From contig CAZXNT010000001.1 of assembly GCA_964642155.1 (NCBI GenBank), positions 65,238 through 129,237 of the forward strand: 64,000 bases of DNA. The letters are read 5' to 3'. Under the pieces are notes generated by a model. The model searched no databases. It had not been told where the DNA came from and saw nothing but the letters and a program-made list of their open reading frames with translations. The translations under genes were made by a program, and so were the position numbers. The first letter of the stretch is position 1; the number at the start of each line of letters is the position of its first letter. This document shows positions 1 through 64,000 of the stretch, piece after piece. The DNA comes from an uncultured Candidatus Saccharibacteria bacterium (GTDB lineage: Bacteria > Patescibacteriota > Minisyncoccia > UBA6257 > UBA9933).

Positions 1-882
1 CGTTTTATCCGTATCAGTCTGCGTTAAGTCTGTATTGGTCTGTGCTTCAACAAGTGGCGTAATAAGCCCGACATCGTAATGCACCACCCGTTCTTCCGAT
101 TCCTTTTCCAAACTTTCCGGCTCCTCTTTATCGCCGTACCCCACTTCCCCGATTACAGGCGCGGATTCTTTTCTCACAGCCGCTTCTTTGCCGTTCAAAA
201 ATCCAAACAATTCTCCAAGCGACTTCTTTTTCGTTTCTCCCAGTACTGTTTGCAATCCTTCTTCTTCGTGCAAAACAACCGGTTTATCCGCCATAGCTTC
301 AGCGACGGCGGACCCTTTTAAACTTTCAAACTCTGAAACTTTATCAATATCTTCAAAACCTTTTTCTTCCGCTTTCGGAACAATTAATTTTTCTTCTTCG
401 CCAACACCGACAATCCTCATTGGTTCCACTTCCGCCGGCTGAGCATATCTTACTTCTTTAGTGATTTTCACTCCGCCGGTTTCACGGCGAATATCTGTCA
501 CAACACTTTCTTCAATTTCCGGCGCCTGCGTTTCTTCTTCGGGTTTTTCAGATTCCAACGGCAACGCGTATGCCTTGTCAATTTCGCTTCTAATAGGCGC
601 GAAAATTTTCCGGTCAATTTCTTTGACAATCAAATCAATAATTTCAGAATGAATGCCCGTCGCTTCTTTAATTTCTTTCGCCAAATCTTCGGGATGAATA
701 AAGCCCATAGCCACAAAACCAGTTAATCCGGAAATTTTATCGCTTTTTTCGCCCATTACATGATTTTTCTTGCAAATTTCCAAAATCATCTTAGCTGTAT
801 CAAAAGAACATAAAATTTCCAATAAACGCATTGGTAAAACATTCCACCTATTTTCAATTTGTTGCTCAGTAATTTGAAACAT
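1..882 (-). CDS. hypothetical acidic protein, N-terminal part only (gene continues past window start)
   Basis: ATG at 880-882 (minus strand), 14 bp downstream of the stop of 897..3137. My manual translation stays open to position 1 (MFQITEQQIENRWNVLPMRLLEIL..., Glu/Lys rich, no TM). It is absent from the ORF track because no stop falls in the window. Confidence 0.4.
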   Translation of the reverse strand, partial: MFQITEQQIENRWNVLPMRLLEILCSFDTAKMILEICKKNHVMGEKSDKISGLTGFVAMGFIHPEDLAKEIKEATGIHSEIIDLIVKEIDRKIFAPIRSEIDKAYALPLESEKPEEETQAPEIEESVVTDIRRETGGVKITKEVRYAQPAEVEPMRIVGVGEEEKLIVPKAEEKGFEDIDKVSEFESLKGSAVAEAMADKPVVLHEEEGLQTVLGETKKKSLGELFGFLNGKEAAVRKESAPVIGEVGYGDKEEPESLEKESEERVVHYDVGLITPLVEAQTNTDLTQTDTDKT

Positions 883-896
883 AAATTTTATTATTT

Positions 897-3137
897 TTAT
901 GGAGTGGGTGCGGTAGCCGCGGTAGCCATGGTTGAAGGCGCTCCTCCTTCAAATATTCTGAAATTTTTAAAAATAGTTTGGATGTCTTTTTTGTCGAGAT
1001 TGGGATTTGCGTTTTCAAAATCGGCTTGAAAATTATTTACTACTTTATAACCTCCCATATTGGGCAACATTGAAGAAATAATAGCAAAATTATGGCCGAG
1101 AGCGATGGAAATTTGTTTAGCTAATGATTTTTCATCGCTGTCCCTAATTCCCAAATTGCCATAAATTCTTTTAAGAGCTTTACCGATATCAGCGGCATCG
1201 GATTTTTTAAGCCCTCCATAAAATTTCTTCGCTGCGACTGCAAATTCTTTGCTATCTGTGCCATGTTCCTTACGTGCATTAACCATTTCATTTGATTCTC
1301 CTATTTTTTTCTCAACAGCATTAAAATCCATTTTACTTCTTGCATAAAGATTCTTTATTGAATCAGGTATAAGATTATTTTTCAGCCAATTATGTTTTGC
1401 TAGGTCGTCGTCCCTTATATCTTCATATTTACCAGTTCCCCTTTCTCCTACTTTAGTTTGAATTTTCCTTCCTGTTGGAACTTTTATTTTATTTCCTTTA
1501 TCATCAGTCAAATTCGATTCTCGCATCTCATCAGTCTCTTCCATTATAGGCTCCATTATTTCTTCTCTTCTTATTCCTCCAGGAATATTTACTTTGGGAA
1601 GATTATTTAATATATGCTCGCTTAATGCCACCTTCCGCCCGCCAGGCATCAACATACTATCACTTGATAATTGAGCCATTGTTTGAGCCATTGTTAATTT
1701 TGACACTTCACTCTTATATCTTTCAGGTTCTCTTTCAGCAGGAGCGGATAAATTTGCCAGAGTACGAGCTTTAAGTCCATAATAATATCTTCCGAGCATG
1801 CTCCTGGATTTATCAGAGGCCTTTTCAGACGCTTCTATTGATTTATCTCCCCACTTCGCCGCGCCTGCTAATCGACTATATCCACCACGAAGACCACCCA
1901 ATGTTTTCCTCCCCGCCCACGCGCCGGCGCCTTTGCCGGCTTTTTGCGCCAGATTCATTGCTATATTCGCTCCGACAATACCCATTAAATTTGCCACATA
2001 AAGTCCGCCCAACATAAAACCAATTAAAATTAACATACTGCCAACATTTTCTAAAAATCCTTGCTGTCTAAATGTTCCACTCAAAACTTTTTGGACGTCC
2101 GCTTCTTTGAGTATTGGCATAAACTCAATTGATTTAATTGATAAATACATAAAAAAAGACATTACTGGCATAAAAAAAGTCCATCGCAAAAAATTATCCC
2201 ACCACTTCTTCCATAAATGTTGCGTTGACGGTAAAATCCAACACAACCAAGCTAAAGGCGACAAAACCAAAATAAATCCCAATGCCACATATCTTATTAA
2301 AAGCATTACAAAAGTTGCGAGTAAGGTAAGAACTCCTAAAAAGCTGAAAATTACGGAAAAAAATAGACTAGCAATCATAGTTAAAAATTCTGTGCTTAAG
2401 TTATCAAAACCCCCTTTTTCTTTTGCTGCTGTAAGTGCTGTATTCAAGTCACATTTACATGTAAATTCCGCTAAAATTCCAGCTCGCCAAGTACTAGCTC
2501 TTTTTGTTGTACCTTCTTCTGCTCTTAAACATGCCCCATTTGTCGAATCTACAAAATTCTCTTCTATCCAATTACAATTTTCATCGCCAACATTCATCAA
2601 CCGTTGATTATTAAAAACTGACCCTAAAGTATCGGCTGCTGTTCGTGGACCTAATTTACTCGCGTCTTGAAAATATTTTGCCGTGATATCAGACACACTA
2701 ATAAACGCACCGGCAATCACCAAGCTAAAATTCACTAAAAGCGCGGTGACAATCAATTTCCAAAGAGTTTGTTTTATGGCGTAATTTTCCAAGCGAAAAA
2801 TTGTGGCAAAAGCGATAATAATAATCGCCAAAACAAAACCGAGATTAGCAAAATTTAAAACTATATCCCAACCAACTCTAACTGCTTGGTTATTTAAAAT
2901 CCCTTCGTTAAAACCTATCGCCCATTGCACTAAATATGCGCTGAGGGCAAAAAATACTCCTCCAATAAAACCGATTATATAATTTAAAATATATGTCGTG
3001 AATCCGATTGCGCCGCTTAAAATATAATCCATACCATCTGCATGCGCTTCTTCCGGAACAAGCACAACAATAATCGCAACTATTGCAATTAACACCGTCA
3101 ACCCTATTTTTTTATTTTTTAAAAAATAAAAAGTCAT
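897..3137 (-). CDS. polytopic membrane protein with VirB6/TrbL-like topology and a ~330-aa hydrophilic C-terminal extension
   Basis: Signal peptide followed by at least six hydrophobic helices, a Cys-containing loop of about 130 aa, and a long charged tail. It overlaps the upstream gene by 4 bp, indicating an operon. The family assignment rests on topology only. Confidence 0.35.
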   Translation of the reverse strand: MTFYFLKNKKIGLTVLIAIVAIIVVLVPEEAHADGMDYILSGAIGFTTYILNYIIGFIGGVFFALSAYLVQWAIGFNEGILNNQAVRVGWDIVLNFANLGFVLAIIIIAFATIFRLENYAIKQTLWKLIVTALLVNFSLVIAGAFISVSDITAKYFQDASKLGPRTAADTLGSVFNNQRLMNVGDENCNWIEENFVDSTNGACLRAEEGTTKRASTWRAGILAEFTCKCDLNTALTAAKEKGGFDNLSTEFLTMIASLFFSVIFSFLGVLTLLATFVMLLIRYVALGFILVLSPLAWLCWILPSTQHLWKKWWDNFLRWTFFMPVMSFFMYLSIKSIEFMPILKEADVQKVLSGTFRQQGFLENVGSMLILIGFMLGGLYVANLMGIVGANIAMNLAQKAGKGAGAWAGRKTLGGLRGGYSRLAGAAKWGDKSIEASEKASDKSRSMLGRYYYGLKARTLANLSAPAEREPERYKSEVSKLTMAQTMAQLSSDSMLMPGGRKVALSEHILNNLPKVNIPGGIRREEIMEPIMEETDEMRESNLTDDKGNKIKVPTGRKIQTKVGERGTGKYEDIRDDDLAKHNWLKNNLIPDSIKNLYARSKMDFNAVEKKIGESNEMVNARKEHGTDSKEFAVAAKKFYGGLKKSDAADIGKALKRIYGNLGIRDSDEKSLAKQISIALGHNFAIISSMLPNMGGYKVVNNFQADFENANPNLDKKDIQTIFKNFRIFEGGAPSTMATAATAPTP

Positions 3138-5047
3138 TGCAATATTATGTTATCGCTGAATGTGTTTGAATAAGCGTTTGCCGCGTTGCGGAACCTCACA
3201 TAAACCGTTTTTAATCCGGCTCCGGCCGTTAAGGTCCAATTTCTCGTCGTTGAATAAGCTTCCCAAAAAGAGTTAAAGAAAACTATATCATTGGAAATCA
3301 TCATTTCCGTAACATTAACTATCCCGGAAGTGCTGGAAGCGGCGTTTAATCTTAATACTATATTGACATCCGTGGTTGTGTCCGCTCCGTCATTTATCGC
3401 AATCGGAGCGCTGCAAACCGCCAATCTTGCTGAAACAGCGCTGTTTTGAGCAATCGCGGCATCTAATCTGGCTTGCGCGTCTCTTATCGGGTCGTAAGTT
3501 GGATTAGTAATTTGTCTATTGGTCATATTCTGATTGCTTCTATTTATAAACTCGTTATAACGTTCTAAAATTACCGACCATGCCGCCGTGTCTGACGGGC
3601 TAGTCGCTCTAATGTCATTAATCAGCTGGTCGGCTTCCGATTGAGCGTCGCCTTGAGCCAAAAGATTGTCCACTTCGCTTTGAGCTGTTGCGATTTCATT
3701 CGCGCCGACTGAACATCCGCGAGATTGCATATCTTGAAACATCGCGAGTGTTGAACTTGCGTAAACTAATGTTTCTTGAGTTATGGATGACGTATCAACG
3801 CCTATGCCATTAGCCGCCGCCCTTCTAACTTCACCAATCATCATTTCTTTATCTTGCCCCTGCTCGCTCGCCCTCATATCGGCATATTCTTCGGGATAAT
3901 AATCCGGTTCCGCGTCCTTGTCCGATTCTTTCATTTCAGATAAACCTTTTTCCAATAACCGGTTAATCACTGCGTTAACCAAAGCCGAAACCCAAGAGCT
4001 GATATTGGCGGCCCATGCCGAATCGGTTGTAATGGCGCTGCCAACCGCGTCGCCAACAAGAGCGCCGGGCGTGGTTGTTTCCATATTCTTCGGGTCGCAA
4101 TACGCTCCGGTTGTGTCTTGTTTATAACCTTTATCACCCATCTCTTTATCAAATTGACCCCTTTTTTCTACACCCTTATCACTTTGCTCCCAATCTTTCA
4201 CGCATTTATTATAATCATCCTGCTTTTTTTTCACCGTTGCCTCATCATCAGTTCCCTTAAAAATTGGACTAGCGCACGCAGAATCAGAGTTTGCAGTAGC
4301 ATCCCAAGTAGTTCCCCCTCCTCCAGGTTGAACCTTGCCTTTATAATCCTTAGAAAATTCTGCCTCTTCTGCCGTCTTTTTACACCTTTCCACTCCTAAA
4401 AATCCTTTGCCTGACAACGCTTTTTGGCCGGCGACTTGAACTGCTTTGGCTTGTTTAAGCATTTTTTCGTCTTGTATCATCAGTGCCGCGCCGAAAAAAT
4501 TATTTTGCGGCTCCCAACTCGCCAAATATCCCTCCCAACCACCGACTGAAAAATCAACATAAAAATCCTTAATGTTTTTCACGGCTTTATCCAAGGTGCA
4601 AGAAACTCTCTGGCTGAATTTCGGCACCGGCAAAAACGCCAATTTCAATTGCAAACCGAACGGCGAACAAAGGTCCGCCAAAAGAAGGTCTCTTGATATG
4701 GATTCAAAAGCAATATCGCCGGCGTCTTTCAAAAATCCGTCCCAATCGGTTATAAATTTCGGGTCGCCGCCGCCCTGAACCCATTTGACGGTTTGGTCAA
4801 CGATATAATCTATAATGCGTTTAGCAACGATATCGCGCATCACTTCTTTCCAATTTGTTTTTATCCATTCAAATATACTTCTCCCTAACTTTCCAGCAAG
4901 TATTAGGAAATCAGTAACTATGTTTGAAAATGCCGCTTCCGCCTTATTAGGAGTCAATTTAAAAAATCCGGTTCTTAAAAATCCCGGGGAATTAAAAACC
5001 AGCAGAAAAATAATTAGAAAAATTATTGTTTTAGAAAAAAAGTTCAT
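3134..5047 (-). CDS. large secreted hypothetical protein (637 aa)
   Basis: N-terminal signal peptide MNFFSKTIIFLIIFLLVFNS. Cys-rich, Asp/Lys-rich middle region. Translationally coupled to its neighbours (ATGA overlaps at both ends). Confidence 0.5.
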   Translation of the reverse strand: MNFFSKTIIFLIIFLLVFNSPGFLRTGFFKLTPNKAEAAFSNIVTDFLILAGKLGRSIFEWIKTNWKEVMRDIVAKRIIDYIVDQTVKWVQGGGDPKFITDWDGFLKDAGDIAFESISRDLLLADLCSPFGLQLKLAFLPVPKFSQRVSCTLDKAVKNIKDFYVDFSVGGWEGYLASWEPQNNFFGAALMIQDEKMLKQAKAVQVAGQKALSGKGFLGVERCKKTAEEAEFSKDYKGKVQPGGGGTTWDATANSDSACASPIFKGTDDEATVKKKQDDYNKCVKDWEQSDKGVEKRGQFDKEMGDKGYKQDTTGAYCDPKNMETTTPGALVGDAVGSAITTDSAWAANISSWVSALVNAVINRLLEKGLSEMKESDKDAEPDYYPEEYADMRASEQGQDKEMMIGEVRRAAANGIGVDTSSITQETLVYASSTLAMFQDMQSRGCSVGANEIATAQSEVDNLLAQGDAQSEADQLINDIRATSPSDTAAWSVILERYNEFINRSNQNMTNRQITNPTYDPIRDAQARLDAAIAQNSAVSARLAVCSAPIAINDGADTTTDVNIVLRLNAASSTSGIVNVTEMMISNDIVFFNSFWEAYSTTRNWTLTAGAGLKTVYVRFRNAANAYSNTFSDNIILQ

Positions 5048-5883
5048 TTGATTTCCAACGCTTTTTCTTTATATTCTTGTTGAATTTTAAATTCCTCGTC
5101 AACCATATCAGGAATCATCTGCACTAATAAATCCGCTCTTATCGGGTCTTGCTTAAAAACCGTTATTCCCCGATATAAATTTTCAAATTTTTTAAACAGA
5201 ACCAAATATCTTTTATGAAGAGCAAGCCAATCAGAAGGAACCTCCGTATTTAAAAACCCGTTGAACATATTTTGATAAGTGTCGGCAAGATTATTGGCTT
5301 TGGAAATATCTCCGACAATCAAACTCTCTAAAACTTTAATCGGATTTTTATAAAGATTGTTTGAATTATTATAAATTATATTGATGGTCGCTTCAAGATA
5401 AATCATCTTCTTTTGGGAAGAATTATCGGAAGAAATTTTTAAATCTTTGTCGCTAATGGAATAATTTTCCAACAAAAGCGACGGGTCGCTGATTTTGGCG
5501 AGCGTTTGCTTAATCAACTCCTGTCCTTCCTGGCTTTGCGGGTCAAAACCGCTTGAAGGGTCAATACCCCTTTGGTCTAAATCTTTCATTTGCGTAAACA
5601 TTGATTGAGCGACAAATTCCGTTAAATTAATCTGATCGGCAACTTGGCTATTATTTAAATTTTCCGCCTGCCTGCTGGTAGGTATGGCCTTAATTTTTTG
5701 AAAATTATCTTTCACCCATTGAAGCGGATTCTTGCCGACCAAATCAACAAAATTTCCGGAAAAACCGTCCTTTGATTTCGCGCCGTCCGGTTTAATTCCG
5801 GCGCCGGATTTAACAATAAAATACGCTCCGACCAAACCGGCAATAATGATAAAAACCGCTTTTGCGGAAATAAATTTTTTCAT
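5044..5883 (-). CDS. membrane-anchored hypothetical protein, first gene of the operon
   Basis: Likely start is MKKFISAKAVFIIIAGLVGAYF (signal-anchor) at 5883. The ORF-track extension to 6189 has no start-like context and would overlap the plus-strand gene. Confidence 0.45.
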   Translation of the reverse strand: MKKFISAKAVFIIIAGLVGAYFIVKSGAGIKPDGAKSKDGFSGNFVDLVGKNPLQWVKDNFQKIKAIPTSRQAENLNNSQVADQINLTEFVAQSMFTQMKDLDQRGIDPSSGFDPQSQEGQELIKQTLAKISDPSLLLENYSISDKDLKISSDNSSQKKMIYLEATINIIYNNSNNLYKNPIKVLESLIVGDISKANNLADTYQNMFNGFLNTEVPSDWLALHKRYLVLFKKFENLYRGITVFKQDPIRADLLVQMIPDMVDEEFKIQQEYKEKALEIK

Positions 5884-5995
5884 TTTTATAACATAATAAT
5901 AATATAAAAAGCTATTTAAAGCAATGAAAAAAAGTGTTAAATATTGGATTGACATTGAATTGGACGCTGATATAATTTTATAAACATTCACAAAC

Positions 5996-7477
5996 ATGCC
6001 ATTAATAATAAAAATTTTAATCCCAGGTATAATTATAGCGGTGATAGCCGCCGGTGGCGTAATAGTTTGGAAAATGTCGTCGCAACCGACTCCGGATTTG
6101 ACGGCCGTGGCGGTTCTTAAAGCGAACGATATTGACAATTCAATCGCCGTCCCTTTTGCAACGCCCGTGGTTCTAAGTTGGGAATCCAAGAATGTCGGCG
6201 ACTGCCTTATTTCCGGCGATTGGTATAGTCCGGTTTCAAATTCCGGCTTTCAATCTGTCGGCGAAATTAAAAAATCAACAAATTATGTTTTGGTCTGCGT
6301 TGACAACGAAGGCAAGGATGTTTCCGATTCAATTGCCGTTAATATTGACGAGAAAACAATTCCTCAAAACGTTTTACTCACGGATTTGTTTAAAGATTTC
6401 CGATATCTCTGGAAAAAAGAACTTTGCTTGGGATTAACAAACGACCCCGATGTCGTGGCTTTGCAAACCGCCTTATTTTTTGAAGGCATACTTTCTCCTC
6501 AGGAAAAAATCACCGGAAATTACGATAACGACACCTTTTTGGCCGTTAAAAAATTCCAGGAAAATTACGGCATTGTTCCGCAAACCGGCTGTGTCGGTCC
6601 TCAAACAATAGCGAAATTGAACGCGCTTTTTTATTATTATAATTACAGCGACCAGTCCGCCTTCCAAGAATTGAGTCAAAAACAAATAACAACAACTCAA
6701 CAAAAAATATCTTTATATCAACAAACAAAAAGCGCGCCGGCAACGGTTCCCGCAACTCCCATTGTTCCCGCCCCCACTCTAACTCCCACCTCAACTCAAA
6801 TTCGTCCGCCGATAACCGCCCCGACGACTCCAACAATAACTACCCCCACTGCAAGACCTATTGTTGACCTGAAAGTTAATGGTTTAAGTCGCAGCACAAC
6901 CAGCGTCAAAAAAGGAGAAACTGTTACCCTTACTTGGACGTCAAAAAACGTGAAATCTTGCGTTGCTTCCGGAAGTTGGACGGGAACAAAACTGATTTCA
7001 AACACAACCGGAGAAAAAACAGAACCCATTAATAAATATTCCACTTTTAAATTAACTTGCGAAGGAGAAAATAACCAAAACGCCGCTGATTCGGTTTATG
7101 TGAGCATACCTTATGTTTATACCCCATCAACAACTGAAACTGAAAAAGCTCCTGTTATTGATAAAATAGAACCATATGCGGTTGTTCTTAATCCCGTTTC
7201 TCAATTATATGATGGAACAATAAAGATTATAGGGTCTGGATTTTCTCCTGGCTCAATAATTCATTTTGCAGGAAGAGATATAACTCCTGGCCAAGGTTCA
7301 ACAGAAAACACTTTAAAATTTAGCTTACCATTTTTTCTCCAACATGGGGAAATTGCCAACCCTAAATGTCCTTTAAATTATCAGTATCATGAAATAACAG
7401 TTGAAGAAGGTGGACTTATGGGTGAAGATGGACTCATTAGTAATAAAGAAACTTTTTGTATTTATTTTGGTAATTAA
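5996..7477 (+). CDS. cell-envelope protein: N-terminal TM, PG_binding_1-like peptidoglycan-binding domain, Pro/Thr linker, two Ig-like Cys-pair domains
   Basis: The motif LAVKKFQENYGIVPQTGCVGPQTIAKL matches the peptidoglycan-binding domain signature. PT-rich linker PATVPATPIVPAPTLTPTSTQIRPPITAPTTPTITTPT. Repeated modules of the form TWTSKNVKSC...TFKLTC. Confidence 0.6.
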   Translation: MPLIIKILIPGIIIAVIAAGGVIVWKMSSQPTPDLTAVAVLKANDIDNSIAVPFATPVVLSWESKNVGDCLISGDWYSPVSNSGFQSVGEIKKSTNYVLVCVDNEGKDVSDSIAVNIDEKTIPQNVLLTDLFKDFRYLWKKELCLGLTNDPDVVALQTALFFEGILSPQEKITGNYDNDTFLAVKKFQENYGIVPQTGCVGPQTIAKLNALFYYYNYSDQSAFQELSQKQITTTQQKISLYQQTKSAPATVPATPIVPAPTLTPTSTQIRPPITAPTTPTITTPTARPIVDLKVNGLSRSTTSVKKGETVTLTWTSKNVKSCVASGSWTGTKLISNTTGEKTEPINKYSTFKLTCEGENNQNAADSVYVSIPYVYTPSTTETEKAPVIDKIEPYAVVLNPVSQLYDGTIKIIGSGFSPGSIIHFAGRDITPGQGSTENTLKFSLPFFLQHGEIANPKCPLNYQYHEITVEEGGLMGEDGLISNKETFCIYFGN

Positions 7478-7478
7478 T

Positions 7479-8480
7479 TCAGCTATTAGATAAAGCGATG
7501 ATTCGCTCAACGCTCAAATTCTGCGGCCTCGCATTCGGCTCAACACCGATTAATTTTAATTTTTCAATAATTTCTTCTTTGATTTTTGTCTTATTTATAA
7601 TTTGTGGTTCATTTTTATTACATTGTGCCTGCGATAGCAGATCTAATGTAATATTATTTTTATTTACTTTATCTCCCGCTATCCTATCGGATAGCGTGCT
7701 ATCCGATAGGATAGCTGTATTTTTGCCCGCAATTTCTGACATTAAATTATTTACAATCGTCTTCCTCGGCTGTTTAAAAAGAATTTTGATAAATTTATAA
7801 TATTTCTCATTATTACATTTCAACCGCGATAGCAGTTGAAATGTAACCGGCGTTAATTTAATAATCGCGCTATCCACTTTCGGCGCCGGTTTAAAATCAT
7901 TACGCGACACATAACCGATAATTTTCGGCTCAGCCCAAATCTGAACGCTAGCTGCCAATAAATTAATTTGCGGCGACTTGGCGCAAACGCGCTCCGCCAC
8001 TTCTTTTTGAATTAATAAAACAATTAATTCCGGCTTGCCTGCCCCGCTGTGCCCCGTAGTGAGTTTTGCTCTACTACTGGTGTAAGAAGCTTGCTTTTCT
8101 TCAGAGTACTCCAACCCGCCCAAAATCCTGAATAAATAACCAGTTATGTAATAGGGGATATTACCAACGATTTTATAATTCTTAATTCTGAATTCTGAAT
8201 TCTGAATTAAACGCGGAAGCACTTTCAATGCGTCACCTTCAATAATTTCTATATTTTTATCTCCCTTAAATTTTTCTTTAAAATCTTCGGCTAATTTCTT
8301 ATCTTTCTCAATCGCAATAATTCTACATTCTGAATTCTGCATTCTTAATTCTTTAGTAAGTTCCCCATGCCCGGGCCCAATTTCAATCACAACATCGCCG
8401 TCTTTCAATTCCAACGCTTCAACAATTTTCCGCAATTTCTCCTTATTTTTCAAAAAATACTGTCCAAGATAATTTCCCAT
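7479..8480 (-). CDS. ksgA: 16S rRNA (adenine1518/1519-N6)-dimethyltransferase KsgA/RsmA, carrying several in-frame repeat insertions
   Basis: Conserved motifs GQYFL, VVIEIGPGHGELT and GNIPYYIT. At 333 aa it is longer than typical KsgA. The extra segments correspond exactly to DNA repeats (two 34-bp palindromes, two GAATTCT tracts, one ATCCTATCGGATAGC palindrome). Confidence 0.85.
   Translation of the reverse strand: MGNYLGQYFLKNKEKLRKIVEALELKDGDVVIEIGPGHGELTKELRMQNSECRIIAIEKDKKLAEDFKEKFKGDKNIEIIEGDALKVLPRLIQNSEFRIKNYKIVGNIPYYITGYLFRILGGLEYSEEKQASYTSSRAKLTTGHSGAGKPELIVLLIQKEVAERVCAKSPQINLLAASVQIWAEPKIIGYVSRNDFKPAPKVDSAIIKLTPVTFQLLSRLKCNNEKYYKFIKILFKQPRKTIVNNLMSEIAGKNTAILSDSTLSDRIAGDKVNKNNITLDLLSQAQCNKNEPQIINKTKIKEEIIEKLKLIGVEPNARPQNLSVERIIALSNS
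7813..7846. repeat. 34-bp palindromic repeat TTACATTTCAAC-CGCGATAGCAG-TTGAAATGTAA. Family copies also at 7618-7651, 8515-8548, 9206-9239, 16057-16090 and 44096-44129.
   Basis: Read directly. Conserved core CTGCGATAGCAG flanked by TTACATT/AATGTAA arms. Three copies lie in-frame inside ksgA and the Mur ligase gene, three are intergenic. Confidence 0.85.
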
Positions 8481-8581
8481 TAATATCTATCATATCTATA
8501 AATATTTCATCAAATTACATTTCAACCGCGATAGCAGTTGAAATGTAATTTAAATTTATAATTTATATTATATAATTTGAT

Positions 8582-9193
8582 TTAATTAAATTCAGAAAAA
8601 ATTTTTTCGTCATCTATTTCGCCAACAGTTATAATTCTAATATGATTTTTTAATTTTTTATTAATAATTTCTTTATATAATTCTTTTGATAACGGCCATT
8701 TGCCGATAAAAACGCTTTTTTGAAACGGCCGATATCCCAACCCAAATAATTTGAATCGCAACCATTCTCTTTCTTTTTTTATTTTTTCCGGAATATCAAA
8801 CATTACAATTCTCCATTTTCCATCCCATTCTTTTTTTTTATTATTTTGTTGAATTTTTTTAAAATATTTTAATCCCAATAAAGTCAATTTATATTGTTCA
8901 TCATTTTTTTCAATTAATCCTTTTTGTTGTAAACGATATAAAATAACTTTTGCGTTATTCTTTTTTAAATTTTTAAGAAATTCTTTAATCTCAATATAAT
9001 CGGAAATAAAATCTCTACTATTCCTCATCCCAAAATCAAAAGCTCCGCCCACTCCCATTCTATTACTCATTAATATTCCTTCTCCTGTTTTAATAATTCC
9101 TTGCCCAATTCCAAAAATAACTGCCAAACTTGCCGCTCCTAAACTATATGGTAAATCTTTAAATTGTTCTTTAATTCTTTTTCCTCCTTTCAT
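8582..9193 (-). CDS. PaaX-like winged-helix regulator (Cas2/VapD-fold C-terminal domain)
   Basis: C-terminal motif WDGKWRIVMFDIPEKIKKEREWLRFKLFGLGYRPFQKSVFIGKWP resembles the PaaX signature. N-terminal wHTH ILYRLQQKGLIEK. Bracketed on both sides by copies of the 34-bp palindrome. Confidence 0.4.
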   Translation of the reverse strand: MKGGKRIKEQFKDLPYSLGAASLAVIFGIGQGIIKTGEGILMSNRMGVGGAFDFGMRNSRDFISDYIEIKEFLKNLKKNNAKVILYRLQQKGLIEKNDEQYKLTLLGLKYFKKIQQNNKKKEWDGKWRIVMFDIPEKIKKEREWLRFKLFGLGYRPFQKSVFIGKWPLSKELYKEIINKKLKNHIRIITVGEIDDEKIFSEFN

Positions 9194-9248
9194 CTTTCTA
9201 TTTTATTACATTTCAACCGCGATAGCAATTGAAATGTAACCAAGTAAA

Positions 9249-11120
9249 TCAATACTCAATATAACGCTCTTCGTCGTCCAGAAAATCGCTTAATGTTTCA
9301 AATTTATCGCGATTATTACTTGTAAACTCCACTGTTTCCGGAGCGATTTCATAAAGAAAACGCGAGGGGAAATTATAGAAATTTAAAAATAATTCTTTTT
9401 TGGCGCGTGTCATCGCCACATACATCAAACGGCGCTCTTCTTCAATTTCTTCATCATTATGATATGACATTTGGTGCGGCAACAGTCCTTCATTACAACC
9501 AACGATAAAAACCGCGTCAAATTCAAGCCCTTTGGCCAAATGAATCGTCATTAAATTTATAATATTTTGAGATTTATCTACTAATAGGCGAGATTGAGAA
9601 TCTAAAATTTGAGATTTTTTTATGGCATCACTTGATTGAAAAAGCGAGATTTTTTCAAGAAAATCTTGCAAATTATTGAATTCCGAAGCATAATAAATAA
9701 GTTCATTAATGTTTTCCTCGCGTTCGCGAAAATTATCGTAATTCTTTTTTAATTGGTTTAAATATCCTGTGATTTCCAAAATAAAGCTAATTAACTCAAC
9801 TGGCGGAAGTTTTCCGGTCATTTTCGGAATTTTATCTTGAATTTCCAAAAATGGTTTTTTCAAAAAATTGGTTTTTATTCTCTCAAAACTGACCGTATCG
9901 TTCGGATTAAACGCCCAACGAAGAACCGCCACAATGTCTTTAATTTCTTTGCGTTCATAAAATTTCACGCCGCCGAAAATCTTATAAGCGATGTCGTTTT
10001 CAATAAACGCGCTTTCAATGGCGCGCGACTGCGCGTTAGTGCGATAAAGTATGGCGATAGATTTATTAGAAATTGCCTCCCTTCGGGAGGTCTCCCGCAG
10101 GGAGAGAAATTGGAAATTGGAAATTTTTTCCGCTATCCACTCCGCTTCCCCGTCTTCATCATAATGTTCAATCGCTTTTACCAAATTGCCATCGTCATTT
10201 TCCGTCCAAAGATTTTTATGCTTTTGAAATTTATTTTTGGCTATCAAAGAAGAGGCAGCCTTGATGATGTTGCCGGTTGAACGATAATTTTGTTCTAAAA
10301 AAACGGTTTTTGTTTTCGGCCAATCTTTTTCAAAATTCAAAAAAATTTTAAAATCCGACCCCCTAAATTTATAAATTGACTGTTGGTCGTCTCCGACAAC
10401 GCTTAAATTTTTATGTCCACTAGCCAATAATTTTACAAAAACATATTGCGCCGTATTTGTATCCTGAAATTCGTCAACAAGAATATAACGGAATTTTTTC
10501 TGATATTTTTCAAGAATATCCGGATGATTTTTAAAAATTTTTACCGGCTCCGTGATTAAATCGTCAAAATCAAAAGCATTATTTCTCCGCAGGGTCGTTT
10601 CATATTCCTTAAAAAGAAATTTGACAGTATCATCTTCACTCTCGGGATCGGATAATTCACTTTTAATCCGTGAAAATTCTTTTCGTAAAAATAACGGGTT
10701 AACCTCCTTCTTTTTTTCGTATTCCGAAAAATTAAGATTTTTAACAATTGTTTTTATGAGCCGGAGTGAGTCATCGCCGTCAAAAATGGAAAAATTCGGC
10801 GTTCGGCCGACAAATTTAACTTCGTTTTTTAAAATTCGCGCCCCGAGAGAATGGAAAGTGCCGATGAACGGCTGAACTTTATTTTTTATTCTTAATTCAT
10901 TATTCATTATTCTATTTTTCATTTCTTCCGCCGCCTTATTGGTAAAAGTGATGGCCACAACGCTCTCTGGATCAACTCCGGAAGCCAAAATAGCCGCCAA
11001 ACGGCTGGTTAAAGCCCTGGTTTTCCCGCTTCCGGCTCCGGCAACTATCAAAATCGTCCCCTCTAAGTTTTCCACAGCCTCCTGTTGCTTTTTGTTAAGG
11101 CTTTGATATAATGGGTTCAT
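9249..11120 (-). CDS. uvrD: ATP-dependent DNA helicase UvrD/PcrA family
   Basis: Q-motif and Walker A LNKKQQEAVENLEGTILIVAGAGSGKTRALT. UvrD blocks FTNKAAEEM and YRSTGNII. The likely start is MNPLYQSL at 11120 rather than the ORF-track 11225. Contains an in-frame hairpin element at about 10069-10127. Confidence 0.85.
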   Translation of the reverse strand: MNPLYQSLNKKQQEAVENLEGTILIVAGAGSGKTRALTSRLAAILASGVDPESVVAITFTNKAAEEMKNRIMNNELRIKNKVQPFIGTFHSLGARILKNEVKFVGRTPNFSIFDGDDSLRLIKTIVKNLNFSEYEKKKEVNPLFLRKEFSRIKSELSDPESEDDTVKFLFKEYETTLRRNNAFDFDDLITEPVKIFKNHPDILEKYQKKFRYILVDEFQDTNTAQYVFVKLLASGHKNLSVVGDDQQSIYKFRGSDFKIFLNFEKDWPKTKTVFLEQNYRSTGNIIKAASSLIAKNKFQKHKNLWTENDDGNLVKAIEHYDEDGEAEWIAEKISNFQFLSLRETSRREAISNKSIAILYRTNAQSRAIESAFIENDIAYKIFGGVKFYERKEIKDIVAVLRWAFNPNDTVSFERIKTNFLKKPFLEIQDKIPKMTGKLPPVELISFILEITGYLNQLKKNYDNFREREENINELIYYASEFNNLQDFLEKISLFQSSDAIKKSQILDSQSRLLVDKSQNIINLMTIHLAKGLEFDAVFIVGCNEGLLPHQMSYHNDEEIEEERRLMYVAMTRAKKELFLNFYNFPSRFLYEIAPETVEFTSNNRDKFETLSDFLDDEERYIEY

Positions 11121-11169
11121 TAGTACAATAGTAAGCAAAATTAAATATTTAGCAAATAAAGCGGAAAAA

Positions 11170-11808
11170 ATGAGATTTGACTGCCTCGCTATGCTCTGGT
11201 GGGGACTTTTAATTTTAGCGGTCATTACGGTAAATTTCGCTTCAAATAAGGCTAATTTGAACGTTTCTTTTGTTAAAAACAGTCTCGGTGGTCCGAGCGA
11301 AGAATATCAGCGCCAACATCAAGACGCTCTTTTGGCAGCCACGGCATTAGCGCAAGGAATTCCGGAAGAAACTTCCCAAAACACCTATTCCGACGCTCTT
11401 AATACCAAAAATTCTCCAATTAATCAAAAAATCAATAAAAAATCAAATAAATTACGGATTTCCCCTCCGACTATCGGCTGGAATTGGGGACAATTACACA
11501 CTTTTAACGCCGTTGACATTGCCAACCGTTGTGGCACGCCAATATACGCGGTAAAAGACGGAATTATCACTGAAATAAATGACGATAATAGTTGGAATAA
11601 CGGTTATGGAAATTCCATTACTATGGAGCATTCAAATAATATTGAAACGCTTTATGCGCACCTTGAAAAAGTTCAAACTCAAATCGGCCAATACGTAAAA
11701 GAGAAAGAGCTTATCGGTTATATGGGCAGTACCGGCAATACGGACGGCCCGACTGGCTGCCACCTCCATTTTGAAGTTCACGGCGCGGAAAACCCGTTGG
11801 CAAATTAA
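11170..11808 (+). CDS. M23 family metallopeptidase (lysostaphin-like), secreted
   Basis: N-terminal hydrophobic segment. Catalytic motif LYAHLEKV...GYMGSTGNTDGPTGCHLHFEVH (HxH). Confidence 0.8.
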   Translation: MRFDCLAMLWWGLLILAVITVNFASNKANLNVSFVKNSLGGPSEEYQRQHQDALLAATALAQGIPEETSQNTYSDALNTKNSPINQKINKKSNKLRISPPTIGWNWGQLHTFNAVDIANRCGTPIYAVKDGIITEINDDNSWNNGYGNSITMEHSNNIETLYAHLEKVQTQIGQYVKEKELIGYMGSTGNTDGPTGCHLHFEVHGAENPLAN

Positions 11809-13382
11809 CTCTTCTCTCTCACCCTATATTGAAATGCCTCCGCCAAGTGATTGCCTTTTATTTTTTCCGAATTTTCCAAATCGGCGATTGTTTGAGCGAT
11901 TTTTAAAACTCGGTAATATCCCCTGGCGGAAATAAAAGATTTTTCCATTATATTTTTTAATACTGATTCCGCGTCATCGGCCAACGCAACTATTTCATCA
12001 ACCATTTTTGAACTCATTTCGGAGTTTAAATAAATTTTCGGCCTAGTTTTCACAAAACGATTCTTCTGAATTTCACGCGCTTTTAAAACCGCCTCTTTTA
12101 TTTTTTTATTAATATTATTATCGCGGCTCGGCGCTTCTTTTCTTAATTCTTCTATTTTTATTCGTGGCACTTCAATTTGAATATCAATTCTATCCAGAAG
12201 CGGACCGGAAATTTTCTTTTGATAACGAAAAACTTCGTTCGCCGTGCATTGGCATTCTTTTTCCGGCGTTTCAACTCCGAAATAACCGCAAGGGCAAGGA
12301 TTCATCGCCGCCACCAAAGAAAATTTCGCCGGAAAATCAAGTGAGCCCTTGGCGCGAGAAATACAAACATTACCGCTTTCCAATGGCTGACGTAAAGATT
12401 CTAAAAGGTCGCGGCGAAATTCCGGAATTTCATCAAGAAACAAAACTCCCCGATGCGCCAAACTTATTTCTCCGGGCTTGGGATTCGCTCCGCCACCAAT
12501 AACCGAAACCATTGAAGCTGAATGGTGTGGCGCCCGAAACGGCCTAAAATTCACGAACGGATTATTGCCCAAAGCGCCAGCAGCGCTGTAAATCTGCGTT
12601 GTTTCAATGATTTCGTCTAGCGAAGGCAAAGGTAAAATCGAAACTAAGGCCTGAGCCAACATTGTTTTGCCGGCTCCCGGCGGTCCAAACATTAAGATAT
12701 TATGTCCGCCGGCAGCCGCTACCGTTAAAGCCCGCTTGGCGCTTTCCTGCCCCTTAATGTCCGAAATATTAACTAACGACTCTTCATTTGTTGAATCAAA
12801 TTCAATCTTGAACGGCTTTTGAAAAACCATTTCTTTTCTTTCTTCAAGAAAATCAATCAATTCAATTAAATTTGAAACTGGAACAATATTTATTCCTTTT
12901 ATAATCGCGGCTTCAGCCGCGTTTTCTTTCGGTAAAAATAAAAATTTAAATCCGAGTTTTTTTGCCAAACGGCTGATGCTTAAACTTCCGGAAATCTGCC
13001 TTAATCCCCCGTCTAAAGAAAGTTCGCCGATGAAAATTTTATCCTTAGTTTCAAAATTTTTAATTTGTTTAGTGGCCAGTAAATAGCCGGTGGCAATCGC
13101 CAAATCGTATTGCGAACCGGTTTTTTTAATGTCAGCCGGCGCGAGATTAACCGTAATTTTTCTGTTTTCTTTTGTCGGCGGCTTGATGCCGGAATTTTTT
13201 AAAGCCGAACTTACGCGCTCTTTCGCCTCTTTCAACGCCCTATCTGCCAAACCGACTATATTAAACGAATGAAGACCGACGTTAATGTCGGTCTCCACTT
13301 CAATAAGCCTGGCGTTAATTCCTTCAAGTTCAGCTGAATAAACTTTAGAGAAATTTTTCATAGTATTCGCGAATAATGCCAA
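11805..13382 (-). CDS. comM: YifB/ComM family Mg-chelatase-like AAA+ ATPase
   Basis: Walker A MFGPPGAGKTMLAQAL. Overall ComM-like layout. C4 cluster CPCGYFG...CQC. Confidence 0.85.
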   Translation of the reverse strand: MALFANTMKNFSKVYSAELEGINARLIEVETDINVGLHSFNIVGLADRALKEAKERVSSALKNSGIKPPTKENRKITVNLAPADIKKTGSQYDLAIATGYLLATKQIKNFETKDKIFIGELSLDGGLRQISGSLSISRLAKKLGFKFLFLPKENAAEAAIIKGINIVPVSNLIELIDFLEERKEMVFQKPFKIEFDSTNEESLVNISDIKGQESAKRALTVAAAGGHNILMFGPPGAGKTMLAQALVSILPLPSLDEIIETTQIYSAAGALGNNPFVNFRPFRAPHHSASMVSVIGGGANPKPGEISLAHRGVLFLDEIPEFRRDLLESLRQPLESGNVCISRAKGSLDFPAKFSLVAAMNPCPCGYFGVETPEKECQCTANEVFRYQKKISGPLLDRIDIQIEVPRIKIEELRKEAPSRDNNINKKIKEAVLKAREIQKNRFVKTRPKIYLNSEMSSKMVDEIVALADDAESVLKNIMEKSFISARGYYRVLKIAQTIADLENSEKIKGNHLAEAFQYRVREKS

Positions 13383-13438
13383 TTTTTTATCAATAATGCG
13401 AATAAATTATTAGCATTATTTGCGAGCAATTCGCATTA

Positions 13439-13759
13439 TTAGCGATTACTCTTGCATTCCCGGCACAATTTTGATTCCGGGCTTATTCCAAGAATTTCCG
13501 CGGAGATTTCTTTTTTACAATTTTCGCAAACTCCGTATTTGCCATTATTGATTTTTTCCAAAGCCGATTCAATATCAGATAAACGCTCTTTTAAAGTTTG
13601 GACAATGGACATCACGTTGCCGTATTCTTCGGATTCATCGGTTTCTTCATCCGGGTCCACATCGCTGCCGAAATCGGCAATCCCTTTGTGTTTTTTTAAT
13701 TCTTCCAAAACTTCCTGTTTTTCTTTTTCAAGTTTTTGTTTAAATTCAATGGTATTCAT
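13439..13759 (-). CDS. DksA/TraR family C4 zinc-finger protein
   Basis: C-terminal CENCKKEI...CRECK C4 motif preceded by an acidic coiled coil. Confidence 0.65.
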   Translation of the reverse strand: MNTIEFKQKLEKEKQEVLEELKKHKGIADFGSDVDPDEETDESEEYGNVMSIVQTLKERLSDIESALEKINNGKYGVCENCKKEISAEILGISPESKLCRECKSNR

Positions 13760-13769
13760 AAATTATAAA

Positions 13770-14114
13770 TTACAACAATTTCAATGCCAAATTATACGCT
13801 AAAAATCCCAATCCCGCAACCGCTATTATCATGATTACAACTATAATTATTATTTTTAACGAAGACTTGGCTTTGGTAACTTCGCCGGCTGTCGCCCTCA
13901 CTTCTCCCGTAGACGCGAAAATTCCTTGTTCCGAACCAACATATCCCGGCACGCCAATATTAATTTTCATTTCCTCAACAGCCGCCGGTTTTTTATCTTC
14001 GGCTAATTTTACAAACTGCATAGAAGTCGCGTCGCCGCCGCTGGCTTTAATCGCCGCAATGTCGGACTTCATTGTCCTGATTTCAATATCCTGATTTTGA
14101 GAATTATTTTCCAT
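13770..14114 (-). CDS. hypothetical tail-anchored membrane protein
   Basis: ORF with a C-terminal TM helix (IIIIVVIMIIAVAGLGFLAY). No recognisable family. Confidence 0.35.
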   Translation of the reverse strand: MENNSQNQDIEIRTMKSDIAAIKASGGDATSMQFVKLAEDKKPAAVEEMKINIGVPGYVGSEQGIFASTGEVRATAGEVTKAKSSLKIIIIVVIMIIAVAGLGFLAYNLALKLL

Positions 14115-14150
14115 TTTTGAATTATATTCAAATTTTTAAAATCACGCAAA

Positions 14151-15056
14151 TTATCTTCTTCTCCTGCCATGAAACGCTTTATGAACTTCGCGAAGTTCTT
14201 TATTGGTTAAGTGAGTATAAATTTGAGTTGTTGAAATATTGGAGTGGCCGAGCAATTCCTGCACCGAGCGCAAGTCCGCTCCGCCGATTAAAAGGTCAGT
14301 GGCAAATTGATGACGCAACTGATGAGGAGATATTCTTTCAAAAATTCCGGCTTTACGACTGTAAAAATCAACTAATCTTTGCGCCGTTCTCGGTAAAATT
14401 CTACCGATAATTTTAGAAGAATTTTTATTCAAACTGATAAATAACGCTTCTTCAATATCTCCACGCTTATCCAAATAATTTTTAAGCGCTTTTTTGGCGC
14501 GTTCGGAAAGAAAAACTACTCGTATTTTGCCGCCTTTGCCACGAACCGTGATTTCACCGCGGTCAATGTCTATGCGCCTATCCAGCGAACAAAGTTCGGA
14601 AATGCGCAAACCGGTTGAAAACAACATTTCCAAAATAGCCTTATCCCGCAAAGATTTTAAATCATCTCCCTGCGGCGCGTTAAGCAACCGTTCCATGTCT
14701 TTATACTCAACTATCTTAATCTGGCGTTCGGGAATTTTCGGCAATTCAATTTTATCCGGCGACAAAACATTATAATCATTTTTAATCAAATATTTTAAAA
14801 AATTCCTTAAAGCGATAATATAATAAGATTGCGTCGTTTTTTTAAGATATTCTCCCTTTTCATTCTTCATTCGTGCCAAATGCAACCGAAAATTTTTTAT
14901 CTTATCAACATCAATGTTTTTTTCGCTTTTAATTCCGCTAAATTTAAAAAAAACTTTAAGATAACGCTCGTAATTTTCCCGCGTTTTTAAAGAACGATTT
15001 TTTTCTATTTCAAGATAATCAAGATAATTTTGAAAAAGATTTTTAATGTCCGCCAT
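14151..15056 (-). CDS. xerD: tyrosine site-specific recombinase XerC/XerD
   Basis: Catalytic box ISPHQLRHQFATDLLIGGADLRSVQELLGHSNISTTQIYTHL with R..H..R..Y. Confidence 0.85.
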   Translation of the reverse strand: MADIKNLFQNYLDYLEIEKNRSLKTRENYERYLKVFFKFSGIKSEKNIDVDKIKNFRLHLARMKNEKGEYLKKTTQSYYIIALRNFLKYLIKNDYNVLSPDKIELPKIPERQIKIVEYKDMERLLNAPQGDDLKSLRDKAILEMLFSTGLRISELCSLDRRIDIDRGEITVRGKGGKIRVVFLSERAKKALKNYLDKRGDIEEALFISLNKNSSKIIGRILPRTAQRLVDFYSRKAGIFERISPHQLRHQFATDLLIGGADLRSVQELLGHSNISTTQIYTHLTNKELREVHKAFHGRRRR

Positions 15057-16046
15057 TTATTTTCTTTTTATGGCGCACTTCGCCGCTTTAATAATACTTT
15101 CCACACCCAAGCCATATTTTTCAATTAATTCTTCGGGCTTGCCGCTTTCGCCGAAACAATCCTGCATTCCGATAAATTCCATCGGCACCGGATAATTCTT
15201 TGCCAAAACTTCCGCCACCGCTCCGCCTAATCCTCCTAAAACATTATGTTCTTCCACGCTCACGACAGCCCCGCATTTTTTCGCAAGTTCAATGATTTTT
15301 TTATCGTCAATCGGCTTAATGGTATGATTATTTAAAACAATTGTTCCAATGTCTTCTTTTTCCAATTCTTTCGCCGCTTGCAAAGCATTATGCAAAACAG
15401 GGCCACAGCCGATTATAACGACTTGCGGTTTTTTAGATTGCCAAAAAATTTCCGCTTTTCCGGGAACAAACGGTGTTTCTTCGGTCGTAATAACCGTTGT
15501 TTTCTCGCGGGCAAAACGCAAATAAACCGGTCCCCAGATTTGCGCGACGGCGATTGTGGCTTTTTTCGCTTCAATCGCATCACAAGGAACAATCACTTTC
15601 ATATTCGGCATCGCCCGCATAGTGGTAATATCTTCAATCGCCTGATGAGTAGCGCCGTCCGGCCCCACGGAAACGCCGGCATGCGCACCGCCGATTTTCA
15701 CATTAGAATCGTTATAAGCGATTGTCGTTCTAATTTGCTCCCAATTTCTGCCCGGAGAAAAAACTGCGTAAGAAGAAATAAAAGGAATTTTTCCGGAAAC
15801 GCCCAAGCCGGCCGCTATTGCCGCCATATTCTGTTCAGCCACGCCCATTTCAAAAAATCTTTCCGGAAATTTTTTCGCAAACCAATGGCTCCGCGTCGAT
15901 TCTTTTAAATCCGCGCATAAGACAACAACATTTTTATTTTCCTCGCCGGCAATTAAAAGCCCTTCACCGTATCCGTCGCGCGTCGGTTTTTTTGCCGCAT
16001 CCTTTTCAAAAATTTTATTATTTAATTTTATTTCTTGATTAATCAT
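15057..16046 (-). CDS. tktB: transketolase, C-terminal (pyrimidine-binding) subunit
   Basis: Split transketolase. Pyr-binding and C-terminal domains. Sits immediately downstream of the N-terminal subunit gene. Confidence 0.85.
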   Translation of the reverse strand: MINQEIKLNNKIFEKDAAKKPTRDGYGEGLLIAGEENKNVVVLCADLKESTRSHWFAKKFPERFFEMGVAEQNMAAIAAGLGVSGKIPFISSYAVFSPGRNWEQIRTTIAYNDSNVKIGGAHAGVSVGPDGATHQAIEDITTMRAMPNMKVIVPCDAIEAKKATIAVAQIWGPVYLRFAREKTTVITTEETPFVPGKAEIFWQSKKPQVVIIGCGPVLHNALQAAKELEKEDIGTIVLNNHTIKPIDDKKIIELAKKCGAVVSVEEHNVLGGLGGAVAEVLAKNYPVPMEFIGMQDCFGESGKPEELIEKYGLGVESIIKAAKCAIKRK

Positions 16047-16109
16047 TAATTTAAAATTACATTACGACTGCTATCGCAGGTGTAATGTAATTATTAAAAT
16101 TTTTAATTA

Positions 16110-16970
16110 TTATTCATGTTCGGATTTAATCTGGCCTCCCAATGTCCGTAATTCATTTAATGCTTTTTTCGCCTGTTCTTTATCCGGAGGAATGCCGTGC
16201 CACAAATAATCCTGCTCCATAAAACTCACGCCCTTGCCGGGAATTGTATGTGCGATAATTACAGTCGGTTTTTCAAAAATCGCCTTAGCTTCATTACAAG
16301 CGTCAACAATCTGTTCAATATTATGACCGTCAATTTCCAAAACATGCCAGCGGAACGCTTCGTATTTTTCTTTCAAAGATTCCAATGGCATGACATCTTC
16401 GGTAAATCCGTCTATCTGGATATTATTTCTGTCAATAATCGCCGTAATATTACTTAATCTGTTTTTTCCGATAAACATCGCCGCTTCCCAAGTATTGCCA
16501 CAATTCTGCTCGCCATCGGACATTAAAGAATAAATCCGATGTTTTTTATTATCTAATTTAGCAGCCAAAGCAAAGCCTGCGGATTGCGACAATCCCGAGC
16601 CCAAAGGCCCGGAAGTTGTTTCAACTCCCGGCAAAGCGCCGCGGTGCGGATGCCCCTGCAAGCGCGAATTTAATTTTCGCAAAGTTTTCAATTCTTCTAT
16701 ATCAAAATATCCGACTCGCGCCAATGTCGCATATTGAACCGGACAAATATGTCCGTTTGATAAAATTAATCTATCCCTGTCCGGCCAAACCGGATTTTTT
16801 GGATCATGATTTAAAATATGAAAATATAAGGCTGTAAAAACATCGGCCATTCCCAAAGGCCCGGCTGAATGACCCGAACCGGCCTCAACGAGCATTTCAA
16901 TAATGTTCTGGCGAATTTGATTCGCTGTTTCTTCTAAAAATTTAAGTTTTCTTTCGTGTAATAATTCCAT
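16110..16970 (-). CDS. tktA: transketolase, N-terminal (TPP-binding) subunit
   Basis: GHSAGPLGMADVFTALYF and SNGH ThDP-binding motifs. Confidence 0.85.
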   Translation of the reverse strand: MELLHERKLKFLEETANQIRQNIIEMLVEAGSGHSAGPLGMADVFTALYFHILNHDPKNPVWPDRDRLILSNGHICPVQYATLARVGYFDIEELKTLRKLNSRLQGHPHRGALPGVETTSGPLGSGLSQSAGFALAAKLDNKKHRIYSLMSDGEQNCGNTWEAAMFIGKNRLSNITAIIDRNNIQIDGFTEDVMPLESLKEKYEAFRWHVLEIDGHNIEQIVDACNEAKAIFEKPTVIIAHTIPGKGVSFMEQDYLWHGIPPDKEQAKKALNELRTLGGQIKSEHE

Positions 16971-16972
16971 AT

Positions 16973-17629
16973 TTATATCGCCGCTAATTCTTTATAAACC
17001 TCTTGTGGATTGCCGCTTTCCCAAATATACGAACCGACCGCTAAAATATCAACTTCGGCTTCTTGGCATAATTTCGCGGTTTCCAAATTTATGCCGCCGT
17101 CAACTTCTATTATAACATCGGAAAATTTTTTCTTCAAAAATTTTATCTTATCCAAAACCTGCGGCTGAAATTTCTGACCGGACAATCCGGGATTAACAGC
17201 GAGTATTTGCACAAAATTCCTGCTTCTATTGATAGAAGCAGATAAAAAGGGAATTAAATTTTCAACCGATGTATCGGGATTTATCGCCAACCCGATTTCA
17301 ACGCCACTTAAAACTTTTAAACTTTGAAACTCTAAAACTTTAACTGCTTCCAAATGAACAATTATTCTTCTCGCCCCAGCCTTAATCCAATCGCCAATAA
17401 CCACTAATGGATTTTCAACCATTGAATGAACTTCGAGATTAATTTTCAATTTCCAATTTTCAATTTTCAATTTCTCTAAATCTTTTAGTTGATTCCAAGT
17501 TTTATGCGCAGTAAATTTGCCATCCGCGATATCAATCTGAACCCACTCCGCGCCAAATTCTACGGCTTTTTTTAATTTTTCCGCAACGCAGGCAAAATCG
17601 CCGCAATTTATCGTCGGAATAATTTTCAT
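16973..17629 (-). CDS. rpe: ribulose-phosphate 3-epimerase
   Basis: MKIIPTINCGDFA...VQIDIADGKF and the barrel motifs. Contains an in-frame (CAATTTT)n tract. Confidence 0.8.
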   Translation of the reverse strand: MKIIPTINCGDFACVAEKLKKAVEFGAEWVQIDIADGKFTAHKTWNQLKDLEKLKIENWKLKINLEVHSMVENPLVVIGDWIKAGARRIIVHLEAVKVLEFQSLKVLSGVEIGLAINPDTSVENLIPFLSASINRSRNFVQILAVNPGLSGQKFQPQVLDKIKFLKKKFSDVIIEVDGGINLETAKLCQEAEVDILAVGSYIWESGNPQEVYKELAAI

Positions 17630-17681
17630 TCCAATTAATGATACCGTAATTAAAACAAAACAAAAAGACCGATTACTCGGC

Positions 17682-18311
17682 CTAGTGGAAATTTCTAAAT
17701 TTATTTTTCATTATTATTTTGACATTTTTCATGTCAAAATAATCGGTTTCTTTAAAAAAATCATAATTCATAACGGAAAAAGGGGAGCCGTGATATCCGT
17801 CATAATCTATCGCTCCGAAAAGATGTCCGATTTCATGAGCTATAATCCGCTTTTCAAAAAAAGCGTCATCGCTTACTCCCACTAACGCATAATTTCCCAA
17901 ATATTCAGCCACACCCATCCACCAAAGATAATTTGTCTTTTGATCAGTAAAAGCCACAACAATGTCTATTTCTGGCATTATCTGGAATTTCCTTTTTACT
18001 TCATTAAGCATTGCCCTTTTATCATCACTATCCGACTCCGAACTCCATTCTTCAAAATCTTTCAAAATAAATTTAATTCTAAATTGATTTTCATAAATAA
18101 CCGAGACTTCATTAAATAAATCAACTATTCTTTCTTCCGAATTTTTATTTTTTTGCTTATATTTGTCATCAATAACAACTTTAACAATAATAATTCTAAT
18201 ATATTCATTGCCTATTCCCAAATCTTTGTAAGTAAAAATTTTTTCCGCGACGCAACCGAACATAAAAATAACAAGGGTTAAAATGACTCCCAGTCTTTTC
18301 AAAAATTTCAT
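17682..18311 (-). CDS. lipoprotein zinc metalloprotease (HEXXHXXGXXD, snapalysin-type motif)
   Basis: Lipobox FMFGC. Zinc-binding motif HEIGHLFGAID. Confidence 0.55.
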   Translation of the reverse strand: MKFLKRLGVILTLVIFMFGCVAEKIFTYKDLGIGNEYIRIIIVKVVIDDKYKQKNKNSEERIVDLFNEVSVIYENQFRIKFILKDFEEWSSESDSDDKRAMLNEVKRKFQIMPEIDIVVAFTDQKTNYLWWMGVAEYLGNYALVGVSDDAFFEKRIIAHEIGHLFGAIDYDGYHGSPFSVMNYDFFKETDYFDMKNVKIIMKNKFRNFH

Positions 18312-18353
18312 TTTCTGCCTCCTTATTTAAAAATTAAAGAACGTTTATTTTGT

Positions 18354-19561
18354 CTAAGATTTAACACAATAAACAGGATCGTCGCAATTCACTCTATAAA
18401 TAATTCCATCTTCATCATTTTCGAATAAGAGATTATTTTTATCTTCTAAAATAGCGCCTAAAATATAACTTTGACCGTCATCGCTGATACTATATGAATA
18501 AAATCGAATTGTTTTATCTTTATCTTTAATTAAAATGTCTTTTAAAAAATGCAATGAATTAGCTATGACGAGTGATTTCCCGTCAAATTTCAAATAGTCG
18601 CTTTTTGAAGCACTTGGATAATATTTTTTTGCAAGGTAATAATCGTTTAAATAAATCTGAATTTTGGAAAAATCAGACATCACCTGTTGTGCGGGATGCG
18701 CTTTTTGTTTAATTTTATTAAATCCAATACCAACTACTGACGCAAACAACACAAACAATATTATTAATAACGCTATAATCGCTCCAAATGTCGCGCAAAA
18801 AACAAAAAATCTCTTTTTAGTTTTAATCGGTTGATTAACTAACTCCGGCTTAAGCGAAATTAATGAGCGATATAAAATAAAGGAGTAAGCCACGGCAAAT
18901 GGCAATAATAAGAATGTGTATAAAATCTCATCTACTAATACTAATAAAGTATTATCTATAATATTTTTGTTAAAAATATCAAACGGGGAAATAATCACAA
19001 AACTAATACCAGTTATTATTAATGAACAAATTAATATTCTCCAAAAAATCTTCCACCAACAACCAGCCACATAATCTTTGCTTCTTAGAAGCGCTTGTAG
19101 ACCATATAAATTTTGGTCAATTAAAATATAGGCGGCAAAAATGAACCAGACGCCAAAAATGAAAATTGGAATAATCCCCATTACTAATCCGCCTAAACCA
19201 ATAAAAAAGCCAAGAACAACAAGCCATAAATAAGATTTGAATTTTGAAAGAGCTGATTTATAGGCGGCAATTACACCTAAGGATTCATCACAAAAAGCGC
19301 AAATTAAAGCCAACGGAGTAAATAAAAACAAAATAATAAACCAGCTAATCAGAATTATAAAACCTATTATTACTAAAAATATGTTGCTTTCAAAAACATA
19401 GGTGATTTGCAATAGTACCGAAAAAACAAATGGTAGTAAGCTAATAAAAATTAGTGTCTTAAAGCGATTCTTATATATTAACCAAGAAGACCCAAAAAGT
19501 TGACGGATAGAAATTAAAGATTTATTTGTGTTATTTAATTTTTGAGCTTTGAATTCGTCCA
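18354..19561 (-). CDS. polytopic membrane protein with C-terminal extracytoplasmic domain
   Basis: Multiple TM helices. The likely start is MDEFKAQKL at about 19561. The ORF-track extension to 19631 runs into the duplicated gap 3' fragment. Confidence 0.45.
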
Positions 19562-19583
19562 TTTTTAATTTAATTATATTGTT

Positions 19584-19667
19584 TCCGCCGCTTTCAAAAC
19601 GTGCTTTTTCAGCATTGCCACATATCCCCATTCGTTATCGTACCAGGAAAGAATTTTCACCAAATTC
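19584..19667. repeat. 84-bp direct repeat, identical to 20182-20265 (duplicated 3' end of gap)
   Basis: Identical strings tccgccgctttcaaaacgtgctttttcagcattgccacatatccccattcgttatcgtaccaggaaagaattttcaccaaatt at both positions. The DUF4258/DUF2283 pair lies between them. Confidence 0.9.
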
Positions 19668-19676
19668 TTTTAAAAA

Positions 19677-19922
19677 TTAATTAAATGTCATTACTCTCCT
19701 GTCTCCTGTAAAAACATTGTTAAAAGAAAAATTTTCAAATGTGGCGGTATTTAATTCTTTCCCAAATTTTTCTTTAGCCCCTATTATCTCAAGATAAAGC
19801 GGCTTTCCGCTTTTATCTAAATCCAAAAACATCTCCTTCGCGACTTCAAGAGTTCTAAAAACCTTGCCCTTTTTAAATGTGATATTTACGGCGTCAACTG
19901 CCGCATCATAGGTTATTTTCAT
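19677..19922 (-). CDS. DUF2283-family putative antitoxin
   Basis: MKITYDAAVDAVNITF...YLEIIGA matches the DUF2283 signature (M.I.YD.E.DALYI...GIEI). Overlaps the upstream gene by 4 bp. Confidence 0.6.
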   Translation of the reverse strand: MKITYDAAVDAVNITFKKGKVFRTLEVAKEMFLDLDKSGKPLYLEIIGAKEKFGKELNTATFENFSFNNVFTGDRRVMTFN

Positions 19923-20155
19923 ATTTTTTTATTGAATTTTTCATCCCAATATTGAGTTATTATGACAATTATATCGTTTTCTTTAATAAAAACAACTTTT
20001 AAATATAATTTCCCGAATTTTTTATAAGCTATTTTTCTGTTTGATAAACTTGGAGAAATTATATCAGGATTTTTAATGGTTTGAATAATTTTTTGTTTTA
20101 ATATGCTCCTTTGCTTTAATTTTAATAAAGAATGTGTGCTAAAAATAATTTTCAT
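19919..20155 (-). CDS. DUF4258-family putative toxin (BECR-fold RNase-like)
   Basis: Pattern H..L..R.I....I..T..NPD.I ... YLKVVF....IIVIITQYW typical of DUF4258. Paired with DUF2283. Confidence 0.55.
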   Translation of the reverse strand: MKIIFSTHSLLKLKQRSILKQKIIQTIKNPDIISPSLSNRKIAYKKFGKLYLKVVFIKENDIIVIITQYWDEKFNKKI

Positions 20156-20171
20156 ATTTTAAAATTTAACT

Positions 20172-21176
20172 TTACAAATTCTCCGCCGCTTTCAAAACGT
20201 GCTTTTTCAGCATTGCCACATATCCCCATTCGTTATCGTACCAGGAAAGAATTTTCACCAAATTGCCGTCGATTACTTTGGTAAATTTTAAATCAACGAT
20301 CGCTCCGTACGATTCAGAAATAATATCCGAAGAAACAATCTGGTCTTCAACGGTTTTTAAAATTCCCTGCCATTTTTGAGATCCTGTGGCTTTTTTCAAA
20401 ATATCATTAATTTCTTCAACCGAAGTTTTTCTTTTGGAAATAAAAGTGATGTCCGCGATGGAACCGGTAATCATAGGCACGCGCAAAGCAATGCCGTCAA
20501 ATTTTCCTTCCAAGTCTTTAATGATGCGATTGGTAGCAATGGCCGCGCCGGTAGTTGAAGGAATAATATTTTGCGAAGCGGCCCGGCCGCGCCGAAAATC
20601 GTTGCCCTTCACCGGACTGTCAACGGTTGTTTGAGTATTAGTCATTGCGTGAATAGTGTTTAAAACTGCTTTTTCAATTCCCGGATTTTCATTTAAAATC
20701 GCCATAACCGAAGCAATGCCGTTAGTGGTGCAGGAAGCGTTGGAAGAAATTTTAACGGATTTCAATTCATCGTCATTTATGCCGATTAAAATCGTCTTGC
20801 CCAAATCGCCGTCTGCGTCTTTTGCCGGCGCGGTCAAAACAACTCTTTTGGCTCCGGCGTCCAAATGCGCCTTGGCTTTTTCATAAGATTCAAAAACTCC
20901 CGTTGATTCAACGACAATATCCACGCCCAAATCTTTCCACGGTAATTTTGTCGGGTCTTTTTCCTGTAAAAATTTTATATTGTCAATCGGAGTTTCAAAA
21001 CGCCCGTAAACCGAATCGTACTTAAATAAATAACGCAGATTTTCAACGTCGCCCAAATCATTTATCGCGACAATTTCAATCCGCTGGCTAACGGATGGGT
21101 CGCTTAATATCTGCCTAAGGAATAATCGCCCAATCCTTCCAAAACCGTTTATCGCTATTTTAATTTTTTTATCCAT
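20172..21176 (-). CDS. gap: type I glyceraldehyde-3-phosphate dehydrogenase
   Basis: KIAINGFGRIGRLFLRQ and SNASCTTNGIASV active-site motifs. Confidence 0.9.
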   Translation of the reverse strand: MDKKIKIAINGFGRIGRLFLRQILSDPSVSQRIEIVAINDLGDVENLRYLFKYDSVYGRFETPIDNIKFLQEKDPTKLPWKDLGVDIVVESTGVFESYEKAKAHLDAGAKRVVLTAPAKDADGDLGKTILIGINDDELKSVKISSNASCTTNGIASVMAILNENPGIEKAVLNTIHAMTNTQTTVDSPVKGNDFRRGRAASQNIIPSTTGAAIATNRIIKDLEGKFDGIALRVPMITGSIADITFISKRKTSVEEINDILKKATGSQKWQGILKTVEDQIVSSDIISESYGAIVDLKFTKVIDGNLVKILSWYDNEWGYVAMLKKHVLKAAENL

Positions 21177-21257
21177 CTATTAATTTTAAACCTTTAAACT
21201 TTTAGATTTCACGCTTCTATTATAAATCCGTTTTTCTGAATAGCAATACTTTTATCA

Positions 21258-21725
21258 TCACTGATTTCCGTATTCAAGATTTCTTATTTTTTCAATCCGC
21301 CTTTTATATCTTTCTCCTCCGGAAAAAGGCGTGGACAGCCAGACACTAATGATTTTCTTGGCAATTTCTTCGCTTGTGAATTCCGCTGCCAAAGACAAAA
21401 CATTCGTATCATCATCCTTGCGGCTCAAATACGCCTGGTCCGGATTGGCGGCCAAAACCGAACGAATATCTTTAAACTTGTTTGCCGTAATATCAACGCC
21501 CGCGCCCGAACCGCAAATTAAAATTCCGCGTCGCGTAAACATATCCTGTGCCACTTGCCTCGCAACCAAAACCGCGAAATCCGGATAATCGTCGTTTTCA
21601 TCGTACTTGTCATTGCCGACATCAATTACTTCATAGCCCCGCTCTTTTAAAAATTTTTTTAAGGCGTCTTTTAATTGAAAACCTTGATGGTCTGCGCCGA
21701 TATAGATAAGCATAAATTTAGCCAC
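21258..21725 (-). CDS. rpiB: ribose-5-phosphate isomerase B
   Basis: IGADHQG and GILICGSGAGVDITANK motifs. Confidence 0.85.
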   Translation of the reverse strand: MAKFMLIYIGADHQGFQLKDALKKFLKERGYEVIDVGNDKYDENDDYPDFAVLVARQVAQDMFTRRGILICGSGAGVDITANKFKDIRSVLAANPDQAYLSRKDDDTNVLSLAAEFTSEEIAKKIISVWLSTPFSGGERYKRRIEKIRNLEYGNQ

Positions 21726-21766
21726 TAGGGTTTAACCAATAACCACTAGTGATTTTTTAATTATAA

Positions 21767-22240
21767 TCAAAAATTTACAAAATGAAATGCCACTATACCG
21801 AATGCCACGGCAACATTTAAAGATTCTTTCCTACCTTTCATCGGAATTTCCAGAATTTTATCGGCTTTTTTCAGGATTGACAACGGCAAGCCCTTAACTT
21901 CATTGCCCAACACCAAAGCAATCTTACGAGACTTAGTCTCATAAGATTTAATTTTATAATACGGAATTGATTTTTTACTTTGCTCAACAGCAAAAATTTT
22001 ATAACCGTCCTTTTTAAGTCGGTCAATTAAACGGGCTGTGGATTTAAAATGTTCCCACCCTACGTATTTCTCCGCGCCAAGTGAAACCTTTACCAATTGT
22101 TCGCGCGATCTGCCGAATTCATCAACCGGTTTCGGCGTAATGCCGCATAAATATATTTTTTTAATTCCAACGGCATCGGCGGTGCGAAATATGGAACCGA
22201 CGTTATAAAGAGAACGGATATTGTGGAGAATAAGAATCAT
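21767..22240 (-). CDS. SpoU/TrmH-family RNA 2'-O-methyltransferase
   Basis: SPOUT motifs NVGSIFRTADAVG, LVLGNEVKGL, IPMKG. Confidence 0.75.
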   Translation of the reverse strand: MILILHNIRSLYNVGSIFRTADAVGIKKIYLCGITPKPVDEFGRSREQLVKVSLGAEKYVGWEHFKSTARLIDRLKKDGYKIFAVEQSKKSIPYYKIKSYETKSRKIALVLGNEVKGLPLSILKKADKILEIPMKGRKESLNVAVAFGIVAFHFVNF

Positions 22241-25200
22241 CTTAATGATATTGGTGAAGTAATAATAAAATACAAATCTTTTTCGCCATTATAAGGAACA
22301 TAACTGTCACTATCCCAATAAACAAAATGGCCATTAATCCATGCGTCATTCTCGGAATACCCTAATTTCCAATTTTGTCCGGAACCTCTAAATACAAAAT
22401 TAAAATAATACCATTTCGAAGCGGCGAGAGTGATACGCGGAAAACTGAAAGTATTGATTCCGGTTGTTAAATCAGACGTTGTAAATGAATGATTTACCAA
22501 AGATGAACAATTAACATAATTAACGTCGCATTCATAAAAATAAAAATTGTGATTGTCCTGCTGGCCAATATCTTTCATATAAATACTTAAAGAATTAATT
22601 CCGCCGCTTAAATTATTCCCCAAAAATTGCCGATAATAAGAATACTGTGCTTGTGTCGTATTTATATAATCTATTTGTTGAGCGAATATAAATCTTTCAT
22701 TTAAAGAATACGGTATATTTATTTCTTTGCTAAAACTGGCAAGCGATTCATTTCCTGATTGGTCAATAGCCACAATAGAAAATTTATAATTGCGTCCAAC
22801 TTCATTAATTGCAATTGTTGTTGAGGTCGCGGAAGTGATTATTTCCGGTAAAACCAAAGTTGAGCTAGAAACCAAAGAACTGATATCAGTAATTCTATAA
22901 GTCGGGGCCGATGAAGAAGCGTTAAAATATCTCGGCTTATCCCAATTTAAAGAAAATGCTAATGTACTGGTTGAATAATTCGCTTCAAAATTTTGCGCCA
23001 CTGATTGAGAAATACTCGCAGGAAGTTCAATCGGCGATTGTGGCGAGCCGGTTTTTATTAAAAAATATAAATCTTTTATTCCCGCGTCAATGTACGCGCT
23101 ATTATTATCATATTTTGTCGCTTTCCCGTAGATATAAGAAGAGCTGTTGTTTGAGCCGTAAAAATAAGAATAATTTTGATAAATTTCAAATTTGAGTTTG
23201 TAGTATTTTGACGGGTCGAAAGTGAATGATTGCTGAATGGGAATCGTATAATCTTTATCAATATTAAATTCAAAATTTAAATTTGGACAATCGCTTCCGT
23301 AAATACTGCCATTGGCATAGGTGGCGCCGGGATTATCGCGAGTGCAGGTATTTGAAGAAATTTTTATAAGATTGCTATAATCTGATTCATTAGATTGCCA
23401 AAAAGTCGCGTTAATATAATAAGTTTCTATCCAATATCCGGAGGAAGGCAGTTTTGCATGAAAAGTTATGCTTTGGGGCGATCCCAATAAACCATTGCCA
23501 AGATCTTGATCAAAATGGCCGTTGCCATCGCCTTGATCAAAAACGAATTTATCAAGCTGTTGAGCAATAATTAAAGTTGAATTTGGAATTGAGATTTCTT
23601 TTTGACTTGATGTTGAATTAAAATTTTCTTTGTCAAAAGCTTGAATTGAAAATAAATAAGTTTTACCGAAATTATTTTCATTAAGTGAAATTATGGCCGC
23701 TGTTGAAGTCGTATTAATTTCCGCAAAAGTCGAACTACTATTACTAATATCGCTAATTTTGTAAATTATCGTTGAAGTGGCGCCGAAATAATCCTGCGAT
23801 ACATTCCAATTAAAATTTAATTCCATCGTGCTGGAACTGTATTGAATTGAAAAATTTTGCGGCGTTATCGGAGCGTTGCGCGGCTCAGGAAAATTTTGTG
23901 AATTTTGCGGCTCCGCTGAATTTCTTAAAATAAAATCATCCGCACTATCAGTATCATAACCATTACCGGAAAATCTATGCTCGCCGGAAACCATTAAATC
24001 AACAGTTGAGGTTGAAAACGCTTTTCGCTCCAATGATTGACCGTCTATAAAATTAACCGGATTATAATTTGCTTGGTCAATAATCGCATCATTCTCAAAC
24101 AATAAAATGCTTATGGTTTCACTGCCGCTGGTGGAAAGAGAATATGAACGATTTAATTTATCGGCGATCGCATATGTGCTACTGCCATAATTGCTTAAGC
24201 CAACCAGAAAAAAACTTTTTGCGGCAATTATCTGGCTAGATGAAAAACTGGAAAGTGAATTTGTGCTCGTGGCTGACCCTGTTTGTCTTTTTAAAGAATA
24301 ATTGCCGAGTTCAATTGAAGAATCTGTCGGATTATATAATTCCACAAAATCAAAATTATTTCCTGTTTTATCGGGATAAATTTCGCTGATAACAATATGA
24401 TTGACGCCTGCCGGTGCCAAAGAATTAATTAAAATAGTGGTTGAAGTGGCGGTTGACGAAGCGTTTTGATTGTCAAAAACAATTAAATCGACTTGGTAAT
24501 TGCCGGCTTGAGAATAAATGTGAGTAGTAGTAGCGGTTGTTGCCGAAGAAGTCGCATTATCGCCAAAATTCCATTGATAGGAAATAATTTGACCGTCAAT
24601 GTCAGTTGAAGAAGCGGCGTTAAATAAAATTAAATCGCCAACTTGAGGATTTAAAGAAGTATAAATAAAAGAGGCGACAGGACTTTGATTGTTTTGCAAA
24701 CAAGTTCTGAATTGTGTTTTCGGACTCGGACAAGTCTGAATTTCAAAATCTTGCGCATTATTATCTATATCAATAAAATCTCCACTTTGAAATTTTCTTT
24801 GAATACTTTGACCGTCCGCGGAATTTGTCGGAAAAACCGAGTTTTCAATAAAAATATTTTCCGCTTCGCCCCACGCAACGCTGTCAATAATCTGTCCCGT
24901 GTCATTCGCGCCGTAACGAATGGCAATGCCATTATTATTGCTAATTGTCTGCGTAGTGGTTGAATTCGAAACAACAGACATGTCACTACAATCGCTGTTT
25001 GCCCATAAATAATAACTATTGGCCGGAATAGAATCGCCACTCGTCCATGATTTAATTAAAGTGTCGCTTGCTCCAGTTTGAGTTCTTTTAACTAAACGGT
25101 AATTTTGAAGATTAATTACAGCGCTGTTTGGATTATAAATTTCTATAAAATCATCGTGCGTGCTTGACGCTGAAGCCAATTGAATTTCGGTAATTAAAAT

Positions 25201-26754
25201 TTTCAACGGCTCCGCACTTGTTTGCATATTATTCTGCGTATTACTGTTGCTTCCTCCACTGCTGCCACCGCTACTATTTACACTCGCGTTTCCGCTTCCG
25301 CTTCCGCCGGTATATCTAAAAACAATGGTGTTTGTTTGACCGCTTGTTTGATTACTTTGCTCATTGACGTTAATTACAATTTCTTCTTGTTGTTTCTCCT
25401 GATTTTTTATTTCTTCTTTTTTAATTCCTTCTTCATATAACAAATCACTGCCGATCGGCAGTAAACTGTTATAGTCTAAAATTTCATTTTTGATTTCTGT
25501 TGAATTATTGGTTTCTATTATTGAAGAAGTGGCTGTTTCATCAGAATTCGCATTATCAATAGCATTATCCAATAAAGAAATTTGTTGCGGCTGTTGCGAT
25601 TGATTAATCCCCAATAAATTGCCGATTGTTGATTTGACTTGGCTAAAAAGATTTTTTGCAGTTTCAATCGTTTTTGTTAAAAATGATTTATCTTCAATTT
25701 TTGTAAAATTCGGATCATTTTTCGCTTTTTCAACTTCTTGAAAGAAAAGATTAATAACTCCGGCGCCATATTGAACAGATTTAGTGGAAAGACGAGACCA
25801 GTAATCATTCACCACTCTATCTTCATCTTCTATTTTTAAAACAATATTAGATTTTGTTTCTGATATAAAACTATTGTGATAATTTTTATAAACAAATAAA
25901 TAATATAAATTATTATCTTCGTCGTATTTTGCCGCATAATAATAATCTCCATCTTTTTTCAACAATCCTTCTGTATTTGGCTGCGGCAACTCATATCCAC
26001 TCTGTATTCCAATCGTATCTTTGCTATAAAAATTATTATTTGAATATTTCGCCAACCCGTCAAAATAAGAATTTAAATCGGAAAAAATAAATGGGGGCTT
26101 ATTTGACAATCTTTTATTTAAATCAGCGTCGGGGTTAGAAAGAATAAATTTAGCGGTGTAATTTTCATAAGGACTATCTTCGGGATGTGGATCGTTCCTT
26201 GTGTGATCTGGAACAGATGCATCCTCAACTAAATGTAAAATGTGCCCCAAGATAAGCATTGCTTTTTCTTTCTCGCCTTGCGCATAAAATTTAACAGCTC
26301 TTTCCCAAATAAAATCAGTTTCCGTTGTTAAAGCGCTGATTTTTTTCTGCTGAATTGCCGTTAAAACTGAAGCAATTGTTGTTGGAACTTTATAAGTTAA
26401 GCTGTTTTGATTATAGCTATCTTGCGCCCAATCTTTAGATTTTTGCCAAGTGCCTAGATTAATCATGGGATCTATTGCCGGATCGTACGTTAATCCTCTA
26501 TTTTTTACTGGATCATAAAAATGATTCATCCAGCGCGGAATATCATCTTCTTGACGAACTCCATCTAAAAGATATGGAACTAATTCTTCATTGATTTTAT
26601 TATCTGAAAATTTTTGATTATAAAATTTAACAGCCTCATTGGTTAAATAAGCATGAGTTTCAATGCCATAAGCAAAAACATTATTAATACTAATAACAAA
26701 AAATCCTAATATAAAAATTGGGATTAAAAATTTTATATACTTTCTATTTTCCAT
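22237..26754 (-). CDS. giant secreted multidomain protein: Zn-dependent PLC/P1-nuclease-like N-domain, two lamin-tail domains, PKD domain, FN3-like repeats
   Basis: Signal peptide. HILHLVEDASVPDHTRND and YGIETHAYLTNEAV match PLC/S1-P1 zinc-site signatures. Lamin-tail-domain segments around FIEIYNPNS and FVELYNPTD. PKD signature WNFGDN...THIY. Confidence 0.6.
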   Translation of the reverse strand: MENRKYIKFLIPIFILGFFVISINNVFAYGIETHAYLTNEAVKFYNQKFSDNKINEELVPYLLDGVRQEDDIPRWMNHFYDPVKNRGLTYDPAIDPMINLGTWQKSKDWAQDSYNQNSLTYKVPTTIASVLTAIQQKKISALTTETDFIWERAVKFYAQGEKEKAMLILGHILHLVEDASVPDHTRNDPHPEDSPYENYTAKFILSNPDADLNKRLSNKPPFIFSDLNSYFDGLAKYSNNNFYSKDTIGIQSGYELPQPNTEGLLKKDGDYYYAAKYDEDNNLYYLFVYKNYHNSFISETKSNIVLKIEDEDRVVNDYWSRLSTKSVQYGAGVINLFFQEVEKAKNDPNFTKIEDKSFLTKTIETAKNLFSQVKSTIGNLLGINQSQQPQQISLLDNAIDNANSDETATSSIIETNNSTEIKNEILDYNSLLPIGSDLLYEEGIKKEEIKNQEKQQEEIVINVNEQSNQTSGQTNTIVFRYTGGSGSGNASVNSSGGSSGGSNSNTQNNMQTSAEPLKILITEIQLASASSTHDDFIEIYNPNSAVINLQNYRLVKRTQTGASDTLIKSWTSGDSIPANSYYLWANSDCSDMSVVSNSTTTQTISNNNGIAIRYGANDTGQIIDSVAWGEAENIFIENSVFPTNSADGQSIQRKFQSGDFIDIDNNAQDFEIQTCPSPKTQFRTCLQNNQSPVASFIYTSLNPQVGDLILFNAASSTDIDGQIISYQWNFGDNATSSATTATTTHIYSQAGNYQVDLIVFDNQNASSTATSTTILINSLAPAGVNHIVISEIYPDKTGNNFDFVELYNPTDSSIELGNYSLKRQTGSATSTNSLSSFSSSQIIAAKSFFLVGLSNYGSSTYAIADKLNRSYSLSTSGSETISILLFENDAIIDQANYNPVNFIDGQSLERKAFSTSTVDLMVSGEHRFSGNGYDTDSADDFILRNSAEPQNSQNFPEPRNAPITPQNFSIQYSSSTMELNFNWNVSQDYFGATSTIIYKISDISNSSSTFAEINTTSTAAIISLNENNFGKTYLFSIQAFDKENFNSTSSQKEISIPNSTLIIAQQLDKFVFDQGDGNGHFDQDLGNGLLGSPQSITFHAKLPSSGYWIETYYINATFWQSNESDYSNLIKISSNTCTRDNPGATYANGSIYGSDCPNLNFEFNIDKDYTIPIQQSFTFDPSKYYKLKFEIYQNYSYFYGSNNSSSYIYGKATKYDNNSAYIDAGIKDLYFLIKTGSPQSPIELPASISQSVAQNFEANYSTSTLAFSLNWDKPRYFNASSSAPTYRITDISSLVSSSTLVLPEIITSATSTTIAINEVGRNYKFSIVAIDQSGNESLASFSKEINIPYSLNERFIFAQQIDYINTTQAQYSYYRQFLGNNLSGGINSLSIYMKDIGQQDNHNFYFYECDVNYVNCSSLVNHSFTTSDLTTGINTFSFPRITLAASKWYYFNFVFRGSGQNWKLGYSENDAWINGHFVYWDSDSYVPYNGEKDLYFIITSPISLR

Positions 26755-27266
26755 ATTTTAGAATTTTTATTTAATTTTATTTCTATTAATAAATCAATTT
26801 CTCCATTTGAATTGTAAAGTTTAAATAAAGCCCCGTCATCATCTTTAAATGTTAATTTAATTAACGATAATTTAGATATCATCTCTTCTAATCTATTATT
26901 TGTTTTTAATTTCTCTAATCCTTCCTTCAATTTTGGGTCAACGCTCCCGTCGCTTCTTAACACAAAATATTTACTCGCCAACTCAATATCTTCTTTCTTT
27001 AACGCCTCAATAAACATTTGCAAAGTTTCTTCCGGAGTTTTACCGCCATAAATATCTTCTTCCATCGCTTTATTATAATTTTTTTCCCAAGTAAGATATT
27101 TTTCATAATTTTTCTGCGTTTCGCGTTGATATTTTGCCTGCGGACTTAAATATTTCCCCCATAACAAAAAACCTCCAATCGTAAAGATAATAATTCCTAA
27201 AAAACCTATTACAAATTTTCGGAAATTCAACTTATTTTTAAATTCATTATTAATTTGATTATTCAT
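26733..27266 (-). CDS. small membrane-anchored protein, paralog of 27833..28366
   Basis: N-terminal TM. Shared block YGGKTPEETLQMFIEAL...ELASKYF and C-terminal IWKIESI. Confidence 0.5.
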   Translation of the reverse strand: MNNQINNEFKNKLNFRKFVIGFLGIIIFTIGGFLLWGKYLSPQAKYQRETQKNYEKYLTWEKNYNKAMEEDIYGGKTPEETLQMFIEALKKEDIELASKYFVLRSDGSVDPKLKEGLEKLKTNNRLEEMISKLSLIKLTFKDDDGALFKLYNSNGEIDLLIEIKLNKNSKIWKIESI

Positions 27267-27280
27267 ATGATTTATTAAAT

Positions 27281-27817
27281 TTAATTATTTATTATATTAC
27301 TTTTATTAAAAGATGATTTTCTTTGTCTCATTCTTAATGTCGCAATAATAAAAACAAGAATTAGTTCAAAAAATGATGATGTTATTATATAAAAATTTAA
27401 AATGTTTTCTAAAATTTTAATTTCATAATCAGAATAAGAAAAAATTAAGATGTGAATAAATGGGAATATAAAAAGGGTTGCTATGATAATTAATATTGGT
27501 AAAACAAAAAAATTAAATTTATTAGATAAAATTTTTGACATCCATTTAATAATTAAAGCTGGCAATCCTATAAATAATATTAACATTATAATATATTGAG
27601 GGCTGAAATTTAAATTAAAAATATTTTTAAAGAAATTTTTGAGTATATTTAATCGTGTTTCATTTTCTAAATTTGGAAATATTATAATAAGTAATAAATT
27701 ATATAAAAATATAATAAATATAAAAAATAACAAATTAGTTAAAATAATTTTAAATTTCCAAAACTTGCTCTTCGGCTTATTATTCTTATTTAAAGAAATT
27801 AGTATTTTTTTGAACAT
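27281..27817 (-). CDS. polytopic membrane protein sharing an N-terminal motif with both flanking genes
   Basis: N-terminal KPKSKFWKFKIIL compares with KPKGKFWKFTLIF in the upstream paralog. Four or five TM helices. Confidence 0.45.
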   Translation of the reverse strand: MFKKILISLNKNNKPKSKFWKFKIILTNLLFFIFIIFLYNLLLIIIFPNLENETRLNILKNFFKNIFNLNFSPQYIIMLILFIGLPALIIKWMSKILSNKFNFFVLPILIIIATLFIFPFIHILIFSYSDYEIKILENILNFYIITSSFFELILVFIIATLRMRQRKSSFNKSNIINN

Positions 27818-27832
27818 AATTTTAATTACTAA

Positions 27833-28366
27833 TTATATTTCTATTATTTTCCAAATATTATTAGGATAAAGACCTATTCTAATATAAATTGGCTCGTCAA
27901 TAAAAAATTCTTTTCTACCAGGAATATCATCTGATGAAAAATATCCATTTGTAGATTTTTTAAGTAAACTAAGATATTTATCTATAAATTCTTTTGTCAC
28001 TTTATTTAATTTTTCCAATTCTTTTTCCTGATATTTCTCTATAAAATATTTACTCGCCAATTCGTAATTTCCTGTTTCAACGGCGCTTATGTACATTTGC
28101 AAAGTTTCCTGCGGAATTCTACCGCCATAAGTGTCCGCCATGGCTTTTTGATAATCTTCTTGTTTAATTCTTTCCAATCTTCCAGCTAATTCTTCAACCG
28201 CTTTTTCTCCCTGCCATTGCCTAAAAAAATACCAACACCAAGAACTGGCGATATACAAAACAAAAACACCGGCGATTATCGTGAAGAATATCAATGTGAA
28301 CTTCCAAAATTTGCCTTTCGGCTTATTAATTTCGTTTATTTGATTGTTTTGATTTTGATTTTCCAT
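27833..28366 (-). CDS. small membrane-anchored protein, paralog of 26733..27266
   Basis: Same architecture. Its start codon abuts the terminal inverted repeat of MITE copy 1. Confidence 0.5.
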   Translation of the reverse strand: MENQNQNNQINEINKPKGKFWKFTLIFFTIIAGVFVLYIASSWCWYFFRQWQGEKAVEELAGRLERIKQEDYQKAMADTYGGRIPQETLQMYISAVETGNYELASKYFIEKYQEKELEKLNKVTKEFIDKYLSLLKKSTNGYFSSDDIPGRKEFFIDEPIYIRIGLYPNNIWKIIEI

Positions 28367-28513
28367 CCCTCACCCTTCAAAGATTTTCCAGTACATAAAG
28401 CTTTTTATGTACTGGATTATATTGAAGTTTAATTTTATTTTATATCTCATTCATTTTACTTATCATTCCCCTTTACCACTTTCTTTATTTCTTATCTTTG
28501 AAGGGTGAGGGAT
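28365..28513. mobile_element. MITE-like element copy 1 (20-bp terminal inverted repeats ATCCCTCACCCTTCAAAGAT / ATCTTTGAAGGGTGAGGGAT)
   Basis: Termini are identical to the copies at about 50081-50223 and 55438-55584. The interior is AT-rich with a hairpin. Confidence 0.6.
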
Positions 28514-28649
28514 TTTCAAAATAAAAAGGACGTATTCCAAAAAACACGCCCCCTCACTCAGGCATAATTAAATTATAAATCGCCACATTTTTCCGTCAAC
28601 CACTCTCTCTGTGGATAACTTATTTATCTAATACATTAAACTCTAAATA

Positions 28650-29522
28650 CTACTTACAAAGACAGAGAAATGGATGAGCGCAGTCATATACATAAGTTGT
28701 ACCACATCCAACATTTAATACAGCATTACTCTCGCCAAAATATAATGTAGCTTCGCATGTTTTTCCAATTTGAGAACATTTAGTGGCGCAACTTACATCG
28801 CGACAAGTCCATTCTGAAAAAAGAGCTCCTCCGCCTGCTGTGGTTTGTGTCGTGTTATCTGGAAATTTGAAACCGCCAGCGGTACTGTGAATTGTGCCGG
28901 CAACTTCTAATTTGCTATTTGGTATAGTCGTACCGATGCCGACGTTGCCGTTTTCTAAAATTGTTAGGGTTTTAGTAGTCACAACACTGCTTACATATCT
29001 AGTAATATCAAAATCTCCAGAAGTGCCGCTTGATCCCATCTTCCAGCCGTGGATACCTCCAGCGCCGTTATTTTGCGCAAGAAAAATCTGATTCTTAGTG
29101 CCAAGAGAAGATTCTACAATTTCTAACTTATATGCAGGCGCCGTCGTCCCAATACCGACGTTGCCATTTTTTATGGTCAAAACATCTGAGTTATTATTAT
29201 TGATGATTAAGGCGGAATCGGTGCCGAGTTTGAATAAAGTGGAAGTGGCTGATTGTCTGGATAATTTAAGCACAGAATCGGAAGAAGTGGAGTAGATTTC
29301 CATTTTAGCGCCGGGATATAAGGTACCGATACCGATATTATTGCTGGAATCGGAATATAAGGTCTGGCCAGCTGGATTGGGAGGAATAGTAGTAGGGGCA
29401 TTCCAACTAAAAACTAATTTAATAATAATTGTGATTAAGAAAAGAGCGGCGAAAAATAAAGATGAATAAAAGAAGGGTTTTTGGTGATTTTTTTTGAAAA
29501 ATAAAATAACAGCCCGCGCCAA
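28650..29522 (-). CDS. secreted repeat protein with tail-fibre-like GNVGIGTT.P..KLEV repeats and a Cys-rich C-terminus
   Basis: Hydrophobic N-terminus. Three repeats NVGIGTTAPAYKLEI / NVGIGTTIPNSKLEV. The start is read as TTG directly after the (CT)n tract. Confidence 0.5.
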   Translation of the reverse strand: MARAVILFFKKNHQKPFFYSSLFFAALFLITIIIKLVFSWNAPTTIPPNPAGQTLYSDSSNNIGIGTLYPGAKMEIYSTSSDSVLKLSRQSATSTLFKLGTDSALIINNNNSDVLTIKNGNVGIGTTAPAYKLEIVESSLGTKNQIFLAQNNGAGGIHGWKMGSSGTSGDFDITRYVSSVVTTKTLTILENGNVGIGTTIPNSKLEVAGTIHSTAGGFKFPDNTTQTTAGGGALFSEWTCRDVSCATKCSQIGKTCEATLYFGESNAVLNVGCGTTYVYDCAHPFLCLCK

Positions 29523-29526
29523 TTTA

Positions 29527-29551
29527 CTCTCTCTCTCTCTCTCTCTCTCTC
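29527..29551. repeat. (CT)12 dinucleotide microsatellite immediately 5' of the start of 28650..29522
   Basis: Read directly from the sequence (ctctct...c, 25 nt). Confidence 0.9.
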
Positions 29552-29660
29552 GGATTGTGATTATTGATGAATTTCATAATATTATAGTCACTAGCATTAT
29601 AAATTATTATTATACTCTAAATTATTTTATTTAGTAAATCTCTGTATTTTAATTTTTTTA

Positions 29661-31175
29661 TTATTTCATTCCGAAACTCACCATAAATTCAACTCCTTTG
29701 TCGGTTCGGTTAATTTTAGTAATCGGAAGATCCACATTATTAAAACCCTCGGCAATCAATTTGTTTTTAAAATCAATCGCCGCGTCTTCGCTCGGCCCTA
29801 AAGCGTTAAAAAGCAAGGGCATATCAATTGACTGGACATAAATTCTTCTGATGGAAATACTATCGCCGGCCGCCAAATTGCCGATTTTTTCAAAAAACTC
29901 CGACCACGCGGAACGCTCGGCGCTCACCTTAACGGCAAAATCTATTTTTTGGTTAAAACTTTCTATATCTTTTTTAATTTTTTCAAATTCTCCCCTTTCC
30001 GATTGCTTATATTGTCCCAAACCGGAAATTTGATTATTCAACGAAACAATGGTTTTATCTAAAAACAAATTATTAATACCGATAAAAACGATTAAAACAA
30101 CCGCCAATGTGATTAAAACGACATTGCGCCAAATTTTAATAAAATCTAAAATTCTGTGTTGGAAAAATTTTTCCTCCGTTCCTATTTTCGCAAGACTTAT
30201 CATATTGTCTTTTGAGCGCGGAGTTATTCCCCTAATGGCTGAACCTAAAACTGAAAACCAGGCTGGCTGGATATTTTCCGGCGCGACATCGCCGATTTTT
30301 TTAAGACTAAGCGGTTCAACTTTGCTGAAAGAAAAATTCTCGGACACTATTTTAACAATAGCGTCGTTTAAGCCGTAGGTTACTAAAATCATCTCGTCAA
30401 TTTGCTCTTTCCAGCGGGTATTATAAAAACTTAAAACTTTTTTAACGTCGTCAATAATTAATTTTTTGAAAAGATCCATGGGAATTTCTTTTATTTCCGA
30501 ATGGACCATTTGCCAAGGAACAAAATGGTTAAAATACAAATTGCCGTTTCTCACAAGATTAAAACTTAAACCGTTGACGCCAATATAAAATAAAATAAAC
30601 GGTTTGTTTTTACTCACATTTGCCCCAAAATCAACCGCCAATCTTGCGAGAGCCAAACCGCTGAATTCAAAAGCCACCGGCATAAAATTGGCTTCTTTTA
30701 AAGATTTATCAAATTCGTCAATCATTTGCGATTCGCTAAAAGCCCCAAGAATTTCCAATTGGTCGCGGCCATCAATCACTTCTTCGCCAATTGCCTGCCA
30801 ATCAGAATAAACCTTGCTAAAATCAGTCGGGGAAATCATTTTTAAATTCAAATCAACAGCTTCTTCAAGATTACCTTCCAACATCGGCAAATTAAATACC
30901 TGAAAATAAACGTTATTATCGGGGAAGTTAATAATAACGTTAAGCTTTTCTTTCGCTTTCGCGGTTATTTGGGAATGTATAACTGACAATGCCGATACAA
31001 ATCTTTTGTAATCGCTTATTTTACCGTCCTCAACCACTCCAGCCGCCAATTTCGCGGAATAAGAAATAAATTTATCATCTTTAATAAGACTAAATTTCAA
31101 ATCAACGTCGCTTATTTCTAAAGCGCCGATTTTCGGCTGGGGATTTAAAATTTTAAAAATTTTTTTGTAATTCAT
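29661..31175 (-). CDS. pilM: type IV pilus assembly protein, PilM-PilN(-PilO) fusion
   Basis: N-terminal actin-like PilM region (LEISDVDLKFSLIK, LGSAIRGI). Single TM helix (VVLITLAVVLIVFIGI). Coiled-coil PilN/PilO-like C-terminal part. Likely start MNYKKIF at about 31175. Confidence 0.6.
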   Translation of the reverse strand: MNYKKIFKILNPQPKIGALEISDVDLKFSLIKDDKFISYSAKLAAGVVEDGKISDYKRFVSALSVIHSQITAKAKEKLNVIINFPDNNVYFQVFNLPMLEGNLEEAVDLNLKMISPTDFSKVYSDWQAIGEEVIDGRDQLEILGAFSESQMIDEFDKSLKEANFMPVAFEFSGLALARLAVDFGANVSKNKPFILFYIGVNGLSFNLVRNGNLYFNHFVPWQMVHSEIKEIPMDLFKKLIIDDVKKVLSFYNTRWKEQIDEMILVTYGLNDAIVKIVSENFSFSKVEPLSLKKIGDVAPENIQPAWFSVLGSAIRGITPRSKDNMISLAKIGTEEKFFQHRILDFIKIWRNVVLITLAVVLIVFIGINNLFLDKTIVSLNNQISGLGQYKQSERGEFEKIKKDIESFNQKIDFAVKVSAERSAWSEFFEKIGNLAAGDSISIRRIYVQSIDMPLLFNALGPSEDAAIDFKNKLIAEGFNNVDLPITKINRTDKGVEFMVSFGMK

Positions 31176-31185
31176 ATAAAAAAGT

Positions 31186-33036
31186 TTAAAAACCAACTTC
31201 GCCGTTTTTTGAATCAAAACCGACATCACTTAATCCCTGAGTGGACACGCTCTTGGCGGAACCGGTTAACTGCAAATTAACAAATTCGTCAACGGCGCTT
31301 ATTAAAGAATCTCCGATTAATATCGGATACTTCCCGATTTGATTGGCATTTGGCAATAATTCTATTTGGAAAACAGCTTCAACCGGCTTATTAATAATGC
31401 CCTTGGTTGCCGCGATTCTATCAATAAGCCAACTCACTTCTTGCGTTCTTTCATTATAAACCGGGATAGTATTTATATTGCTTTTTGCTTCACCAATAAG
31501 CCTGACACCCGGACCAAGATACGCCCCAACACTCGCATTTTTAATATCAGTGGAATAATTCCTGACAATCCAATGAACAATAAAATTTATCGGATTATTA
31601 GCTTTCGGCGGAAGCGAACCTTTATTTAAAATTCCGGAAGCTAAAATTGAAAAATCGCGGAAATAAATTTTTGAATCAAGGGCAACGGCGCCGGCAACTT
31701 TTATTTCCCAATTTGCAAAACTAGTTGTTTTATCGGTCGCCACATAATACGGAACGGTCGGCGAAGAAATATCAGCCGCGACTTTCAAAATAAAATTTTT
31801 ATCGGACAATCTTTTAATAGGATAACTCGGCTTCACACTTATTTCAAATTCAACCGCGCCGCTTCCGCCGGGTTCAATTAAATGCAATTCTGCATTGCTT
31901 GCCGCATTCCACGTTAAAGTGTTATCGCGGGAATCAAAAGAGGCATTGGTTCTTAATTGGGAAAAATCAAACATTTCTCCGCTTAATTTCGTCTTAACCA
32001 CAACGTCTCCAAGTCCAACGTCGCTATTATTTGAATAAACAACTCTGAATTTTAAATTGCCACCCGGCAAAACATATTCCGAAGAAACGTCAAATTCAAT
32101 TTTTAAAAAAAGCGGCGACGGCGCGATATTCACCTTCGCGGATTTCTCGCTGATTTTAAAAACTTGATTTTCACCTGCCTGACCGGCGGGCAAGTAAGAA
32201 GCTTCAATGTTTGAATTGATTTCAAAAAACGTTTGATTAATGCCGGAAATTTTTCCAACAACGGCGATTTCGCCTTTCTGATTTTTATTTAAATTGCCAA
32301 TATCTAAAACATTGTCGCTAACCGCGGGGTTGGAACTTTTAACGATAAAATCTTTGGGAAAATTAAAATTCAGTTTAACGCTGGAAAAATCAAATTCGGA
32401 AATATTTGAATATTTGATTACCACTTCAAACTCTTCATTGTTTAAAACTTTTTCCGGAGCGACAAGGTCAAACTTGATGGCCGGTTCGCGGACGGAAACT
32501 TCCACGGTTTGTTTTTTTTCAAAAGTAGTTCCCAGAGCCGAGGTATAACTTACTGAAACATTGAATTTTTTAACTGACTCGCCGTCGCTAAAAATTAAAA
32601 TTTTTATTTTCTCGCTGAAACCGCTTTCTGGATTGATATCTCCGATTTCTTTTTCAAAATTTCTTTTTTCTTTGCTAATATTCAACGCCGCCACTCCTTC
32701 TGGCAATAAAACAGAAAGCCTAACGTTTTCCAAAACTTTTTTTGAACCATTGTTAAAATCCACCGCCAAATCAAACGGAACACCCATTAGAACATTGTCT
32801 TTGGCAGATGCGATAAGCGATATTTCGCGGCTGGCTGAGAAATAATTATAAAAATAAAAACTTGACACTGCCACTCCTATCGTCGCCAAAGCAACCAACA
32901 CCCAAAATATCCGATGGCTTATGAGGCTAATTTTTACGACGGGCGCGCCGGCTTTTTTGCCAAAATTTTGCGCTAAATCAAACTTTTGTTCCTTATTCCA
33001 ACTTGAACCGTAATTTTTATTATCTTCTTGGGCCAT
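31186..33036 (-). CDS. membrane-anchored protein with multiple beta-sandwich (CARDB/DUF11-like) domains, pilus-associated by position
   Basis: N-terminal TM (IFWVLVALATIGVAVSSF). Repeated V.V.Y.N beta-rich modules. Likely start MAQEDNK at about 33036. Confidence 0.45.
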   Translation of the reverse strand: MAQEDNKNYGSSWNKEQKFDLAQNFGKKAGAPVVKISLISHRIFWVLVALATIGVAVSSFYFYNYFSASREISLIASAKDNVLMGVPFDLAVDFNNGSKKVLENVRLSVLLPEGVAALNISKEKRNFEKEIGDINPESGFSEKIKILIFSDGESVKKFNVSVSYTSALGTTFEKKQTVEVSVREPAIKFDLVAPEKVLNNEEFEVVIKYSNISEFDFSSVKLNFNFPKDFIVKSSNPAVSDNVLDIGNLNKNQKGEIAVVGKISGINQTFFEINSNIEASYLPAGQAGENQVFKISEKSAKVNIAPSPLFLKIEFDVSSEYVLPGGNLKFRVVYSNNSDVGLGDVVVKTKLSGEMFDFSQLRTNASFDSRDNTLTWNAASNAELHLIEPGGSGAVEFEISVKPSYPIKRLSDKNFILKVAADISSPTVPYYVATDKTTSFANWEIKVAGAVALDSKIYFRDFSILASGILNKGSLPPKANNPINFIVHWIVRNYSTDIKNASVGAYLGPGVRLIGEAKSNINTIPVYNERTQEVSWLIDRIAATKGIINKPVEAVFQIELLPNANQIGKYPILIGDSLISAVDEFVNLQLTGSAKSVSTQGLSDVGFDSKNGEVGF

Positions 33037-33041
33037 TTTAT

Positions 33042-33614
33042 TTATATTAATAATAATTGATTTTGAGCAATTTTTCCAGCGCATTTGACGCATAAAAAAA
33101 TATGCTCGGGTTTTAAAAAATAATCGGCTCGCGGATTATCGCAAACAACGCAAGAAGCGTGTTCCGGGTCAAATCCCAAAATTTTCAACAAGCCGCGATA
33201 AATTACCCTATCTTCAAGGCCGGCCAAATCGGCGCTGAAAATTTTTTTAATCGCCTGCCAAAGACGCAAATCCTGATGAAGCTCAAAAGTCATTTCATTG
33301 ATAAATTGCGCGATATTCAAAAATTTCGCGAGATTTTCCGGATTTTTTTCCAATTGAGAACCGTCTTCAATAGTCAACGCATCAACCACCTGAAATCCCT
33401 GCCTGCCGGCAGATAAGGCATTCTTCTCAATCAACCGACAATTGACAAAATTAAGCGGCTGAAGATGGCTGTTGAGTTTGGAAGTTATTTTTCTCGCGCT
33501 TTTCGCCATGGCAATCACTTTACCGAAATCGCGGGTATATAAAGTAATAATGGCATCCAATTCTTTGCTTATTTTATTGTCGAAAACAAACGCCTCAGTA
33601 TAATGTTCAAGCAT
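33042..33614 (-). CDS. recO: DNA repair protein RecO
   Basis: OB-fold N-terminus and C-terminal zinc finger CVVC...CVKC. Confidence 0.6.
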   Translation of the reverse strand: MLEHYTEAFVFDNKISKELDAIITLYTRDFGKVIAMAKSARKITSKLNSHLQPLNFVNCRLIEKNALSAGRQGFQVVDALTIEDGSQLEKNPENLAKFLNIAQFINEMTFELHQDLRLWQAIKKIFSADLAGLEDRVIYRGLLKILGFDPEHASCVVCDNPRADYFLKPEHIFLCVKCAGKIAQNQLLLI

Positions 33615-33631
33615 ATGTTATAATTATATAT

Positions 33632-33713
33632 GCTCCCGTGGCGGAACTGGAATACGCGCGGCGTTTAGAACGCCGTCCCGCAAGGGTTAGAGGTTCAAAT
33701 CCTCTCGGGAGCA
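33632..33713 (+). tRNA. tRNA-Leu (anticodon TAG), long variable arm
   Basis: Acceptor stem GCTCCCG/CGGGAGC. Anticodon stem CGGCG/CGCCG with loop TTTAGAA. T-loop GGTTCAAATCC. Confidence 0.75.
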
Positions 33714-33715
33714 CA

Positions 33716-34051
33716 TTATTTCCCCCTGTCGCCGTATTTTTCAAAAATCGTCCAAAAACTGAAAATTTTTTCTCCTTCGTTATAAACTTTATGAAAATCG
33801 CCGGCGGGTATAAGAACAACATCCTCTGCTTTAACGGAAATTTTTTGTTCCGCCACTTCTATTAATCCTTCTCCATCAATAAAAATATGAACCTCATCAG
33901 CATCGCTATGAGAATGACCGGTTGTGGCTTTCCCCGGATAAAGTTCTGTTAAGGAAAGAGTTAAATGATTTAAACTGGACAAGTCATAAACCTTATAAAT
34001 TTCATTGTCTCGTATGAGTTTGGCTGATTGTTTATATTCTTTGATATTCAT
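33716..34051 (-). CDS. cupin-domain protein
   Basis: Cupin motifs GHSHSDADEVHIFIDGEG and VVLIPAGDFHKVYN. Confidence 0.65.
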   Translation of the reverse strand: MNIKEYKQSAKLIRDNEIYKVYDLSSLNHLTLSLTELYPGKATTGHSHSDADEVHIFIDGEGLIEVAEQKISVKAEDVVLIPAGDFHKVYNEGEKIFSFWTIFEKYGDRGK

Positions 34052-34060
34052 ATTATTATT

Positions 34061-34132
34061 TGCCCTCGCGAGGAATCGAACCTCAATTTTAGGTTTAGGA
34101 AACCCATGTCCTATCCGTTGAACGACGAGGGC
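34061..34132 (-). tRNA. tRNA-Arg (anticodon CCT)
   Basis: Reverse complement folds with acceptor stem GCCCTCG/CGAGGGC, anticodon loop TTCCTAA and T-loop TTCGATT. Confidence 0.7.
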
Positions 34133-34229
34133 TTATTGTCAAATTATGATTGCTTGAATATAATAATTAAAACACAAATAATAATAATTTCAAAGGTCGT
34201 TTTAATTTTTTAATTTATAATTTAAAACA

Positions 34230-34535
34230 ATGATGCAAGGATTTTTTGGAAGCGGGAGTTTTGGAGCCGGCTTCAACAATATGATGAATAACTGGGGAAA
34301 TTGGGGAATGCCTTTCAGTGCCGGCGTGTTTTTTGGATTCGGCAGCCTGATTATGCTCGCTCTTATAGTTTGGGTTCTTTATTGGAAAGGAATCGCATTG
34401 TGGAAAGCCGCGCGCGCCGGAGAAAAATATTGGTTTATTGCCATACTTATAATCAATACGCTTGGTATTTTGGAAATACTTTATATTTACGTATTCAGCA
34501 AAAAACAAATTAAGGAAGAAAAACAAACGGCATAA
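34230..34535 (+). CDS. small Gly-rich two-TM membrane protein
   Basis: Gly/Asn-rich N-terminus and two hydrophobic helices. Preferred over the antisense ORF 34215..34619, which overlaps a tRNA. Confidence 0.4.
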   Translation: MMQGFFGSGSFGAGFNNMMNNWGNWGMPFSAGVFFGFGSLIMLALIVWVLYWKGIALWKAARAGEKYWFIAILIINTLGILEILYIYVFSKKQIKEEKQTA

Positions 34536-34547
34536 AATGCCGTTTAT

Positions 34548-34618
34548 GGGCCTATGGTATAGTGGTAACACGACTCCATGGCATGGAGTAGTCGGCGGTC
34601 CGATTCCGCCTAGGTCCA
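34548..34618 (+). tRNA. tRNA-Ala (anticodon GGC)
   Basis: G3:U70 identity pair in the acceptor stem GGGCCTA/TAGGTCC. Anticodon loop ATGGCAT. The T-loop reads TCCGATT (C at position 55 by my parse), which is unusual. Confidence 0.55.
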
Positions 34619-34663
34619 AAATTTTAATTTAATAAAGGTCGGCTAAATAAAAATTATATTTTT

Positions 34664-34909
34664 ATGTCAAAAAATGTAGGCGCGATAGATAGAGTTATTA
34701 GGATTATTGTCGGATTGGTTTTGTTGTATGGCGGATATTATTTCGGTATCTCAACTATTGTCGGAATTATTTTGATTGTATTAGGCGCGATTTCCATTAT
34801 TGACGCTATTACAGGATTTTGTTTGATTTATAAAATTTTGGGGATCAGCACCGCTAAATCAAAAAATCAAGAACAGACAACCCCGCCAATTCCACCCCAA
34901 GGACAATAA
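34664..34909 (+). CDS. DUF2892 (YgaP-like) small membrane protein
   Basis: GAIDRVIRIIVGLVLLYGG ... TGFCLIYKILGIST matches the DUF2892 pattern. Confidence 0.6.
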   Translation: MSKNVGAIDRVIRIIVGLVLLYGGYYFGISTIVGIILIVLGAISIIDAITGFCLIYKILGISTAKSKNQEQTTPPIPPQGQ

Positions 34910-35062
34910 TAATTTTGTGGGTAAGGGGAATCGGCTACAAGTAAATTTCCTAACGGAAATTTCTCGCAGCCCGCTCCTCGCGGCGCTCGCCTTTCGCCTT
35001 CGGCGAAAACTCGCGCATCGCTGCGGTCTTCGATTCCCCTTAAATAAACTTCAAGTTGAAAT

Positions 35063-35092
35063 AAAAACTTCCCGATTGGGAAGTTTTTATTT
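35063..35092. terminator. rho-independent terminator hairpin (aaaacttccc gatt gggaagtttt)
   Basis: Perfect 10-bp stem with T/A runs on both sides. Confidence 0.6.
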
Positions 35093-35098
35093 CAATTG

Positions 35099-35169
35099 AG
35101 CGGGTAAGGGGAATCGAACCCCTGTCATCAGCTTGGAAAGCTGAGGTAATACCATTATACGATACCCGC
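35099..35169 (-). tRNA. tRNA-Gly (anticodon TCC)
   Basis: Reverse complement has acceptor stem GCGGGTA/TACCCGC, anticodon loop TTTCCAA and T-loop TTCGATT. Confidence 0.75.
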
Positions 35170-35227
35170 GATTTTTAAATTATATCCGTTTTGTTGCTTT
35201 TTTCAAGAATTCACGCAATAATTTAAC

Positions 35228-35854
35228 ATGCTCAGAAATACAACTTTGATTAAAAATCTGTATTTAAAAATTCCCCGCCGAATGCGAATTTTAATTATTT
35301 TTCTGCTGATTGTCGCGGCGGTTTGGTTAATCGTCAAGATATTGACTCCCGACGCAAAAAATACGCCAAAAGAATTTTTGGAAACCCGCCAGGAAGCTTC
35401 TCTTATTGCCAAAGACATTATTAATATTTCCGGCCGCACCGCTGAAAATATAAAAAAAATATCCGACCTTGATAAAAATAAAGAATATACCGAAGCGCTT
35501 AACTTGATTTCGGAGGAATTAAACAATAACCGCAAAGCGAGAGAGAGTGCCATAAAATTGTCTTCCCAATTGGAAATAATGGCAAAAAACGTTTCGCAAA
35601 TATCGCCGGCAGCCGCCGGACAAATCGCCATTCAAGCAATCAGTTCGGAAACCGCTCTAATCAGCCGGCTTATTACTTATAACGACTACCTAATAAAGCT
35701 TCTGGAAATTTTGCAGGCTAAATTTTTGGAAAAAGAAAAAAATGCCAACGATAAAATAGCGGACTTAATTGAAAAAATTAACGATGAAGCGCGGGCAATC
35801 AACGACCTGAATAATAATTTTAACAGCTTAATGACAGAATTTGATAAAATATGA
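35228..35854 (+). CDS. membrane-anchored coiled-coil protein
   Basis: N-terminal TM (ILIIFLLIVAAVWLIV) and a long coiled coil. Sits upstream of two receiver-domain genes and the pilin gene. Confidence 0.4.
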   Translation: MLRNTTLIKNLYLKIPRRMRILIIFLLIVAAVWLIVKILTPDAKNTPKEFLETRQEASLIAKDIINISGRTAENIKKISDLDKNKEYTEALNLISEELNNNRKARESAIKLSSQLEIMAKNVSQISPAAAGQIAIQAISSETALISRLITYNDYLIKLLEILQAKFLEKEKNANDKIADLIEKINDEARAINDLNNNFNSLMTEFDKI

Positions 35855-35879
35855 TACAATAAGCGCAATATAAAAAATA

Positions 35880-36254
35880 ATGACCGAAATACAAAACAAA
35901 AAAATTCTGGTTGTTGAAGATGAAAAACCTCTTTGTGATGCGATTAAATTTAGATTGGAACGCTATGGAATAACGACTTTTATCTCCAATTCAGCAGAAG
36001 AAGCGATGGAAATTCTAAAAAAGGAAAATGTTGATTTGATATGGCTTGATATAAAATTGCCGAGAGTAAACGGCATTGATTTTTTAAAAATAATTAGAAA
36101 TAATCCTGATTGGAAAGATAAAAAAGTGATAGTTGTTTCCGCTTCCGGAAGCGATGAAATGAAAAATACAATGAGAGAAATGGGAATTTTAGATTATATA
36201 GTGAAAAACGAGATGAAATTAGATGACATAGTCGCGCGCGCCGCGAACGCTTAA
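35880..36254 (+). CDS. stand-alone response-regulator receiver (CheY-like) protein
   Basis: ILVVEDE...DLIWLDIKLP...VVSASG pattern with conserved phospho-acceptor Asp. Confidence 0.8.
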   Translation: MTEIQNKKILVVEDEKPLCDAIKFRLERYGITTFISNSAEEAMEILKKENVDLIWLDIKLPRVNGIDFLKIIRNNPDWKDKKVIVVSASGSDEMKNTMREMGILDYIVKNEMKLDDIVARAANA

Positions 36255-36269
36255 AATTTAAAACATATT

Positions 36270-36644
36270 ATGGATGATAAAAAAACAATTTTAGTGGTTG
36301 AGGACGATTTCTTTGTTTCCAGAGCTTATGCCATTAAGCTTGAAAAAGAAAATTTGAATGTCCAATCCGTCACTGACGGCGAAGCGGCTATTGATTATCT
36401 GAAAAAAAACGAAGTGCCAAATTTGGTGCTTCTTGATTTAATGATTCCGAAAAAAAGCGGTTTTGAAGTTTTGAAAGAAATTAAGGAGAATGAAAAATGG
36501 AAAAATATTCCTGTAATTATTCTTTCCAATCTCGGCCAAGAAAGCGATATTAAAAAAGGTAAAGAAATGGGCGCCGCGGAATATATAATCAAGGCGGATG
36601 TTGATATTGAAGAAATTATTGAAAAAGCGAAAAAATATCTGTAA
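36270..36644 (+). CDS. stand-alone response-regulator receiver (CheY-like) protein, tandem paralog
   Basis: ILVVEDD...LVLLDLMIPKKSG...IILSNLG receiver motifs. Confidence 0.8.
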   Translation: MDDKKTILVVEDDFFVSRAYAIKLEKENLNVQSVTDGEAAIDYLKKNEVPNLVLLDLMIPKKSGFEVLKEIKENEKWKNIPVIILSNLGQESDIKKGKEMGAAEYIIKADVDIEEIIEKAKKYL

Positions 36645-36670
36645 AATAATCATGAACTGAAAAGGTCGAG

Positions 36671-37321
36671 TTGATTTTAAATAAAATTATGAATTCAAAA
36701 AATATTAAAAAAGGTTTTACATTACTTGAACTTTTAATCGTTATCTCCATTTTGGCGGTTTTGGGCGCGATTGTTATTTTCCTGCTAAATCCGGCGGAAA
36801 CATTGAAAAAAGCGAGGGACTCGCAAAGAATCAGCGATTTATCAACGATTAAAACAGCGATTGGTATTTATATGACCAGCGTATCGTCTCCGCAGTTTGA
36901 CGGCATAAGCGGAACGAAAAATGATAAATGTTTAGGTGGTGCTGGAATAATAACGGCATATACAAGTTTTGTTGGGACAGCTACTACTACTCCAACTAGC
37001 GATTATAGCCCCACTTTTACAGTGGTGACTAATTCCACTACAGCTTCTTCATCTCTTGTTGATGGCACTGGCTGGATTCCTGTTAATTTAACTTCCCTTA
37101 CAGGCGGTTCGCCGATTTCTAATATGCCAGTTGATCCCATTAACGATAATACGGATTTAATATATCGTTATGCTTGCAGAAAATCTCCATTAGGGTTTGA
37201 AGTTGACTCGACTTTGGAAAGCACCGCGTTTACGGTTGATGACGATAAAGGGGCAAAAGACGGAGGCAATAATAGCGCTCGTTTTGAAGCAGGAACCGAT
37301 TTAAAAATTTTGAAGATTTAA
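36671..37321 (+). CDS. pilA: type IV pilin (prepilin with N-terminal methylation motif)
   Basis: KKGFTLLELLIVISILAVLGAIV gives the class III signal G|FTLLE. Variable beta-rich C-terminus. Confidence 0.8.
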   Translation: MILNKIMNSKNIKKGFTLLELLIVISILAVLGAIVIFLLNPAETLKKARDSQRISDLSTIKTAIGIYMTSVSSPQFDGISGTKNDKCLGGAGIITAYTSFVGTATTTPTSDYSPTFTVVTNSTTASSSLVDGTGWIPVNLTSLTGGSPISNMPVDPINDNTDLIYRYACRKSPLGFEVDSTLESTAFTVDDDKGAKDGGNNSARFEAGTDLKILKI

Positions 37322-37357
37322 CTATTTTGCCGTAATTAATATTCAAAAGTATTTTTT

Positions 37358-37392
37358 AAAAACAGCCCATTGATTTTCGGGCTGTTTTTGTT
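37358..37392. terminator. rho-independent terminator after the pilin gene (aaaaacagccc...gggctgttttt)
   Basis: GC stem followed by a T run. Confidence 0.6.
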
Positions 37393-37408
37393 TAATATAA
37401 ATTTATAA

Positions 37409-38650
37409 ATGAAACGTCCGATATTTTTATTCTTTATAATTATTCTTTTGGCCATTATAGCGGTTTTTTTTGTCTATCCAAAATTTCCCCAACCCTTTAA
37501 CTGGTTGGAAAAAAAATTACCCTGGAAATTAGGTCTTGATTTAGTCGGCGGCACACACCTTATTTATGAAATTAACATGAGTCAAGTGGCCGGCGTTGAC
37601 CGCGATTCGGTTATTTCCGGTCTTCGCGATGTGATAGAAAAAAGAGTGAATCTTTTCGGCATTGCCGAACCCTCAATCGTTACCGCCAAAGAAGGTGATA
37701 ACTATCGTTTAATAGTTGAACTCGCCGGAATAAAAGACGTTAAAGAAGCCGTAAACCAAATTGGCTCAACTCCGCTTTTGGAATTTTACGAAACTTCAGC
37801 GGTCGGGACATCAACGCAATTTATTCCAACTAATTTAACCGGCCGCTATTTAAAAGGCAGCCAGATTGATTTTGACCAGACCACCGGCGCTCCGCAAATA
37901 GCTTTACAATTCAATGACGAAGGCGCAAAAATCTTTGAAGAAATAACCGGCCACAATGTCGGCAAATTGGTTTGTGTTTCCATTGACCGCCAAATTAACG
38001 ACAATGACTGCGCCACTGTTCAGGAAAAAATTTCCGGCGGACGAGCGCAAATCACCGGTCGTTTCACTCCCGAAGAAGCCAAAAGAATCGTTTCCCGATT
38101 TAACGCTGGCGCCCTGCCAGCGCCCATAAATTTAATCAGCCAGCAATTAGTCGGCGCGAGCTTGGGACAAGAATCGCTTAAAAAAGCCATTTACGGCGGT
38201 CTTATCGGCACATTAGCGGTTATGGTTTTTATGCTCATTTATTACCGAACGCGCGGTATTTTCGCTTCCTTGGCGCTTTTAATTTACACCGCCCTGACAC
38301 TGGCTATTTTAAAATTATTTTCCGCCACAATGACTTTATCGGGCATTGCCGGTTTTATCCTTTCAATCGGAATGGCGGTTGATGCCAATATTCTTATTTT
38401 TGAAAGAACGAAGGAGGAAATTAAAAAGGGCTTAACGAAAATATCGGCGATTGAAGAAGGATTTAAGCGCGCTTGGCCGTCAATCCGCGACTCAAATGTG
38501 AGCACGATTATTACTTCACTTATTCTTTATTTTTTCACCACCAGTTTTGTCAAAGGATTCGCCTTAACGCTTTTAATCGGCGTTCTGGTTTCCATGTTTT
38601 CGGCAATAACCATTACAAGAACAATGATGAGAATATTTATTAAAAAATAA
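37409..38650 (+). CDS. secD: protein translocase subunit SecD
   Basis: LGLDLVGGTHLIYE motif with the expected TM topology. Confidence 0.85.
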   Translation: MKRPIFLFFIIILLAIIAVFFVYPKFPQPFNWLEKKLPWKLGLDLVGGTHLIYEINMSQVAGVDRDSVISGLRDVIEKRVNLFGIAEPSIVTAKEGDNYRLIVELAGIKDVKEAVNQIGSTPLLEFYETSAVGTSTQFIPTNLTGRYLKGSQIDFDQTTGAPQIALQFNDEGAKIFEEITGHNVGKLVCVSIDRQINDNDCATVQEKISGGRAQITGRFTPEEAKRIVSRFNAGALPAPINLISQQLVGASLGQESLKKAIYGGLIGTLAVMVFMLIYYRTRGIFASLALLIYTALTLAILKLFSATMTLSGIAGFILSIGMAVDANILIFERTKEEIKKGLTKISAIEEGFKRAWPSIRDSNVSTIITSLILYFFTTSFVKGFALTLLIGVLVSMFSAITITRTMMRIFIKK

Positions 38651-38654
38651 AATT

Positions 38655-39563
38655 ATGAATATAATAAAATTTCGCTACATATTTTTCTTCATTTCCACTG
38701 TTTTAACAATCGCAAGTGTTGCAGCGATTTTTATTTATGGCTTAAAACCCGGAATTGATTTTACCGGCGGCACTTTGTGGCAACTTCGCCTAACACAGAC
38801 CAATACAGACTCAACACGGACTTATACGGAAGAATTGAGAAATTTTTTTGAAAACGAATTAAATATAAAAAACACGACTATTTATCCGGAAGCTGAAAGC
38901 CAAAGTTATTTAATCAAACTTGGCCACATTTCTGAAGAAGAGCATCAAAATTATCTGACGGCGCTTAATTATAAATTCGGCCAAATTGAAGAAATGCGCT
39001 ACGAAGCCATCGGACCGGCAATCGGCAAAGAATTAAAAGGAAAGGCGGTTTGGGCGATTATTCTTGTGATTTTGGGCATTTCCCTATATGTTGCTTACGC
39101 TTTCCGCAAAGTTTCTTATCCTGTTAAATCATGGAAATACGGAATAATTACCCTAATTACTCTTTTTCATGATGTTATTGTTTCAGTCGGCGCGCTCACA
39201 CTTTTGAGATGGAAATTCGGCGTTGAACTGGACACAAAATTTATCGTCGCCTTATTGGTTATAATCGGCTTTTCAGTCCACGACACGATAGTTGTTTTTG
39301 ACAGAATCAGAGAAAATCTTTTACTTGATAGAGGCCGAAAAGATTTAAAAGAAATTATCAACGACAGCGTTCGTCAAACTTTCGCGCGCTCCGTCAACAC
39401 TTCTCTTACCTTAGTTTTAACGCTTTTAGCTCTTTTCTTTTATGGCCCGCTCACCTTAAAATATTTTGTCTTATTAATTATGACCGGCACAATTATCGGC
39501 ACTTATTCATCAATTTTTATCGCCTCTCCAATGTTGTTGTTTTTTAAGAATAAACCCCGTTAG
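38655..39563 (+). CDS. secF: protein translocase subunit SecF
   Basis: GIDFTGGT motif and six TM helices, directly downstream of secD. Confidence 0.85.
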   Translation: MNIIKFRYIFFFISTVLTIASVAAIFIYGLKPGIDFTGGTLWQLRLTQTNTDSTRTYTEELRNFFENELNIKNTTIYPEAESQSYLIKLGHISEEEHQNYLTALNYKFGQIEEMRYEAIGPAIGKELKGKAVWAIILVILGISLYVAYAFRKVSYPVKSWKYGIITLITLFHDVIVSVGALTLLRWKFGVELDTKFIVALLVIIGFSVHDTIVVFDRIRENLLLDRGRKDLKEIINDSVRQTFARSVNTSLTLVLTLLALFFYGPLTLKYFVLLIMTGTIIGTYSSIFIASPMLLFFKNKPR

Positions 39564-39590
39564 AAGTAAAACTTCTAACGGGGTAAATAA
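39561..39590. terminator. terminator hairpin built from the CCCGTTAGAAG motif (ccccgttagaag taaaa cttctaacgggg)
   Basis: Perfect 12-bp stem at the secF stop. The same motif recurs at 60700-60860. Confidence 0.6.
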
Positions 39591-39636
39591 AAAATCCTCG
39601 CCAATGTTCTGGCGAGGATAGACAGTTCACAAAAAA

Positions 39637-40401
39637 TTATCCTGTTATGATAAACGCAGCGTTGCGATATTTAATGCCGTTTTTATCATCGCGAGAATAA
39701 CACCAGTATTTCCCGCTACAACAGACACATTCGCCCGTATCATTAATTTTTTTATAGCCTTTTTCCGTAAATAATTCTCGGATAAGGCCGACTAAATTGA
39801 AATTAATGGAACGGTTTTCTATATGAATAAATTGATCGTTATCATTCGGCCTCATGACTTTGATAATAGGATAAACGGTCTTTAAAAAATAATTATAACC
39901 GTCTTTCTCATATTTGAGACAATCGCCGCACATTGAAGGAAGAAAAACTATCTGCGTAGTTTCTTTTCTCCCGCTGACATTTTCCCATAACGTTAAAAAT
40001 CTATCAACGATATTTTGCGTTATTGATTTCCAACCTCCGTGAAGAAGGCCTGAGATATTTGCCTTTTCATCACAAAGAATAATCGTCGGACACCCGCCGG
40101 GAAAGAATATGGCCGATCCTGGTCCATAGTAAATAACACCATCGCAAAATACCTGAGTAGATTTATTTTTTTTCAACTTTTCAAAAAACCAAACATCATC
40201 GCCGTGATTTTCCGCCCGCATAACAACATATCCAACCTGATTAAAGCCGGATATTGTTAAAGCCATATCAGCCATTTTAAACGCCTCAGCAAACGAACTA
40301 TTGGGGGAAAAATTACCCGCACCTTTAAGCGTCATACCTGCCAGTACTTTATTACTAACGTCAAATTGGCTGAATAAAAAATGAGTTTCTTTCTTCATCA
40401 C
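39637..40401 (-). CDS. pgeF: peptidoglycan editing factor PgeF / YfiH (DUF152) family
   Basis: IILCDEKANISGLLHGGWKSI and the C-terminal Cys cluster are characteristic of DUF152. Confidence 0.55.
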   Translation of the reverse strand: MMKKETHFLFSQFDVSNKVLAGMTLKGAGNFSPNSSFAEAFKMADMALTISGFNQVGYVVMRAENHGDDVWFFEKLKKNKSTQVFCDGVIYYGPGSAIFFPGGCPTIILCDEKANISGLLHGGWKSITQNIVDRFLTLWENVSGRKETTQIVFLPSMCGDCLKYEKDGYNYFLKTVYPIIKVMRPNDNDQFIHIENRSINFNLVGLIRELFTEKGYKKINDTGECVCCSGKYWCYSRDDKNGIKYRNAAFIITG

Positions 40402-40510
40402 AACCTCCTATATTTAATTTTTTATTTTTTACTAATAATAGAATAAAACACGTTTTATAAAATGTCAACTTTTCTTTTTATTTTTAAACCAATATAATAA
40501 TAATGCGATT

Positions 40511-41080
40511 ATGGAAACATTGCTGTTCCAATACCTGCTTTTATGGAAGCCCTTGGGCTATTTTTTAATCTTTCTCGGTCTCGCGCTTGAAGGCGATACC
40601 GCGCTGTTCATAACTTCGTTTTTAACCTACCATGGATTTTTTGATATCTGGAAATTTCTTTTAGCCGCTTTCAGCGGAGCTATAATTGGAGATATCTTCT
40701 GGTATTGGCTTGGCCAGCGTATCAACAATTCCTCGTCTTTTATTAATAAAATAACTAATCGCATAAAATTCGCCGATAACCACCTTATTAACAGATTGCC
40801 GCATACAATTTTTGTTTCAAAATTCATTTACGGCACTCATCATCTCATCATGCTCCGCGCCGGCGCCTTAAACATTGATTTAAAAAAAATAATAAAATAT
40901 AATTTTTTGCCGACTCTTCTTTGGATTTTATTAATCGGCGGATTGGGATATTTGTCCGGCGCGTCTTTTATTATTATAAAAAAATACGTGCGATTTATTG
41001 AAATAGGCCTGCTTATCGCTTTGATAATTTTCTTTATTGTGGAACGCTTTATTAAAAAACGCTCCGAGAAAAAATTGTGA
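40511..41080 (+). CDS. DedA/VTT-domain membrane protein
   Basis: LGLALEGDTALFITSFL ... GDIFWYWLG motif. Confidence 0.7.
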   Translation: METLLFQYLLLWKPLGYFLIFLGLALEGDTALFITSFLTYHGFFDIWKFLLAAFSGAIIGDIFWYWLGQRINNSSSFINKITNRIKFADNHLINRLPHTIFVSKFIYGTHHLIMLRAGALNIDLKKIIKYNFLPTLLWILLIGGLGYLSGASFIIIKKYVRFIEIGLLIALIIFFIVERFIKKRSEKKL

Positions 41081-41128
41081 TATAATTTTTATCATTGACG
41101 AAAACAATTAAATAAAGATAATTAAATT

Positions 41129-41884
41129 ATGGAAAATACACCAAAGGAAAATAAAGATTATTTTTTGCCGGCAAGCATCGTTATCGCCGCCCTGCTTATC
41201 GCCGGCGCGTGGATTTATACTGCCGGATTAAAAAATATTGAATTGAAAAAATCCGACCAAGCGCCGCAAGCTGAAAAAACCGTTCCAAGCATAGAAAACG
41301 TAATTCCAATAAGCGATAGAGACCACCTCCGGGGAGACAAAAACGTTCCCGTTCAAATTATTGAATTCTCCGACATGGAATGCCCATATTGTAAAAATTT
41401 CCATCAAACAATGTTGAAAATAATGGAAGAATACGGCAAAAACGGCCAAGTGGCTTGGATTTACCGACATTTTCCGCTTGAGCAACTTCATCCCTTAGCG
41501 CAAAAAGCAGCTGAAGCATCGGAATGCGCGACAAAAATTGGCGGTAACGATATTTTTTGGAAATATCTTGACCAATATATGACGTTATCGTCTTCTGAAG
41601 AAAATTTAATATCAAATAAATTTACCGAAATAGCCGAAAATATCGGATTAAATAAAACACAATTTGAAAATTGTTTGAACAGCGGAGAATTCAAAGAGAA
41701 AATAGACGGCCATGCTCAAGATGCCATGAATTCTGGCGCCATGGGCACTCCTTATAGTATTATTATTGGAAAAAACAACAAAAAATACGAAATCAACGGC
41801 GCCTTGCCAATTGACGATTTTAAAGATCAATACGGCATAATGCAAAAAGGCATAAAAACACTTATTGAAGAAGCGCTAAAATGA
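41129..41884 (+). CDS. DsbA-like thiol:disulfide oxidoreductase, membrane-anchored
   Basis: N-terminal TM. Thioredoxin CxxC motif ECPYCKNF. Confidence 0.75.
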   Translation: MENTPKENKDYFLPASIVIAALLIAGAWIYTAGLKNIELKKSDQAPQAEKTVPSIENVIPISDRDHLRGDKNVPVQIIEFSDMECPYCKNFHQTMLKIMEEYGKNGQVAWIYRHFPLEQLHPLAQKAAEASECATKIGGNDIFWKYLDQYMTLSSSEENLISNKFTEIAENIGLNKTQFENCLNSGEFKEKIDGHAQDAMNSGAMGTPYSIIIGKNNKKYEINGALPIDDFKDQYGIMQKGIKTLIEEALK

Positions 41885-43146
41885 TTTTTAAAAATCTTCA
41901 AAAAACCGACTCTGAAATTTACAAACTTATCGTTGCTGAAGATAAACGGCAGAAAGAAACAATAAACCTGATTGCTTCGGAAAATTTTGTTTCCGAAAGT
42001 GTTCTTGAAGCGTTGGGTTCGGTTTTCACTAATAAATACAGCGAAGGATATCCTCATGCCAGATATTACGGAGGCAATGAATTTTGCGACAAATTGGAAG
42101 AATTATGCCAAAAAAGAGCACTTAAACTTTTTAAACTTTCGGCGCGCGAATGGAGCGTTAATGTTCAACCGTATTCCGGTTCTCCGGCAAATCTAGCCGT
42201 CTATTTGGCGCTTGTGCCAATTGACGAATCCGCCTTCGCGCAAGGCTACGGCGGACGAGGAAAAATAATGGGAATGCAACTTGATATGGGCGGGCATCTG
42301 ACGCACGGACACAAAGCGAGCGCCACGGGGAAATTATGGCAACAAATTCCTTACGGCGTTGATGAAAAAACCGAGCAATTAAATTATGATGAAATTTTAC
42401 AAATTGCCAAAAAAGAAAAACCGAAATTGATTGTTTGCGGCTATACCGCTTATTCGCGAATTATTGATTTTAAAAAATTCCGAAAAATCGCCGATGCTGT
42501 TAATGCTATTTTAATGATTGATATGTCTCATTTTGCCGGATTGGTTGCCGGAGGCGTTTATCCTTCTCCTTTTAAATACGCTGACGTTATCACGACAACA
42601 ACGCACAAAACTTTGCGAGGACCCCGCGCCGCGCTCATATTTACGAATAAAAATAAAAAATTACATTACACCAGCGATAGCATGTCTAATGTAATAAATA
42701 AAGCTGTTTTCCCGGGATTGCAAGGCGGGCCACATATGAACGCCGTTGCCGCCGTTGCCGTAGCCTTACAAGAAGCCGCCAAACCGGCTTTTAAAAAATA
42801 TAGCCAACAAATAATAAAAAACGCTAAAACTTTTGCTTTGGAACTGCAAAAACTCGGCTGGCGAATTATTGCTAACGGCACGGATACGCATTTATTTTTA
42901 GTTGATACATGGTCGCGCGGAATTAGTGGAAAAACCGCCGAAACCGCGCTTGAAAAAGCCGGTATAATTGTTAATAAAAATACGATTCCGTTTGACAAAC
43001 GAAGCCCAATTGACCCATCCGGAATAAGAATCGGAACAGCGGCAATCACCAGTCAGGGACTAAAAGAAAAAGATATGAAAAAAATCGCGAAAAAAATAGA
43101 TAAAATTCTAACGGGGTTGACAAAAAAATATAGTAAGTTAAAATAA
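41881..43146 (+). CDS. glyA: serine hydroxymethyltransferase
   Basis: LIASENFVSESVLEALGS and TTTTHKTLRGPR (PLP-binding Lys). Confidence 0.9.
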   Translation: MIFKNLQKTDSEIYKLIVAEDKRQKETINLIASENFVSESVLEALGSVFTNKYSEGYPHARYYGGNEFCDKLEELCQKRALKLFKLSAREWSVNVQPYSGSPANLAVYLALVPIDESAFAQGYGGRGKIMGMQLDMGGHLTHGHKASATGKLWQQIPYGVDEKTEQLNYDEILQIAKKEKPKLIVCGYTAYSRIIDFKKFRKIADAVNAILMIDMSHFAGLVAGGVYPSPFKYADVITTTTHKTLRGPRAALIFTNKNKKLHYTSDSMSNVINKAVFPGLQGGPHMNAVAAVAVALQEAAKPAFKKYSQQIIKNAKTFALELQKLGWRIIANGTDTHLFLVDTWSRGISGKTAETALEKAGIIVNKNTIPFDKRSPIDPSGIRIGTAAITSQGLKEKDMKKIAKKIDKILTGLTKKYSKLK

Positions 43147-43212
43147 AATTGTAGTACTTACAAAATTTTATAAAAAGGAGAGGGGTGGTTATGAAAAATA
43201 AGGAGGGGGTCA

Positions 43213-43395
43213 ATGAAAAGATGGATGCCTAGTGGACCTGTATGTCCACACTGTAAAGCGCCAAATGCCGACAATCATGACAAATGTGGCAGTTGCGACC
43301 AAAATACACAAACATCATCACCCTTATTACCACCAGACGCTCGACTTACGGCCGAAGAATTACTGTGGCATTCCGTAACCTTATTAAGCTCATAA
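43213..43395 (+). CDS. small zinc-ribbon protein (CPHC...CGSC)
   Basis: 60-aa ORF with two CxxC pairs, preceded by strong SD-like tracts aaggagagggg and aaggaggggg. Local GC is raised. Confidence 0.3.
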   Translation: MKRWMPSGPVCPHCKAPNADNHDKCGSCDQNTQTSSPLLPPDARLTAEELLWHSVTLLSS

Positions 43396-43404
43396 TGTAT
43401 AATT

Positions 43405-44826
43405 TTATATTATTACATTGTGGGCTTTTTTATTTTCCAAAATTTCCTCCACGATTTTTTTTTCGTCCCACGGAATTTTTTTATTGCCCGCAACGCACAT
43501 TGACGACTCCCCTCCCTTCCCCGTTAAAATAACAACATCTCCTTTTTGCGCCAAAAACAGCGCCTTTTTAATCGCTTCTCTCCTATCTATAATTTCATAA
43601 ATTTTGGAAATTGGAAATTGTCTGGCTTCGCCAGATCTCGCGAAGCGAGAGAAATTGGAAATTCCAGATTTTATTTCCGATAAAATCTGGCTGGGTTTTT
43701 CGTCATATGGGTCTTCATTCGTCAAAATAACTTCATCGCAATATCGCGTTGCTATTTCGCCCATTTTCGGCCTTTTCCATTTATCCCGTCCTCCGCCCTG
43801 CGCCCCCAATAAACATATCAACTTTGAATTCTGAATTCTGAATTCTGAATTCTGAATTGTTTGATATACTGCTTCCAAACTCACCGGTTCATGGGCGTAA
43901 TCAACAATCACGGTAAAATCACTTACCTTGATAATCTCCATTCTGCCTGCCGGCGATTTTGCCTGCGCCAACGCTTCTTTTATTTTTTCAATCGGGATAT
44001 TTAGCGACAAAGTAACCGCAATCGCCGCCACGGCATTATAAACATTAAATTCCCCAACTAATAGTATTCCAATAATTAATGGTATTTCAATTTTATTACA
44101 TTGCATCTGCGATAGCAGATGTAATGTAACTTCGAATTTTGTTTTATCTGAATATAATTTAATATTTTCTACTTCTAAAATTTTATTTACTTTTGACTTT
44201 TGATTTGAACTTTTGACTTTTATTCCGTATCCGTATTTATTTTTAATTTCCGGTTTTAAAAAATATTCAACGTTTTCATCGTCTAAGTTATAAATCCCAA
44301 CACCATTTTTCTTTCGTGCCACTCTTTCAAATAATTTTATTTTTGCGTTCCGATAATTTTCAAAACCGCCGTGCCGTTCAATATGTTCAGGCGATAAATT
44401 TGTAAAAACCGCGATATCATAATCAATAAAACGATGTCTGTATTGCAAAATCCCCTCTGAAGAAGTTTCTACCACCGCGTATTCGCATTTTTCCGCAACC
44501 ATTTGCCTCAGCAATTTTTGCAGCTGAAACCTGCCGAGCATTGTCTGCTTTGATTCGTTTTTCCATTCCCGCTCGCCTATCCGAAAATCCACCGTGGTTG
44601 CCATTCCGACTTTATGGCCGCTGAAATTCAAAATTTGAGCGATTAAATTGCAAGTGGTGGTTTTTCCTTTGGTTCCGGTAACACCGATGACTTTCATTTT
44701 GTGAGACGGAAAACCATAAATCAAGGCTGAAAAAAATGCCAGAGAAAAATGATAAATCGGCTGGCCGAGCCGATATAAAAATTTCGGAATAATATGTTTT
44801 TCAAAAAATCTTAAAATTTTCTCCAT
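43405..44826 (-). CDS. murE: Mur ligase family protein (MurE-like), with in-frame repeat insertions
   Basis: VIGVTGTKGKTTT P-loop, NLSPEHIERHGGFENYRNAK and a C-terminal GGGRDKWKRP Mur-ligase motif. Contains a 34-bp palindrome, a (GAATTCT)4 tract and a double-hairpin element. Confidence 0.7.
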   Translation of the reverse strand: MEKILRFFEKHIIPKFLYRLGQPIYHFSLAFFSALIYGFPSHKMKVIGVTGTKGKTTTCNLIAQILNFSGHKVGMATTVDFRIGEREWKNESKQTMLGRFQLQKLLRQMVAEKCEYAVVETSSEGILQYRHRFIDYDIAVFTNLSPEHIERHGGFENYRNAKIKLFERVARKKNGVGIYNLDDENVEYFLKPEIKNKYGYGIKVKSSNQKSKVNKILEVENIKLYSDKTKFEVTLHLLSQMQCNKIEIPLIIGILLVGEFNVYNAVAAIAVTLSLNIPIEKIKEALAQAKSPAGRMEIIKVSDFTVIVDYAHEPVSLEAVYQTIQNSEFRIQNSKLICLLGAQGGGRDKWKRPKMGEIATRYCDEVILTNEDPYDEKPSQILSEIKSGISNFSRFARSGEARQFPISKIYEIIDRREAIKKALFLAQKGDVVILTGKGGESSMCVAGNKKIPWDEKKIVEEILENKKAHNVII

Positions 44827-44827
44827 T

Positions 44828-46075
<1,248 letters not shown>

Positions 46076-46077
46076 TA

Positions 46078-46653
46078 TTATTTTGATAAAAATTTCAAAG
46101 CCACCCTTATTCTTTCTTCAATCTTTTTAATTTTCGGAGGCACTTTTTTTATAGCTTCTTTAATTTCGTTTTGTCTATAGCCCAAATTTTCCAAAGCCTT
46201 TTCAATATCAACGTCTATTTCCATTAATGCGATTTCTTCTTCGCTTTTATAATGCTTAATTTTATCTCTTAATTCCAAAATAAGGCGCTGGGCTTTTTTA
46301 TCGCCGATACCCGCAACCTTGGTAAGCAAATCGCTTCTGCCCTGCTTTATGGCGGCCAATAAATTATCAATTTTTATCGCTTCAAAAATTTTCAAACCGG
46401 CTTTCGGGCCAATGCCGTTGGCGGAAATTAAAAGCTCAAAAATTTCCAACTCTCTTTCGCTTGCAAATCCATAGAGCTGAGCGCCGTCTTGCTTAATATT
46501 CGTATAGCAAAATAACGCTGAGTGCGAACCGATTTTCGGCAATTGACGCGCTGTTTTTGATGAAACAAAAAGCTTAAAACCAATGCCGTTAGCTTCAATA
46601 ACAACAAAGCTCTGTTTTTTAACAATTAATTTCCCGGAGATGGAATAAAACAT
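46078..46653 (-). CDS. ruvA: Holliday junction DNA helicase subunit RuvA
   Basis: OB-fold N-terminus and GIGPKAGLKIFEA helix-hairpin-helix motif. Confidence 0.85.
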   Translation of the reverse strand: MFYSISGKLIVKKQSFVVIEANGIGFKLFVSSKTARQLPKIGSHSALFCYTNIKQDGAQLYGFASERELEIFELLISANGIGPKAGLKIFEAIKIDNLLAAIKQGRSDLLTKVAGIGDKKAQRLILELRDKIKHYKSEEEIALMEIDVDIEKALENLGYRQNEIKEAIKKVPPKIKKIEERIRVALKFLSK

Positions 46654-46813
46654 AGAATAACTGCATTATATCTTAAAAAGCGTTGACTTTCAAATTTTTA
46701 TCTGCTATATTCTAAATACTATAAATATAAATCATCCGCGCCTTTGGCGGGATGCTCGATTCTGTAGATAAATTTTCATCGTCTACAGACTTGAAAATTT
46801 ATACATAATCGGC

Positions 46814-47071
46814 ATGCCAATAATCAAATCCGCAAAAAAAGCTCTTCGACAAAATATCCGCCGGAGAAAAACAAACGTAAAAAGAAAAACTGAACTGAAA
46901 TCGGTTATTAAACAGTTTAAAAAATTGGTTGTTGAAGGAAAAAAGGAAGAAGCGCAAAAATACCTTTCCCAAGTTTATAAAAAACTTGATAAATCCGCGA
47001 AGGTTAATCTCATAAAAAAGAATAAAGCTTCAAGATTAAAGTCCCGATTAAGTAAAAAATTGGCAAAATAA
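46814..47071 (+). CDS. rpsT: 30S ribosomal protein S20
   Basis: MPIIKSAKKALRQNIRRR... is a typical bS20 sequence. Confidence 0.85.
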   Translation: MPIIKSAKKALRQNIRRRKTNVKRKTELKSVIKQFKKLVVEGKKEEAQKYLSQVYKKLDKSAKVNLIKKNKASRLKSRLSKKLAK

Positions 47072-47103
47072 AAAATCCCCACAACGCGGGGGATTTTTTA
47101 TTA
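47072..47103. terminator. rho-independent terminator after rpsT (tccccacaacgcggggga followed by a T run)
   Basis: Hairpin plus TTTTTTATT. Confidence 0.65.
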
Positions 47104-47119
47104 CTTATCAGCTTTTAAG

Positions 47120-49204
47120 CTAAGCGGCTACTTGTTTTAATGACAATCCTATTCTTCCGTCTTCAACACGAATCACTTTTACGCGCACCTTATCGCCCAT
47201 TTTAACCACATCTTCAACTTTTTTCACAAAGCCGTCTCTGAGCTCAGAAACATGAGCCATGCCGTCCTTGCCGCCGCCCAAATCAATAATCGCGCCGAAA
47301 TCTAAAATTTTAATGACTTCTCCTTCAACAATTTCGCCGACTTCAAATTCTCGGGTTAAATCTTCTATCATTTTCTTGGCGGCATCCGTGTCTTTGTGAT
47401 TTTTACCGGTGATGAGCACCGTGCCGTCCTGTTCAATGTCAATTTCCGCGCCAGTTTTTTCCGTAATGCCCTTAATAACTTTTCCAGCCGGACCGATAAC
47501 CGCCCCGATTTTCTCCGGGTCAATCATTATTTTAATTATTCTCGGCGCGTAAGAGGAAAGCTCCTTTCTTGATTCGGGGATTTCTTTAAGCATCGTTTCC
47601 ATTATTTCTTCCCTTGCCTTCTTCGCTTGCTTTAAAGTTTTTTCCAAAATTTCCACAGTCACGCCGTCAACCTTAACATCCATCTGAATAGCCGTAACGC
47701 CGTCCTTCGTTCCCGCCACTTTAAAATCCATATCACCGTGATGGTCTTCCGGACCTTGAATGTCGGTCAAAACCTTATAATTCTTTTCGTTTTTCATCAT
47801 CAAGCCCATGGCAATGCCCGCCACCGGCGCCTTAATCGGCACACCAGCGTCCATCAACGCCAAAACAGAGGCGCAAATTGAACCCTGCGAAGTGGAACCG
47901 TTTGACGCCATTGATTCGGAAACAATTCTTATGGTGTAAGGAAATTCTTCGCGAGAAGGAATAACCGCTGATAACGCCCGTTCCGCCAGCGCGCCATGTC
48001 CGATTTCACGCCTGCCCGGATTACCCATCCTGCCTGTTTCGCCGGTGGAAAACGGCGGAAAATTATAATGATGCATAAAATGTTTTTTCATCTGCACTTC
48101 CATTCCTTCAATTAATTGGACATCCTTCGGTCCGCCAAGAGTAACCACTGAAAGCACATGCGTTCCGCCCCTAAAGAAAACACCGGAGCCGTGAAGAGTC
48201 GGCAAGAATCCCGTCTTGGCGAAAATATTCCTTAACTCGTCCATTTTTCTTCCGTCCGGCCTTTTGTCATTTTCCAAAATTTCTTTATGAATAATATTAT
48301 TCACTTCTTCCTCATAAAGGTCGTCGGCCTGATTTTTCTTTTCCGGCCCGAATTTTTCCGCGGCGACTTTCATCCATTGATATTTAAAGTCGCCGATGTC
48401 TCCTTTTACGCCACCGTAAATAACCTTATCTAAGTTTTGGGAAATTTCTTTTTTGAAAAATTCACGCATATCGGCCGGTATTTCGTCCAGTTCAACTTTT
48501 GCCTTTTCTTTCCCGATTTCCAAAATTATTTTTTCCTGAAATTTTTGAACAGTAGCGATTTCTTCAAGCGCCTTTTCCATTCCCTTAATGGCGATGTCTT
48601 CCGGAATTTCTTTCGCGCCAGCCTCTATCATATTTATTTTTCCTTTTGTTCCGCAGATGACGGCATCAAGAGTGGAGTTGCCGCGTTCTTCATAGGTGGG
48701 GTTGACGAGAAGATTTTGTCCGTCATAGCCGATACGGACGGCACCGACTGGCCCGCCCCAAGGGATATCCGATACGCCAAGCGCCAACGAAGCAGCAATA
48801 ATAGCCGGAATATCAGAATCATTTTTAGTATCAATAGAAAGAATGAGTATGGTCACCTGCACTTCGTTTCTTATTTTTTGGTCAAAAAGTGGCCTAATGG
48901 TGCGGTCAATAACGCGCCCCGAAAGTATCGCCTCTTCCGACGGTCTGCCCTCGCGTCTCATAAATCTGCTTCCCAAAATTTGGCCTGCAGCGTAAAATCT
49001 TTCTTCGTAATCAACGGAAAGCGGAAAATAATCAAGGCCTTCGCGCTTGTTCTTTCCCATCACCGCCGTGGCGAAAACCGCCGTATCTTCATAACGGACG
49101 AGAACGGAGCCATTGGCCTGGTCGGCCAAATCGGATATTTCAACAGACAATTTCTTGCCGCCGAAATTAGTTTCGTATTTTTTTATCTGCATAGTTTTTA
49201 CCAT
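47120..49204 (-). CDS. pnp: polyribonucleotide nucleotidyltransferase (PNPase)
   Basis: Two RNase PH-like domains, KH and S1 domains. N-terminus MQIKKYETNFGGKKLSVE. Confidence 0.9.
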   Translation of the reverse strand: MVKTMQIKKYETNFGGKKLSVEISDLADQANGSVLVRYEDTAVFATAVMGKNKREGLDYFPLSVDYEERFYAAGQILGSRFMRREGRPSEEAILSGRVIDRTIRPLFDQKIRNEVQVTILILSIDTKNDSDIPAIIAASLALGVSDIPWGGPVGAVRIGYDGQNLLVNPTYEERGNSTLDAVICGTKGKINMIEAGAKEIPEDIAIKGMEKALEEIATVQKFQEKIILEIGKEKAKVELDEIPADMREFFKKEISQNLDKVIYGGVKGDIGDFKYQWMKVAAEKFGPEKKNQADDLYEEEVNNIIHKEILENDKRPDGRKMDELRNIFAKTGFLPTLHGSGVFFRGGTHVLSVVTLGGPKDVQLIEGMEVQMKKHFMHHYNFPPFSTGETGRMGNPGRREIGHGALAERALSAVIPSREEFPYTIRIVSESMASNGSTSQGSICASVLALMDAGVPIKAPVAGIAMGLMMKNEKNYKVLTDIQGPEDHHGDMDFKVAGTKDGVTAIQMDVKVDGVTVEILEKTLKQAKKAREEIMETMLKEIPESRKELSSYAPRIIKIMIDPEKIGAVIGPAGKVIKGITEKTGAEIDIEQDGTVLITGKNHKDTDAAKKMIEDLTREFEVGEIVEGEVIKILDFGAIIDLGGGKDGMAHVSELRDGFVKKVEDVVKMGDKVRVKVIRVEDGRIGLSLKQVAA

Positions 49205-49299
49205 GCCGAGAAGCCCGAACTTTCAGATTTTAGAACACAAAAATGATTTTTCTGTTCTACTTATCCGCAAACCCGGAACCCTTACGACATAGAATTAAA

Positions 49300-49812
49300 T
49301 TATTTTTTTAATATTACTCTTGGCATTCGATCTAAGTCAATAAAATAATCGGCTACTTCTTTAAGTTTAGCGGACGCGCTTCTGCCGAACGCCGCCACCT
49401 CCACTTCTCTGCCCAATCCCCATTTTAGATATTCAACTAAAGGAATAAAATCTCCATCGCCGGTCACTAAAATAATAGCGTCCAAAGAATTTGCCATCCT
49501 GATGGCGTCAACCGCCATCCCCACGTCCCAGTCAGCTTTTTTCATTCCGCCCGCGAAAATCTGAAGGTCTTTCATTCTTAATTCAATACCGGATTTTTCC
49601 AAGGCTTCAAAAAAAGACGCTTCGCCGGAAATAGCCGATTGCTCGCTCTTTACCACATAGCCGATCGCCCTTATTAATTGGCGATTGCCAATAAGCGTTT
49701 TTATCAATTCTTTATAATTGACTCTGGCGTGATGGATATTCTTCGCCGAATGGTAAAGATTTTGAATATCAATAAAAATTCCGACTCGCTGATCTTTGTG
49801 TTTAACTAACAT
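49300..49812 (-). CDS. NYN/LabA-like PIN-fold domain protein
   Basis: VGIFIDIQNLYHS ... AIILVTGDGDFIPLVEYLK motif. Inserted between rpsO and pnp. Confidence 0.65.
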   Translation of the reverse strand: MLVKHKDQRVGIFIDIQNLYHSAKNIHHARVNYKELIKTLIGNRQLIRAIGYVVKSEQSAISGEASFFEALEKSGIELRMKDLQIFAGGMKKADWDVGMAVDAIRMANSLDAIILVTGDGDFIPLVEYLKWGLGREVEVAAFGRSASAKLKEVADYFIDLDRMPRVILKK

Positions 49813-50082
49813 TTATTTTTTCAAGCCGAGTTTTCGCACTAAGCTTGTATAACTTTTATTATCACTGCTTTCCAAATAAGAAAGGAATTTCTTTCTTTTG
49901 CCAACCATTTTTAAGAGCCCGCGGCGGGAATGATTGTCTTTAGCATTCTTCTTAAGATGGTCAGCTAATTCATTAATCTGCTTGGTTAAAAGCGCGATTT
50001 GAATTTCAACCGACCCGGTGTCGGTTTCATGAAGCCCGTACTCTTTCGCGATATTTTGTTTTTGCCTGACGGTTAAAGCCAT
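49813..50082 (-). CDS. rpsO: 30S ribosomal protein S15
   Basis: [16 protein letters not shown]...[20 protein letters not shown]. Confidence 0.9.
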
Positions 50083-50223
50083 CCCTCACCCTTCAAAGAT
50101 TTTTTATGAATTTTATTTATTAAAATTCATAAAATTATGATAATTGAAGATTAATTTTAATTTATTTATTATTTATTCCCTGCGCCATAAAATGATATTT
50201 ATTATCTTTAAAGGGTGAGGGAT
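50081..50223. mobile_element. MITE-like element copy 2, abutting the rpsO start codon
   Basis: Left terminus ATCCCTCACCCTTCAAAGAT at 50081-50100, right terminus ATCTTTAAAGGGTGAGGGAT at 50204-50223. Internal palindrome. Confidence 0.6.
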
Positions 50224-50314
50224 AATTTATAAAATTTAACACAGGTTAAAATAAAAAACAAGGGCAGTAAAAAAGTTTTGTTTGCAAAGAAGAAGAGGGC
50301 GCGAAAGGGACTCC

Positions 50315-50710
50315 CTATAAGATTTTTGAATACTCTTGATAATTTTTTCTTACCACCGCTTTCCAACTTGCGGTTTCGTTTTCACCCCCTAAATCATTTT
50401 TACTATATACCAATAAAACACGGACGGTTGAAGTGTGTTTATGAACAGCGATAATGCACCTATTGCCGGAAGCGTGTCTAGACTCTTGAGTTCCATGCAC
50501 ACGGAACTCTGTTTTGCAAACCCTTACATCCCCAGCTTCAGTAATGGTTTCTGCTATGTTTGTTTGCCCGATCAATGTATCAATGCGCTTAAACTCCTCG
50601 TGCATAGCAGTCCAAGTTACATCCCATGCCCCTTTATGCTTCTTTTTAAATTTAGAGATAAAGTGTCGTTCCGCGTATCGTTCTATAATAACCGTATAAT
50701 TAGTAAACAT
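50315..50710 (-). CDS. putative toxin partner of the HTH-Panacea antitoxin (family not recognised)
   Basis: 131-aa ORF overlapping the upstream antitoxin-like gene by 11 bp. GC-rich relative to its surroundings. Confidence 0.4.
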   Translation of the reverse strand: MFTNYTVIIERYAERHFISKFKKKHKGAWDVTWTAMHEEFKRIDTLIGQTNIAETITEAGDVRVCKTEFRVHGTQESRHASGNRCIIAVHKHTSTVRVLLVYSKNDLGGENETASWKAVVRKNYQEYSKIL

Positions 50711-51377
50711 AATCGGGGTCCTGTTGAGTTATCAATTCATACGGAATCATTTCATCTGGAGCGCAGAGTTTGTAGGGTAACTGTTCGTGAGTAAAATCAA
50801 TAATTTCTTGAGTTCTTTTATTTTTCCACTTTGTGGATATTTTTTTCATTAAATTAACTTCTTCGGTTTTAAGAAAATCAAGTTTTTGGTGTTGCGCGCC
50901 CGCGCCAATAAGAATGGCGCCACCCTTATAATCAACAGTTATTTTCCCTTCCTCCTCAAGCTCTGCAAGCGCTCTGAAATACGAATCGGGCACAGGACCA
51001 TACGTTCGGCGCAAATATTGCATCCCGCTCATACTCTCAAGATTCGTGTAATACCACGCGAAATCAGCCAAATAGAGAAGCTTGGCTAATTTAGTTTTTG
51101 GAACTTTTCCGTCAGTAGAAATTGAAGATTTAAGAAAAGCAATAATCATTTGCTTATATTTTTCATACTTTGGCAAAGTGGCTTTTGCAAATTCTTCGAT
51201 AGAAATGCCGAACAGATTTTTTAACTTCTGCGCTTCATCTAGGGTGAGACCCCTGTTCCCGCGCTCAATGGCTACATATGAAGGACGGGAAAGCCCCAAT
51301 TTATCCGCGACAAAAGACTGCGAAAAATCCCGCTCTGTTCGAAGAGCTTTTATAAATTGCGCATATTTATTAATCAT
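50700..51377 (-). CDS. HTH (XRE-family) plus Panacea/DUF4065-domain protein, putative antitoxin
   Basis: N-terminal Cro/C1-type HTH (FVADKLGLSRPSYVAIERG). C-terminal KLAKLLYLADFAWYY resembles the DUF4065 signature. Confidence 0.55.
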   Translation of the reverse strand: MINKYAQFIKALRTERDFSQSFVADKLGLSRPSYVAIERGNRGLTLDEAQKLKNLFGISIEEFAKATLPKYEKYKQMIIAFLKSSISTDGKVPKTKLAKLLYLADFAWYYTNLESMSGMQYLRRTYGPVPDSYFRALAELEEEGKITVDYKGGAILIGAGAQHQKLDFLKTEEVNLMKKISTKWKNKRTQEIIDFTHEQLPYKLCAPDEMIPYELITQQDPDYVY

Positions 51378-51481
51378 ACTAGAAGTATATTTATGTATGT
51401 AAAAAAGTCAAGCATTAAGTGTTGATAAATTTTACATTTAAAAATTAAGGTTGTAAGATAACGGCGACGATCATCCTTTGG

Positions 51482-52294
51482 TCATGGACGCCCTAGTGGA
51501 AATGCCCGAGGCGCAAATGCCCTTATGTTTGCCCCTCCTACCCCTTTTGCGCGCACAGAGAAACGCTCCCGTCCTTTCAAACTATACTTAAAAACATCGT
51601 TCACTTCTCGAATATTTTTATTTGCTTCTTTTACATATATAGGTTGAACTTCTGTTCCTAAATAATTTCTTCTATGTAATAAAGCAGCTACGGCAGTGGA
51701 ACCCGAACCCATAAATGGGTCCAAAATAGTATCTCCTTCTTTGCTGAAAAGTCGCATGAACCACGAAGGTAATTCAATTGGAAAAACAGCGCTATGATTT
51801 TTTCTCGAAGAGGATTCGACAGCTGATTCAAATATATTACTCAAATACAATCTATGTTCTTCTTCAAAAACTATTACATTATGCGGGAAAACCTTTTTCT
51901 TATTAAGCCAATTTGAAACATTGCGACCTAAATGAGAATTGTTTTTAGAAATGTGTCTGACAAAATCATTTTCGCTCATTGATTTAAAACGCTTCTCTGC
52001 CCAGCTCCCAATTGGAACCTTAACCGCATCTTGATACATTTTGAAATCTTTTTGCTTTGTGAATTGTAAACAACATTCCCATGAATCACGAAACCGATTG
52101 GGCCATTTTCCAGGGAATGAATTTTTCTTATACCAACAATACTCTTCGATCCAAAACCATCCTTGCTTTTTCAATTCCAAAATTAACTCCAGAACATAAG
52201 TTTCTCGCTCACCATTTTTGGGATGTTCTTTTATATTGAGAATAAATAAACCATCGTCTTTTAGTACTCTGTAAAGTTCTTTTGTGATCGGCAA
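51482..52294 (-). pseudogene. N-4/N-6 DNA methyltransferase (PF01555-like), N-terminally truncated and lacking the DPPY motif
   Basis: C-terminal SAM motif DPFMGSGSTAVAA and RVLKDDG block are present. The frame is closed by an upstream stop about 30 codons before TTG, with no DPPY/NPPY. The sortase gene's 3' end occupies the expected N-terminal coding region. Confidence 0.5.
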
Positions 52295-52371
52295 AAACCA
52301 CTGAACATATTTATCTGGATGAGTACCACCATACGATTTTTTTCTTTTTTCCCGACGGGGTTTGTATTTTG

Positions 52372-53007
52372 TTATTCTTTATCAGTAAAAACTATGAGTC
52401 GATCAGAACGAGTTTTCTCGGCCTTATTCCAAACTCCCGCGCAAGTAATAAGGTTAAGGTGCGCTTTTCCGTCACTTGAACCAAATACATCCGAGGCATC
52501 CGCGTTCTTGTCATATCTCCGAATTTCGCGCACAACAAAAGTAACAATCGCCCCTTTTTCATTTTCAATATACATTTTATCACCTTTGCGTATTTTATGT
52601 AAATTATCAAATACTGCCGGTATATCATTTTTCCAGCCATAGTGCCCGGCAATAACAGAACTTCCGTTTTCTCCGGGGCGCGGGCCGAGATTAAACCACG
52701 CTACCCCAATAGGACCTTTAGGCACGTCCATTGCTCCGTCGGATGTAAGACCTACATACTCGACGGAGGCATCAACCTTTATACTTGGAATTTTGAGATG
52801 CACCGGAAGTCCCATACCCCCTTGTTGCTGGGTCAGTATTTGGGATAATTGCTGCTGAAGCTGGACTATCTGTTGTTGAATCTGGGTAATTAATGTTTGA
52901 AGTTGGCTGTCAGTCATTCGCTGAGCCTTTACGACAAGGTTCGGCGATAATAAAAAAAACACTACTATAAATAATAAGATTGATAAACTCTTTCGGAAAA
53001 ATTTCAT
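52372..53007 (-). CDS. sortase (TLITC active site) with N-terminal TM and Gln-rich coiled coil
   Basis: Catalytic His (VIAGHYGW), Cys (LNLITCAG) and Arg (TRSDRLIVF). Signal-anchor MKFFRKSLSILLFIVVFFLL. Confidence 0.75.
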   Translation of the reverse strand: MKFFRKSLSILLFIVVFFLLSPNLVVKAQRMTDSQLQTLITQIQQQIVQLQQQLSQILTQQQGGMGLPVHLKIPSIKVDASVEYVGLTSDGAMDVPKGPIGVAWFNLGPRPGENGSSVIAGHYGWKNDIPAVFDNLHKIRKGDKMYIENEKGAIVTFVVREIRRYDKNADASDVFGSSDGKAHLNLITCAGVWNKAEKTRSDRLIVFTDKE

Positions 53008-53113
53008 ATTTTTATAGTTTAATTACTTTATTTATTATACTACAACCAAAAACTACTCATAAAAGGTGGCTATAGAAAATACGCAGGCAAAAGAAGAAAA
53101 AGATAACTAATAC

Positions 53114-54355
53114 CTACTTAACACTAGGAGGAAAACCTGTATTTGGCAGTTTTATCATTGCTGAGAGTTGAGCTTGAAGTAATTGTACTAATTGCTGCAT
53201 CAGAGGAATGAGCTGTTGTTTAATCTGGTTAATCTGGGCTAAAATCTGCTGGTTTGATACAGGTGTCGGTGTCGGTGTCGGAGCTACTGTTAGTACAACC
53301 ACAGGAGTTGAGGTTGGTGTTGGTGTTGGGGTAGGGGTAGGGGTAGGTGTTGGTGTTGGTTGGGTAACATTAACCACCACACTGTTCGACGCACCAGCAC
53401 AATTTATTGAATACGTTGTATTTGATGTCGGTGAAACGCTAACACTTCCTGAAATAGCATTTCCTGTTGAGAAGTTGGTACCAGAACAACTTGCCGCATT
53501 TGAGCTTGACCACGATAGGGTTGACGAATTACCACTTATGATTGAGGTTGGATTTGCTGAAATTGTTGCTGTTGGGGTTGGTGGTGGAGTAACGGCAACA
53601 ATTGGCTTGGTAACAGTGTTTGCATCTAACGTAGCTGCGGTCTGTGCGAGTGCCCTGCCGTTTAGCGTTGCACCGGTGTTCAGCACAATTGCTGTTTGAT
53701 CCAATATATTTCCATTAAAGACAGCTGTCGTTCCAAGTGTCGTTTGGCCAGCAACCTGCCAGAAGATGTTAGCGGCCTGCGCACCGCCACTCAGGACAAC
53801 CTGCACAGCGGAACTCACAGTGAGATTTTGCGCTATCTGAAATATCCAAACATCATTGGCACCGCCCGAGAGAGTGACATTCGTTGGTATTGTCACGCCG
53901 GTACTCCATTTATAAAGTCCCGGAGCTAATGTCATTCCGCCAATATTTCCCGCACCCAATTCAGTCGCAGTCGGATTTGTTCTCCCCGCGGCATCAGTGT
54001 ACGCGGTTTCCATGTCACTTACCGCTGTAGTCATTGTAGCTGGAGTAGGAGCCGTATAGTCGGCTGCATATACTTTTCCGGTTACTATGGCTGATGTCGA
54101 AAATGTATTCGAAGCGTCCAGTATTAATCCGAATCCAGTTATGGCAGTCGCGGCGATTGGGCTCACTCCAATATCTCCAGTAATTGAGGTATTTCCGGTG
54201 GTTGAGATCCCCGACTTCGTTAGAATCACGAAATTGCCTGCTGATCCGAGATTTACTGTCGCTGGACCTGCAGCAAGCACAGCCATTGGCCCGGTGAGAC
54301 CAAACATAAATGCAAGACCTAATACAACCACTAAACCCTTGTTAAATTTTTTCAT
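53114..54355 (-). CDS. surface protein with DUF3494 (ice-binding-like) domain, Ig-like domain, PT linker, Gln-rich coiled coil and C-terminal LPNTG
   Basis: LGSAGNFVILTKSGISTTGNTSITGDIGVSP matches the DUF3494 signature. (PT)n linker. The ORF ends KLPNTGFPPSVK. Confidence 0.7.
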   Translation of the reverse strand: MKKFNKGLVVVLGLAFMFGLTGPMAVLAAGPATVNLGSAGNFVILTKSGISTTGNTSITGDIGVSPIAATAITGFGLILDASNTFSTSAIVTGKVYAADYTAPTPATMTTAVSDMETAYTDAAGRTNPTATELGAGNIGGMTLAPGLYKWSTGVTIPTNVTLSGGANDVWIFQIAQNLTVSSAVQVVLSGGAQAANIFWQVAGQTTLGTTAVFNGNILDQTAIVLNTGATLNGRALAQTAATLDANTVTKPIVAVTPPPTPTATISANPTSIISGNSSTLSWSSSNAASCSGTNFSTGNAISGSVSVSPTSNTTYSINCAGASNSVVVNVTQPTPTPTPTPTPTPTPTSTPVVVLTVAPTPTPTPVSNQQILAQINQIKQQLIPLMQQLVQLLQAQLSAMIKLPNTGFPPSVK

Positions 54356-54454
54356 ATATTTTATTTATTTATTATTTTGTTAATGACTTTTATTGGTGGC
54401 AAGTATGGTCGACTACATACATGTTCCAATAATCGATTATTTTTTACGACCTTT

Positions 54455-54500
54455 ATTATAGTTTACCCCCCCCCCCGATAATTTTGCAATGTGTATTAAG
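54455..54500 (-). promoter_or_regulatory. candidate promoter with a G12 homopolymer (C12 on the plus strand, 54466-54477) between a TTGCAA -35-like hexamer and a perfect TATAAT
   Basis: Minus-strand read: TTGCAA aattatc G12 taaac TATAAT, about 95 nt upstream of the start of 53114..54355. Confidence 0.45.
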
Positions 54501-54815
54501 TCCACCCCTTTCATATCTCAGTGTTAGCCGCCGAAAATCCAAAAACAAAATCAGTCTCGGTTTTGCCAAATCCCTTCTCCCAGAAAATAGTTTTGGCAAA
54601 ACCGAGTCCGCATTAGTTCCGCCACACTGCCCAAATACTTGGAGAGCAGAACCTCGAAAAAAAATGTCTTTTCTTTTTTAAAAGAAATTGGTCGCGCGCA
54701 AATCCGAAAATGCGAACAAAACTTTTCTGTGGTGTGGCGAGCGTTAGCGAGCGGCGGCGGGGCGGGTCAGTTGTTCCGCTCAAAATGGGTTCGTGCATTT
54801 TCAAACAAAGGGCAG

Positions 54816-54890
54816 TGTCCTCGACAGGAATCGAACCTGTACCGCCTCCTTCGGAGGGAGGCATTGTATCCATTCAACTACGAGGACTTA
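54816..54890 (-). tRNA. tRNA-Arg (anticodon CCG)
   Basis: Reverse complement has acceptor stem GTCCTCG/CGAGGAC, anticodon stem CCTCC/GGAGG with loop CTCCGAA, and T-loop TTCGATT. Confidence 0.75.
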
Positions 54891-54923
54891 GCAATCTAAT
54901 TCTGAATTTATAATTCTAAATTA

Positions 54924-55439
54924 TTAATTAAAGCGAAGCTTTATATACGCCACGTCGCTGGGCTGAGGAGAATAAGAAATTTTCATATCAATCCGCCATT
55001 TGACAGATTTAAAAGTGTCTTTGATTTTTTTGGCAATTTTTACGGCAAGTTGGTTTTCGGTAACGGTTATCGTCATTTCGCTTTTATTTTTTTTAACGGC
55101 AATCAGCCTGTCCATCGGGTCGCGTTCATAAGCCCGCCGGCCGAATGTCATTATTAAATGTTCAATTTCGCTGAAAATTTCAGAAGGAATGTTTTTAATA
55201 ATAATCTCTCCCTCAAACTGTCTGTTTTTAATCATCTTGCAAGCCGGACATAAAGAAAATTTAATGGGCAAATTTTCGCGGAGATTTTTATAATTTCGCA
55301 AATTGTGATGCCAAGATTTTTTATAATAAACCGCGTTGCAATCTTTGCAAAAAACCAAACCCAGTTTCCCTTTTGGTAATTCACGCTCTTCTGTTCGCGG
55401 CAAAATTATTTTATTGTCATATTGTTTGCGCCTTTCCAT
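54924..55439 (-). CDS. hypothetical zinc-ribbon protein (CKDC...CPAC)
   Basis: Two CxxC pairs. The start codon abuts MITE copy 3. Confidence 0.4.
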   Translation of the reverse strand: MERRKQYDNKIILPRTEERELPKGKLGLVFCKDCNAVYYKKSWHHNLRNYKNLRENLPIKFSLCPACKMIKNRQFEGEIIIKNIPSEIFSEIEHLIMTFGRRAYERDPMDRLIAVKKNKSEMTITVTENQLAVKIAKKIKDTFKSVKWRIDMKISYSPQPSDVAYIKLRFN

Positions 55440-55584
55440 CCCTCACCCTTCAAAGATCTATTTTTAATTTTAATATAATTAAAATTAAAAATAAAATTCT
55501 TTAAATTATTATTTTATTAAAATTTTATTTTTTACTCTTTAATCCTTTATCCTTCAATTTTCCAATCTCTGAAGGGTGAGGGAT
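55438..55584. mobile_element. MITE-like element copy 3
   Basis: Termini ATCCCTCACCCTTCAAAGAT ... ATCTCTGAAGGGTGAGGGAT. AT-rich palindromic interior. Confidence 0.6.
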
Positions 55585-56768
55585 TAATAAATTAATTTAT
55601 ATCCTATTCCGGCCGCGAAAACAAGCAGAAGAAAAGCGATAATTATCGGATGGATTTTGTTAATAATTTTTTCCTGCCCGAGCAAGTCCGCGCCCCGAGA
55701 CGCCTTAAGCCACATTAAGATTATAAAAATTCCTTCCAGCCCGATAATAATCGCGCCAACGAATTCCACTAGCTGTAAAAAATTCTGGGAACCGACAATA
55801 TAAAACAAAATCGGGATTGCGACAACAATCAAACCCGAGAAAACCAAGGGCATATTAAAATCGTGTTCCAGACTTTTTTTAATGTCGCGGCCGATGATAA
55901 TATACGTGCTCCAAAGAGAGATTATGCCCAAGGCTCCTAAAATCCAAAGAATTATTGATGGCAGATTTTTAACCAATCCGGAAACCGCGTCCTGCGAAAC
56001 GCCGTTTGAAAGACCTAAAATCCCGAAAATAAAAACCGCGTAAATAAAAACCGGCGCGATACTGCCGATAATAATAGGCCACTTGCTCTTTATCGGCGAC
56101 TGACCGTTATTGCGAAAATAGCCAAGTAAGGTCGGTATCGCCGACCGACCGTACATTGAAAATAAAACCGCGCCAAACGGCAAAAAAATATTGCCGAAAT
56201 TAAACAAGGAAACAGTTTTTATTTTTTCCAATCCGCCGGAAAATCCGAATCCGAATATTATAAAAATCATCGCGGCTATCGCCAGAAAAATAAAAAAATC
56301 GGAAACCGCCAATTCATTGATTTTTAAAAAAATTGCCAATGAGCCAAAAAGCCAAAAAATAAAAATAACATAGATATCCGGAGCGGCCGGCAAAATCAAT
56401 TTTATAAAACTTACCGACAAAACAAGATAAATCGTCAAAACCAAAAGCGCGCCGAAAATTGTCATAAAAATACTTGACCAATGTCCGAGCCGTCCCAAAT
56501 AAATTTTGGCGTAACCGGAAAAACGCCTATTTTCCGAAGTACGAACGATAATATCGGCGTACATTAAATGAATCAAAGCGAATACGGCGCCAAAAATAAA
56601 TAAATAAAATAAGCTTATGGCAACGCCGGCTTTATTAAATAAATAGGGTAGAGCGAACATTCCGGCGCCGATAATAGTGGTCGCCAAAAGCGAAGCTGGA
56701 AAAACCAACTGGCTAAATATTCTCCTCATTTTGTTTACCGATAATCTTGTCCAAAACTTTTTTTTCAA
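55584..56768 (-). CDS. amino acid permease (aromatic/tyrosine transporter-like)
   Basis: IIGAGMFALPYLF motif and 10-11 TM helices. The true start is probably downstream of 56768 (MRRIFSQ). Confidence 0.6.
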   Translation of the reverse strand: MKKKFWTRLSVNKMRRIFSQLVFPASLLATTIIGAGMFALPYLFNKAGVAISLFYLFIFGAVFALIHLMYADIIVRTSENRRFSGYAKIYLGRLGHWSSIFMTIFGALLVLTIYLVLSVSFIKLILPAAPDIYVIFIFWLFGSLAIFLKINELAVSDFFIFLAIAAMIFIIFGFGFSGGLEKIKTVSLFNFGNIFLPFGAVLFSMYGRSAIPTLLGYFRNNGQSPIKSKWPIIIGSIAPVFIYAVFIFGILGLSNGVSQDAVSGLVKNLPSIILWILGALGIISLWSTYIIIGRDIKKSLEHDFNMPLVFSGLIVVAIPILFYIVGSQNFLQLVEFVGAIIIGLEGIFIILMWLKASRGADLLGQEKIINKIHPIIIAFLLLVFAAGIGYKLIY

Positions 56769-57177
56769 AAATCCAGAAAATTGTAAAAATCATAAGCGTT
56801 ATAATTACGGTAAAAACGGCTATCGCATAAAATCCAAAACCCGTTGCCATTCCAACCGCCGCGGCAACCAATAAACCGGCGGCTGTTGTAACTCCGCTGG
56901 GATGAGAGCCGTGAAAAATAATAAGTCCCGCGCCGATAAAACCGATTCCGCCGATAATGCTGGGAGGTATTACAGCAACGTTAAAATTGGGGAAAATTTT
57001 ATCAAGAGAAATTGAAATAACCACCAGAAGACACGAGCTTAAGCTGATTAAAGAAAAAGTTCTCAATCCGGCTGTTTTATGCGCTATTTGCCTTTCAATG
57101 CCGATTAAACCGCCGAAAATAACCGCTAAAACAAGCCGCATAAAAATTTCCCAATTTTGAAAAAATAAAATTTCCAT
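56713..57177 (-). CDS. mgtC: MgtC/SapB family membrane protein
   Basis: VIFGGLIGIERQIAHKTAGLRT motif. Confidence 0.75.
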   Translation of the reverse strand: MEILFFQNWEIFMRLVLAVIFGGLIGIERQIAHKTAGLRTFSLISLSSCLLVVISISLDKIFPNFNVAVIPPSIIGGIGFIGAGLIIFHGSHPSGVTTAAGLLVAAAVGMATGFGFYAIAVFTVIITLMIFTIFWIFEKKVLDKIIGKQNEENI

Positions 57178-57178
57178 C

Positions 57179-57790
57179 CTATAAAACTTTGTGGTTATTG
57201 TTTTTTTCTTTCTTGATTATCTCAATCAGTTTGTCCAAAAGCCGCTTCGGGTCGCTGTCAAAAACTATTTTCCCTTTCATTTCTTCGGCGCGATGAGATT
57301 TTTCAATCAATTCCTTAAAAAGTTCGTCAGTTTCCCACTCACCCTGCAAAATTCCTATCGGCTTTTTATCTTCAAAGGTGATTGTGAATTCATTTAATGT
57401 ACCCATTCTGCCACATCCGAAAATCACAGCATCGGAAGACCTCACCAAAAGCAAGTTTCTGCCGGAATAATTAAAACCCGTGTAAATTATCATATCGTGA
57501 TATTCTGTCGGCAATTGATAAACTTGAATATGCTCTTTCTCGGTGGCAGCCGGCGAAAGACCGATAACAATACCTCCTTCTTGCTTCGCGCCCTTAGCAG
57601 CCCAAAAAGGAAAACCTGTAGTGGCGCCGTCAATTAAAACCGCGTCGTGCCGGACAATTTCCCTCCCTAATTCTTCGGCCAAATTAAAAGCATCCACTCC
57701 GCAATGGTTTGTTTCCGCGGCTCCGGAAACGCAAATTTTATATTTATGGTCAGTATGACAGATATTTTTATTCATTAATTTATTATAACT
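57179..57790 (-). CDS. SLOG/LOG-like Rossmann protein (TIGR00725-like)
   Basis: ICVSGAAE ... VLIDGATTG ... GGIVIGLSP ... AVIFGCGRMGTLNE pattern. Likely start MNKNICH at about 57790. Confidence 0.5.
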   Translation of the reverse strand, partial: SYNKLMNKNICHTDHKYKICVSGAAETNHCGVDAFNLAEELGREIVRHDAVLIDGATTGFPFWAAKGAKQEGGIVIGLSPAATEKEHIQVYQLPTEYHDMIIYTGFNYSGRNLLLVRSSDAVIFGCGRMGTLNEFTITFEDKKPIGILQGEWETDELFKELIEKSHRAEEMKGKIVFDSDPKRLLDKLIEIIKKEKNNNHKVL

Positions 57791-59159
57791 CAATACTTTC
57801 TCCTTGTGAAGGAATAACTGCGTCAATCGCCATTTCATCCCTGATTTTATCCAATAGAGGTTTTGACTGGTCTTCGTCGCCTTGCACCACAAAAACTTTT
57901 TTTAATGTCTTGCTTCGAGGCCTCAACCATTCCATTAATTTTTTCTGGTCCGCGTGCGCCGAATATCCGCTGATTGTTTTTATTCTGCAATTAACTGCTA
58001 TGTCTTCTCCGAAAATTCTCACGTTCTTTTCTCCTTCTAGAATCTGCCTGCCCAAAGAATCTTTCGCCTGATAACCGATAAATAAAATCGCGCTTTTCGG
58101 ATCGGATAAATAACGCATTTCATGATGTAAAATCCTTCCTCCCTGCGACATTCCGCTTCCGGCAATAATTACCTTGGGACCCTTCACATCATTGATTTCT
58201 TTTGATTGCTGAGTGGTTAAGGTAAATTTTAATCCCGGAAAATCAAAGATAGCATCGCCCTTTCTTATTAAGGCCAGCGATTCGGCATCAAAATAATCGG
58301 GGTTTTGGGAATATTTTTTGTAAACCTCGGTAAGTTTTATCGCCAGCGGACTGTCAATAAAAACCGGCAAACGGGGAATCCGCCCGTTTTCAACAAGTTC
58401 GTTCATTTCATACAAAAGGTCCTGCGTGCGTTCCATGGCAAAAGCCGGAATTATAAGCGTTCCGCCAACTTTCACGGTTTCTTCAATCGCATCCTCTAAA
58501 ATATCTTTTCTAATAGCCAAGTCTTCGTGTAAACGATTGCCGTAAGTTGATTCAATTAAAACATAATCAGTGTCAGCCAGTGGTTCCGTATCTTTTACCA
58601 ATGGCGTGGCGACATTGCCCAAATCTCCGGAAAAAACAACTTTTTTGCCTTTTTTGTCTTTTACTAAAATAGACGCCGAACCGAGAATATGACCGGCATC
58701 AAAAAATTCAATCTCAAACCCGTTATCCGGCGAACCAATCTGAATTTTCTGATGATATTTAACTCCCTCCCACAATTTCATCATTTCATTAACATCTTCA
58801 ATCGCATAAATCGGAGCGCGATTTCTTTTTTCTGCTTCTTTATATAAAATATTTTCCGAATCAATTAATGAATATTCGCTAAAATCTTTCGTCGGCGCGG
58901 TGGAAAAAATTTTCCCGCGGAAGCCATGTTTATAAAGTTTCGGCAAACGGCCGATATGGTCAATGTGAGCATGAGTGATAAAAACCGCGTCAATTTCTTT
59001 GGGGTCATAAGGGAACTTCTCAAAATTGAGATTTTCGCAAAAAGACGAGCCCTGAAAAAGCCCGCAGTCAATTAAAATTTTTACGCCATCTGTTTCCAAT
59101 AAATAATTGGAGCCAGTTACCACCCCCGCCCCGCCGTGAAAAGTAAGTTTCATGCTCAT
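57783..59159 (-). CDS. MBL-fold beta-CASP family RNA-metabolising hydrolase
   Basis: Metallo-beta-lactamase motif HAHIDHIG within LTFHGGAGVVTGSNYLLETDGVKILIDCGLFQG, plus a beta-CASP-like C-terminal region. Confidence 0.7.
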   Translation of the reverse strand: MSMKLTFHGGAGVVTGSNYLLETDGVKILIDCGLFQGSSFCENLNFEKFPYDPKEIDAVFITHAHIDHIGRLPKLYKHGFRGKIFSTAPTKDFSEYSLIDSENILYKEAEKRNRAPIYAIEDVNEMMKLWEGVKYHQKIQIGSPDNGFEIEFFDAGHILGSASILVKDKKGKKVVFSGDLGNVATPLVKDTEPLADTDYVLIESTYGNRLHEDLAIRKDILEDAIEETVKVGGTLIIPAFAMERTQDLLYEMNELVENGRIPRLPVFIDSPLAIKLTEVYKKYSQNPDYFDAESLALIRKGDAIFDFPGLKFTLTTQQSKEINDVKGPKVIIAGSGMSQGGRILHHEMRYLSDPKSAILFIGYQAKDSLGRQILEGEKNVRIFGEDIAVNCRIKTISGYSAHADQKKLMEWLRPRSKTLKKVFVVQGDEDQSKPLLDKIRDEMAIDAVIPSQGESIEL

Positions 59160-59248
59160 AATATTTTAAATTATAACTCAAAATCTATTTTCAGCAAAGA
59201 GCTGTGATATAATATCAATATATGTTTCTACCGATTCTTTAATCTTTT

Positions 59249-60628
59249 TTGGGGATTTTGGCATTTTTGCCTTTTGATTATTTCTGGCCATTTGGTTTTT
59301 TTTATCTTGTTCCGCTTTTTATTTTTTTAATTAAAGAAAAAAGTTTATGGAAATTATTGGCCGGCGGTCTTGTTTTTCGAGTAATTTTTAGTCTCGGAAC
59401 GGTTTATTTTACCTTAGAACCAATTCTCTGGCTACTTTCAATCCCGCTTTTTTTAGGCCTTCCAATTTCTGTTTTTTTTCTTAAAAAATTCTTAAACCGT
59501 TTTAATAATTCCTTAATTCTTAATTCTTACTTCTTAATTCTATCTTTGCCGTTCCTCTGGGCTTTTTTTGACCATTTTCAAGCCCGTTTTTCGCTCTTCC
59601 CGACTTATATAATGACTGCCGGCAATTCATTGGGCTCATCGCCATTTCTCGGACTGGCTTCAATTAGCGGATTAATTTCACTTACTTTTTTTGCGGCTTT
59701 AATAAATACTTTAATCGCTATTTTGATTTTAAAAATAAAATCACAAAATACCAAAATCATAATTCTTAATTCATTATTAGTAATTTTTATAATAATAAGC
59801 GCTTGGCAAATTTCCCAACTTCAACTTCAAAAAAATTCTGAAACCTATGAAAATCTTGAAAATTCTTTTAAAATCGCCGCTGTTTCCGTTAATGAAAATT
59901 TCAACTATTCCGATTTAGAAAAAATCAAAAATAAAATAATAAACAACGAAATTGATTTCTTAATCCTGCCTGAAGATATTTTTAATAACTCGCCCCAAGA
60001 ATTAGATCTAAAATTTTGGCGCGACTTTGCTCAAAAAATAAACGCTGGTCTTTTAGCAACCGGCGACCGACAAGAAAACAACAAACGCTATGATTCAAGC
60101 ATTTTAATGGATAAAAACGGTAAAATTGCCGATATTTACGACAAAAACCGCCTGACTTTTATAGGCGAATACTGGCCTTTCGGCAAATGGATTCCCTTCT
60201 ATCTTAACTGGTTAAAAAAAACTCAGCCGGAAATCAAAAATTACGCGGTTTTTAATTTTAAAAATGCTTATTCTTCCGGCAATCAAAAACTGCTAACCGT
60301 AAAATCAAAAAATGGAGATCTTAAATTTGCTTCTCTGATTTGTTTAGAAATTCATTATCTCCGCGATTTGAAAAATTATAAAAAAATGGGAATACAACTC
60401 TTTATTAATCCCACCAGCAACCGTTGGCTGGATTTAGGTTTGTACCATTTTTTATATCTGACTAATAATTTAAGAAAGATTGAATCTGTTTGGCTAAAAG
60501 CGCCGATTGTTTCAAGCGGAGTTAAAGATTATGCTGGAATTATTGAGCCGACAGGCATTAGCCGCTTGATTAATTTTGAAAATCAAAATAAAAATTACGG
60601 ATTATTTCTGGGAGAAGTTAGGTATTAA
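59249..60628 (+). CDS. lnt: apolipoprotein N-acyltransferase-like protein (multi-TM N-terminus plus CN-hydrolase domain)
   Basis: Six or seven N-terminal TM helices. Nitrilase-fold E/K/C triad candidates (LPEDIF, DKNRLTFIGEYWP, ASLICLEI). Confidence 0.5.
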   Translation: MGILAFLPFDYFWPFGFFYLVPLFIFLIKEKSLWKLLAGGLVFRVIFSLGTVYFTLEPILWLLSIPLFLGLPISVFFLKKFLNRFNNSLILNSYFLILSLPFLWAFFDHFQARFSLFPTYIMTAGNSLGSSPFLGLASISGLISLTFFAALINTLIAILILKIKSQNTKIIILNSLLVIFIIISAWQISQLQLQKNSETYENLENSFKIAAVSVNENFNYSDLEKIKNKIINNEIDFLILPEDIFNNSPQELDLKFWRDFAQKINAGLLATGDRQENNKRYDSSILMDKNGKIADIYDKNRLTFIGEYWPFGKWIPFYLNWLKKTQPEIKNYAVFNFKNAYSSGNQKLLTVKSKNGDLKFASLICLEIHYLRDLKNYKKMGIQLFINPTSNRWLDLGLYHFLYLTNNLRKIESVWLKAPIVSSGVKDYAGIIEPTGISRLINFENQNKNYGLFLGEVRY

Positions 60629-60699
60629 AATATTATTTCGTAAGAAATAGCGGTGGCGGCGCTCAGGAAAACCGAAAGGTTAATAAAAAACATTGATAA

Positions 60700-60860
60700 A
60701 TTTTATCCCGTTAGAAGCAGAATATCCTGCGGCTTTGCCGCGGGGATGAATCCCGTTAGAAGCCACAATCGCGGATCGCGATCTGCTTCTAACGGGATGG
60801 ATGCCATCATTTTAACAGCTAGCGCGGAGTTTAATACCCCGTATAAGCTTCTAACGGGAT
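60700..60860. repeat. cluster of four copies of a 15-bp motif ATCCCGTTAGAAGC(A/C), two forward and two inverted (REP/BIME-like)
   Basis: Forward copies at about 60703 and 60754, inverted copies at about 60783 and 60846. Lies in the convergent intergenic region. Confidence 0.6.
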
Positions 60861-61169
60861 TTATTGAAGCTGTTGAGGAAATTGTATCTGCTGAATGTTC
60901 AATTTCGGAACCAATAATCCTTGCGCGGCCATCCAGTCAAGCAACCAAGGGCCGACTACAAAATAACTGAGCAAAGCCCAGGCAATGGCAAAAACGATAA
61001 TAATTATACCCTCTCTTCTGTGATTTTTTTCTAAAAGCAAAACGATGCCGTATATCAATCCGGCAAGGGCGTGAATAAAAGCGATAATAATTCCAATCCA
61101 AAACCATTTCTTGCCCAGTTTAAATTTATCAACAGAAATCATCTCCACTTGATTGTCGGTTATGTTCAT
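60861..61169 (-). CDS. small two-TM membrane protein
   Basis: Hydrophobic helices WFWIGIIIAFIHALAGLIYGIVLLL and IIIIVFAIAWALLSYFVVGPWLL. Confidence 0.4.
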   Translation of the reverse strand: MNITDNQVEMISVDKFKLGKKWFWIGIIIAFIHALAGLIYGIVLLLEKNHRREGIIIIVFAIAWALLSYFVVGPWLLDWMAAQGLLVPKLNIQQIQFPQQLQ

Positions 61170-61204
61170 ATTTTTATTTTATTTATAATTTCTATCGACC
61201 TTAA

Positions 61205-61627
61205 TTAATAACTCGGTATCACTTCATATACTCTGGGTTTGAAACCTATATTAACGGAAGTTTGATAAGAACTTGTTCCGTCAACAGTGCTACAAGTAAG
61301 GGTATAAGTGGTTGCTTGGGAAGGCCTTACGCTCTTAGAGCCCAGAATAGAGTTTACACTGCCTATGCCTTGGTTAATTGAGCAAGAGTCAGAACCTTCG
61401 TTCGGTCCGCCTCCGACATAACGGCAATCCCAGGAAAGAGTGGAAGTAGCGGGAAGAACTTCAATAGTGGAAGGATCGGCGGAAAAAGTGCAGTTGGGAT
61501 ATTTAAACACGGTTACTTGAACGCTGTCGGAAAGAGTTTTGTTTTTTTGAGGGAATTCGCAACTCATGGAATAATTGTATTGTTTGCCCTTACCGGGATT
61601 AGATATTCCCCTGGCTATTCTGCCCAA
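61205..61627 (-). CDS. Ig-like Cys-pair domain protein, possibly the C-terminal part of a frameshifted gene
   Basis: LSWDCRYVGG ... TTYTLTC module as in 5996..7477. TTG start. The open frame continues upstream to 61697. Confidence 0.35.
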   Translation of the reverse strand: MGRIARGISNPGKGKQYNYSMSCEFPQKNKTLSDSVQVTVFKYPNCTFSADPSTIEVLPATSTLSWDCRYVGGGPNEGSDSCSINQGIGSVNSILGSKSVRPSQATTYTLTCSTVDGTSSYQTSVNIGFKPRVYEVIPSY

Positions 61628-61721
61628 ATCTTGAGAAGCCGAAGCTGGGCCTTTGTTGTCGCTCCAATCTCCGGAAGCGGTGCAGGAAGCGGCAACTATC
61701 GTATCCCATCTAAGGCTTACA

Positions 61722-62486
61722 TTATCTCTGGCAACGAAAACATTGAGGGGGCCCGTCTGAATTATTGGCTTTGAGGTCTAGTTTGATGCAATCGGTATAT
61801 GCATACATTTCCGGATATCTGTATTGTTGACCGTTTTTGTTGGTTAATACTACGTCGTATTTATAAGTGATGTTTAGAGCTAAATTGCTGTCTGTGTATG
61901 AGAAGCTGGTGTTGTATGGGGAGGGTTGAACAATGGTGTTTAATGTCCCTTGGTTTATTAAAGCGCCGTCTCTGTATATTCCATATTGGTAAGCGTCTGT
62001 GACGCTATATAATAAAGTAAATCCGGTTACGCAATTTCCATCTGAGCTTACAGTCGGAGTCGCTGTTTGACTTTGTAATGTGGGAGAACCAGGAGAGCCG
62101 GCGACGCCTTGCCGTGGAGAAGCGCCTCCACCACTGCTGTTGCCATCGCCTCCGCCGCCGCCTCCGCCGCATTCATTATTTTTTACAAGACTAGTAGCAA
62201 CACCGGCGCCACTTTGTCCTCCCCCTCCTTGAAAAGCAAGCATACCAGCGGCTGTTTTATTACATGGAAAAACTTTTGCCCCTATTACTCCCCAGAAAAT
62301 TGATGTTTGAGTAAATGACGCACCGAAGATGGCAAGAACAGTTGTTGCTGGCTTTGGTATAACTCTAATAACCTCTTGAACAGCCCGAACAGCGCCTCTT
62401 GCCTCGGCAGTTTTAATTGGAAAACCGTAAAACAATACCGTTAAAATCAAAAAAGAAATAAAGAACTTATTTGAAAAGACTTTCAT
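61722..62486 (-). CDS. secreted Gly-rich hypothetical protein
   Basis: Signal peptide MKVFSNKFFISFLILTVLFYG. Poly-Gly region ECGGGGGGGDGNSSGGG. Confidence 0.45.
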   Translation of the reverse strand: MKVFSNKFFISFLILTVLFYGFPIKTAEARGAVRAVQEVIRVIPKPATTVLAIFGASFTQTSIFWGVIGAKVFPCNKTAAGMLAFQGGGGQSGAGVATSLVKNNECGGGGGGGDGNSSGGGASPRQGVAGSPGSPTLQSQTATPTVSSDGNCVTGFTLLYSVTDAYQYGIYRDGALINQGTLNTIVQPSPYNTSFSYTDSNLALNITYKYDVVLTNKNGQQYRYPEMYAYTDCIKLDLKANNSDGPPQCFRCQR

Positions 62487-62585
62487 TAACTTAATTTTAA
62501 CAAATCAAAAAATAAGCGCAAGAGTTGGACTGTGGATAACTAAAAATGGGAAGGACGCTGTGCCCTCCCCATAAAATCAATAAAT

Positions 62586-63113
62586 TTAAATCTCCCGCTC
62601 CTCTATCAGCTCGTACTGATAAGAAATGGTATTAGATTTCCTTCCGGTGCTGTCTTTCAAAAAGATGAGATACGTTATAGTATCTCCTGATTTTAATTCT
62701 ATAATATCCTTGGCTTCAAGCAAGGGAACAATGATCTGAAATTTTCCCGCCTCAAAAGCATCCATTTTAAATTCAGACGCCTTTCCCAAATCCGGAGCAA
62801 ACCTCAAATTGGTTATAACATTTGATTCCATAACCAATCCACTTCTCTCAATAATATAACCGATGGTGAACTTTGCCTCTGCGAGTCCACCATTAATATT
62901 ATCAAAAGAAAAACTGAGGCTTAAATCTTCCCCGTTTTTCACAATCTCAAAATCTTTTATCGCCGGCATGCCGTTATAATCCTCGGCCATCAATTCGGCG
63001 CCAAGGGCAAAAATAAAAAGAACAACCAAAAACCATACTAAAGATTTCAAATTTTCTTTCATTTTATTATACCTCCATAATCTTTTGAGCGGTTGAAAAC
63101 CGCTGTTTATCAA
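62586..63113 (-). CDS. secreted hypothetical protein
   Basis: Probable start MKENLKSLVWFLVVLFIFALG (signal peptide) at about 63062. Confidence 0.4.
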   Translation of the reverse strand: MINSGFQPLKRLWRYNKMKENLKSLVWFLVVLFIFALGAELMAEDYNGMPAIKDFEIVKNGEDLSLSFSFDNINGGLAEAKFTIGYIIERSGLVMESNVITNLRFAPDLGKASEFKMDAFEAGKFQIIVPLLEAKDIIELKSGDTITYLIFLKDSTGRKSNTISYQYELIEEREI

Positions 63114-63160
63114 GTTGCGCTTAAATTATACTTAAATTTAAATAAAAAGTCAACCCCAAA

Positions 63161-64000
63161 TCACGCGCCGCCGACCATTACGGTCTGGCTATTTATCAAG
63201 CGTTGGTAAGTTTTGCAGGTTTTTAACAATTCATTATGCTTGCCTTCGCCGACTATTTTCCCCTTTTCCATCACAATTATTTTATCGGCGTCTTTTATGG
63301 TTGATAAGCGATGGGCAATAATAATGGTTGTTCTGCCTTTTGACGCCCTTTCAATGGACGCGCGGATAAGCGTTTCATTTTCCGTGTCCAAGCTTGATGT
63401 CGCTTCGTCAAAGATTAAAATTGACGGATTTTTAATAAGCGCGCGGGCGATGCCGACTCTTTGACGTTCGCCACCGGAAAGTTTTATGCCCCGCTCGCCG
63501 ATAATCGTGTCAAAACCGTTCTCTAATTTAGAAATAAATTTGTCAATGCAAGCCATTTTCGCTACTTGTTGTAATTGCTCTTCGGATACGGCCCGCTGAT
63601 TAAGAATGCCGAAAATAATATTGTATCGCAAAGTGTTGTCAAAAAGAGAAATGTCTTGCGACGCTACTCCGATATGCGAACGAAAATTTTTTAAATCAAG
63701 ATTTTTTAAATCAACGCCGTCAATTAAAATTTGACCTTTTTCGGGGTCATAAGCGCGAATAAGTAAATGCGCCAAACTTGTTTTGCCAACGCCAGAAGGG
63801 CCGACAATCGCGACTTTTTGCCCGGGCTCAATTAAAAGATTGATATTTTTTAAAACATATTCCTTGCCGGTTCTTTTATTACTTTCAATAATTTTGACGG
63901 TTTTCTTGTTTTCATTTTCATTAATATATTCCCGTTTCGGATATTTGAAATAAATATCTTTAAATTCAATTTTACCGGATAATTTTTCAAATTTAACGGG
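63161..64000 (-). CDS. ABC transporter ATP-binding domain (exporter type), gene continues past window end
   Basis: ABC signature LSGGERQRVGIARAL and Walker B ILIFDEATSSLD. Walker A GPSGVGKTSLAHLL is encoded upstream of the ORF-track M, so the gene extends beyond 64000. Confidence 0.8.
   Translation of the reverse strand, partial: PVKFEKLSGKIEFKDIYFKYPKREYINENENKKTVKIIESNKRTGKEYVLKNINLLIEPGQKVAIVGPSGVGKTSLAHLLIRAYDPEKGQILIDGVDLKNLDLKNFRSHIGVASQDISLFDNTLRYNIIFGILNQRAVSEEQLQQVAKMACIDKFISKLENGFDTIIGERGIKLSGGERQRVGIARALIKNPSILIFDEATSSLDTENETLIRASIERASKGRTTIIIAHRLSTIKDADKIIVMEKGKIVGEGKHNELLKTCKTYQRLINSQTVMVGGA

Follow-up and report, generated by a model that had tools for sequence, protein, structure and literature searches.

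Two genes of essential type in an ultra-small bacterium (Patescibacteria/CPR; an uncultured Candidatus Saccharibacteria), one for a UvrD/PcrA-like helicase and the other for a MurE-like Mur ligase, each carry a 30-base double-hairpin DNA palindrome that lies in frame inside a short run of the heptamer GGAAATT. Because the same repeat run stands without the palindrome in the closest relatives, we read the palindrome as a very small and recently gained insertion module and not as a conserved RNA structure. The explanation that we favor, and consider probable, is that these are gene-less DNA micro-palindromes of 30 bp that are copied into heptamer microsatellites and translated through. Both loci lie in the 64-kb stretch of contig that was analysed as a whole and is called the window below.

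Anatomy of the two loci

The original prediction placed a pair of hairpins inside GAAATTG/GGAAATT heptamers at each of two loci, with about 32 bp between the flanks and a 5-bp stem in one hairpin. The layout is confirmed in the sequence at both loci and the hairpins are indeed paired, but the sizes needed correction: each of the four stems has 6 bp and encloses a 3-nt loop, and the core outside the repeats measures 30 nt exactly at either locus (Table 1). The flanking array amounts to about four GGAAATT units at each locus. In module 2 the two loops, TTC in hairpin a and GAA in hairpin b, are reverse complements, and AGATCT, which includes GATC, lies at the junction of the two hairpins. A scan of the 64-kb window for adjacent hairpins found no GC-rich pair besides these two, and by an arithmetic estimate the chance of 12 Watson-Crick pairs at this fixed geometry is ~6e-8 per position, or ~0.004 sites expected per window. 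Folding of the window modules as single-strand DNA gave z-scores of about -3. An independent Logan assembly (SRR13723396) is 100% identical to window positions 8519-19613, locus 1 included, so that an assembly artefact is unlikely there. The window holds two copies only and these differ from each other. Heptamer arrays that lack modules occur at 8 other places in the window, and a 15-nt in-frame indel at 17219-17233 completes a hairpin with its own flank.

Table 1. Coordinates of the two modules, their heptamer flanks and their host genes in the window
Feature	Position	Strand	Evidence or remark
Host gene 1, UvrD/PcrA-like helicase	9249..11120	-	PcrA 1PJR alignment
Heptamer unit GAAATTG, left of module 1	10069..10075	+	One unit of 4-unit array; array unbroken in relative L122
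Module 1 hairpin a, CCTCCC-TTC-GGGAGG (6-3-6)	10076..10090	.	Hairpin scan, fold, covariance model
Module 1 hairpin b, TCTCCC-GCA-GGGAGA (6-3-6)	10091..10105	.	Comparison with relatives
Heptamer units GAAATTG GAAATTG GAAATT, right of module 1	10106..10125	+	
Host gene 2, MurE-like Mur ligase	43405..44826	-	Module in loop before ...YEIIDRREAIKKA segment
Heptamer units GGAAATT GGAAATT G (GGAAATTGGAAATTG), left of module 2	43606..43620	+	
Module 2 hairpin a, TCTGGC-TTC-GCCAGA (6-3-6)	43621..43635	.	Hairpin scan, fold, covariance model
Module 2 hairpin b, TCTCGC-GAA-GCGAGA (6-3-6)	43636..43650	.	
Heptamer units GAAATTG GAAATT (GAAATTGGAAATT), right of module 2	43651..43663	+	

Host genes, and filled and empty sites in relatives

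That the modules are discrete in-frame insertions in uvrD and the Mur ligase gene, as had been proposed, is borne out by both minus-strand ORFs, which stay in frame. Module 1 yields the peptide ...ISNFQFLSLRETSRREAISN... and falls in a variable loop of the helicase that has the EAEWIAEKI segment on one side and the conserved IAILYRTNAQSR segment on the other, where PcrA has an 8-residue gap in the alignment to 1PJR. Module 2 yields ...ISNFSRFARSGEARQFPIS... in a loop of the MurE-like protein that varies greatly in length and precedes the ...YEIIDRREAIKKA segment. Since each module is 30 nt long and contains no stop codons, it would be translated through as 10 extra residues, and neither translational bypass nor RNA excision is needed, given that every copy is stop-free and preserves the frame. 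Exact-protein look-ups with the uvrD ORF (from its first start) and the Mur ligase ORF returned no record in the protein index.

The closest relative of the helicase gene is the uvrD of contig L122 (91% amino acid identity; aligned blocks 83-96% identical in nucleotides, the two largest ~89%). Its array reads AATTTCC AATTTCC AATTTC^C AATTTCC, and the window carries exactly 30 nt at the position of the caret, with immediate flanks that are identical save for one C-to-T change in the next heptamer unit. The array has four units in both genomes. This 30-nt indel (10076-10105) is likewise missing from L126 and L127 (83% amino acid identity), while in L123 and L125 this uvrD array holds a palindrome of CCTGCC type that is decaying, and L125 and L126 have a palindrome in a second uvrD array, of GAATTAT units. 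The Mur ligase site shows a comparable spread of states: L248 is empty with 4 units, L249 has a single 16-nt hairpin, and the window, L054 and L250 each have a different 30-nt module, placed at one and the same AATTTC^C position. At the protein level, orthologues have an empty site, an array alone, or an array together with various GC-rich inserts. A covariance model (R1, built from the 29 modules described below) that was run with its filters off detected just the two known copies in the window and none in the syntenic relatives L122-L127. The module-free arrays of L122, L126 and L248 demonstrate that tandem heptamer units exist independently of the module, and the comparison of these sequences indicates that the arrays are the older landing pads, which in other relatives are either occupied by other GC-rich palindromes or unoccupied. 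The empty sites could instead represent precise excisions and not the ancestral state. A phase-variable contingency locus was considered and set aside, as the number of units is conserved among relatives at the array that was checked.

The GAAATTG repeats at the two ends had been suspected of being a target duplication, which these comparisons contradict: the number of units is equal in filled and empty sites in three comparisons, and a 7-bp duplication would put the gene out of frame, since 30+7 or 21+7 nt would be gained.

A diverse family in public CPR contigs

The search for further copies with the same layout, which had been put forward as the way to check the idea, turned up no third copy in the window but many in related genomes: 29 distinct 30-nt double-hairpin modules at ~30 non-orthologous sites in public CPR contigs. 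The modules were collected with a search pattern that required GAAATTG flanks, so that their near-universal GAAATTG flanking (27/31) and their phase of insertion are partly built in. Twenty-nine different sequences at ~30 sites is a diversity above what is usual for a copy-and-paste family. Coding context was checked for 27 of the 29 modules, at 30 non-orthologous GAAATTG-flanked sites, and all 30 lie inside long stop-free frames; 24 are opposite in orientation to the gene and 6 are the same, and all three frames are used. Further modules have lengths of 21, 24, 27, 33, 36 and 39 nt, each a multiple of 3. A search of IMG/VR for phage carriage of the GGAAATT-flanked module gave 0 matches, and among the papers searched we found none that reports these motifs or such elements in CPR.

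The family has the consensus TCCSSC-NNN-GSSGGA, which occurs twice per module, with a central GATC in 24/29 modules. At position 1, 53/58 hairpins have T and the others C, and C2, C6, G10 and G14 are invariant across copies apart from one T at position 2 (C in 57/58). Of the stem pairs, 337/348 (97%) are Watson-Crick, with 4 G·T pairs, as rare as the 7 other mismatches. The covariance model R1, built from the 29 modules, scores both strands equally; it finds both window copies on either strand at E ~3e-7, partly by construction since these are in the training set, and its next match in the window has E = 1.6. The pairing is thus of the DNA type, with strands that score alike and G·T not favored.

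The original prediction held that the stems vary in sequence and keep their pairing. This is what the 29 sequences have, with 98% of cells paired and 72 cells changed on both sides as compared to 22.8 in shuffles, a covariation test that is partly circular because the set was selected for pairing. Within a module the stems resemble each other, as 5.2 of 6 positions are common to the two hairpins vs 4.2 of 6 between modules, and the two loops are never identical (0/29) and are exact reverse complements in 7/29 modules, where ~0.45 would be expected. The common stems and the tendency of the loops to be reverse complements make the module a nested DNA palindrome.

Probable copying between sites and preference for heptamer arrays

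One identical 30-mer is found at three unrelated sites (L151, L183 and L205). Module 1 of the window is close to the module of L193 and, in inverted orientation, to that of L166, and module 2 is close to that of L188, from which it is separated by a compensated T-A to C-G change. L187 has related modules in arrays of two kinds, GGAAATT and TAGTTTG, and in L111 one module occurs in two copies at a distance of 123 nt, one of them outside any array. The recurrence of identical modules at different sites points to copying from site to site. Gene conversion through array homology, as the sole route of such copying, is weakened by the L111 module that lies outside any array and by the modules in arrays of other units.

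An unrelated 20-nt palindrome, CCTGCCTGCCGGCAGGCAGG, was searched for regardless of its flanks and lies exactly on a period-7 repeat junction at 5/40 sites, against a control rate of 0.4%, so the preference for heptamer arrays as landing pads is a general one. This preference could partly reflect arrays marking protein loops that tolerate any insertion. Two phage contigs, L251 and L280, have a 177-aa ORF between two copies of CCTGCCTGCCGGCAGGCAGG. As a candidate enzyme gene it was rejected, having no Pfam or PHROG match and the look of an antisense artefact. The 174-aa ORF on the opposite strand looks like the real gene, with a lipoprotein-like N-terminus by eye, and an ORF upstream resembles a capsid protein, again judged by eye.

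Proposed explanation and alternatives

The module is a tandem of two GC-rich 15-nt hairpin units, each nearly the reverse complement of the other. In the explanation that we favor, it would have been inserted, with no duplication of the target, into a (GGAAATT)~4 microsatellite that was already there, between two of its units, and this microsatellite is situated in a length-tolerant loop of a housekeeping protein. In gene-dense genomes only frame-preserving copies would survive. The family is diverse and spread across Patescibacteria; its members would be copied between sites with heptamer arrays as preferred landing pads, and the conserved pairing would reflect a hairpin or cruciform that the copying requires or restores in the DNA, and no RNA function for the host. 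What the sequences show is how the modules are built, that they lie in frame, that sites occur both filled and empty without duplication, that a family exists whose symmetry is of the DNA type, and that identical modules recur at different sites; the mechanism of mobility is what we infer. Insertion of a single-strand hairpin at slipped or replicating arrays by a putative trans-acting enzyme (HUH/RAYT-like or other) could be the route, at somewhat less than even odds; template switching over short homology, or gene conversion between arrays, is a less probable one, and other routes make up the rest. Toward the host the elements most likely behave as neutral or selfish DNA, and by interrupting the array they may stabilise it as a side-effect.

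An IS200/PATE substrate, a functional RNA and a recombination site had all been raised in the original prediction, and no evidence was found for any of them: at the gathering threshold Rfam returned five tRNAs and no other family for the window, and a Pfam scan of ~50 window ORFs (>=105 aa), with the two host genes, UvrD and Mur ligase, identified separately, found no transposase, HUH or RT gene and no RAYT (Y1 HUH transposase) or TnpA. Integrases were looked for as well, and the scan gave a XerC/D-type recombinase, an N6/N4 DNA methylase and nothing more of relevance. If a Y1 HUH transposase (TnpA/RAYT) from elsewhere in the genome moved the module as a REP/REPIN or as a miniature form of IS200/IS605 (PATE), with the heptamer serving for cleavage or as target, this would account for precise gain or loss without target duplication, for adjacent hairpins with near-identical stems and different loops that resemble a minimal left-end and right-end pair, and for compensated stem changes between related copies, as for REPINs (PMC3116915). 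It would also fit insertion always directly 3' of TTG, CTG or TAT, the left-flank endings in the cases seen, of which TTG was forced by the search pattern for most. We nonetheless think it unlikely. Judged by IS608, 30 nt is too short for IS200/IS605 guide and cleavage sequences; the GTAG/CGTC tag of REPs (PMC3733652) is absent; all 30 copies are intragenic and none extragenic; the window has no TnpA or RAYT; and single-hairpin and 21-nt variants occupy the same arrays.

The pairing of 29 sequences with many double-sided changes, the fold z-scores, the conserved C2, C6, G10, G14 and usual GATC, and the different stems of the window and L054 modules at one position of the Mur ligase gene might also suggest a structured element that the host keeps, be it a hairpin pair that acts in the mRNA (through pausing or stability) or a site in the DNA for binding or recombination, with stems free to vary if paired. 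This we regard as highly improbable, since the closest relatives of both genes lack the module, copies are found in either orientation to the gene and in each of the three frames, and the host genes are functionally unrelated; moreover, G·T is not enriched over other mismatches, the strands score equally, copies (L123, L125 and L210) decay without repair, Rfam gives no match, and the covariation test is circular. With the module missing from the closest relatives, different palindromes in one array across lineages, decay of older copies (L123 and L125) and DNA-like pairing, the earlier claim of selection on structure rather than sequence is not required; indeed sequence is conserved besides pairing, as the invariant positions 2, 6, 10 and 14 of each hairpin attest. 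Alternatively the palindromes may be non-mobile, made in place by fold-back or template-switch synthesis while a heptamer array prone to slippage is repaired or replicated, so that their perfect pairing would be a by-product of mutation. The nested palindrome, with hairpin 2 close to the reverse complement of hairpin 1 and loops that are exact reverse complements in 7/29, the Watson-Crick-only pairing, the very high diversity between sites and the hairpin-completing indel at 17219-17233 would agree with this, but identical or near-identical 30-mers at unrelated sites in unrelated contigs and the shared consensus TCCSSC...GSSGGA do not, and the GC-rich module, having no sequence in common with its AT-rich flanks, cannot be a fold-back copy of them. 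Such an origin is very unlikely in our view. A more speculative and rather doubtful idea is that an undescribed, gene-less process of DNA insertion with a 7-bp period of its own gave rise to both the 30-nt palindromes and the unrelated 20-nt CCTGCCTGCCGGCAGGCAGG; it would place micro-palindromes specifically where heptanucleotide repeats join, and maybe seed those repeats too, in lineages as distant as those of Patescibacteria genes and high-GC phage contigs; if true, it would be a new class of mobile DNA and not a relative of REP, RPE or IS200.

Comparison with known repeats

Among known elements, RPE (Rickettsia palindromic elements), Nostoc SDR (small dispersed repeats) and REP/REPIN come nearest to the modules. 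RPEs are ~100-150 bp long and have family-specific conserved sequence. The modules share with them insertion inside genes with the ORF intact (30/30 sites stop-free, lengths multiples of 3), and differ in being 30 nt long and very diverse, with only 4 invariant positions per 15-nt hairpin. RPEs were described as palindromic repeats in frame in protein-coding genes of a reduced genome, translated through and tolerated in permissive parts of proteins, gene-less and without a known mechanism (Ogata et al. 2000, as summarised in PMC3184786). They are alpha-proteobacterial (Rickettsia) and are not known to go with tandem heptamers, whereas the modules here are in Patescibacteria and inside microsatellites. 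The SDRs of Nostoc punctiforme (Elhai et al. 2008) are, according to PMC5861425 and PMC4390886, hairpin-forming repeats of 21-27 nt that interrupt contiguous sequence, and SDR5 inserts between nucleotides 3 and 4 of HIP1, GCGATCGC, which contains GATC; no enzyme is known for them. The modules likewise interrupt sequence that is contiguous in close relatives (filled and empty at three arrays) and insert precisely into a short iterated sequence; SDRs, by contrast, are cyanobacterial with HIP1 as landing site, whereas the landing site of the modules is a heptamer array, and the copies described here are mostly intragenic and each a nested 30-bp palindrome.

IS200/IS605-derived PATEs are elements of ~100 nt or more, whose left-end and right-end subterminal hairpins go with guide and cleavage sequences; the modules, which insert without target duplication, differ from them in that their two 15-nt hairpins adjoin directly and add up to 30 nt. 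REP/BIME/REPIN sequences, which go with RAYT, are GC-rich palindromes of 20-40 nt in inverted doublets with compensatory stem changes (PMC3116915, PMC3733652). The modules are also inverted GC-rich doublets with such changes, but REPs are extragenic with a GTAG/CGTC tag at one end (PMC3733652) and REPIN arms are separated by a spacer, whereas the modules are intragenic, their hairpins abut, and they are untagged, as they start with TCC, TCT or CCC. GTAG-tagged REP-like hairpins do occur among GAAATTR heptamers in Deltaproteobacteria-labelled and unlabelled metagenome contigs. Heptamers are reported to be over-represented among bacterial SSRs, and heptanucleotide microsatellites (the STRRs of Calothrix/Nostoc; GGGAATC in Xanthomonas) are arrays of 7-nt units, scattered over the genome, in which unit numbers near four are markedly preferred (PMC4692102). 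The window flanks are also tandem 7-nt units that are present independently of the module; the known arrays are mainly intergenic and G-rich (proposed G-quadruplexes), whereas those here are AT-rich, intragenic, in frame and host to palindromic modules.

Significance

To our knowledge, the origin of very small repeats (SDR, RPE) has gone unexplained since their description, and the link to heptanucleotide microsatellites, which have been little studied, is a sequence-level lead on it. Families of palindromes that were inserted independently look like cases of covariation, and a structure scan may take them for conserved RNA structures. For work on CPR genomes, the modules are sharp strain-level markers and also a source of annotation noise in proteins, as low-complexity inserts of the ISNFQFP/PAGRQ type. 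In hosts that are among the smallest bacterial genomes, elements much smaller than any known transposon have colonised genes of the housekeeping type (helicase, cell-wall ligase, RecO), where they add 7-10 residues to protein loops.

Filled and empty sites in two genes

The window (G+C ~38%; best protein matches Wolfebacteria-like, Patescibacteria) carries a 30-nt module in frame in each of two genes, a pair of directly adjoining hairpins (6-bp stems, 3-nt loops) between heptamer units (Table). The layout and sequences of the two loci are exactly as the original prediction described them, and this observation is confirmed, whereas the mechanism proposed with it fails in part. An independent Logan assembly is identical to the window across locus 1. 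An adjacent-hairpin scan found no third GC-rich pair in the 64-kb window, and a covariance model trained on 29 modules (both window copies included) matches only loci 1 and 2 there (E ~3e-7, both strands).

Table. Coordinates of features in the window
Feature	Position	Strand	Description
Locus 1, core	10076-10105		GAAATTG, CCTCCC-TTC-GGGAGG, TCTCCC-GCA-GGGAGA, GAAATTGGAAATTGGAAATT
Locus 2, core	43621-43650		GGAAATTGGAAATTG, TCTGGC-TTC-GCCAGA, TCTCGC-GAA-GCGAGA, GAAATTGGAAATT
Host gene, locus 1	9249-11120	minus	UvrD/PcrA-like helicase
Host gene, locus 2	43405-44826	minus	MurE-like ligase
Heptamer array	8177-8208		
Heptamer array	8319-8352		Stop in every frame, no spanning ORF
Heptamer array	10877-10923		
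Heptamer array	17441-17475		
Heptamer array	43825-43858		
Heptamer array	44189-44221		
Heptamer array	46032-46060		
Heptamer array	59506-59541		
Insertion hot spot	~10641-10647		uvrD; empty in window
In-frame insert vs L122	17219-17233		15 nt; hairpin with own flank (CTGCTTCTATCAATAGAAGCAG)
In-frame insert vs L122	8038-8106		69 nt
In-frame insert vs L122	~13366-13428		63 nt
CCTGCCTGCCGGCAGGCAGG copy	5667-5687		Probable, decayed, in frame
CCTGCCTGCCGGCAGGCAGG copy	32174-32194		Probable, decayed, in frame
CCTGCCTGCCGGCAGGCAGG copy	33398-33418		Probable, decayed, in frame
TTACATT...AATGTAA	8517-8548		
TTACATT...AATGTAA	44095-44130		
TTACATT...AATGTAA	7620-7667		
TTACATT...AATGTAA	~16066-16100		
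Complex palindrome	7678-7715		GCTATCCTATCGGATAGC...; adjoins one TTACATT...AATGTAA copy
N6/N4 DNA methylase gene	51482-52294		

DNA of the nearest relatives was retrieved via their UvrD proteins and compared with the window. In L122, the closest of these (UvrD 91% aa; aligned blocks 83-96% identical at the nucleotide level, ~89% in the two largest), the uvrD coding strand reads AATTTCC AATTTCC AATTTC^C AATTTCC, and the window's 30 nt lie exactly at ^. Both arrays have four units, with nothing duplicated or lost, which argues against the suggestion that the GAAATTG repeats are a target duplication. The array also lacks the module in L126 and L127 (83% aa); L123 and L125 have another palindrome in it, C[C/A]TGCCTACCGGCAGGCAGG, which is decaying. 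The window and L122 have nothing inserted in a further uvrD array, of GAATTAT units, where L125 and L126 have a 21-nt palindrome between two units. At the Mur ligase array, four units run uninterrupted in L248, three different 30-nt modules lie at AATTTC^C in the window, L054 and L250, and L249 has one 16-nt hairpin. Palindromes are gained or lost precisely within the arrays, without duplication, and the element does not make its GAAATTG flanks. Outside any heptamer array, the uvrD hot spot holds a 21-nt CCTGCC-type palindrome in L122 and an unrelated 33-nt hairpin in L126.

Heptamer arrays as landing pads

Short tandem heptamers (~4-5 units each) are abundant in the window, with eight arrays besides the two module loci, seven of them in frame in protein-coding genes (KsgA, UvrD, Rpe, Mur ligase, M23 peptidase and others); seven is the commonest exact tandem period there among those not divisible by three. 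The Rpe array keeps a constant unit number across relatives, and the KsgA arrays have wholly different units in L122 and L126. A structure alignment with PcrA places a gap exactly at the uvrD module site. Since the orthologues (120 per gene, at the protein level) show every state at both loops, i.e., no array, array alone, or array with GC-rich inserts, with varied peptide units (ISNFQFP, IPNSKFQ, IQNSEFR, IRNPKSE and others), the arrays are old, evolving landing pads within length-tolerant loops, on which hairpin modules have arrived later, and repeatedly.

A dispersed family of modules

Public genomes and metagenomes were scanned by pattern in two rounds, and the matches listed comprise more than 240 loci, which include many plain heptamer runs from many phyla and a large subset with GC-rich palindromes between heptamers. 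In these listed matches the palindromes come from CPR-labelled genomes (Saccharibacteria, Jorgensen-, Magasanik-, Uhr-, Roizman- and Doudnabacteria, Parcubacteria) and unlabelled metagenome contigs; the GGAAATT-flanked module is absent from IMG/VR. At least 29 distinct double-hairpin 30-mers were collected, both window copies included, and further copies do exist in other genomes and contigs. Coding context was examined for 27 of 29 modules, at 30 non-orthologous GAAATTG-flanked sites, all of which have a long stop-free frame. Modules lie opposite to the gene at 24 sites and along it at six, all three frames are used, and flanking units total four at 21/30. Other module sizes among the matches listed (21, 24, 27, 33, 36 and 39 nt) are all multiples of three. 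Stop-free frames and such lengths are the signature of translated insertions on which selection has acted to keep the frame intact, as is likewise known for the Rickettsia palindromic elements (RPEs).

Both 15-mers of each of the 29 modules follow the pattern T-C-[C/T]-S-S-C NNN G-S-S-[G/A]-G-A, with positions 2, 6, 10 and 14 almost invariant and 88% pyrimidine in the 5' arms; 337 of 348 pairs are Watson-Crick, four are G·T and seven are other mismatches. The two stems of a module share 5.2 of 6 positions (4.2 of 6 between modules), its loops are never identical (0/29) and are exact reverse complements in 7/29 (~0.45 expected), and GATC marks the hairpin junction in 24/29; a DNA methylase gene also lies in the window. 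From the shared stems, reverse-complement loops and junction GATC it follows that the module is a degenerate 30-bp perfect palindrome composed of two smaller ones. The symmetry is at the DNA level, with equal covariance-model scores on both strands. Identical or related modules recur: one 30-mer occupies three unrelated sites (L151, L183, L205); module 1 is near-identical to that of L193 and, inverted, of L166; and module 2 is close to that of L188, with one compensated change (T-A to C-G).

Explanations for the modules

Covariation is formally strong, with 72 double-sided stem changes against 22.8 in shuffles (0/500 as high). Because the modules were chosen for pairing and arose by independent insertion rather than orthologous descent, it is no evidence for a conserved RNA. 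Older copies (L123, L125, L210) have lost pairing, and nothing therefore indicates that the host selects for the structure. It is unlikely that the module acts as a functional RNA or DNA site, because it is missing in the nearest relatives, both orientations and all frames are used, and wobble pairs are not preferred.

Identical modules are reused at different sites, with DNA-type symmetry and translation-compatible lengths. We tentatively favor a trans-acting activity that would insert single-stranded DNA able to form hairpins where arrays slip or replicate; the 64-kb window contains no transposase, HUH or RT genes, only an XerC/D-type recombinase and the DNA methylase. Short-homology template switching between arrays ranks second and seems improbable. 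Two kinds of copy weaken it: those that lie outside arrays (in L111, one module is present both in a GGAAATT array and, 123 nt away, outside any array) and those within arrays built of different units (L187, with related modules in GGAAATT and TAGTTTG arrays). Fold-back in situ accounts for the nested symmetry but not for identical modules at different sites.

Other small palindromes and known systems

A palindrome of 20 nt, CCTGCCTGCCGGCAGGCAGG, has no relation to the 30-nt module. Within genes its copies are 21 nt (20+1), preserving the frame; such variants appear as indels in relatives' genes (L122 ~10471; L125/L126 uvrD), and the probable window copies lie in genes for a DUF11 protein and RecO. 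Searched without a flank requirement, IMG/VR has exact copies in 35 stretches (L251-L285), mostly high-GC contigs with several each, and 5/40 sites fall exactly on a period-7 direct-repeat junction (control 0.4%). The link of palindromes with period-7 repeats is general. By eye, CCTGCCTGCCGGCAGGCAGG also appears to lie within tRNA genes of viral contigs (L282 ~515, L252 ~8616, L275 ~2284), once in D-loop-like sequence (GGTAGCTCAGTTGGTA^GAGC) and twice at the variable-loop position, with a CAU anticodon.

A second small family, TTACATT...C(T)GCGATAGCAG...AATGTAA, has one intergenic window copy, one in the Mur ligase ORF and one that, in comparison with L122, forms an in-frame indel of 48 nt; L122 has its own 50-nt intergenic copy (~4163-4212), which is missing from the window. 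A conserved ~100-nt repeat (L014, L034, L036, L041, L047, L086, L132, L138, L148, L093 and >15 others; Deltaproteobacteria, Desulfobacterales, Aminicenantes or unlabelled metagenome) combines a REP-like hairpin bearing a GTAG tag (GTAGCCGTTCACGGCT) with the GAAATTR heptamers and conserved tail (...GGGAGAGATTAAAATAGAAATTGGAAATTGGGAAGAACAGTACAAAAGCATGAA) that follow it; such hairpins and heptamer runs alternate in L093.

RPEs and the small dispersed repeats (SDRs) of Nostoc are closest in manner of working. RPEs are likewise in-frame palindromic insertions, although size and host are both wrong. SDRs are 21-27 nt hairpin repeats precisely inserted into short iterated sequence (PMC5861425, PMC4390886). 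Some features are common with REP/REPIN doublets, but the modules lack a GTAG or CGTC tag and are not extragenic, and 30 nt leaves no room for IS200/IS605 ends. The literature searched contained no description of the modules or their motifs. The element belongs to a known kind of very small palindromic insertion, in a form that appears to be new and whose tie to heptanucleotide repeats crosses phyla.

Follow-up and report, generated by a model that had tools for sequence, protein, structure and literature searches.

Two small genes between two copies of the end of gap: a young repeat around an old toxin-antitoxin-type pair

Does a perfect repeat on both sides of a small cassette mean that the cassette has arrived recently? 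This question is raised by a locus within a window of 64 kb (the whole stretch of DNA analysed here), in which the end of the glycolytic gene gap is present twice and two small genes, forming a predicted toxin-antitoxin pair, lie between the copies. The original prediction had described an 84-bp duplication and had read it as the mark of a recent insertion or recombination event.

The repeat and the genes around it

The upstream gene of the locus, where all genes are on the minus strand, is gap (20172-21176). It encodes a type I glyceraldehyde-3-phosphate dehydrogenase (GAPDH) of 334 aa ending in ...KAAENL*, recognised by the Pfam families Gp_dh_N and Gp_dh_C and scoring 361.5 bits against TIGR01534, slightly below the cut-off of 367.2. 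Comparison of the window sequence with itself confirmed an exact direct repeat that is one nucleotide shorter than described, namely 83 nt (19584-19666 and 20182-20264); at position 84 the copies differ, the plus strand carrying C at 19667 and G at 20265. The stretch between the copies, given before as 514 bp, measures 515 nt (19667-20181). None of 100 dinucleotide-preserving shuffles gave any repeat match, and no third copy was found within the 64-kb window.

The copy in the live gap (copy A, 20182-20264, minus strand) covers 27 codons plus 2 nt, from N305 to the second base of E332. Its exact match (copy B, 19584-19666, minus strand) is a displaced, non-coding gap 3' end, and relatives carry a gap-tail fragment at the equivalent place. 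Past the repeat the tails differ: copy A continues to ...AAENL*, and copy B would give ...AAETI* through an alternative tail (A ACA ATA TAA; 19574-19583, minus strand), resembling the ETVI* tail after the third gap fragment of the relative L098. The 10 nt between the antitoxin stop and copy B (19667-19676, minus strand; TTTTTAAAAG on the coding strand), compared with the corresponding regions of the relatives L081 and L106, may be the remnant of a longer copy. We also considered that copy B and the L106 copy share a left boundary (AAAG) and that copy B has lost 11 nt, which is compatible with the sequence and too weak to be claimed. A role of copy B as regulatory RNA or promoter was dropped because a promoter and terminator scan in and around the repeat gave nothing convincing and the Rfam scan returned only tRNAs.

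Downstream of copy B lies a membrane-protein gene (18354-19562, minus strand), encoding 402 aa from the ATG at 19562. As had been suspected, its annotated N-terminus is falsely extended: the database protein (P0001) is a 425-aa form whose start, at 19631, falls within copy B and is read in the +1 frame with respect to gap, so that 23 spurious codons (19563-19631, minus strand; MGICGNAEKARFESGGNNIIKLK) precede the ATG with which homologue starts align. Residue 32 of the 425-aa ORF is where the homologues P0002 and L115:11269-12132 (36% identity) begin, and an equivalent artefactual reading frame is present in the gap tail of L106. The start of one gene is corrected in this way. Relatives of the membrane protein are almost absent (one at 34% identity and the L115 one at 36%), and the similarity between the window and its relatives resumes at 18351.

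The DUF4258/DUF2283 pair

The toxin gene (19919-20155, minus strand; 78 aa) follows gap after a spacer of 16 nt (20156-20171, minus strand), and its stop overlaps the start of the antitoxin gene (19677-19922, minus strand; 81 aa) by 4 nt, in an ATGA junction at 19919-19922. The family assignments proposed for the two proteins were upheld by profile searches, as both pass the Pfam gathering scores. The toxin matches DUF4258 (PF14076) over profile positions 1-71 of 71 by the small margin of 26.8 bits to a cut-off of 25, and the antitoxin matches DUF2283 (PF10049) with 38.2 bits to a cut-off of 23. Two small, co-oriented, adjacent and overlapping genes fit a type II module, and the pairing was kept in all 13 look-up results examined, including contexts away from gap, for example following a thiolase gene or beside rpsO. 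The predictions placed no promoter-like or terminator-like site in the 16-nt spacer, so the pair is presumably co-transcribed with gap.

Structure prediction gave a confident model of the toxin (AlphaFold, pLDDT 92), for which the best Foldseek matches in the PDB were RelE, RelE2, RelE1, HigB/HigB1 and ParE (probability 0.96-0.99, TM about 0.5-0.6); an E of about 0.02 makes these matches weak, though they agree with one another. The model suggests a fold of the RelE/ParE type (BECR). H8, R16, L52, V54 and T67 are invariant in an alignment of 36 sequences. DUF4258 has been assigned to the BECR / RelE-ParE superfamily, with its target unknown (PMC11980606; bioRxiv 10.64898/2026.08.28.747851), and overlaps the polymorphic-toxin domain Ntox49 (bioRxiv 10.64898/2026.08.28.747851). 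For the antitoxin, the model is confident for a beta domain spanning residues 1-55 and of low confidence for the C-terminal tail; a fold search returned nothing significant, the best match being a CdiI chain at an E of 0.4, and DUF2283 contains no recognised DNA-binding domain. PADLOC and PHROGs had no match for either gene and PDB sequence searches with the pair gave nothing useful. The toxin is probably a small RelE-type ribonuclease, which the antitoxin probably neutralises through direct binding.

Compared with the type II modules of the DUF4258 group (PMC11980606), the pair shares a small toxin with a predicted RelE-like fold and an adjoining small partner, overlapping reading frames and a pairing conserved across genomes. 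It differs in the gene order, which is toxin then antitoxin here and antitoxin then toxin in the review (PMC11980606), and in its partner, a DUF2283 protein and not an antitoxin of the MqsA or HTH type. The same review lists no experimental reference for the DUF4258 toxin family. The window thus offers a compact and well-conserved DUF4258/DUF2283 pair whose candidate catalytic residues (H8, R16, R40, K45, Y51 and T67) are relevant to a family without experimental characterisation.

A young repeat around an old pair

Exact-protein look-ups with the window toxin, gap and membrane protein gave no match. A gap scan of species-representative genomes also gave no close relative (best 57% identity), and synteny was for this reason taken from metagenome contigs. 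More than 25 of these, from groundwater bacteria and produced by several assemblers from several samples, encode a GAPDH with 95% amino acid identity to that of the window and hold the same pair in the neighbourhood SpoU-RpiB-gap...reprolysin-rpe.

These relatives speak against the idea that the duplication marks a recent insertion. Not only is the pair syntenic in them, but dS against L081 is the same for toxin (0.48), antitoxin (0.44) and gap (0.44), which means that the pair has co-diverged with gap. The corresponding dN/dS values (0.16, 0.08 and 0.06) indicate that toxin and antitoxin are both under purifying selection, and the whole gap-toxin-antitoxin-copy unit is colinear with that of a lineage whose DNA is only about 75% identical. 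At such divergence, an 83-nt copy drifting independently would be expected to show roughly 15-20 differences and the observed number is 0, so the copies have been made identical recently. It is the identity between the copies that is recent, and not the arrival of the toxin-antitoxin genes. This identity would need recent recombination or gene conversion, an event that we infer since no near-identical strain of the window's organism was found. A perfect flanking repeat need not, as this case suggests, signal a recent insertion.

We weighed two other explanations of the perfect repeat. The first is a recent de novo insertion at this place, either by a Campbell-type single crossover of a small circle that carried an 83-nt piece of gap or through homology-facilitated illegitimate recombination, which is documented in transformable bacteria (PMC5361080, PMC3240628). 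It would account for the identity of the copies at 83 of 83 positions, for their differing tails, as expected if one of them arrived with the incoming DNA, and for a short microhomology (AATTTG) found at the repeat start and in the gap tail. We nevertheless judge it unlikely, as the sister lineage has the pair at the same place, with a dS equal to that of gap, and already carries a gap fragment after the antitoxin; the insertion must therefore predate the split, leaving only the identity of the copies as recent.

The second, very improbable in our view, is that the duplication was created during assembly, by a strain mixture or a graph loop misresolved in a metagenome-assembled genome. The contig is indeed metagenome-derived, and an exact repeat with unique flanks looks like a wrongly traversed loop. 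Yet L106, an independent assembly of a different species, shows the same gap-toxin-antitoxin-copy layout with its own sequence, and shorter copies are present in the more than 25 contigs of varied origin. The copies are also followed by different, meaningful tails, and their length of 83 nt matches none of the k-mer sizes that assemblers usually employ.

A gap-tail fragment of 25-98 nt was found after the antitoxin in every sampled relative with a gap-linked pair. The fragments all extend to the gap stop and vary in the codon at which they start (83, 98, 67 and 28 nt). Those of the L081 type and of L106 are almost or fully identical to the gap tail of their own genome (28 of 28 and 97 of 98 nt, respectively), and those in L098 and L115 are older and diverged. 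Considering these differing left boundaries, a single ancient duplication would require later internal deletions; several independent duplication events are an alternative. The string TTTTGAAAGCGGCGGARA, together with the repeat itself, is proposed for tracing gap-tail fragments in the clade.

Sites without the insert also exist, in L104 (gap, 5 nt, rpe) and in L103 (gap, 127 nt, rpe). In these two relatives gap is followed directly by the next conserved gene, which is rpe and not the membrane-protein gene named in the original prediction. An empty site matching the arrangement of the window itself was not found, the membrane protein being nearly without relatives. Relative to the empty state, the pair with the duplicated gap end is an insertion. 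In genomes that carry it, the slot that separates the antitoxin gene from the reprolysin-like one has three alternative contents, each headed by a gap fragment and all with the same right junction. In the window, the slot is filled by the block of copy B and the membrane-protein gene headed by it; in L081, a 28-nt fragment heads a 212-aa gene and a trypsin-like gene, and in L098 three gap fragments head three modules. Distant homologues of the pair (L179, L181, L184, L186 and L189-L192) are found at unrelated sites without coding-end duplications, and we therefore rejected the duplication as a general property of this toxin-antitoxin family. The 44 nt repeated in L191 and L192 form a terminator-like hairpin.

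Recombination at the slot and known systems of this kind

Comparing L106 with the empty-site lineage L103 exposed a crossover. RpiB is about 94% identical between the two and gap about 80%, and midway through the displaced copy the identity changes to 98-99% for the sequence that follows. The L106 copy is chimeric, the junction lying in GAATGGGG, and this is direct evidence of a homologous crossover inside the displaced copy. This mosaic is a single case, and whether it reflects a gain in L106 or a replacement in L103 is judged from modest differences in identity. Among these lineages gap itself is a mosaic, with identities of 80-98% per 84-nt block.

The arrangement also invites a site-specific explanation, in which the pair is a non-autonomous cassette comparable to a cis-mobilisable element: an integrase from another locus would have inserted a circular element with a gap-like attP into the 3' end of gap, leaving the repeats as attL and attR. 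Direct repeats that derive from a conserved gene's 3' end, where the insert supplies a new end, are the classic outcome of such integration, the gap fragments of L098 punctuate an array of small two-gene modules in a way that resembles tandem accretion at one site, and the empty sites of L104 and L103 agree with this as well. Several observations make it an improbable account. No integrase or recombinase is encoded in the 515-nt insert or in the related arrays sampled, and the only tyrosine recombinase among the 20 window ORFs scanned (in 64 kb of genome) is an Xer-like one located 4.5 kb away (14151-15056), which is 94% identical in the empty-site genome L104. Moreover, the left ends of the fragments do not coincide, toxin and antitoxin have diverged in step with gap, unlike a mobile unit, and the more distant homologous pairs occupy unrelated places where repeats of this kind are missing; a search of viral contigs gave no relative of the toxin. 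Other routes were also discarded. Xer/dif-type integration, considered for a 28-nt fragment and the nearby Xer-like gene, found no support, given the poor dyad symmetry of the fragment and the conservation of that gene in the empty-site genome. An integron gene cassette was rejected as no IntI was found among the scanned ORFs and no inverted repeat, such as an attC-type palindrome, at the cassette borders. For a transposon or insertion sequence, we looked for a transposase, terminal inverted repeats and a target duplication of about 2-15 bp, and found an insert of two small genes only, without terminal inverted repeats and with a repeat of 83 nt.

Our favoured reading, which we hold to be probable, is that the locus is an old scar of 3'-end displacement at gap, which recent recombination or gene conversion has kept identical to the live gene and which is used again as a homology arm when neighbouring blocks of genes are exchanged. 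Before the split from the nearest sampled relatives, the DUF4258/DUF2283 pair would have entered gap within roughly 100 bases of its end; the DNA that came in would have given gap a replacement end and displaced the original one past the antitoxin as a non-coding copy. From then on the pair would have been inherited with gap under purifying selection and probably expressed by read-through from gap across the 16-nt spacer, with translational coupling at the ATGA overlap. Its homology to the live gap end would lead the displaced copy to recombine. Within a genome, gene conversion (assumed here to act across an 83-nt tract) or a recent exchange would keep the copies identical; between genomes, the copy would serve as a crossover point, at which the blocks on either side are swapped by ordinary homologous recombination. 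The latest event in the window most likely introduced or re-copied the block of gap end and membrane-protein gene beside the antitoxin. Direct repeats would also permit a loop-out deletion of the pair, which post-segregational killing might oppose.

A stronger and rather speculative version, to which we give clearly less weight, is that the displaced gap end was selected as a portable homology arm, moving the pair by plain homologous recombination into any relative with gap. If true, transfer would work whatever sequence adjoins gap downstream in the recipient, the pair could capture blocks downstream of gap from other genomes, and its addictive action would prevent the loop-out deletion otherwise caused by the repeats. 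This would represent a recombinase-free route by which a selfish module builds and holds a variable slot beside an essential gene in small-genome groundwater bacteria. Candidate-phyla-radiation bacteria have tiny genomes and few classical mobile elements, and the locus provides a testable case of genome plasticity in this (Patescibacteria-type) group: a variable slot beside a core glycolysis gene, a duplicated gene end apparently used in recombination and a pair at the very place where it might prevent loss.

Known elements that integrate at the 3' ends of genes include e14 and phage 21, which insert at the end of icd and restore the gene, as well as ICESt1-type elements and integrase-less CIMEs at the end of fda. 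Our locus shares with them the direct repeats of the end of a central-metabolism gene and an insert that provides the new end, and the existence of integrase-less derivatives bounded by att repeats adds to the likeness. It differs in that no integrase was found and no common core is defined here, and in that the pair evolves vertically with gap.

The C-terminal (3'-end) displacement arrays of rhs, cdiA and T6SS effector-immunity loci (Jackson et al. 2009, cited in PMC5361080; Kirchberger et al. 2017, PMC5361080) resemble the locus in several ways. A constant upstream gene gains a new 3' end together with a small module of the toxin-immunity type, the old 3' end is displaced downstream and retained as an orphan fragment, and repeated events lead to strings of fragments each heading a different module, as in L098. 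The mechanisms proposed, homologous recombination and homology-facilitated illegitimate recombination, are shared too. In contrast to these arrays, the constant gene here is that of the housekeeping glycolytic GAPDH and not of a toxin-delivery protein, only the last 2-3 codons of gap are replaced, and the displaced fragments (25-98 nt) are non-coding. The displaced 3' region of gap does not encode a variable toxin domain; the toxin has an ORF of its own, which is in another frame than gap and not fused to it.

The minimal mobile elements of Neisseria, variable cassettes between conserved flanks that are exchanged by transformation and homologous recombination (PMC3082526, PMC1538595), provide the last comparison. 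Both systems hold alternative contents between conserved flanks, here the antitoxin or gap on one side and the reprolysin-like gene or rpe on the other, without a dedicated recombinase and with mosaic identity around the slot. In the locus described here, unlike those of Neisseria, one of the homology arms consists of a duplicated part of the upstream gene and moves together with the cassette.

Gene layout and the predicted toxin-antitoxin pair

We read region 18300-21600 of the window with a repeat search and a pattern search allowing up to 3 mismatches. Results showed a single pair of exact direct repeats of 83 nt, 20182-20264 (copy A) and 19584-19666 (copy B); 100 dinucleotide-preserving shuffles gave no match at all, and the pattern search (≤3 mismatches) found the sequence nowhere else in the window. 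The original prediction was right about the repeat but not about its length of 84 bp, as the 84th base differs between the copies. Every gene from gap to the membrane-protein gene is on the minus strand. Copy A runs from codon N305 of gap (20172-21176, 334 aa) to the middle base of codon E332, and the gap stop is separated by 16 nt from the DUF4258 toxin ORF (19919-20155, 78 aa), which shares an ATGA overlap with the DUF2283 antitoxin ORF (19677-19922, 81 aa). Copy B follows after 10 nt, then a tail (A ACA ATA TAA) and 11 nt to the ATG at 19562 of the membrane-protein gene (402 aa, ending at 18354). The copies end differently, A as ...AAENL* and B, if read, as ...AAETI*.

The database protein for the gene after the pair (P0001) is a 425-aa form starting at 19631, within copy B, and read in a frame +1 to that of gap. 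Because two homologues, the database protein P0002 and a gene of the relative contig L115 (36% identical), begin at residue 32 of this ORF, the ATG at 19562 is the true start, and the recorded N-terminus is a false extension, as originally proposed.

The original family assignments were likewise borne out by profile search, with both ORFs above the Pfam cut-offs (DUF4258, 26.8 bits, cut-off 25; DUF2283, 38.2 bits, cut-off 23); NCBIfam, PADLOC and PHROGs had no model for either. In an alignment of 36 toxin homologues, H8, R16, L52, V54 and T67 were invariant and K12, Q15, R40, K45, Y51, Q68 and W70 nearly so. The AlphaFold model built on this alignment was confident (pLDDT 92), and its top PDB matches were consistently RelE, RelE2, RelE1, HigB1 and ParE (prob 0.96-0.99, TM ~0.5-0.6, E ~0.02). 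Published work is in line with this predicted fold: one recent review lists DUF4258 under the RelE/ParE (BECR) superfamily, gives its target as "unknown" and cites no experiment on it (PMC11980606), and a preprint assigns it to the colicin-like branch and reports that it overlaps with Ntox49 (bioRxiv 10.64898/2026.08.28.747851). In the antitoxin model, residues 1-55 formed a confidently predicted beta domain and the C-terminal tail had low confidence; the structural search with it gave no significant match. The DUF4258-DUF2283 pairing was found again in all contexts examined, including sites unrelated to gap. As Pfam, toxin fold and recurrent pairing agree, the pair belongs to a predicted type II toxin-antitoxin family by sequence, fold and context.

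Other elements of the window were also recorded. Perfect or near-perfect intergenic hairpins of ~31-35 nt (TTACATT...GCGATAGC...AATGTAA) occur at 7621-7651, 7816-7846, 8518-8548, 9209-9239, 16060-16090 and 44099-44129, as well as in a relative (L081:5918-5955), and in the relatives a member of the family lies shortly before the toxin gene. The family has no Rfam entry and could be a terminator-like or REP-like element. These hairpin repeats flank the gene at 8582-9193 (minus strand) for a 203-aa protein with a PaaX central/Cas2-like domain, near which no CRISPR array was seen. Three ~160-nt elements with conserved 22-nt inverted ends (CCATCCCTCACCCTTCAAAGAT / ATCTTTGAAGGGTGAGGGAT) and variable, AT-rich interiors (28363-28524, 50079-50234 and 55436-55595) are candidate MITE-like elements or conserved intergenic brackets. 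A tandem of three paralogous ~177-aa genes (26733-28366, minus strand; 93-nt segments 74% identical) lies directly downstream, on the coding strand, of the gene (22237-26754) for a predicted surface protein of 1505 aa.

Age of the pair and empty sites

Among species-representative genomes, a gap query returned no close relative (best match 57% identical, Patescibacteria). Toxin homologues of 81-85% identity led to >25 groundwater metagenome contigs, in which the gap product shares 95% identity with that of the window. On these contigs the order is SpoU-RpiB-gap, genes for products of 76, 156 and 579 aa, DUF4258, DUF2283, a 212-aa gene, trypsin-like, reprolysin-like and rpe; in the window it is SpoU-RpiB-gap, DUF4258, DUF2283, copy B, membrane protein, reprolysin-like gene and rpe. 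The pair is thus syntenic in the relatives. By the Nei-Gojobori method (window vs L081), dS was 0.48 for the toxin, 0.44 for the antitoxin and 0.44 for gap, with dN/dS of 0.16, 0.08 and 0.06, indicating that the pair co-diverged with gap under purifying selection. Synteny and a dS matching that of gap argue that the pair is older than the split of the two lineages and no recent arrival. The recent de novo insertion claimed by the original prediction is contradicted by this shared position and co-divergence.

We also looked at relatives in which the pair is absent. In L104 (gap ~91% identical) rpe follows the gap stop by 5 nt, and L103 has gap, 127 nt and rpe. Judged against these empty sites, the pair with its duplicated gap end is an insertion, and the gap-rpe interval a variable slot. 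The gap-rpe interval of L103 and L106 includes a ~125-nt element (L103:3868-3994 and L106:2578-2702) that ends in inverted repeats (CCCCCACACC ... GGTGTGGGGG) and is missing from L104. The upstream side of gap varies as well, since an AdoMet-decarboxylase-like 119-aa gene separates it from RpiB in L092, L105 and L106 and not in the window, L081, L103 or L104.

Gap-end fragments and recombination

In the relatives sampled, a gap-end fragment is the constant companion of the pair. All close relatives carry TTTTGAAAGCGGCGGAAAATTTGTAAAA directly 3' of the antitoxin stop, matching the gap tail of the same genome at 28/28. L106, found by a metagenome scan with gap (83% protein identity), has the layout of the window: gap (AAEIL*), DUF4258-like, DUF2283-like, a 98-nt gap-end copy (97/98 identical, ending AAENL*) and then rpe, the whole gap-pair-copy unit being colinear with that of the window at 74.7% DNA identity. 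In L098 the antitoxin is followed by a degenerate gap fragment (~26 nt), a perfect 25-nt one, a 195-aa gene and a DUF4325 gene, and farther on by a 67-nt gap fragment ending ETVI* and a second small pair (82-aa gene and 68-aa, weak YoeB-like match). L098:3333-5322 is an array of small modules, each preceded by a gap 3'-end fragment, and the 13-mer AAACAATATAATT from the tail of copy B recurs just upstream of its 195-aa gene. In the more distant relative L115 (gap 68% identical), two pieces of gap occur within 11025-11210: part of the segment coding for NEWGY, inverted and just after gap itself, and a diverged ~67-nt gap-end fragment (DNEWGYVATLVRHVSNVAALL*) downstream of gap and just upstream of the homologue of the window membrane protein. 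An artefact of assembly is an unlikely source of the duplication, since structures of this kind recur in other lineages that were assembled independently.

L106 and L103 are ~94% identical in RpiB and only ~80% in gap, and reach 98-99% over the stretch that starts midway in the displaced copy of L106, crosses the spacer and takes in most of rpe. The displaced copy of L106 is chimeric: the left 55 nt match its own gap, and the rest of the copy, the tail and the DNA beyond match L103, with the switch inside GAATGGGG. As the gap of L106 is the outlier against other lineages, these sequences favour import into L106 of a block that reached from the AdoMet-decarboxylase-like gene through gap, toxin and antitoxin into the left part of the copy. 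It would have entered by a double crossover, the right one between the displaced copy of the donor and the gap end of the recipient. Window gap compared with L081, L104, L103 and L106 is a mosaic of 80-98% identity per 84-nt block, suggesting frequent homologous exchange within this core gene. Against L104, identity jumps between 80% and 98% in neighbouring 84-nt blocks.

At the dS of ~0.44 between the window and its sister lineage, a non-coding 83-nt copy older than their split should differ from the live gap at ~15-20 positions. Since none was seen, copies A and B were apparently made identical recently, either by gene conversion between them or by recombination that would have put a fresh gap end beside the antitoxin; the latter agrees with how the slot is built. 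Three alternative contents were found in the interval from the antitoxin to the reprolysin-like gene: copy B and the membrane protein (window), a 28-nt fragment with the 212-aa and trypsin-like genes (L081 type), or several modules headed by gap fragments (L098). Because each starts with a gap fragment and all share the right junction (window 18351), it looks as if these blocks are captures through gap-end homology, each having once lain directly downstream of a gap gene and been acquired by a crossover there. Our preferred reading, put forward with some confidence, is an old insertion whose scar is active in recombination and was recently homogenised or exchanged. A more speculative proposal, which we consider rather doubtful, is that selection favours the duplicated gene end as a homology arm that serves a selfish toxin-antitoxin module without any recombinase.

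Site-specific integration and known systems

Phage 21 and e14 integrate at icd, and site-specific integration of this type, or CIME-like, would produce the same anatomy at gap. We nevertheless regard it as quite improbable, given that no integrase accompanies the arrays sampled, the gap fragments differ in where they begin on the left, the pair evolved vertically and its more distant homologues lack such repeats. The sole tyrosine recombinase among 20 window ORFs scanned is Xer-like (14151-15056, minus strand; Phage_integrase and SAM-like N domain) and is probably a housekeeping enzyme, because it is 94% identical and syntenic in the empty-site L104. Its neighbours are the split transketolase genes, and the cassette is 4.5 kb away. 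An integron cassette and a transposon were also considered and rejected, the locus and the ORFs scanned lacking the defining features of either.

Among known processes, the nearest match is 3'-end ("C-terminal") displacement at rhs, cdiA and T6SS effector-immunity loci, where a new end with a small module displaces the old end, left as an orphan fragment, by homologous or homology-facilitated illegitimate recombination as proposed mechanisms (PMC5361080). The slot behaves like the minimal mobile elements of Neisseria. Unlike at the displacement loci, the constant gene here is a housekeeping enzyme with a true replacement of just 2-3 codons, the toxin has an ORF of its own, and the gap fragments are short and non-coding.

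Follow-up and report, generated by a model that had tools for sequence, protein, structure and literature searches.

Elements with 20-bp inverted repeats fused to start and stop codons in Patescibacteria: probable miniature transposable elements with a proposed role in translational coupling

The window, that is the whole stretch of 64,000 nucleotides analysed here (CAZXNT010000001.1:65238-129237), carries three short elements bounded by inverted repeats. The 20-mer ATCCCTCACCCTTCAAAGAT is matched with 0-1 mismatch at six sites, 28365-28384(+), 28494-28513(-), 50081-50100(+), 50204-50223(-), 55438-55457(+) and 55565-55584(-), and was never matched in 100 dinucleotide-preserving shuffles. These arms constitute three inverted pairs spanning 149, 143 and 147 bp, which confirms the three elements of 143-149 bp with 20-bp inverted ends reported in an initial annotation of this DNA. 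Their interiors are AT-rich and barely alignable to one another, and each contains its own palindrome, also as first described, which forms a hairpin of 12-16 bp. No additional copy, nor any similar inverted repeat fused to a start codon, was found in the window beyond these three. The elements and their surroundings are listed below, positions being counted from the first letter of the window.

27833..28366, minus strand: gene fused to copy 1, 177 aa, with paralogs at 27281-27817 and 26733-27266
28365..28513, minus strand: element copy 1, 149 bp, arms with 0 mismatches, upstream of the first of the three paralogous 177-aa genes
28365..28384, minus strand: ATG-proximal arm of copy 1, ATCTTTGAAGGGTGAGGGAT on the minus strand, its final two bases being the AT of the ATG at 28366-28364
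28370..28450, minus strand: small ORF in copy 1, 26 codons, MRYKIKLNFNIIQYIKSFMYWKIFEG, coordinates read from the sequence
28387..28416, minus strand: interior hairpin of copy 1, 13 pairs, 2 nt from the proximal arm
28494..28513, minus strand: distal arm of copy 1, no stop fusion, the upstream ORF ending 136 nt away
28524..28555, minus strand: terminator-like hairpin and T-run, between the promoter-like site below and copy 1
28572..28599, minus strand: promoter-like site, TTGACG-16-TATAAT, 11/12, near-consensus, upstream of all of copy 1
49813..50082, minus strand: rpsO (ribosomal protein S15), fused to copy 2, PF00312, E=2.8e-32
50081..50223, minus strand: element copy 2, 143 bp, ahead of rpsO, distal arm with 1 mismatch
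50102..50134, minus strand: interior hairpin of copy 2, 14 A-U/G-C pairs, adjoining the proximal arm
54924..55439, minus strand: NMD3-like zinc-ribbon gene fused to copy 3, 171 aa
55438..55584, minus strand: element copy 3, 147 bp, occupying the entire spacer from the permease stop to the NMD3-like start
55459..55493, minus strand: interior hairpin of copy 3, 16 A-U pairs, adjoining the proximal arm
55584..56768, minus strand: upstream amino-acid permease gene, TAA stop at 55584-55586, its final base being the first base of the distal arm of copy 3

On the minus strand, the left arm of every copy ends in ...GGGAT and the following G completes the ATG of the adjacent ORF. The arm thus supplies the AT of the start codon of the 177-aa paralog, of rpsO and of the zinc-ribbon gene, a point on which the initial annotation was correct. 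At the opposite end, copy 3 fills the whole intergenic space, since the first base of its distal arm is also the last base of the TAA of the permease gene. A Logan contig stops within this copy, and the CAYOSD ortholog of the NMD3-like gene lacks the element and has a GTG start. The single distal-arm mismatch of copy 2 is a U-G wobble in the sense RNA, and its orthologs in two other loci (L053 and L197) have an additional 32-nt mini-palindrome; the S15 protein of the window is 94% identical to that of a Wolfebacteria genome. In copy 1, the small ORF stops at a TGA located in the proximal arm, 3 nt 5' of the main ATG and in the same frame, and the interior hairpin has a terminator-like score when read on the plus strand. 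Because the promoter-like site at 28572..28599 lies upstream of all of this copy, a transcript starting from it would include both arms.

The element is not a peculiarity of this window. A search of a genome collection matched 68 loci, nearly all of them in MAGs of Patescibacteria, and 69 inverted pairs of 70-178 bp were assembled from the window and from other genomes, dozens of MAGs being represented, with at least 17 loci in a single MAG (CAYOSD) and at least 10 in Jorgensenbacteria GWA1_48_11. The hosts belong to the Paceibacteria/Parcubacteria, ultra-small CPR bacteria of the Patescibacteria, and include Wolfe-, Jorgensen-, Lipton-, Harrison- and Brennerbacteria. The initial annotation had made its proposal depend on a bias of other copies towards start codons, and this bias is found: 63 of the 69 paired copies have one arm fused to the start ATG of an ORF (median 188 aa). 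The opposite arm of 42 of these 63 also touches or overlaps a stop codon, that of a preceding ORF no shorter than 50 aa, and the presumed trimming to exact stop and start contact is near-universal. Many copies are located in ribosomal-protein operons, where they occupy 20 or more different junctions, the S13->S11 junction in four genomes. The 20-bp arms are Watson-Crick paired at 1212 of 1260 positions, with covariation at positions 13-18; they are identical at 37-40 of 40 positions, whereas the interiors resemble one another about as much as shuffled sequences do, an arm invariance which is partly an effect of ascertainment, the arm having been the search query. An unbiased sample yielded one decayed arm and one variant-arm family, and different subfamilies are found at the same junction in close genomes.

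Several lines of evidence argue in favor of mobility. When the core is taken as TCCC...GGGA, 12 of 70 copies are flanked by identical 4-mers, where 3.2 would be expected and the highest count among 2000 permutations was 8; another five copies agree at 3/4 positions. The duplicated words are TAAA (four times) and TTTA (once) in copies without ATG fusion, TGAA (six times) and TGAG (once) in ATG-fused copies. Against this, 51 of the 70 copies show no duplication beyond an ambiguous AT, and no recognisable 4-bp duplication occurs in the three window copies. Filled and empty orthologous junctions were observed at 81-90% flank identity, and the two states of the NYN->pnp junction, compared directly, align without indels when a TAAA duplication is assumed. 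Three such empty sites lie in the window:

13760..13769, minus strand: empty site, 10-nt spacer TAA TTTATAATTT ATG; the junction is filled in CAYOSD (L060 2505-2649) and in a more distant Wolfebacteria MAG (L033 2529-2679)
31176..31185, minus strand: empty site, 10-nt native spacer TAA ACTTTTTTAT ATG; the junction is filled in the related CAYOSD (L020 3343-3498)
49205..49299, minus strand: empty site, NYN-to-pnp spacer; in the close relative L197 a variant-arm copy directly follows the NYN stop and is flanked by a duplicated TAAA

Empty sites have native spacers of 1-24 nt and filled sites have none. A pre-existing TAATG overlap as the insertion site is thereby ruled out, this word never being found at empty sites. 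The old ATG is still present at the left edge of 11 fused copies, several of which keep an old spacer of 13-144 nt, and a solo arm was found in one locus (L046). In its size of 70-178 bp with only short non-conserved ORFs and no transposase gene, its 20-bp terminal inverted repeats, its multiple copies polymorphic between related genomes and its target duplications (the 12 of 70 flanks and the filled/empty pair fitting TAAA), the element has the characters of a MITE, as the initial annotation had proposed. No autonomous partner, sought as arm pairs 0.4-4 kb apart, was detected in 0.64 Mb of clade loci and the window, and none was found on viral contigs. Carriage by phages was likewise rejected, the 120 viral matches to a 14-mer being single chance matches, the best of which falls within coding sequence. 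Rfam 15 identified only five tRNAs in the window and no match for the element; with copy 3 and one Jorgensenbacteria copy as queries, all matches were far below the gathering threshold.

The orientation of the element relative to transcription is fixed. In 53 of 63 copies the strongest hairpin lies at most 6 nt from the ATG arm, against 3 in which it is near the other arm; folding is more stable over the 3' 40 nt than over the 5' 40 nt in 58 of 61, and A exceeds T on the sense strand in 58 of 63. T-runs are rarer on that strand (37 against 66 on the other). A 70-nt copy located between 23S and 5S rRNA has the same polarity as the rest. An invertible promoter (inverton) is excluded by this interior polarity, the same in 53-58 of 61-63 copies, and by the lack of promoter enrichment. 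It is also excluded, together with a riboswitch, an attC site and a DNA-uptake sequence, by the fixed polarity, the variable core, the dispersal beside core genes and the low copy density restricted to gene starts.

In RNA, the two arms are predicted to form a helix of -35.3 kcal/mol on their own, and the predicted folds of copies 1, 2 and 3, the arms of copy 1 being closed, reach -52.4 (z -7.9), -47.2 (z -6.5) and -47.4 kcal/mol (z -7.1), the helix of copy 3 beginning at the last A of UAA. According to these folds, the helix buries both the AUG and the G-rich tract next to it. Mismatches in the arms are G-U in 21 cases and A-C in 21, and this lack of preference means that there is no direct sign of selection on RNA pairing over DNA symmetry. 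Many copies contain, in addition, a small ORF that ends in the proximal arm: this is the case for 33 of 36 copies from GC-richer genomes, where 9.4 were expected and 200 shuffles gave a maximum of 19, and stop codons are depleted in the corresponding frame (3.5% against 6.7-9.3%). AT-rich copies, among them window copies 2 and 3, which have no small ORF, show no such excess (7/26 against 4.3 expected). A gene for a small protein was rejected as an explanation, since the ORFs that read MNPSPFKD... begin at the old duplicated start codon, and no codon-position periodicity was seen in the ORFs of Jorgensenbacteria. The small ORFs, the stop-codon fusion, the fixed orientation and the residence in ribosomal-protein operons had gone unremarked in the initial annotation.

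Taken as a whole, these elements are probably non-autonomous MITEs of a Patescibacteria clade that rebuild the codons they split and carry a translational-coupling adaptor. Insertion would take place within a start codon, typically ATGAA, with a duplication beginning with TG. As the element ends in A and the duplicated target starts with TG, the GGGA+TGAA junction rebuilds the start codon; at a TAAA target, the TAA stop would be kept on the left in the same manner. In such gene-dense genomes only self-healing insertions would survive, and a later short deletion may remove the old spacer and the old ATG, so that the element would then span exactly from stop to start (TAA|TCCC...GGGA|TG). Having presumably no promoter of its own, the element would be co-transcribed. 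A helix of this stability over the AUG suggests that translation of the downstream gene needs a ribosome to open it, which would be the ribosome terminating at the flush upstream stop or, in copy 1 and most GC-richer copies, the one translating the small ORF. We therefore infer a parasite with a built-in translational-coupling adaptor rather than a portable promoter or ribosome-binding site. Neither copy 1 nor copy 2 lies flush with an upstream stop, so that this coupling model does not account for the escape of rpsO from the helix. By rebuilding split stop and start codons, the element lives even between essential ribosomal-protein genes and shows how a transposable element can colonise genomes nearly devoid of intergenic DNA. 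It can serve directly as a marker for recent changes in the genomes of uncultured CPR bacteria, and it causes assemblies to break. If the coupling is true, it would also constitute a natural modular system for ribosome restart after termination where the use of Shine-Dalgarno (SD) pairing is weak or absent.

The same evidence can be read in other ways. The adaptor could have become a domesticated, modular coupling device whose two ends clamp the upstream stop to the downstream start in one helix, in a clade with little or no SD pairing, the ribosome that finishes the upstream gene or the small ORF unzipping the helix and restarting at the AUG about 145 nt further on. Such a device, recurrent in ribosomal-protein operons, would be the equivalent in bacteria of termination-reinitiation or of shunting past a stem, and may be entertained tentatively. 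Somewhat more doubtful is a purely selfish passenger, tolerated only where split codons heal, whose hairpin has no role and is melted by ribosomes or helicases, and whose orientation bias reflects only the avoidance of a sense hairpin-plus-U terminator. The target duplications, the rapid turnover, the arms without G-U versus A-C asymmetry, the antisense terminator-like hairpin of copy 1, the poverty of the sense strand in T-runs and the AT-rich copies missing the small ORF are all consistent with it. Against it stand the small ORFs, which remain open in 33 of 36 GC-richer copies although ten Jorgensenbacteria copies diverge by 30-40%, the near-universal trimming to exact contact, and the helix over the AUG of essential ribosomal-protein genes, which would not be neutral unless opened. 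A non-mobile intercistronic RNA signal encoded by the host, either an RNase III stem or a Nus-type antitermination site combining the hairpin with the boxA-like UCUUUGAA, is very unlikely, even if a 20-bp helix is of RNase III substrate size, polarity is fixed relative to transcription, processing stems are found in the 23S-5S spacer, which holds one copy, and AUCUUUGAA presumably resembles a Bacillus-type boxA. Such a signal accords poorly with the patchy occupancy of orthologous junctions between genomes about 90% identical, with the target duplications, the solo-arm remnant and the lack of an Rfam family match, and mid-helix cleavage would not free the AUG, still covered by the GC-rich outer 11 bp (-20.9 kcal/mol).

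The initial annotation had suggested a portable expression signal, in which the element would be kept for boosting its gene by a ribosome-binding tract (GAAGGG/GGGTGA) and perhaps by a promoter. In favor of the first part, the tract, with GAAGGG 6 nt from the AUG, could pair at -12.2 kcal/mol with the canonical 16S 3' tail, which may not be that of the host. Three window genes with well-spaced GGAGG motifs indicate that an anti-SD is probably present, the downstream genes are often highly expressed, as are those of ribosomal proteins, and in Brennerbacteria an arm TTGAAG, 16 nt and a TAAACT box can be seen by eye ahead of the L28, S16 and L34 genes. Yet the tract is predicted to be locked in the arm helix, most genes of the window and of related ribosomal-protein operons are devoid of an SD sequence, and the anti-SD is reported to be missing from part of this clade, CCTCCT being often absent (PMC9297842). 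An altered anti-SD, with a 16S 3' end resembling the distal arm, was also considered: a metagenome scan for GTCGTAACAAGGTA N15-45 CCTCACCC gave two irrelevant matches, no 16S gene was present in the clade loci examined, and a walk from pgk beside the Jorgensenbacteria 5S-23S reached no 16S, the two being unlinked. The promoter part was rejected. These organisms use canonical promoters, but sigma-70-like sites are not enriched in the elements (28 sense matches against 28.8 in shuffles), promoter scans of the three window copies predicted none on the sense strand, the strong promoter-like site of copy 1 is external to the element, and the rpsO of relatives needs no element, having a promoter of its own within a few nt of the ATG. 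Fusion to the ATG is already explained by target duplication, the final A and TG-initial target accounting for it better than delivery of an expression signal. The portable signal is thus unlikely.

In the MS2 coat-replicase 'Min Jou' interaction, and in coupled ribosomal-protein cistrons of E. coli, a downstream start is sequestered by a distant upstream segment and freed only by translation or termination there. The partner is in that case a unique coding sequence evolved in place, whereas both partners would here be the ends of one portable repeat, the coupling itself being a proposal. No account of the element was found in the literature: across 8 million papers the arm sequence turns up only in primers and genes that have no connection with it, and a review of MITEs in prokaryotes published in 2024 is silent both on fusion to start or stop codons and on Patescibacteria. 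The closest parallels are the Correia repeat enclosed elements, or NEMIS, of Neisseria (PMC2649163, PMC2229807), of about 100-155 bp with inverted ends of about 20-26 bp and a short AT-rich duplication, which occur in many copies near genes, are co-transcribed as a long RNA hairpin and are polymorphic between related genomes. They duplicate TA, carry an IHF site, can create promoters at their ends and are documented substrates of RNase III, whereas the present element has a 4-bp duplication (TAAA/TGAA/TTTA), shows no promoter enrichment, rebuilds the start codon with its final base, and lies flush against ATGs and stops, including those of ribosomal-protein operons, in another phylum and without sequence similarity. 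The termini ATCCCTCACCC and the duplication of 4 bp instead of TA exclude identity with the Correia family.

The ERIC/IRU sequences of enterobacteria (De Gregorio et al. 2005, via PMC2229807) are palindromes of about 127 bp found in transcribed operon spacers, conserved in sequence across genera while varying in position, with orientation-dependent effects and a hairpin proposed to be unfolded by a ribosome terminating nearby. They differ by a proposed effect on mRNA stability through an exposed RNase E site, by their occurrence in both orientations and by the absence of start or stop fusion. REP/BIME sequences and REPINs, which are mobilised by RAYT transposases, are also short, intergenic, multicopy repeats whose inverted pairs form long hairpins, but each REP is itself palindromic, usually follows gene 3' ends and causes no target duplication, whereas the present arms are not self-complementary, lie at gene 5' ends and are associated with a 4-bp duplication. 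Identity with REP/REPIN was rejected because ATCCCTCACCCTTCAAAGAT is self-complementary only at ATC/GAT and no Y1 transposase occurs among 30 window proteins scanned. The Rickettsia palindromic elements (PMC10969869) are likewise mobile palindromes of a reduced genome that keep reading frames intact; they insert in frame within genes and are translated, whereas the element described here is intergenic and rebuilds both a stop and a start.

Six matches to the 20-mer ATCCCTCACCCTTCAAAGAT, with 0-1 mismatch, were found in the window and none in shuffled sequence. They pair up in inverted orientation as three elements with the termini TCCCTCACCC ... GGGTGAGGGA, and a search of the window for further copies found none. 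On the minus strand, the left arm of all three pairs reads ...GGGAT and the next base is G; the ATG made in this way starts a genuine ORF in three of three copies.

Element copies in the window and the genes fused to them
28365-28513, minus strand: copy 1, gene of a 177-aa protein, first of three paralogs
50081-50223, minus strand: copy 2, gene of ribosomal protein S15 (rpsO)
55438-55584, minus strand: copy 3, gene of a 171-aa NMD3-like zinc-ribbon protein

The interiors of these copies are AT-rich and unlike one another, each with its own hairpin, and the predicted RNA folds of all three have closed arms (-47 to -52 kcal/mol, z -6.5 to -7.9). In copy 3, the first base of the distal arm, opposite the ATG, also belongs to the TAA stop of the permease gene upstream, and this copy therefore constitutes the whole intergenic spacer. 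A Logan short-read contig of the same organism (L076 13014-13103, window about 55495-55584) terminates within copy 3, which suggests that the repeat breaks assemblies.

When 185,579 species genomes were scanned once with ATCTNTNAAGGGTGAGGGAT, 68 loci matched, and almost all of them belong to Patescibacteria MAGs labelled Jorgensen-, Lipton-, Wolfe-, Brenner- or Harrisonbacteria, or Paceibacterota; the handful of matches in other phyla are single-arm and due to chance. The S15 proteins of the window and of a Wolfebacteria MAG are 94% identical. With a tolerance of three mismatches, 69 inverted pairs of 70-178 bp were obtained, all in the order ATCCC...GGGAT without exception, and in 63 of them one arm is fused to the ATG opening an ORF (median 188 aa), although such counts are not independent events, many copies being orthologs or recent paralogs. 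The initial annotation had recognized three start-fused inverted-repeat elements, which the paired 20-mer matches confirm, and the genome-wide terminus search that it had proposed extends the positional bias toward start codons to the family. The opposite arm lies at the stop of a co-directional upstream ORF (>=50 aa) in 42 of the 63 ATG-fused copies, by a one-base overlap in 39 and by abutting in three. At least 20 different ribosomal-protein junctions are occupied, including S13->S11 (in four genomes), L6->L18, S8->L6, L16->L29, S19->L22, L2->S19, L14->L24, L18->S5, S11->S4, rpoA->L17 and infC->L35, as well as those before S15, S18, S2, S3 and L21. Elsewhere the gene downstream is lysS, glyS, gyrA, ligA, uvrC, recR, mraZ, mraY or a pilus gene, and a 70-nt mini-copy is present between the 23S and 5S rRNA genes of Jorgensenbacteria. 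In a sample collected by S15 homology, and thus unbiased by the arms, only the closest of eight relatives carries the element at rpsO, and one decayed arm and a family with variant arms lie in the vicinity; the CAYOSD ortholog (L053), known from the arm scan, also has the element.

The same junctions are filled or empty between related genomes.

Filled and empty junctions
31186/31175: filled in CAYOSD (L020; 81-88% identical to the window); empty in the window, TAA ACTTTTTTAT ATG
13770/13759: filled in CAYOSD (L060) and in a more distant Wolfebacteria MAG (L033); empty in the window, TAA TTTATAATTT ATG
NMD3-like gene: filled in the window (copy 3); empty in CAYOSD, where the gene starts with GTG
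S19->L22: filled in CAYOSD; empty in JBBTVF (~90% identical to CAYOSD), TAA AAGTTT ATG

Likewise, S13->S11, L6->L18, S8->L6, L18->S5 and L16->L29 are filled in some genomes and consist of 1-24 nt spacers in others, and pilT->pilC contains a solo distal arm in locus L046 and a full element in Jorgensenbacteria. Four genomes are filled at S13->S11: S11 identity is only 51-63% across three of them and 93% for the closest pair, and the interiors resemble one another no more than shuffled sequence does (0.45-0.60 vs 0.51), but 37-40 of 40 arm positions agree. Different subfamilies can occupy one junction in close genomes.

The origin of the ATG fusion was approached by defining the core as TCCC...GGGA and by comparing the four flanking bases on each side in 70 copies. 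The flanking 4-mers are identical in 12 of the 70, random pairing giving a mean of 3.2 and a maximum of 8 in 2000 trials, and in five further copies the flanks agree at three of four positions. Duplications in copies without ATG fusion read TAAA (four) or TTTA (one), and these copies include three from Brennerbacteria that precede the L28, S16 and L34 genes by 21-27 nt. In the close relative L197, a variant-arm copy follows immediately the NYN stop; its junction, TAAA/TCCC...GGGA/TAAATTAATT, when compared with the empty window allele TAATTTAATT, fits a 4-bp duplication with no indel needed. In seven ATG-fused copies TGAA or TGAG is found on both sides (left ATGAA/TCCC, right GGGA/TGAA), and the element therefore inserted into the start codon: at the left the old ATG remains, and at the right the element-final A together with the duplicated TG forms a new one. 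The old ATG is still visible in eleven fused copies, in several of which the true upstream stop lies 13-144 nt higher up, corresponding to the untrimmed state, and it begins the 42-46-codon ORFs (MNPSPFKD...) that run across some elements. The commonest form, TAA/TCCC...GGGA/TG, has neither the left duplication nor the native spacer and would result from one deletion, from the AA of the stop codon to the AA of TGAA.

Toward the ATG, the element is composed of the distal arm, an A-rich weakly structured stretch, a hairpin, a gap of 2-4 nt and the proximal arm. In 53 of 63 copies the strongest local hairpin lies <=6 nt from the proximal arm, against three copies in which it is near the distal arm. 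Of 61 interiors, 58 fold more stably over their 3' 40 nt than over their 5' 40 nt (mean z -2.7 vs -0.4), and A exceeds T on the sense strand in 58 of 63 copies. Relative to transcription, the copy of the 23S-5S spacer is oriented like the others. Hairpin sequences vary freely, even when the copies compared are orthologs. The arms hardly vary in their outer 11 nt, a constancy that is partly circular since the family was collected with the arm sequence as query, and positions 13-18 vary with compensating changes (position 14: CG 45, GC 5, TA 4, AT 2). Arm mismatches carry no strand-specific pairing signal on the sense strand (G-U 21 vs A-C 21). Variant-arm relatives, whose outer ~9 nt stay alike and whose inner half is altered with compensation, were seen at L197 2384-2482 (ATCCCGCACCT...AGGTGCGGGAT) and, nested beside a canonical distal arm, at L059 7676-7842 (ATCCCTCACTCTTGCGCGAT...ATCGCACAAGAGTGAGGGAT). 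In some copies, 32-nt mini-palindromes of the arm cores only (CCCTYRCCCTTTTTAAAAAGGGTGAGGG) are placed just inside the distal arm (L045 3226-3255, L053 1030-1062, L007 2239-2270, L197 1346-1377); they account for the length of the rpsO copy, 143 bp in the window vs 178 bp in its orthologs.

The suggestion that the element delivers a promoter was not borne out: promoter-like sites inside elements are not enriched (28 sense matches vs 28.8 with shuffled interiors). Canonical promoters are in use elsewhere in the clade, such as TTGACA-17-TATAAT ahead of the 23S rRNA gene, TTGACG-16-TATAAT before copy 1 (28599-28572), and boxes reading TTGACA or TTGCAT that lie a few nt ahead of rpsO in six element-free relatives. 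The elements are thus most likely transcribed through. As side observations, a TATAAT-like box without SD lies 6-12 nt ahead of the ATG of many window genes (e.g. 14115-14135, 33615-33640, 35855-35880), and TTGACA-17-TAnnnT ends 3-10 nt ahead of the ATG at rpsO loci of relatives, which suggests that leaderless or near-leaderless mRNAs are common in the clade.

The first two bases of the AUG are part of the predicted arm helix (-35.3 kcal/mol). For the proximal-arm tract GAAGGGUGAGGG, pairing with a canonical 16S tail, which may not be that of the hosts, would be worth -12.2 kcal/mol. SD sequences are absent from most window genes (well-placed GGAGG in 3 of 60) and from the tight ribosomal-protein junctions of L059, and a Parcubacteria subgroup has been reported to lack often the anti-SD motif (PMC9297842). 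In GC-richer genomes, 33 of 36 elements contain an ATG-initiated ORF of >=10 codons whose end falls within the proximal arm or in an ATGA overlap, shuffled interiors giving 9.4 expected and a maximum of 19 in 200 shuffles. Its stop is the UGA of GGG-UGA-GGG-AUG or of UUUGAAGG, and stop codons are depleted in its frame (3.5% vs 6.7-9.3%). The peptide has neither conservation nor codon periodicity, AT-rich copies show no excess (7 of 26 vs 4.3 expected), and copy 1 alone among the window copies has the small ORF (28450-28370). We infer a helix opened by ribosomes, which would either terminate at the flush stop or translate the small ORF, after which a ribosome would start at the downstream AUG. 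Neither route is evident for copy 2.

The family shares four properties with MITEs: its size, its inverted termini, the duplication of its target, and its many copies, whose presence differs between genomes. Like Correia elements and ERIC, it is a co-transcribed palindromic repeat (PMC2649163, PMC2229807), and it differs from both by its 4-bp duplication, its strict polarity and its ends restoring start and stop codons. No description of it was found in the literature searched by arm sequence, in Rfam or in a 2024 MITE review.

Other repeats were noted in the window and in related genomes. A 35-nt perfect-stem palindrome, ATTACATT(N)CGCGATAGCAG(N)AATGTAAT, sits in short intergenic spacers of the window, 9-12 nt ahead of start codons (7617-7651, 7812-7846, 8515-8549, 9205-9239, 16056-16090, 42661-42695, 44095-44129); at the pre-transketolase junction (16047-16109), CAYOSD has the TCCC...GGGA element instead. 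In the S10/spc operon of CAYTEE, unrelated repeat families of ~150 nt, one of them likewise flush with an ATG, fill L22->S3, L5->S14, S14->S8 and L2->S19 (L059 4676-4856, 1476-1643, 1135-1289, 5650-5930), so that repeats between cistrons seem to be widespread in these genomes. Tandem heptamers are another repeat type at gene starts in the clade: (GAATTCT)n at 8177-8212, 8319-8354, 43813-43862 and 59508-59543, and, in the related genome JBCLKO01, (AATCAGA)7 immediately before rpsO (L198 1590-1645). A 63-nt repeat with two short GC hairpins and flanking GAAATTGGAAATT motifs occurs twice, 79% identical, within annotated long ORFs on the opposite strand (10065-10127 and 43610-43672). The 3' end of the GAPDH gene is duplicated exactly and directly over 83 nt (19584-19666 and 20182-20264), where it forms the start of a neighbouring 425-aa ORF without Pfam match (18354-19631). 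Finally, positions 1-11300 and their extension L074 encode type IV secretion/conjugation-like proteins (TrbL-like, PrgI, TraC-like), a peptidoglycan-binding protein and a UvrD helicase, and are possibly an integrated conjugative region.
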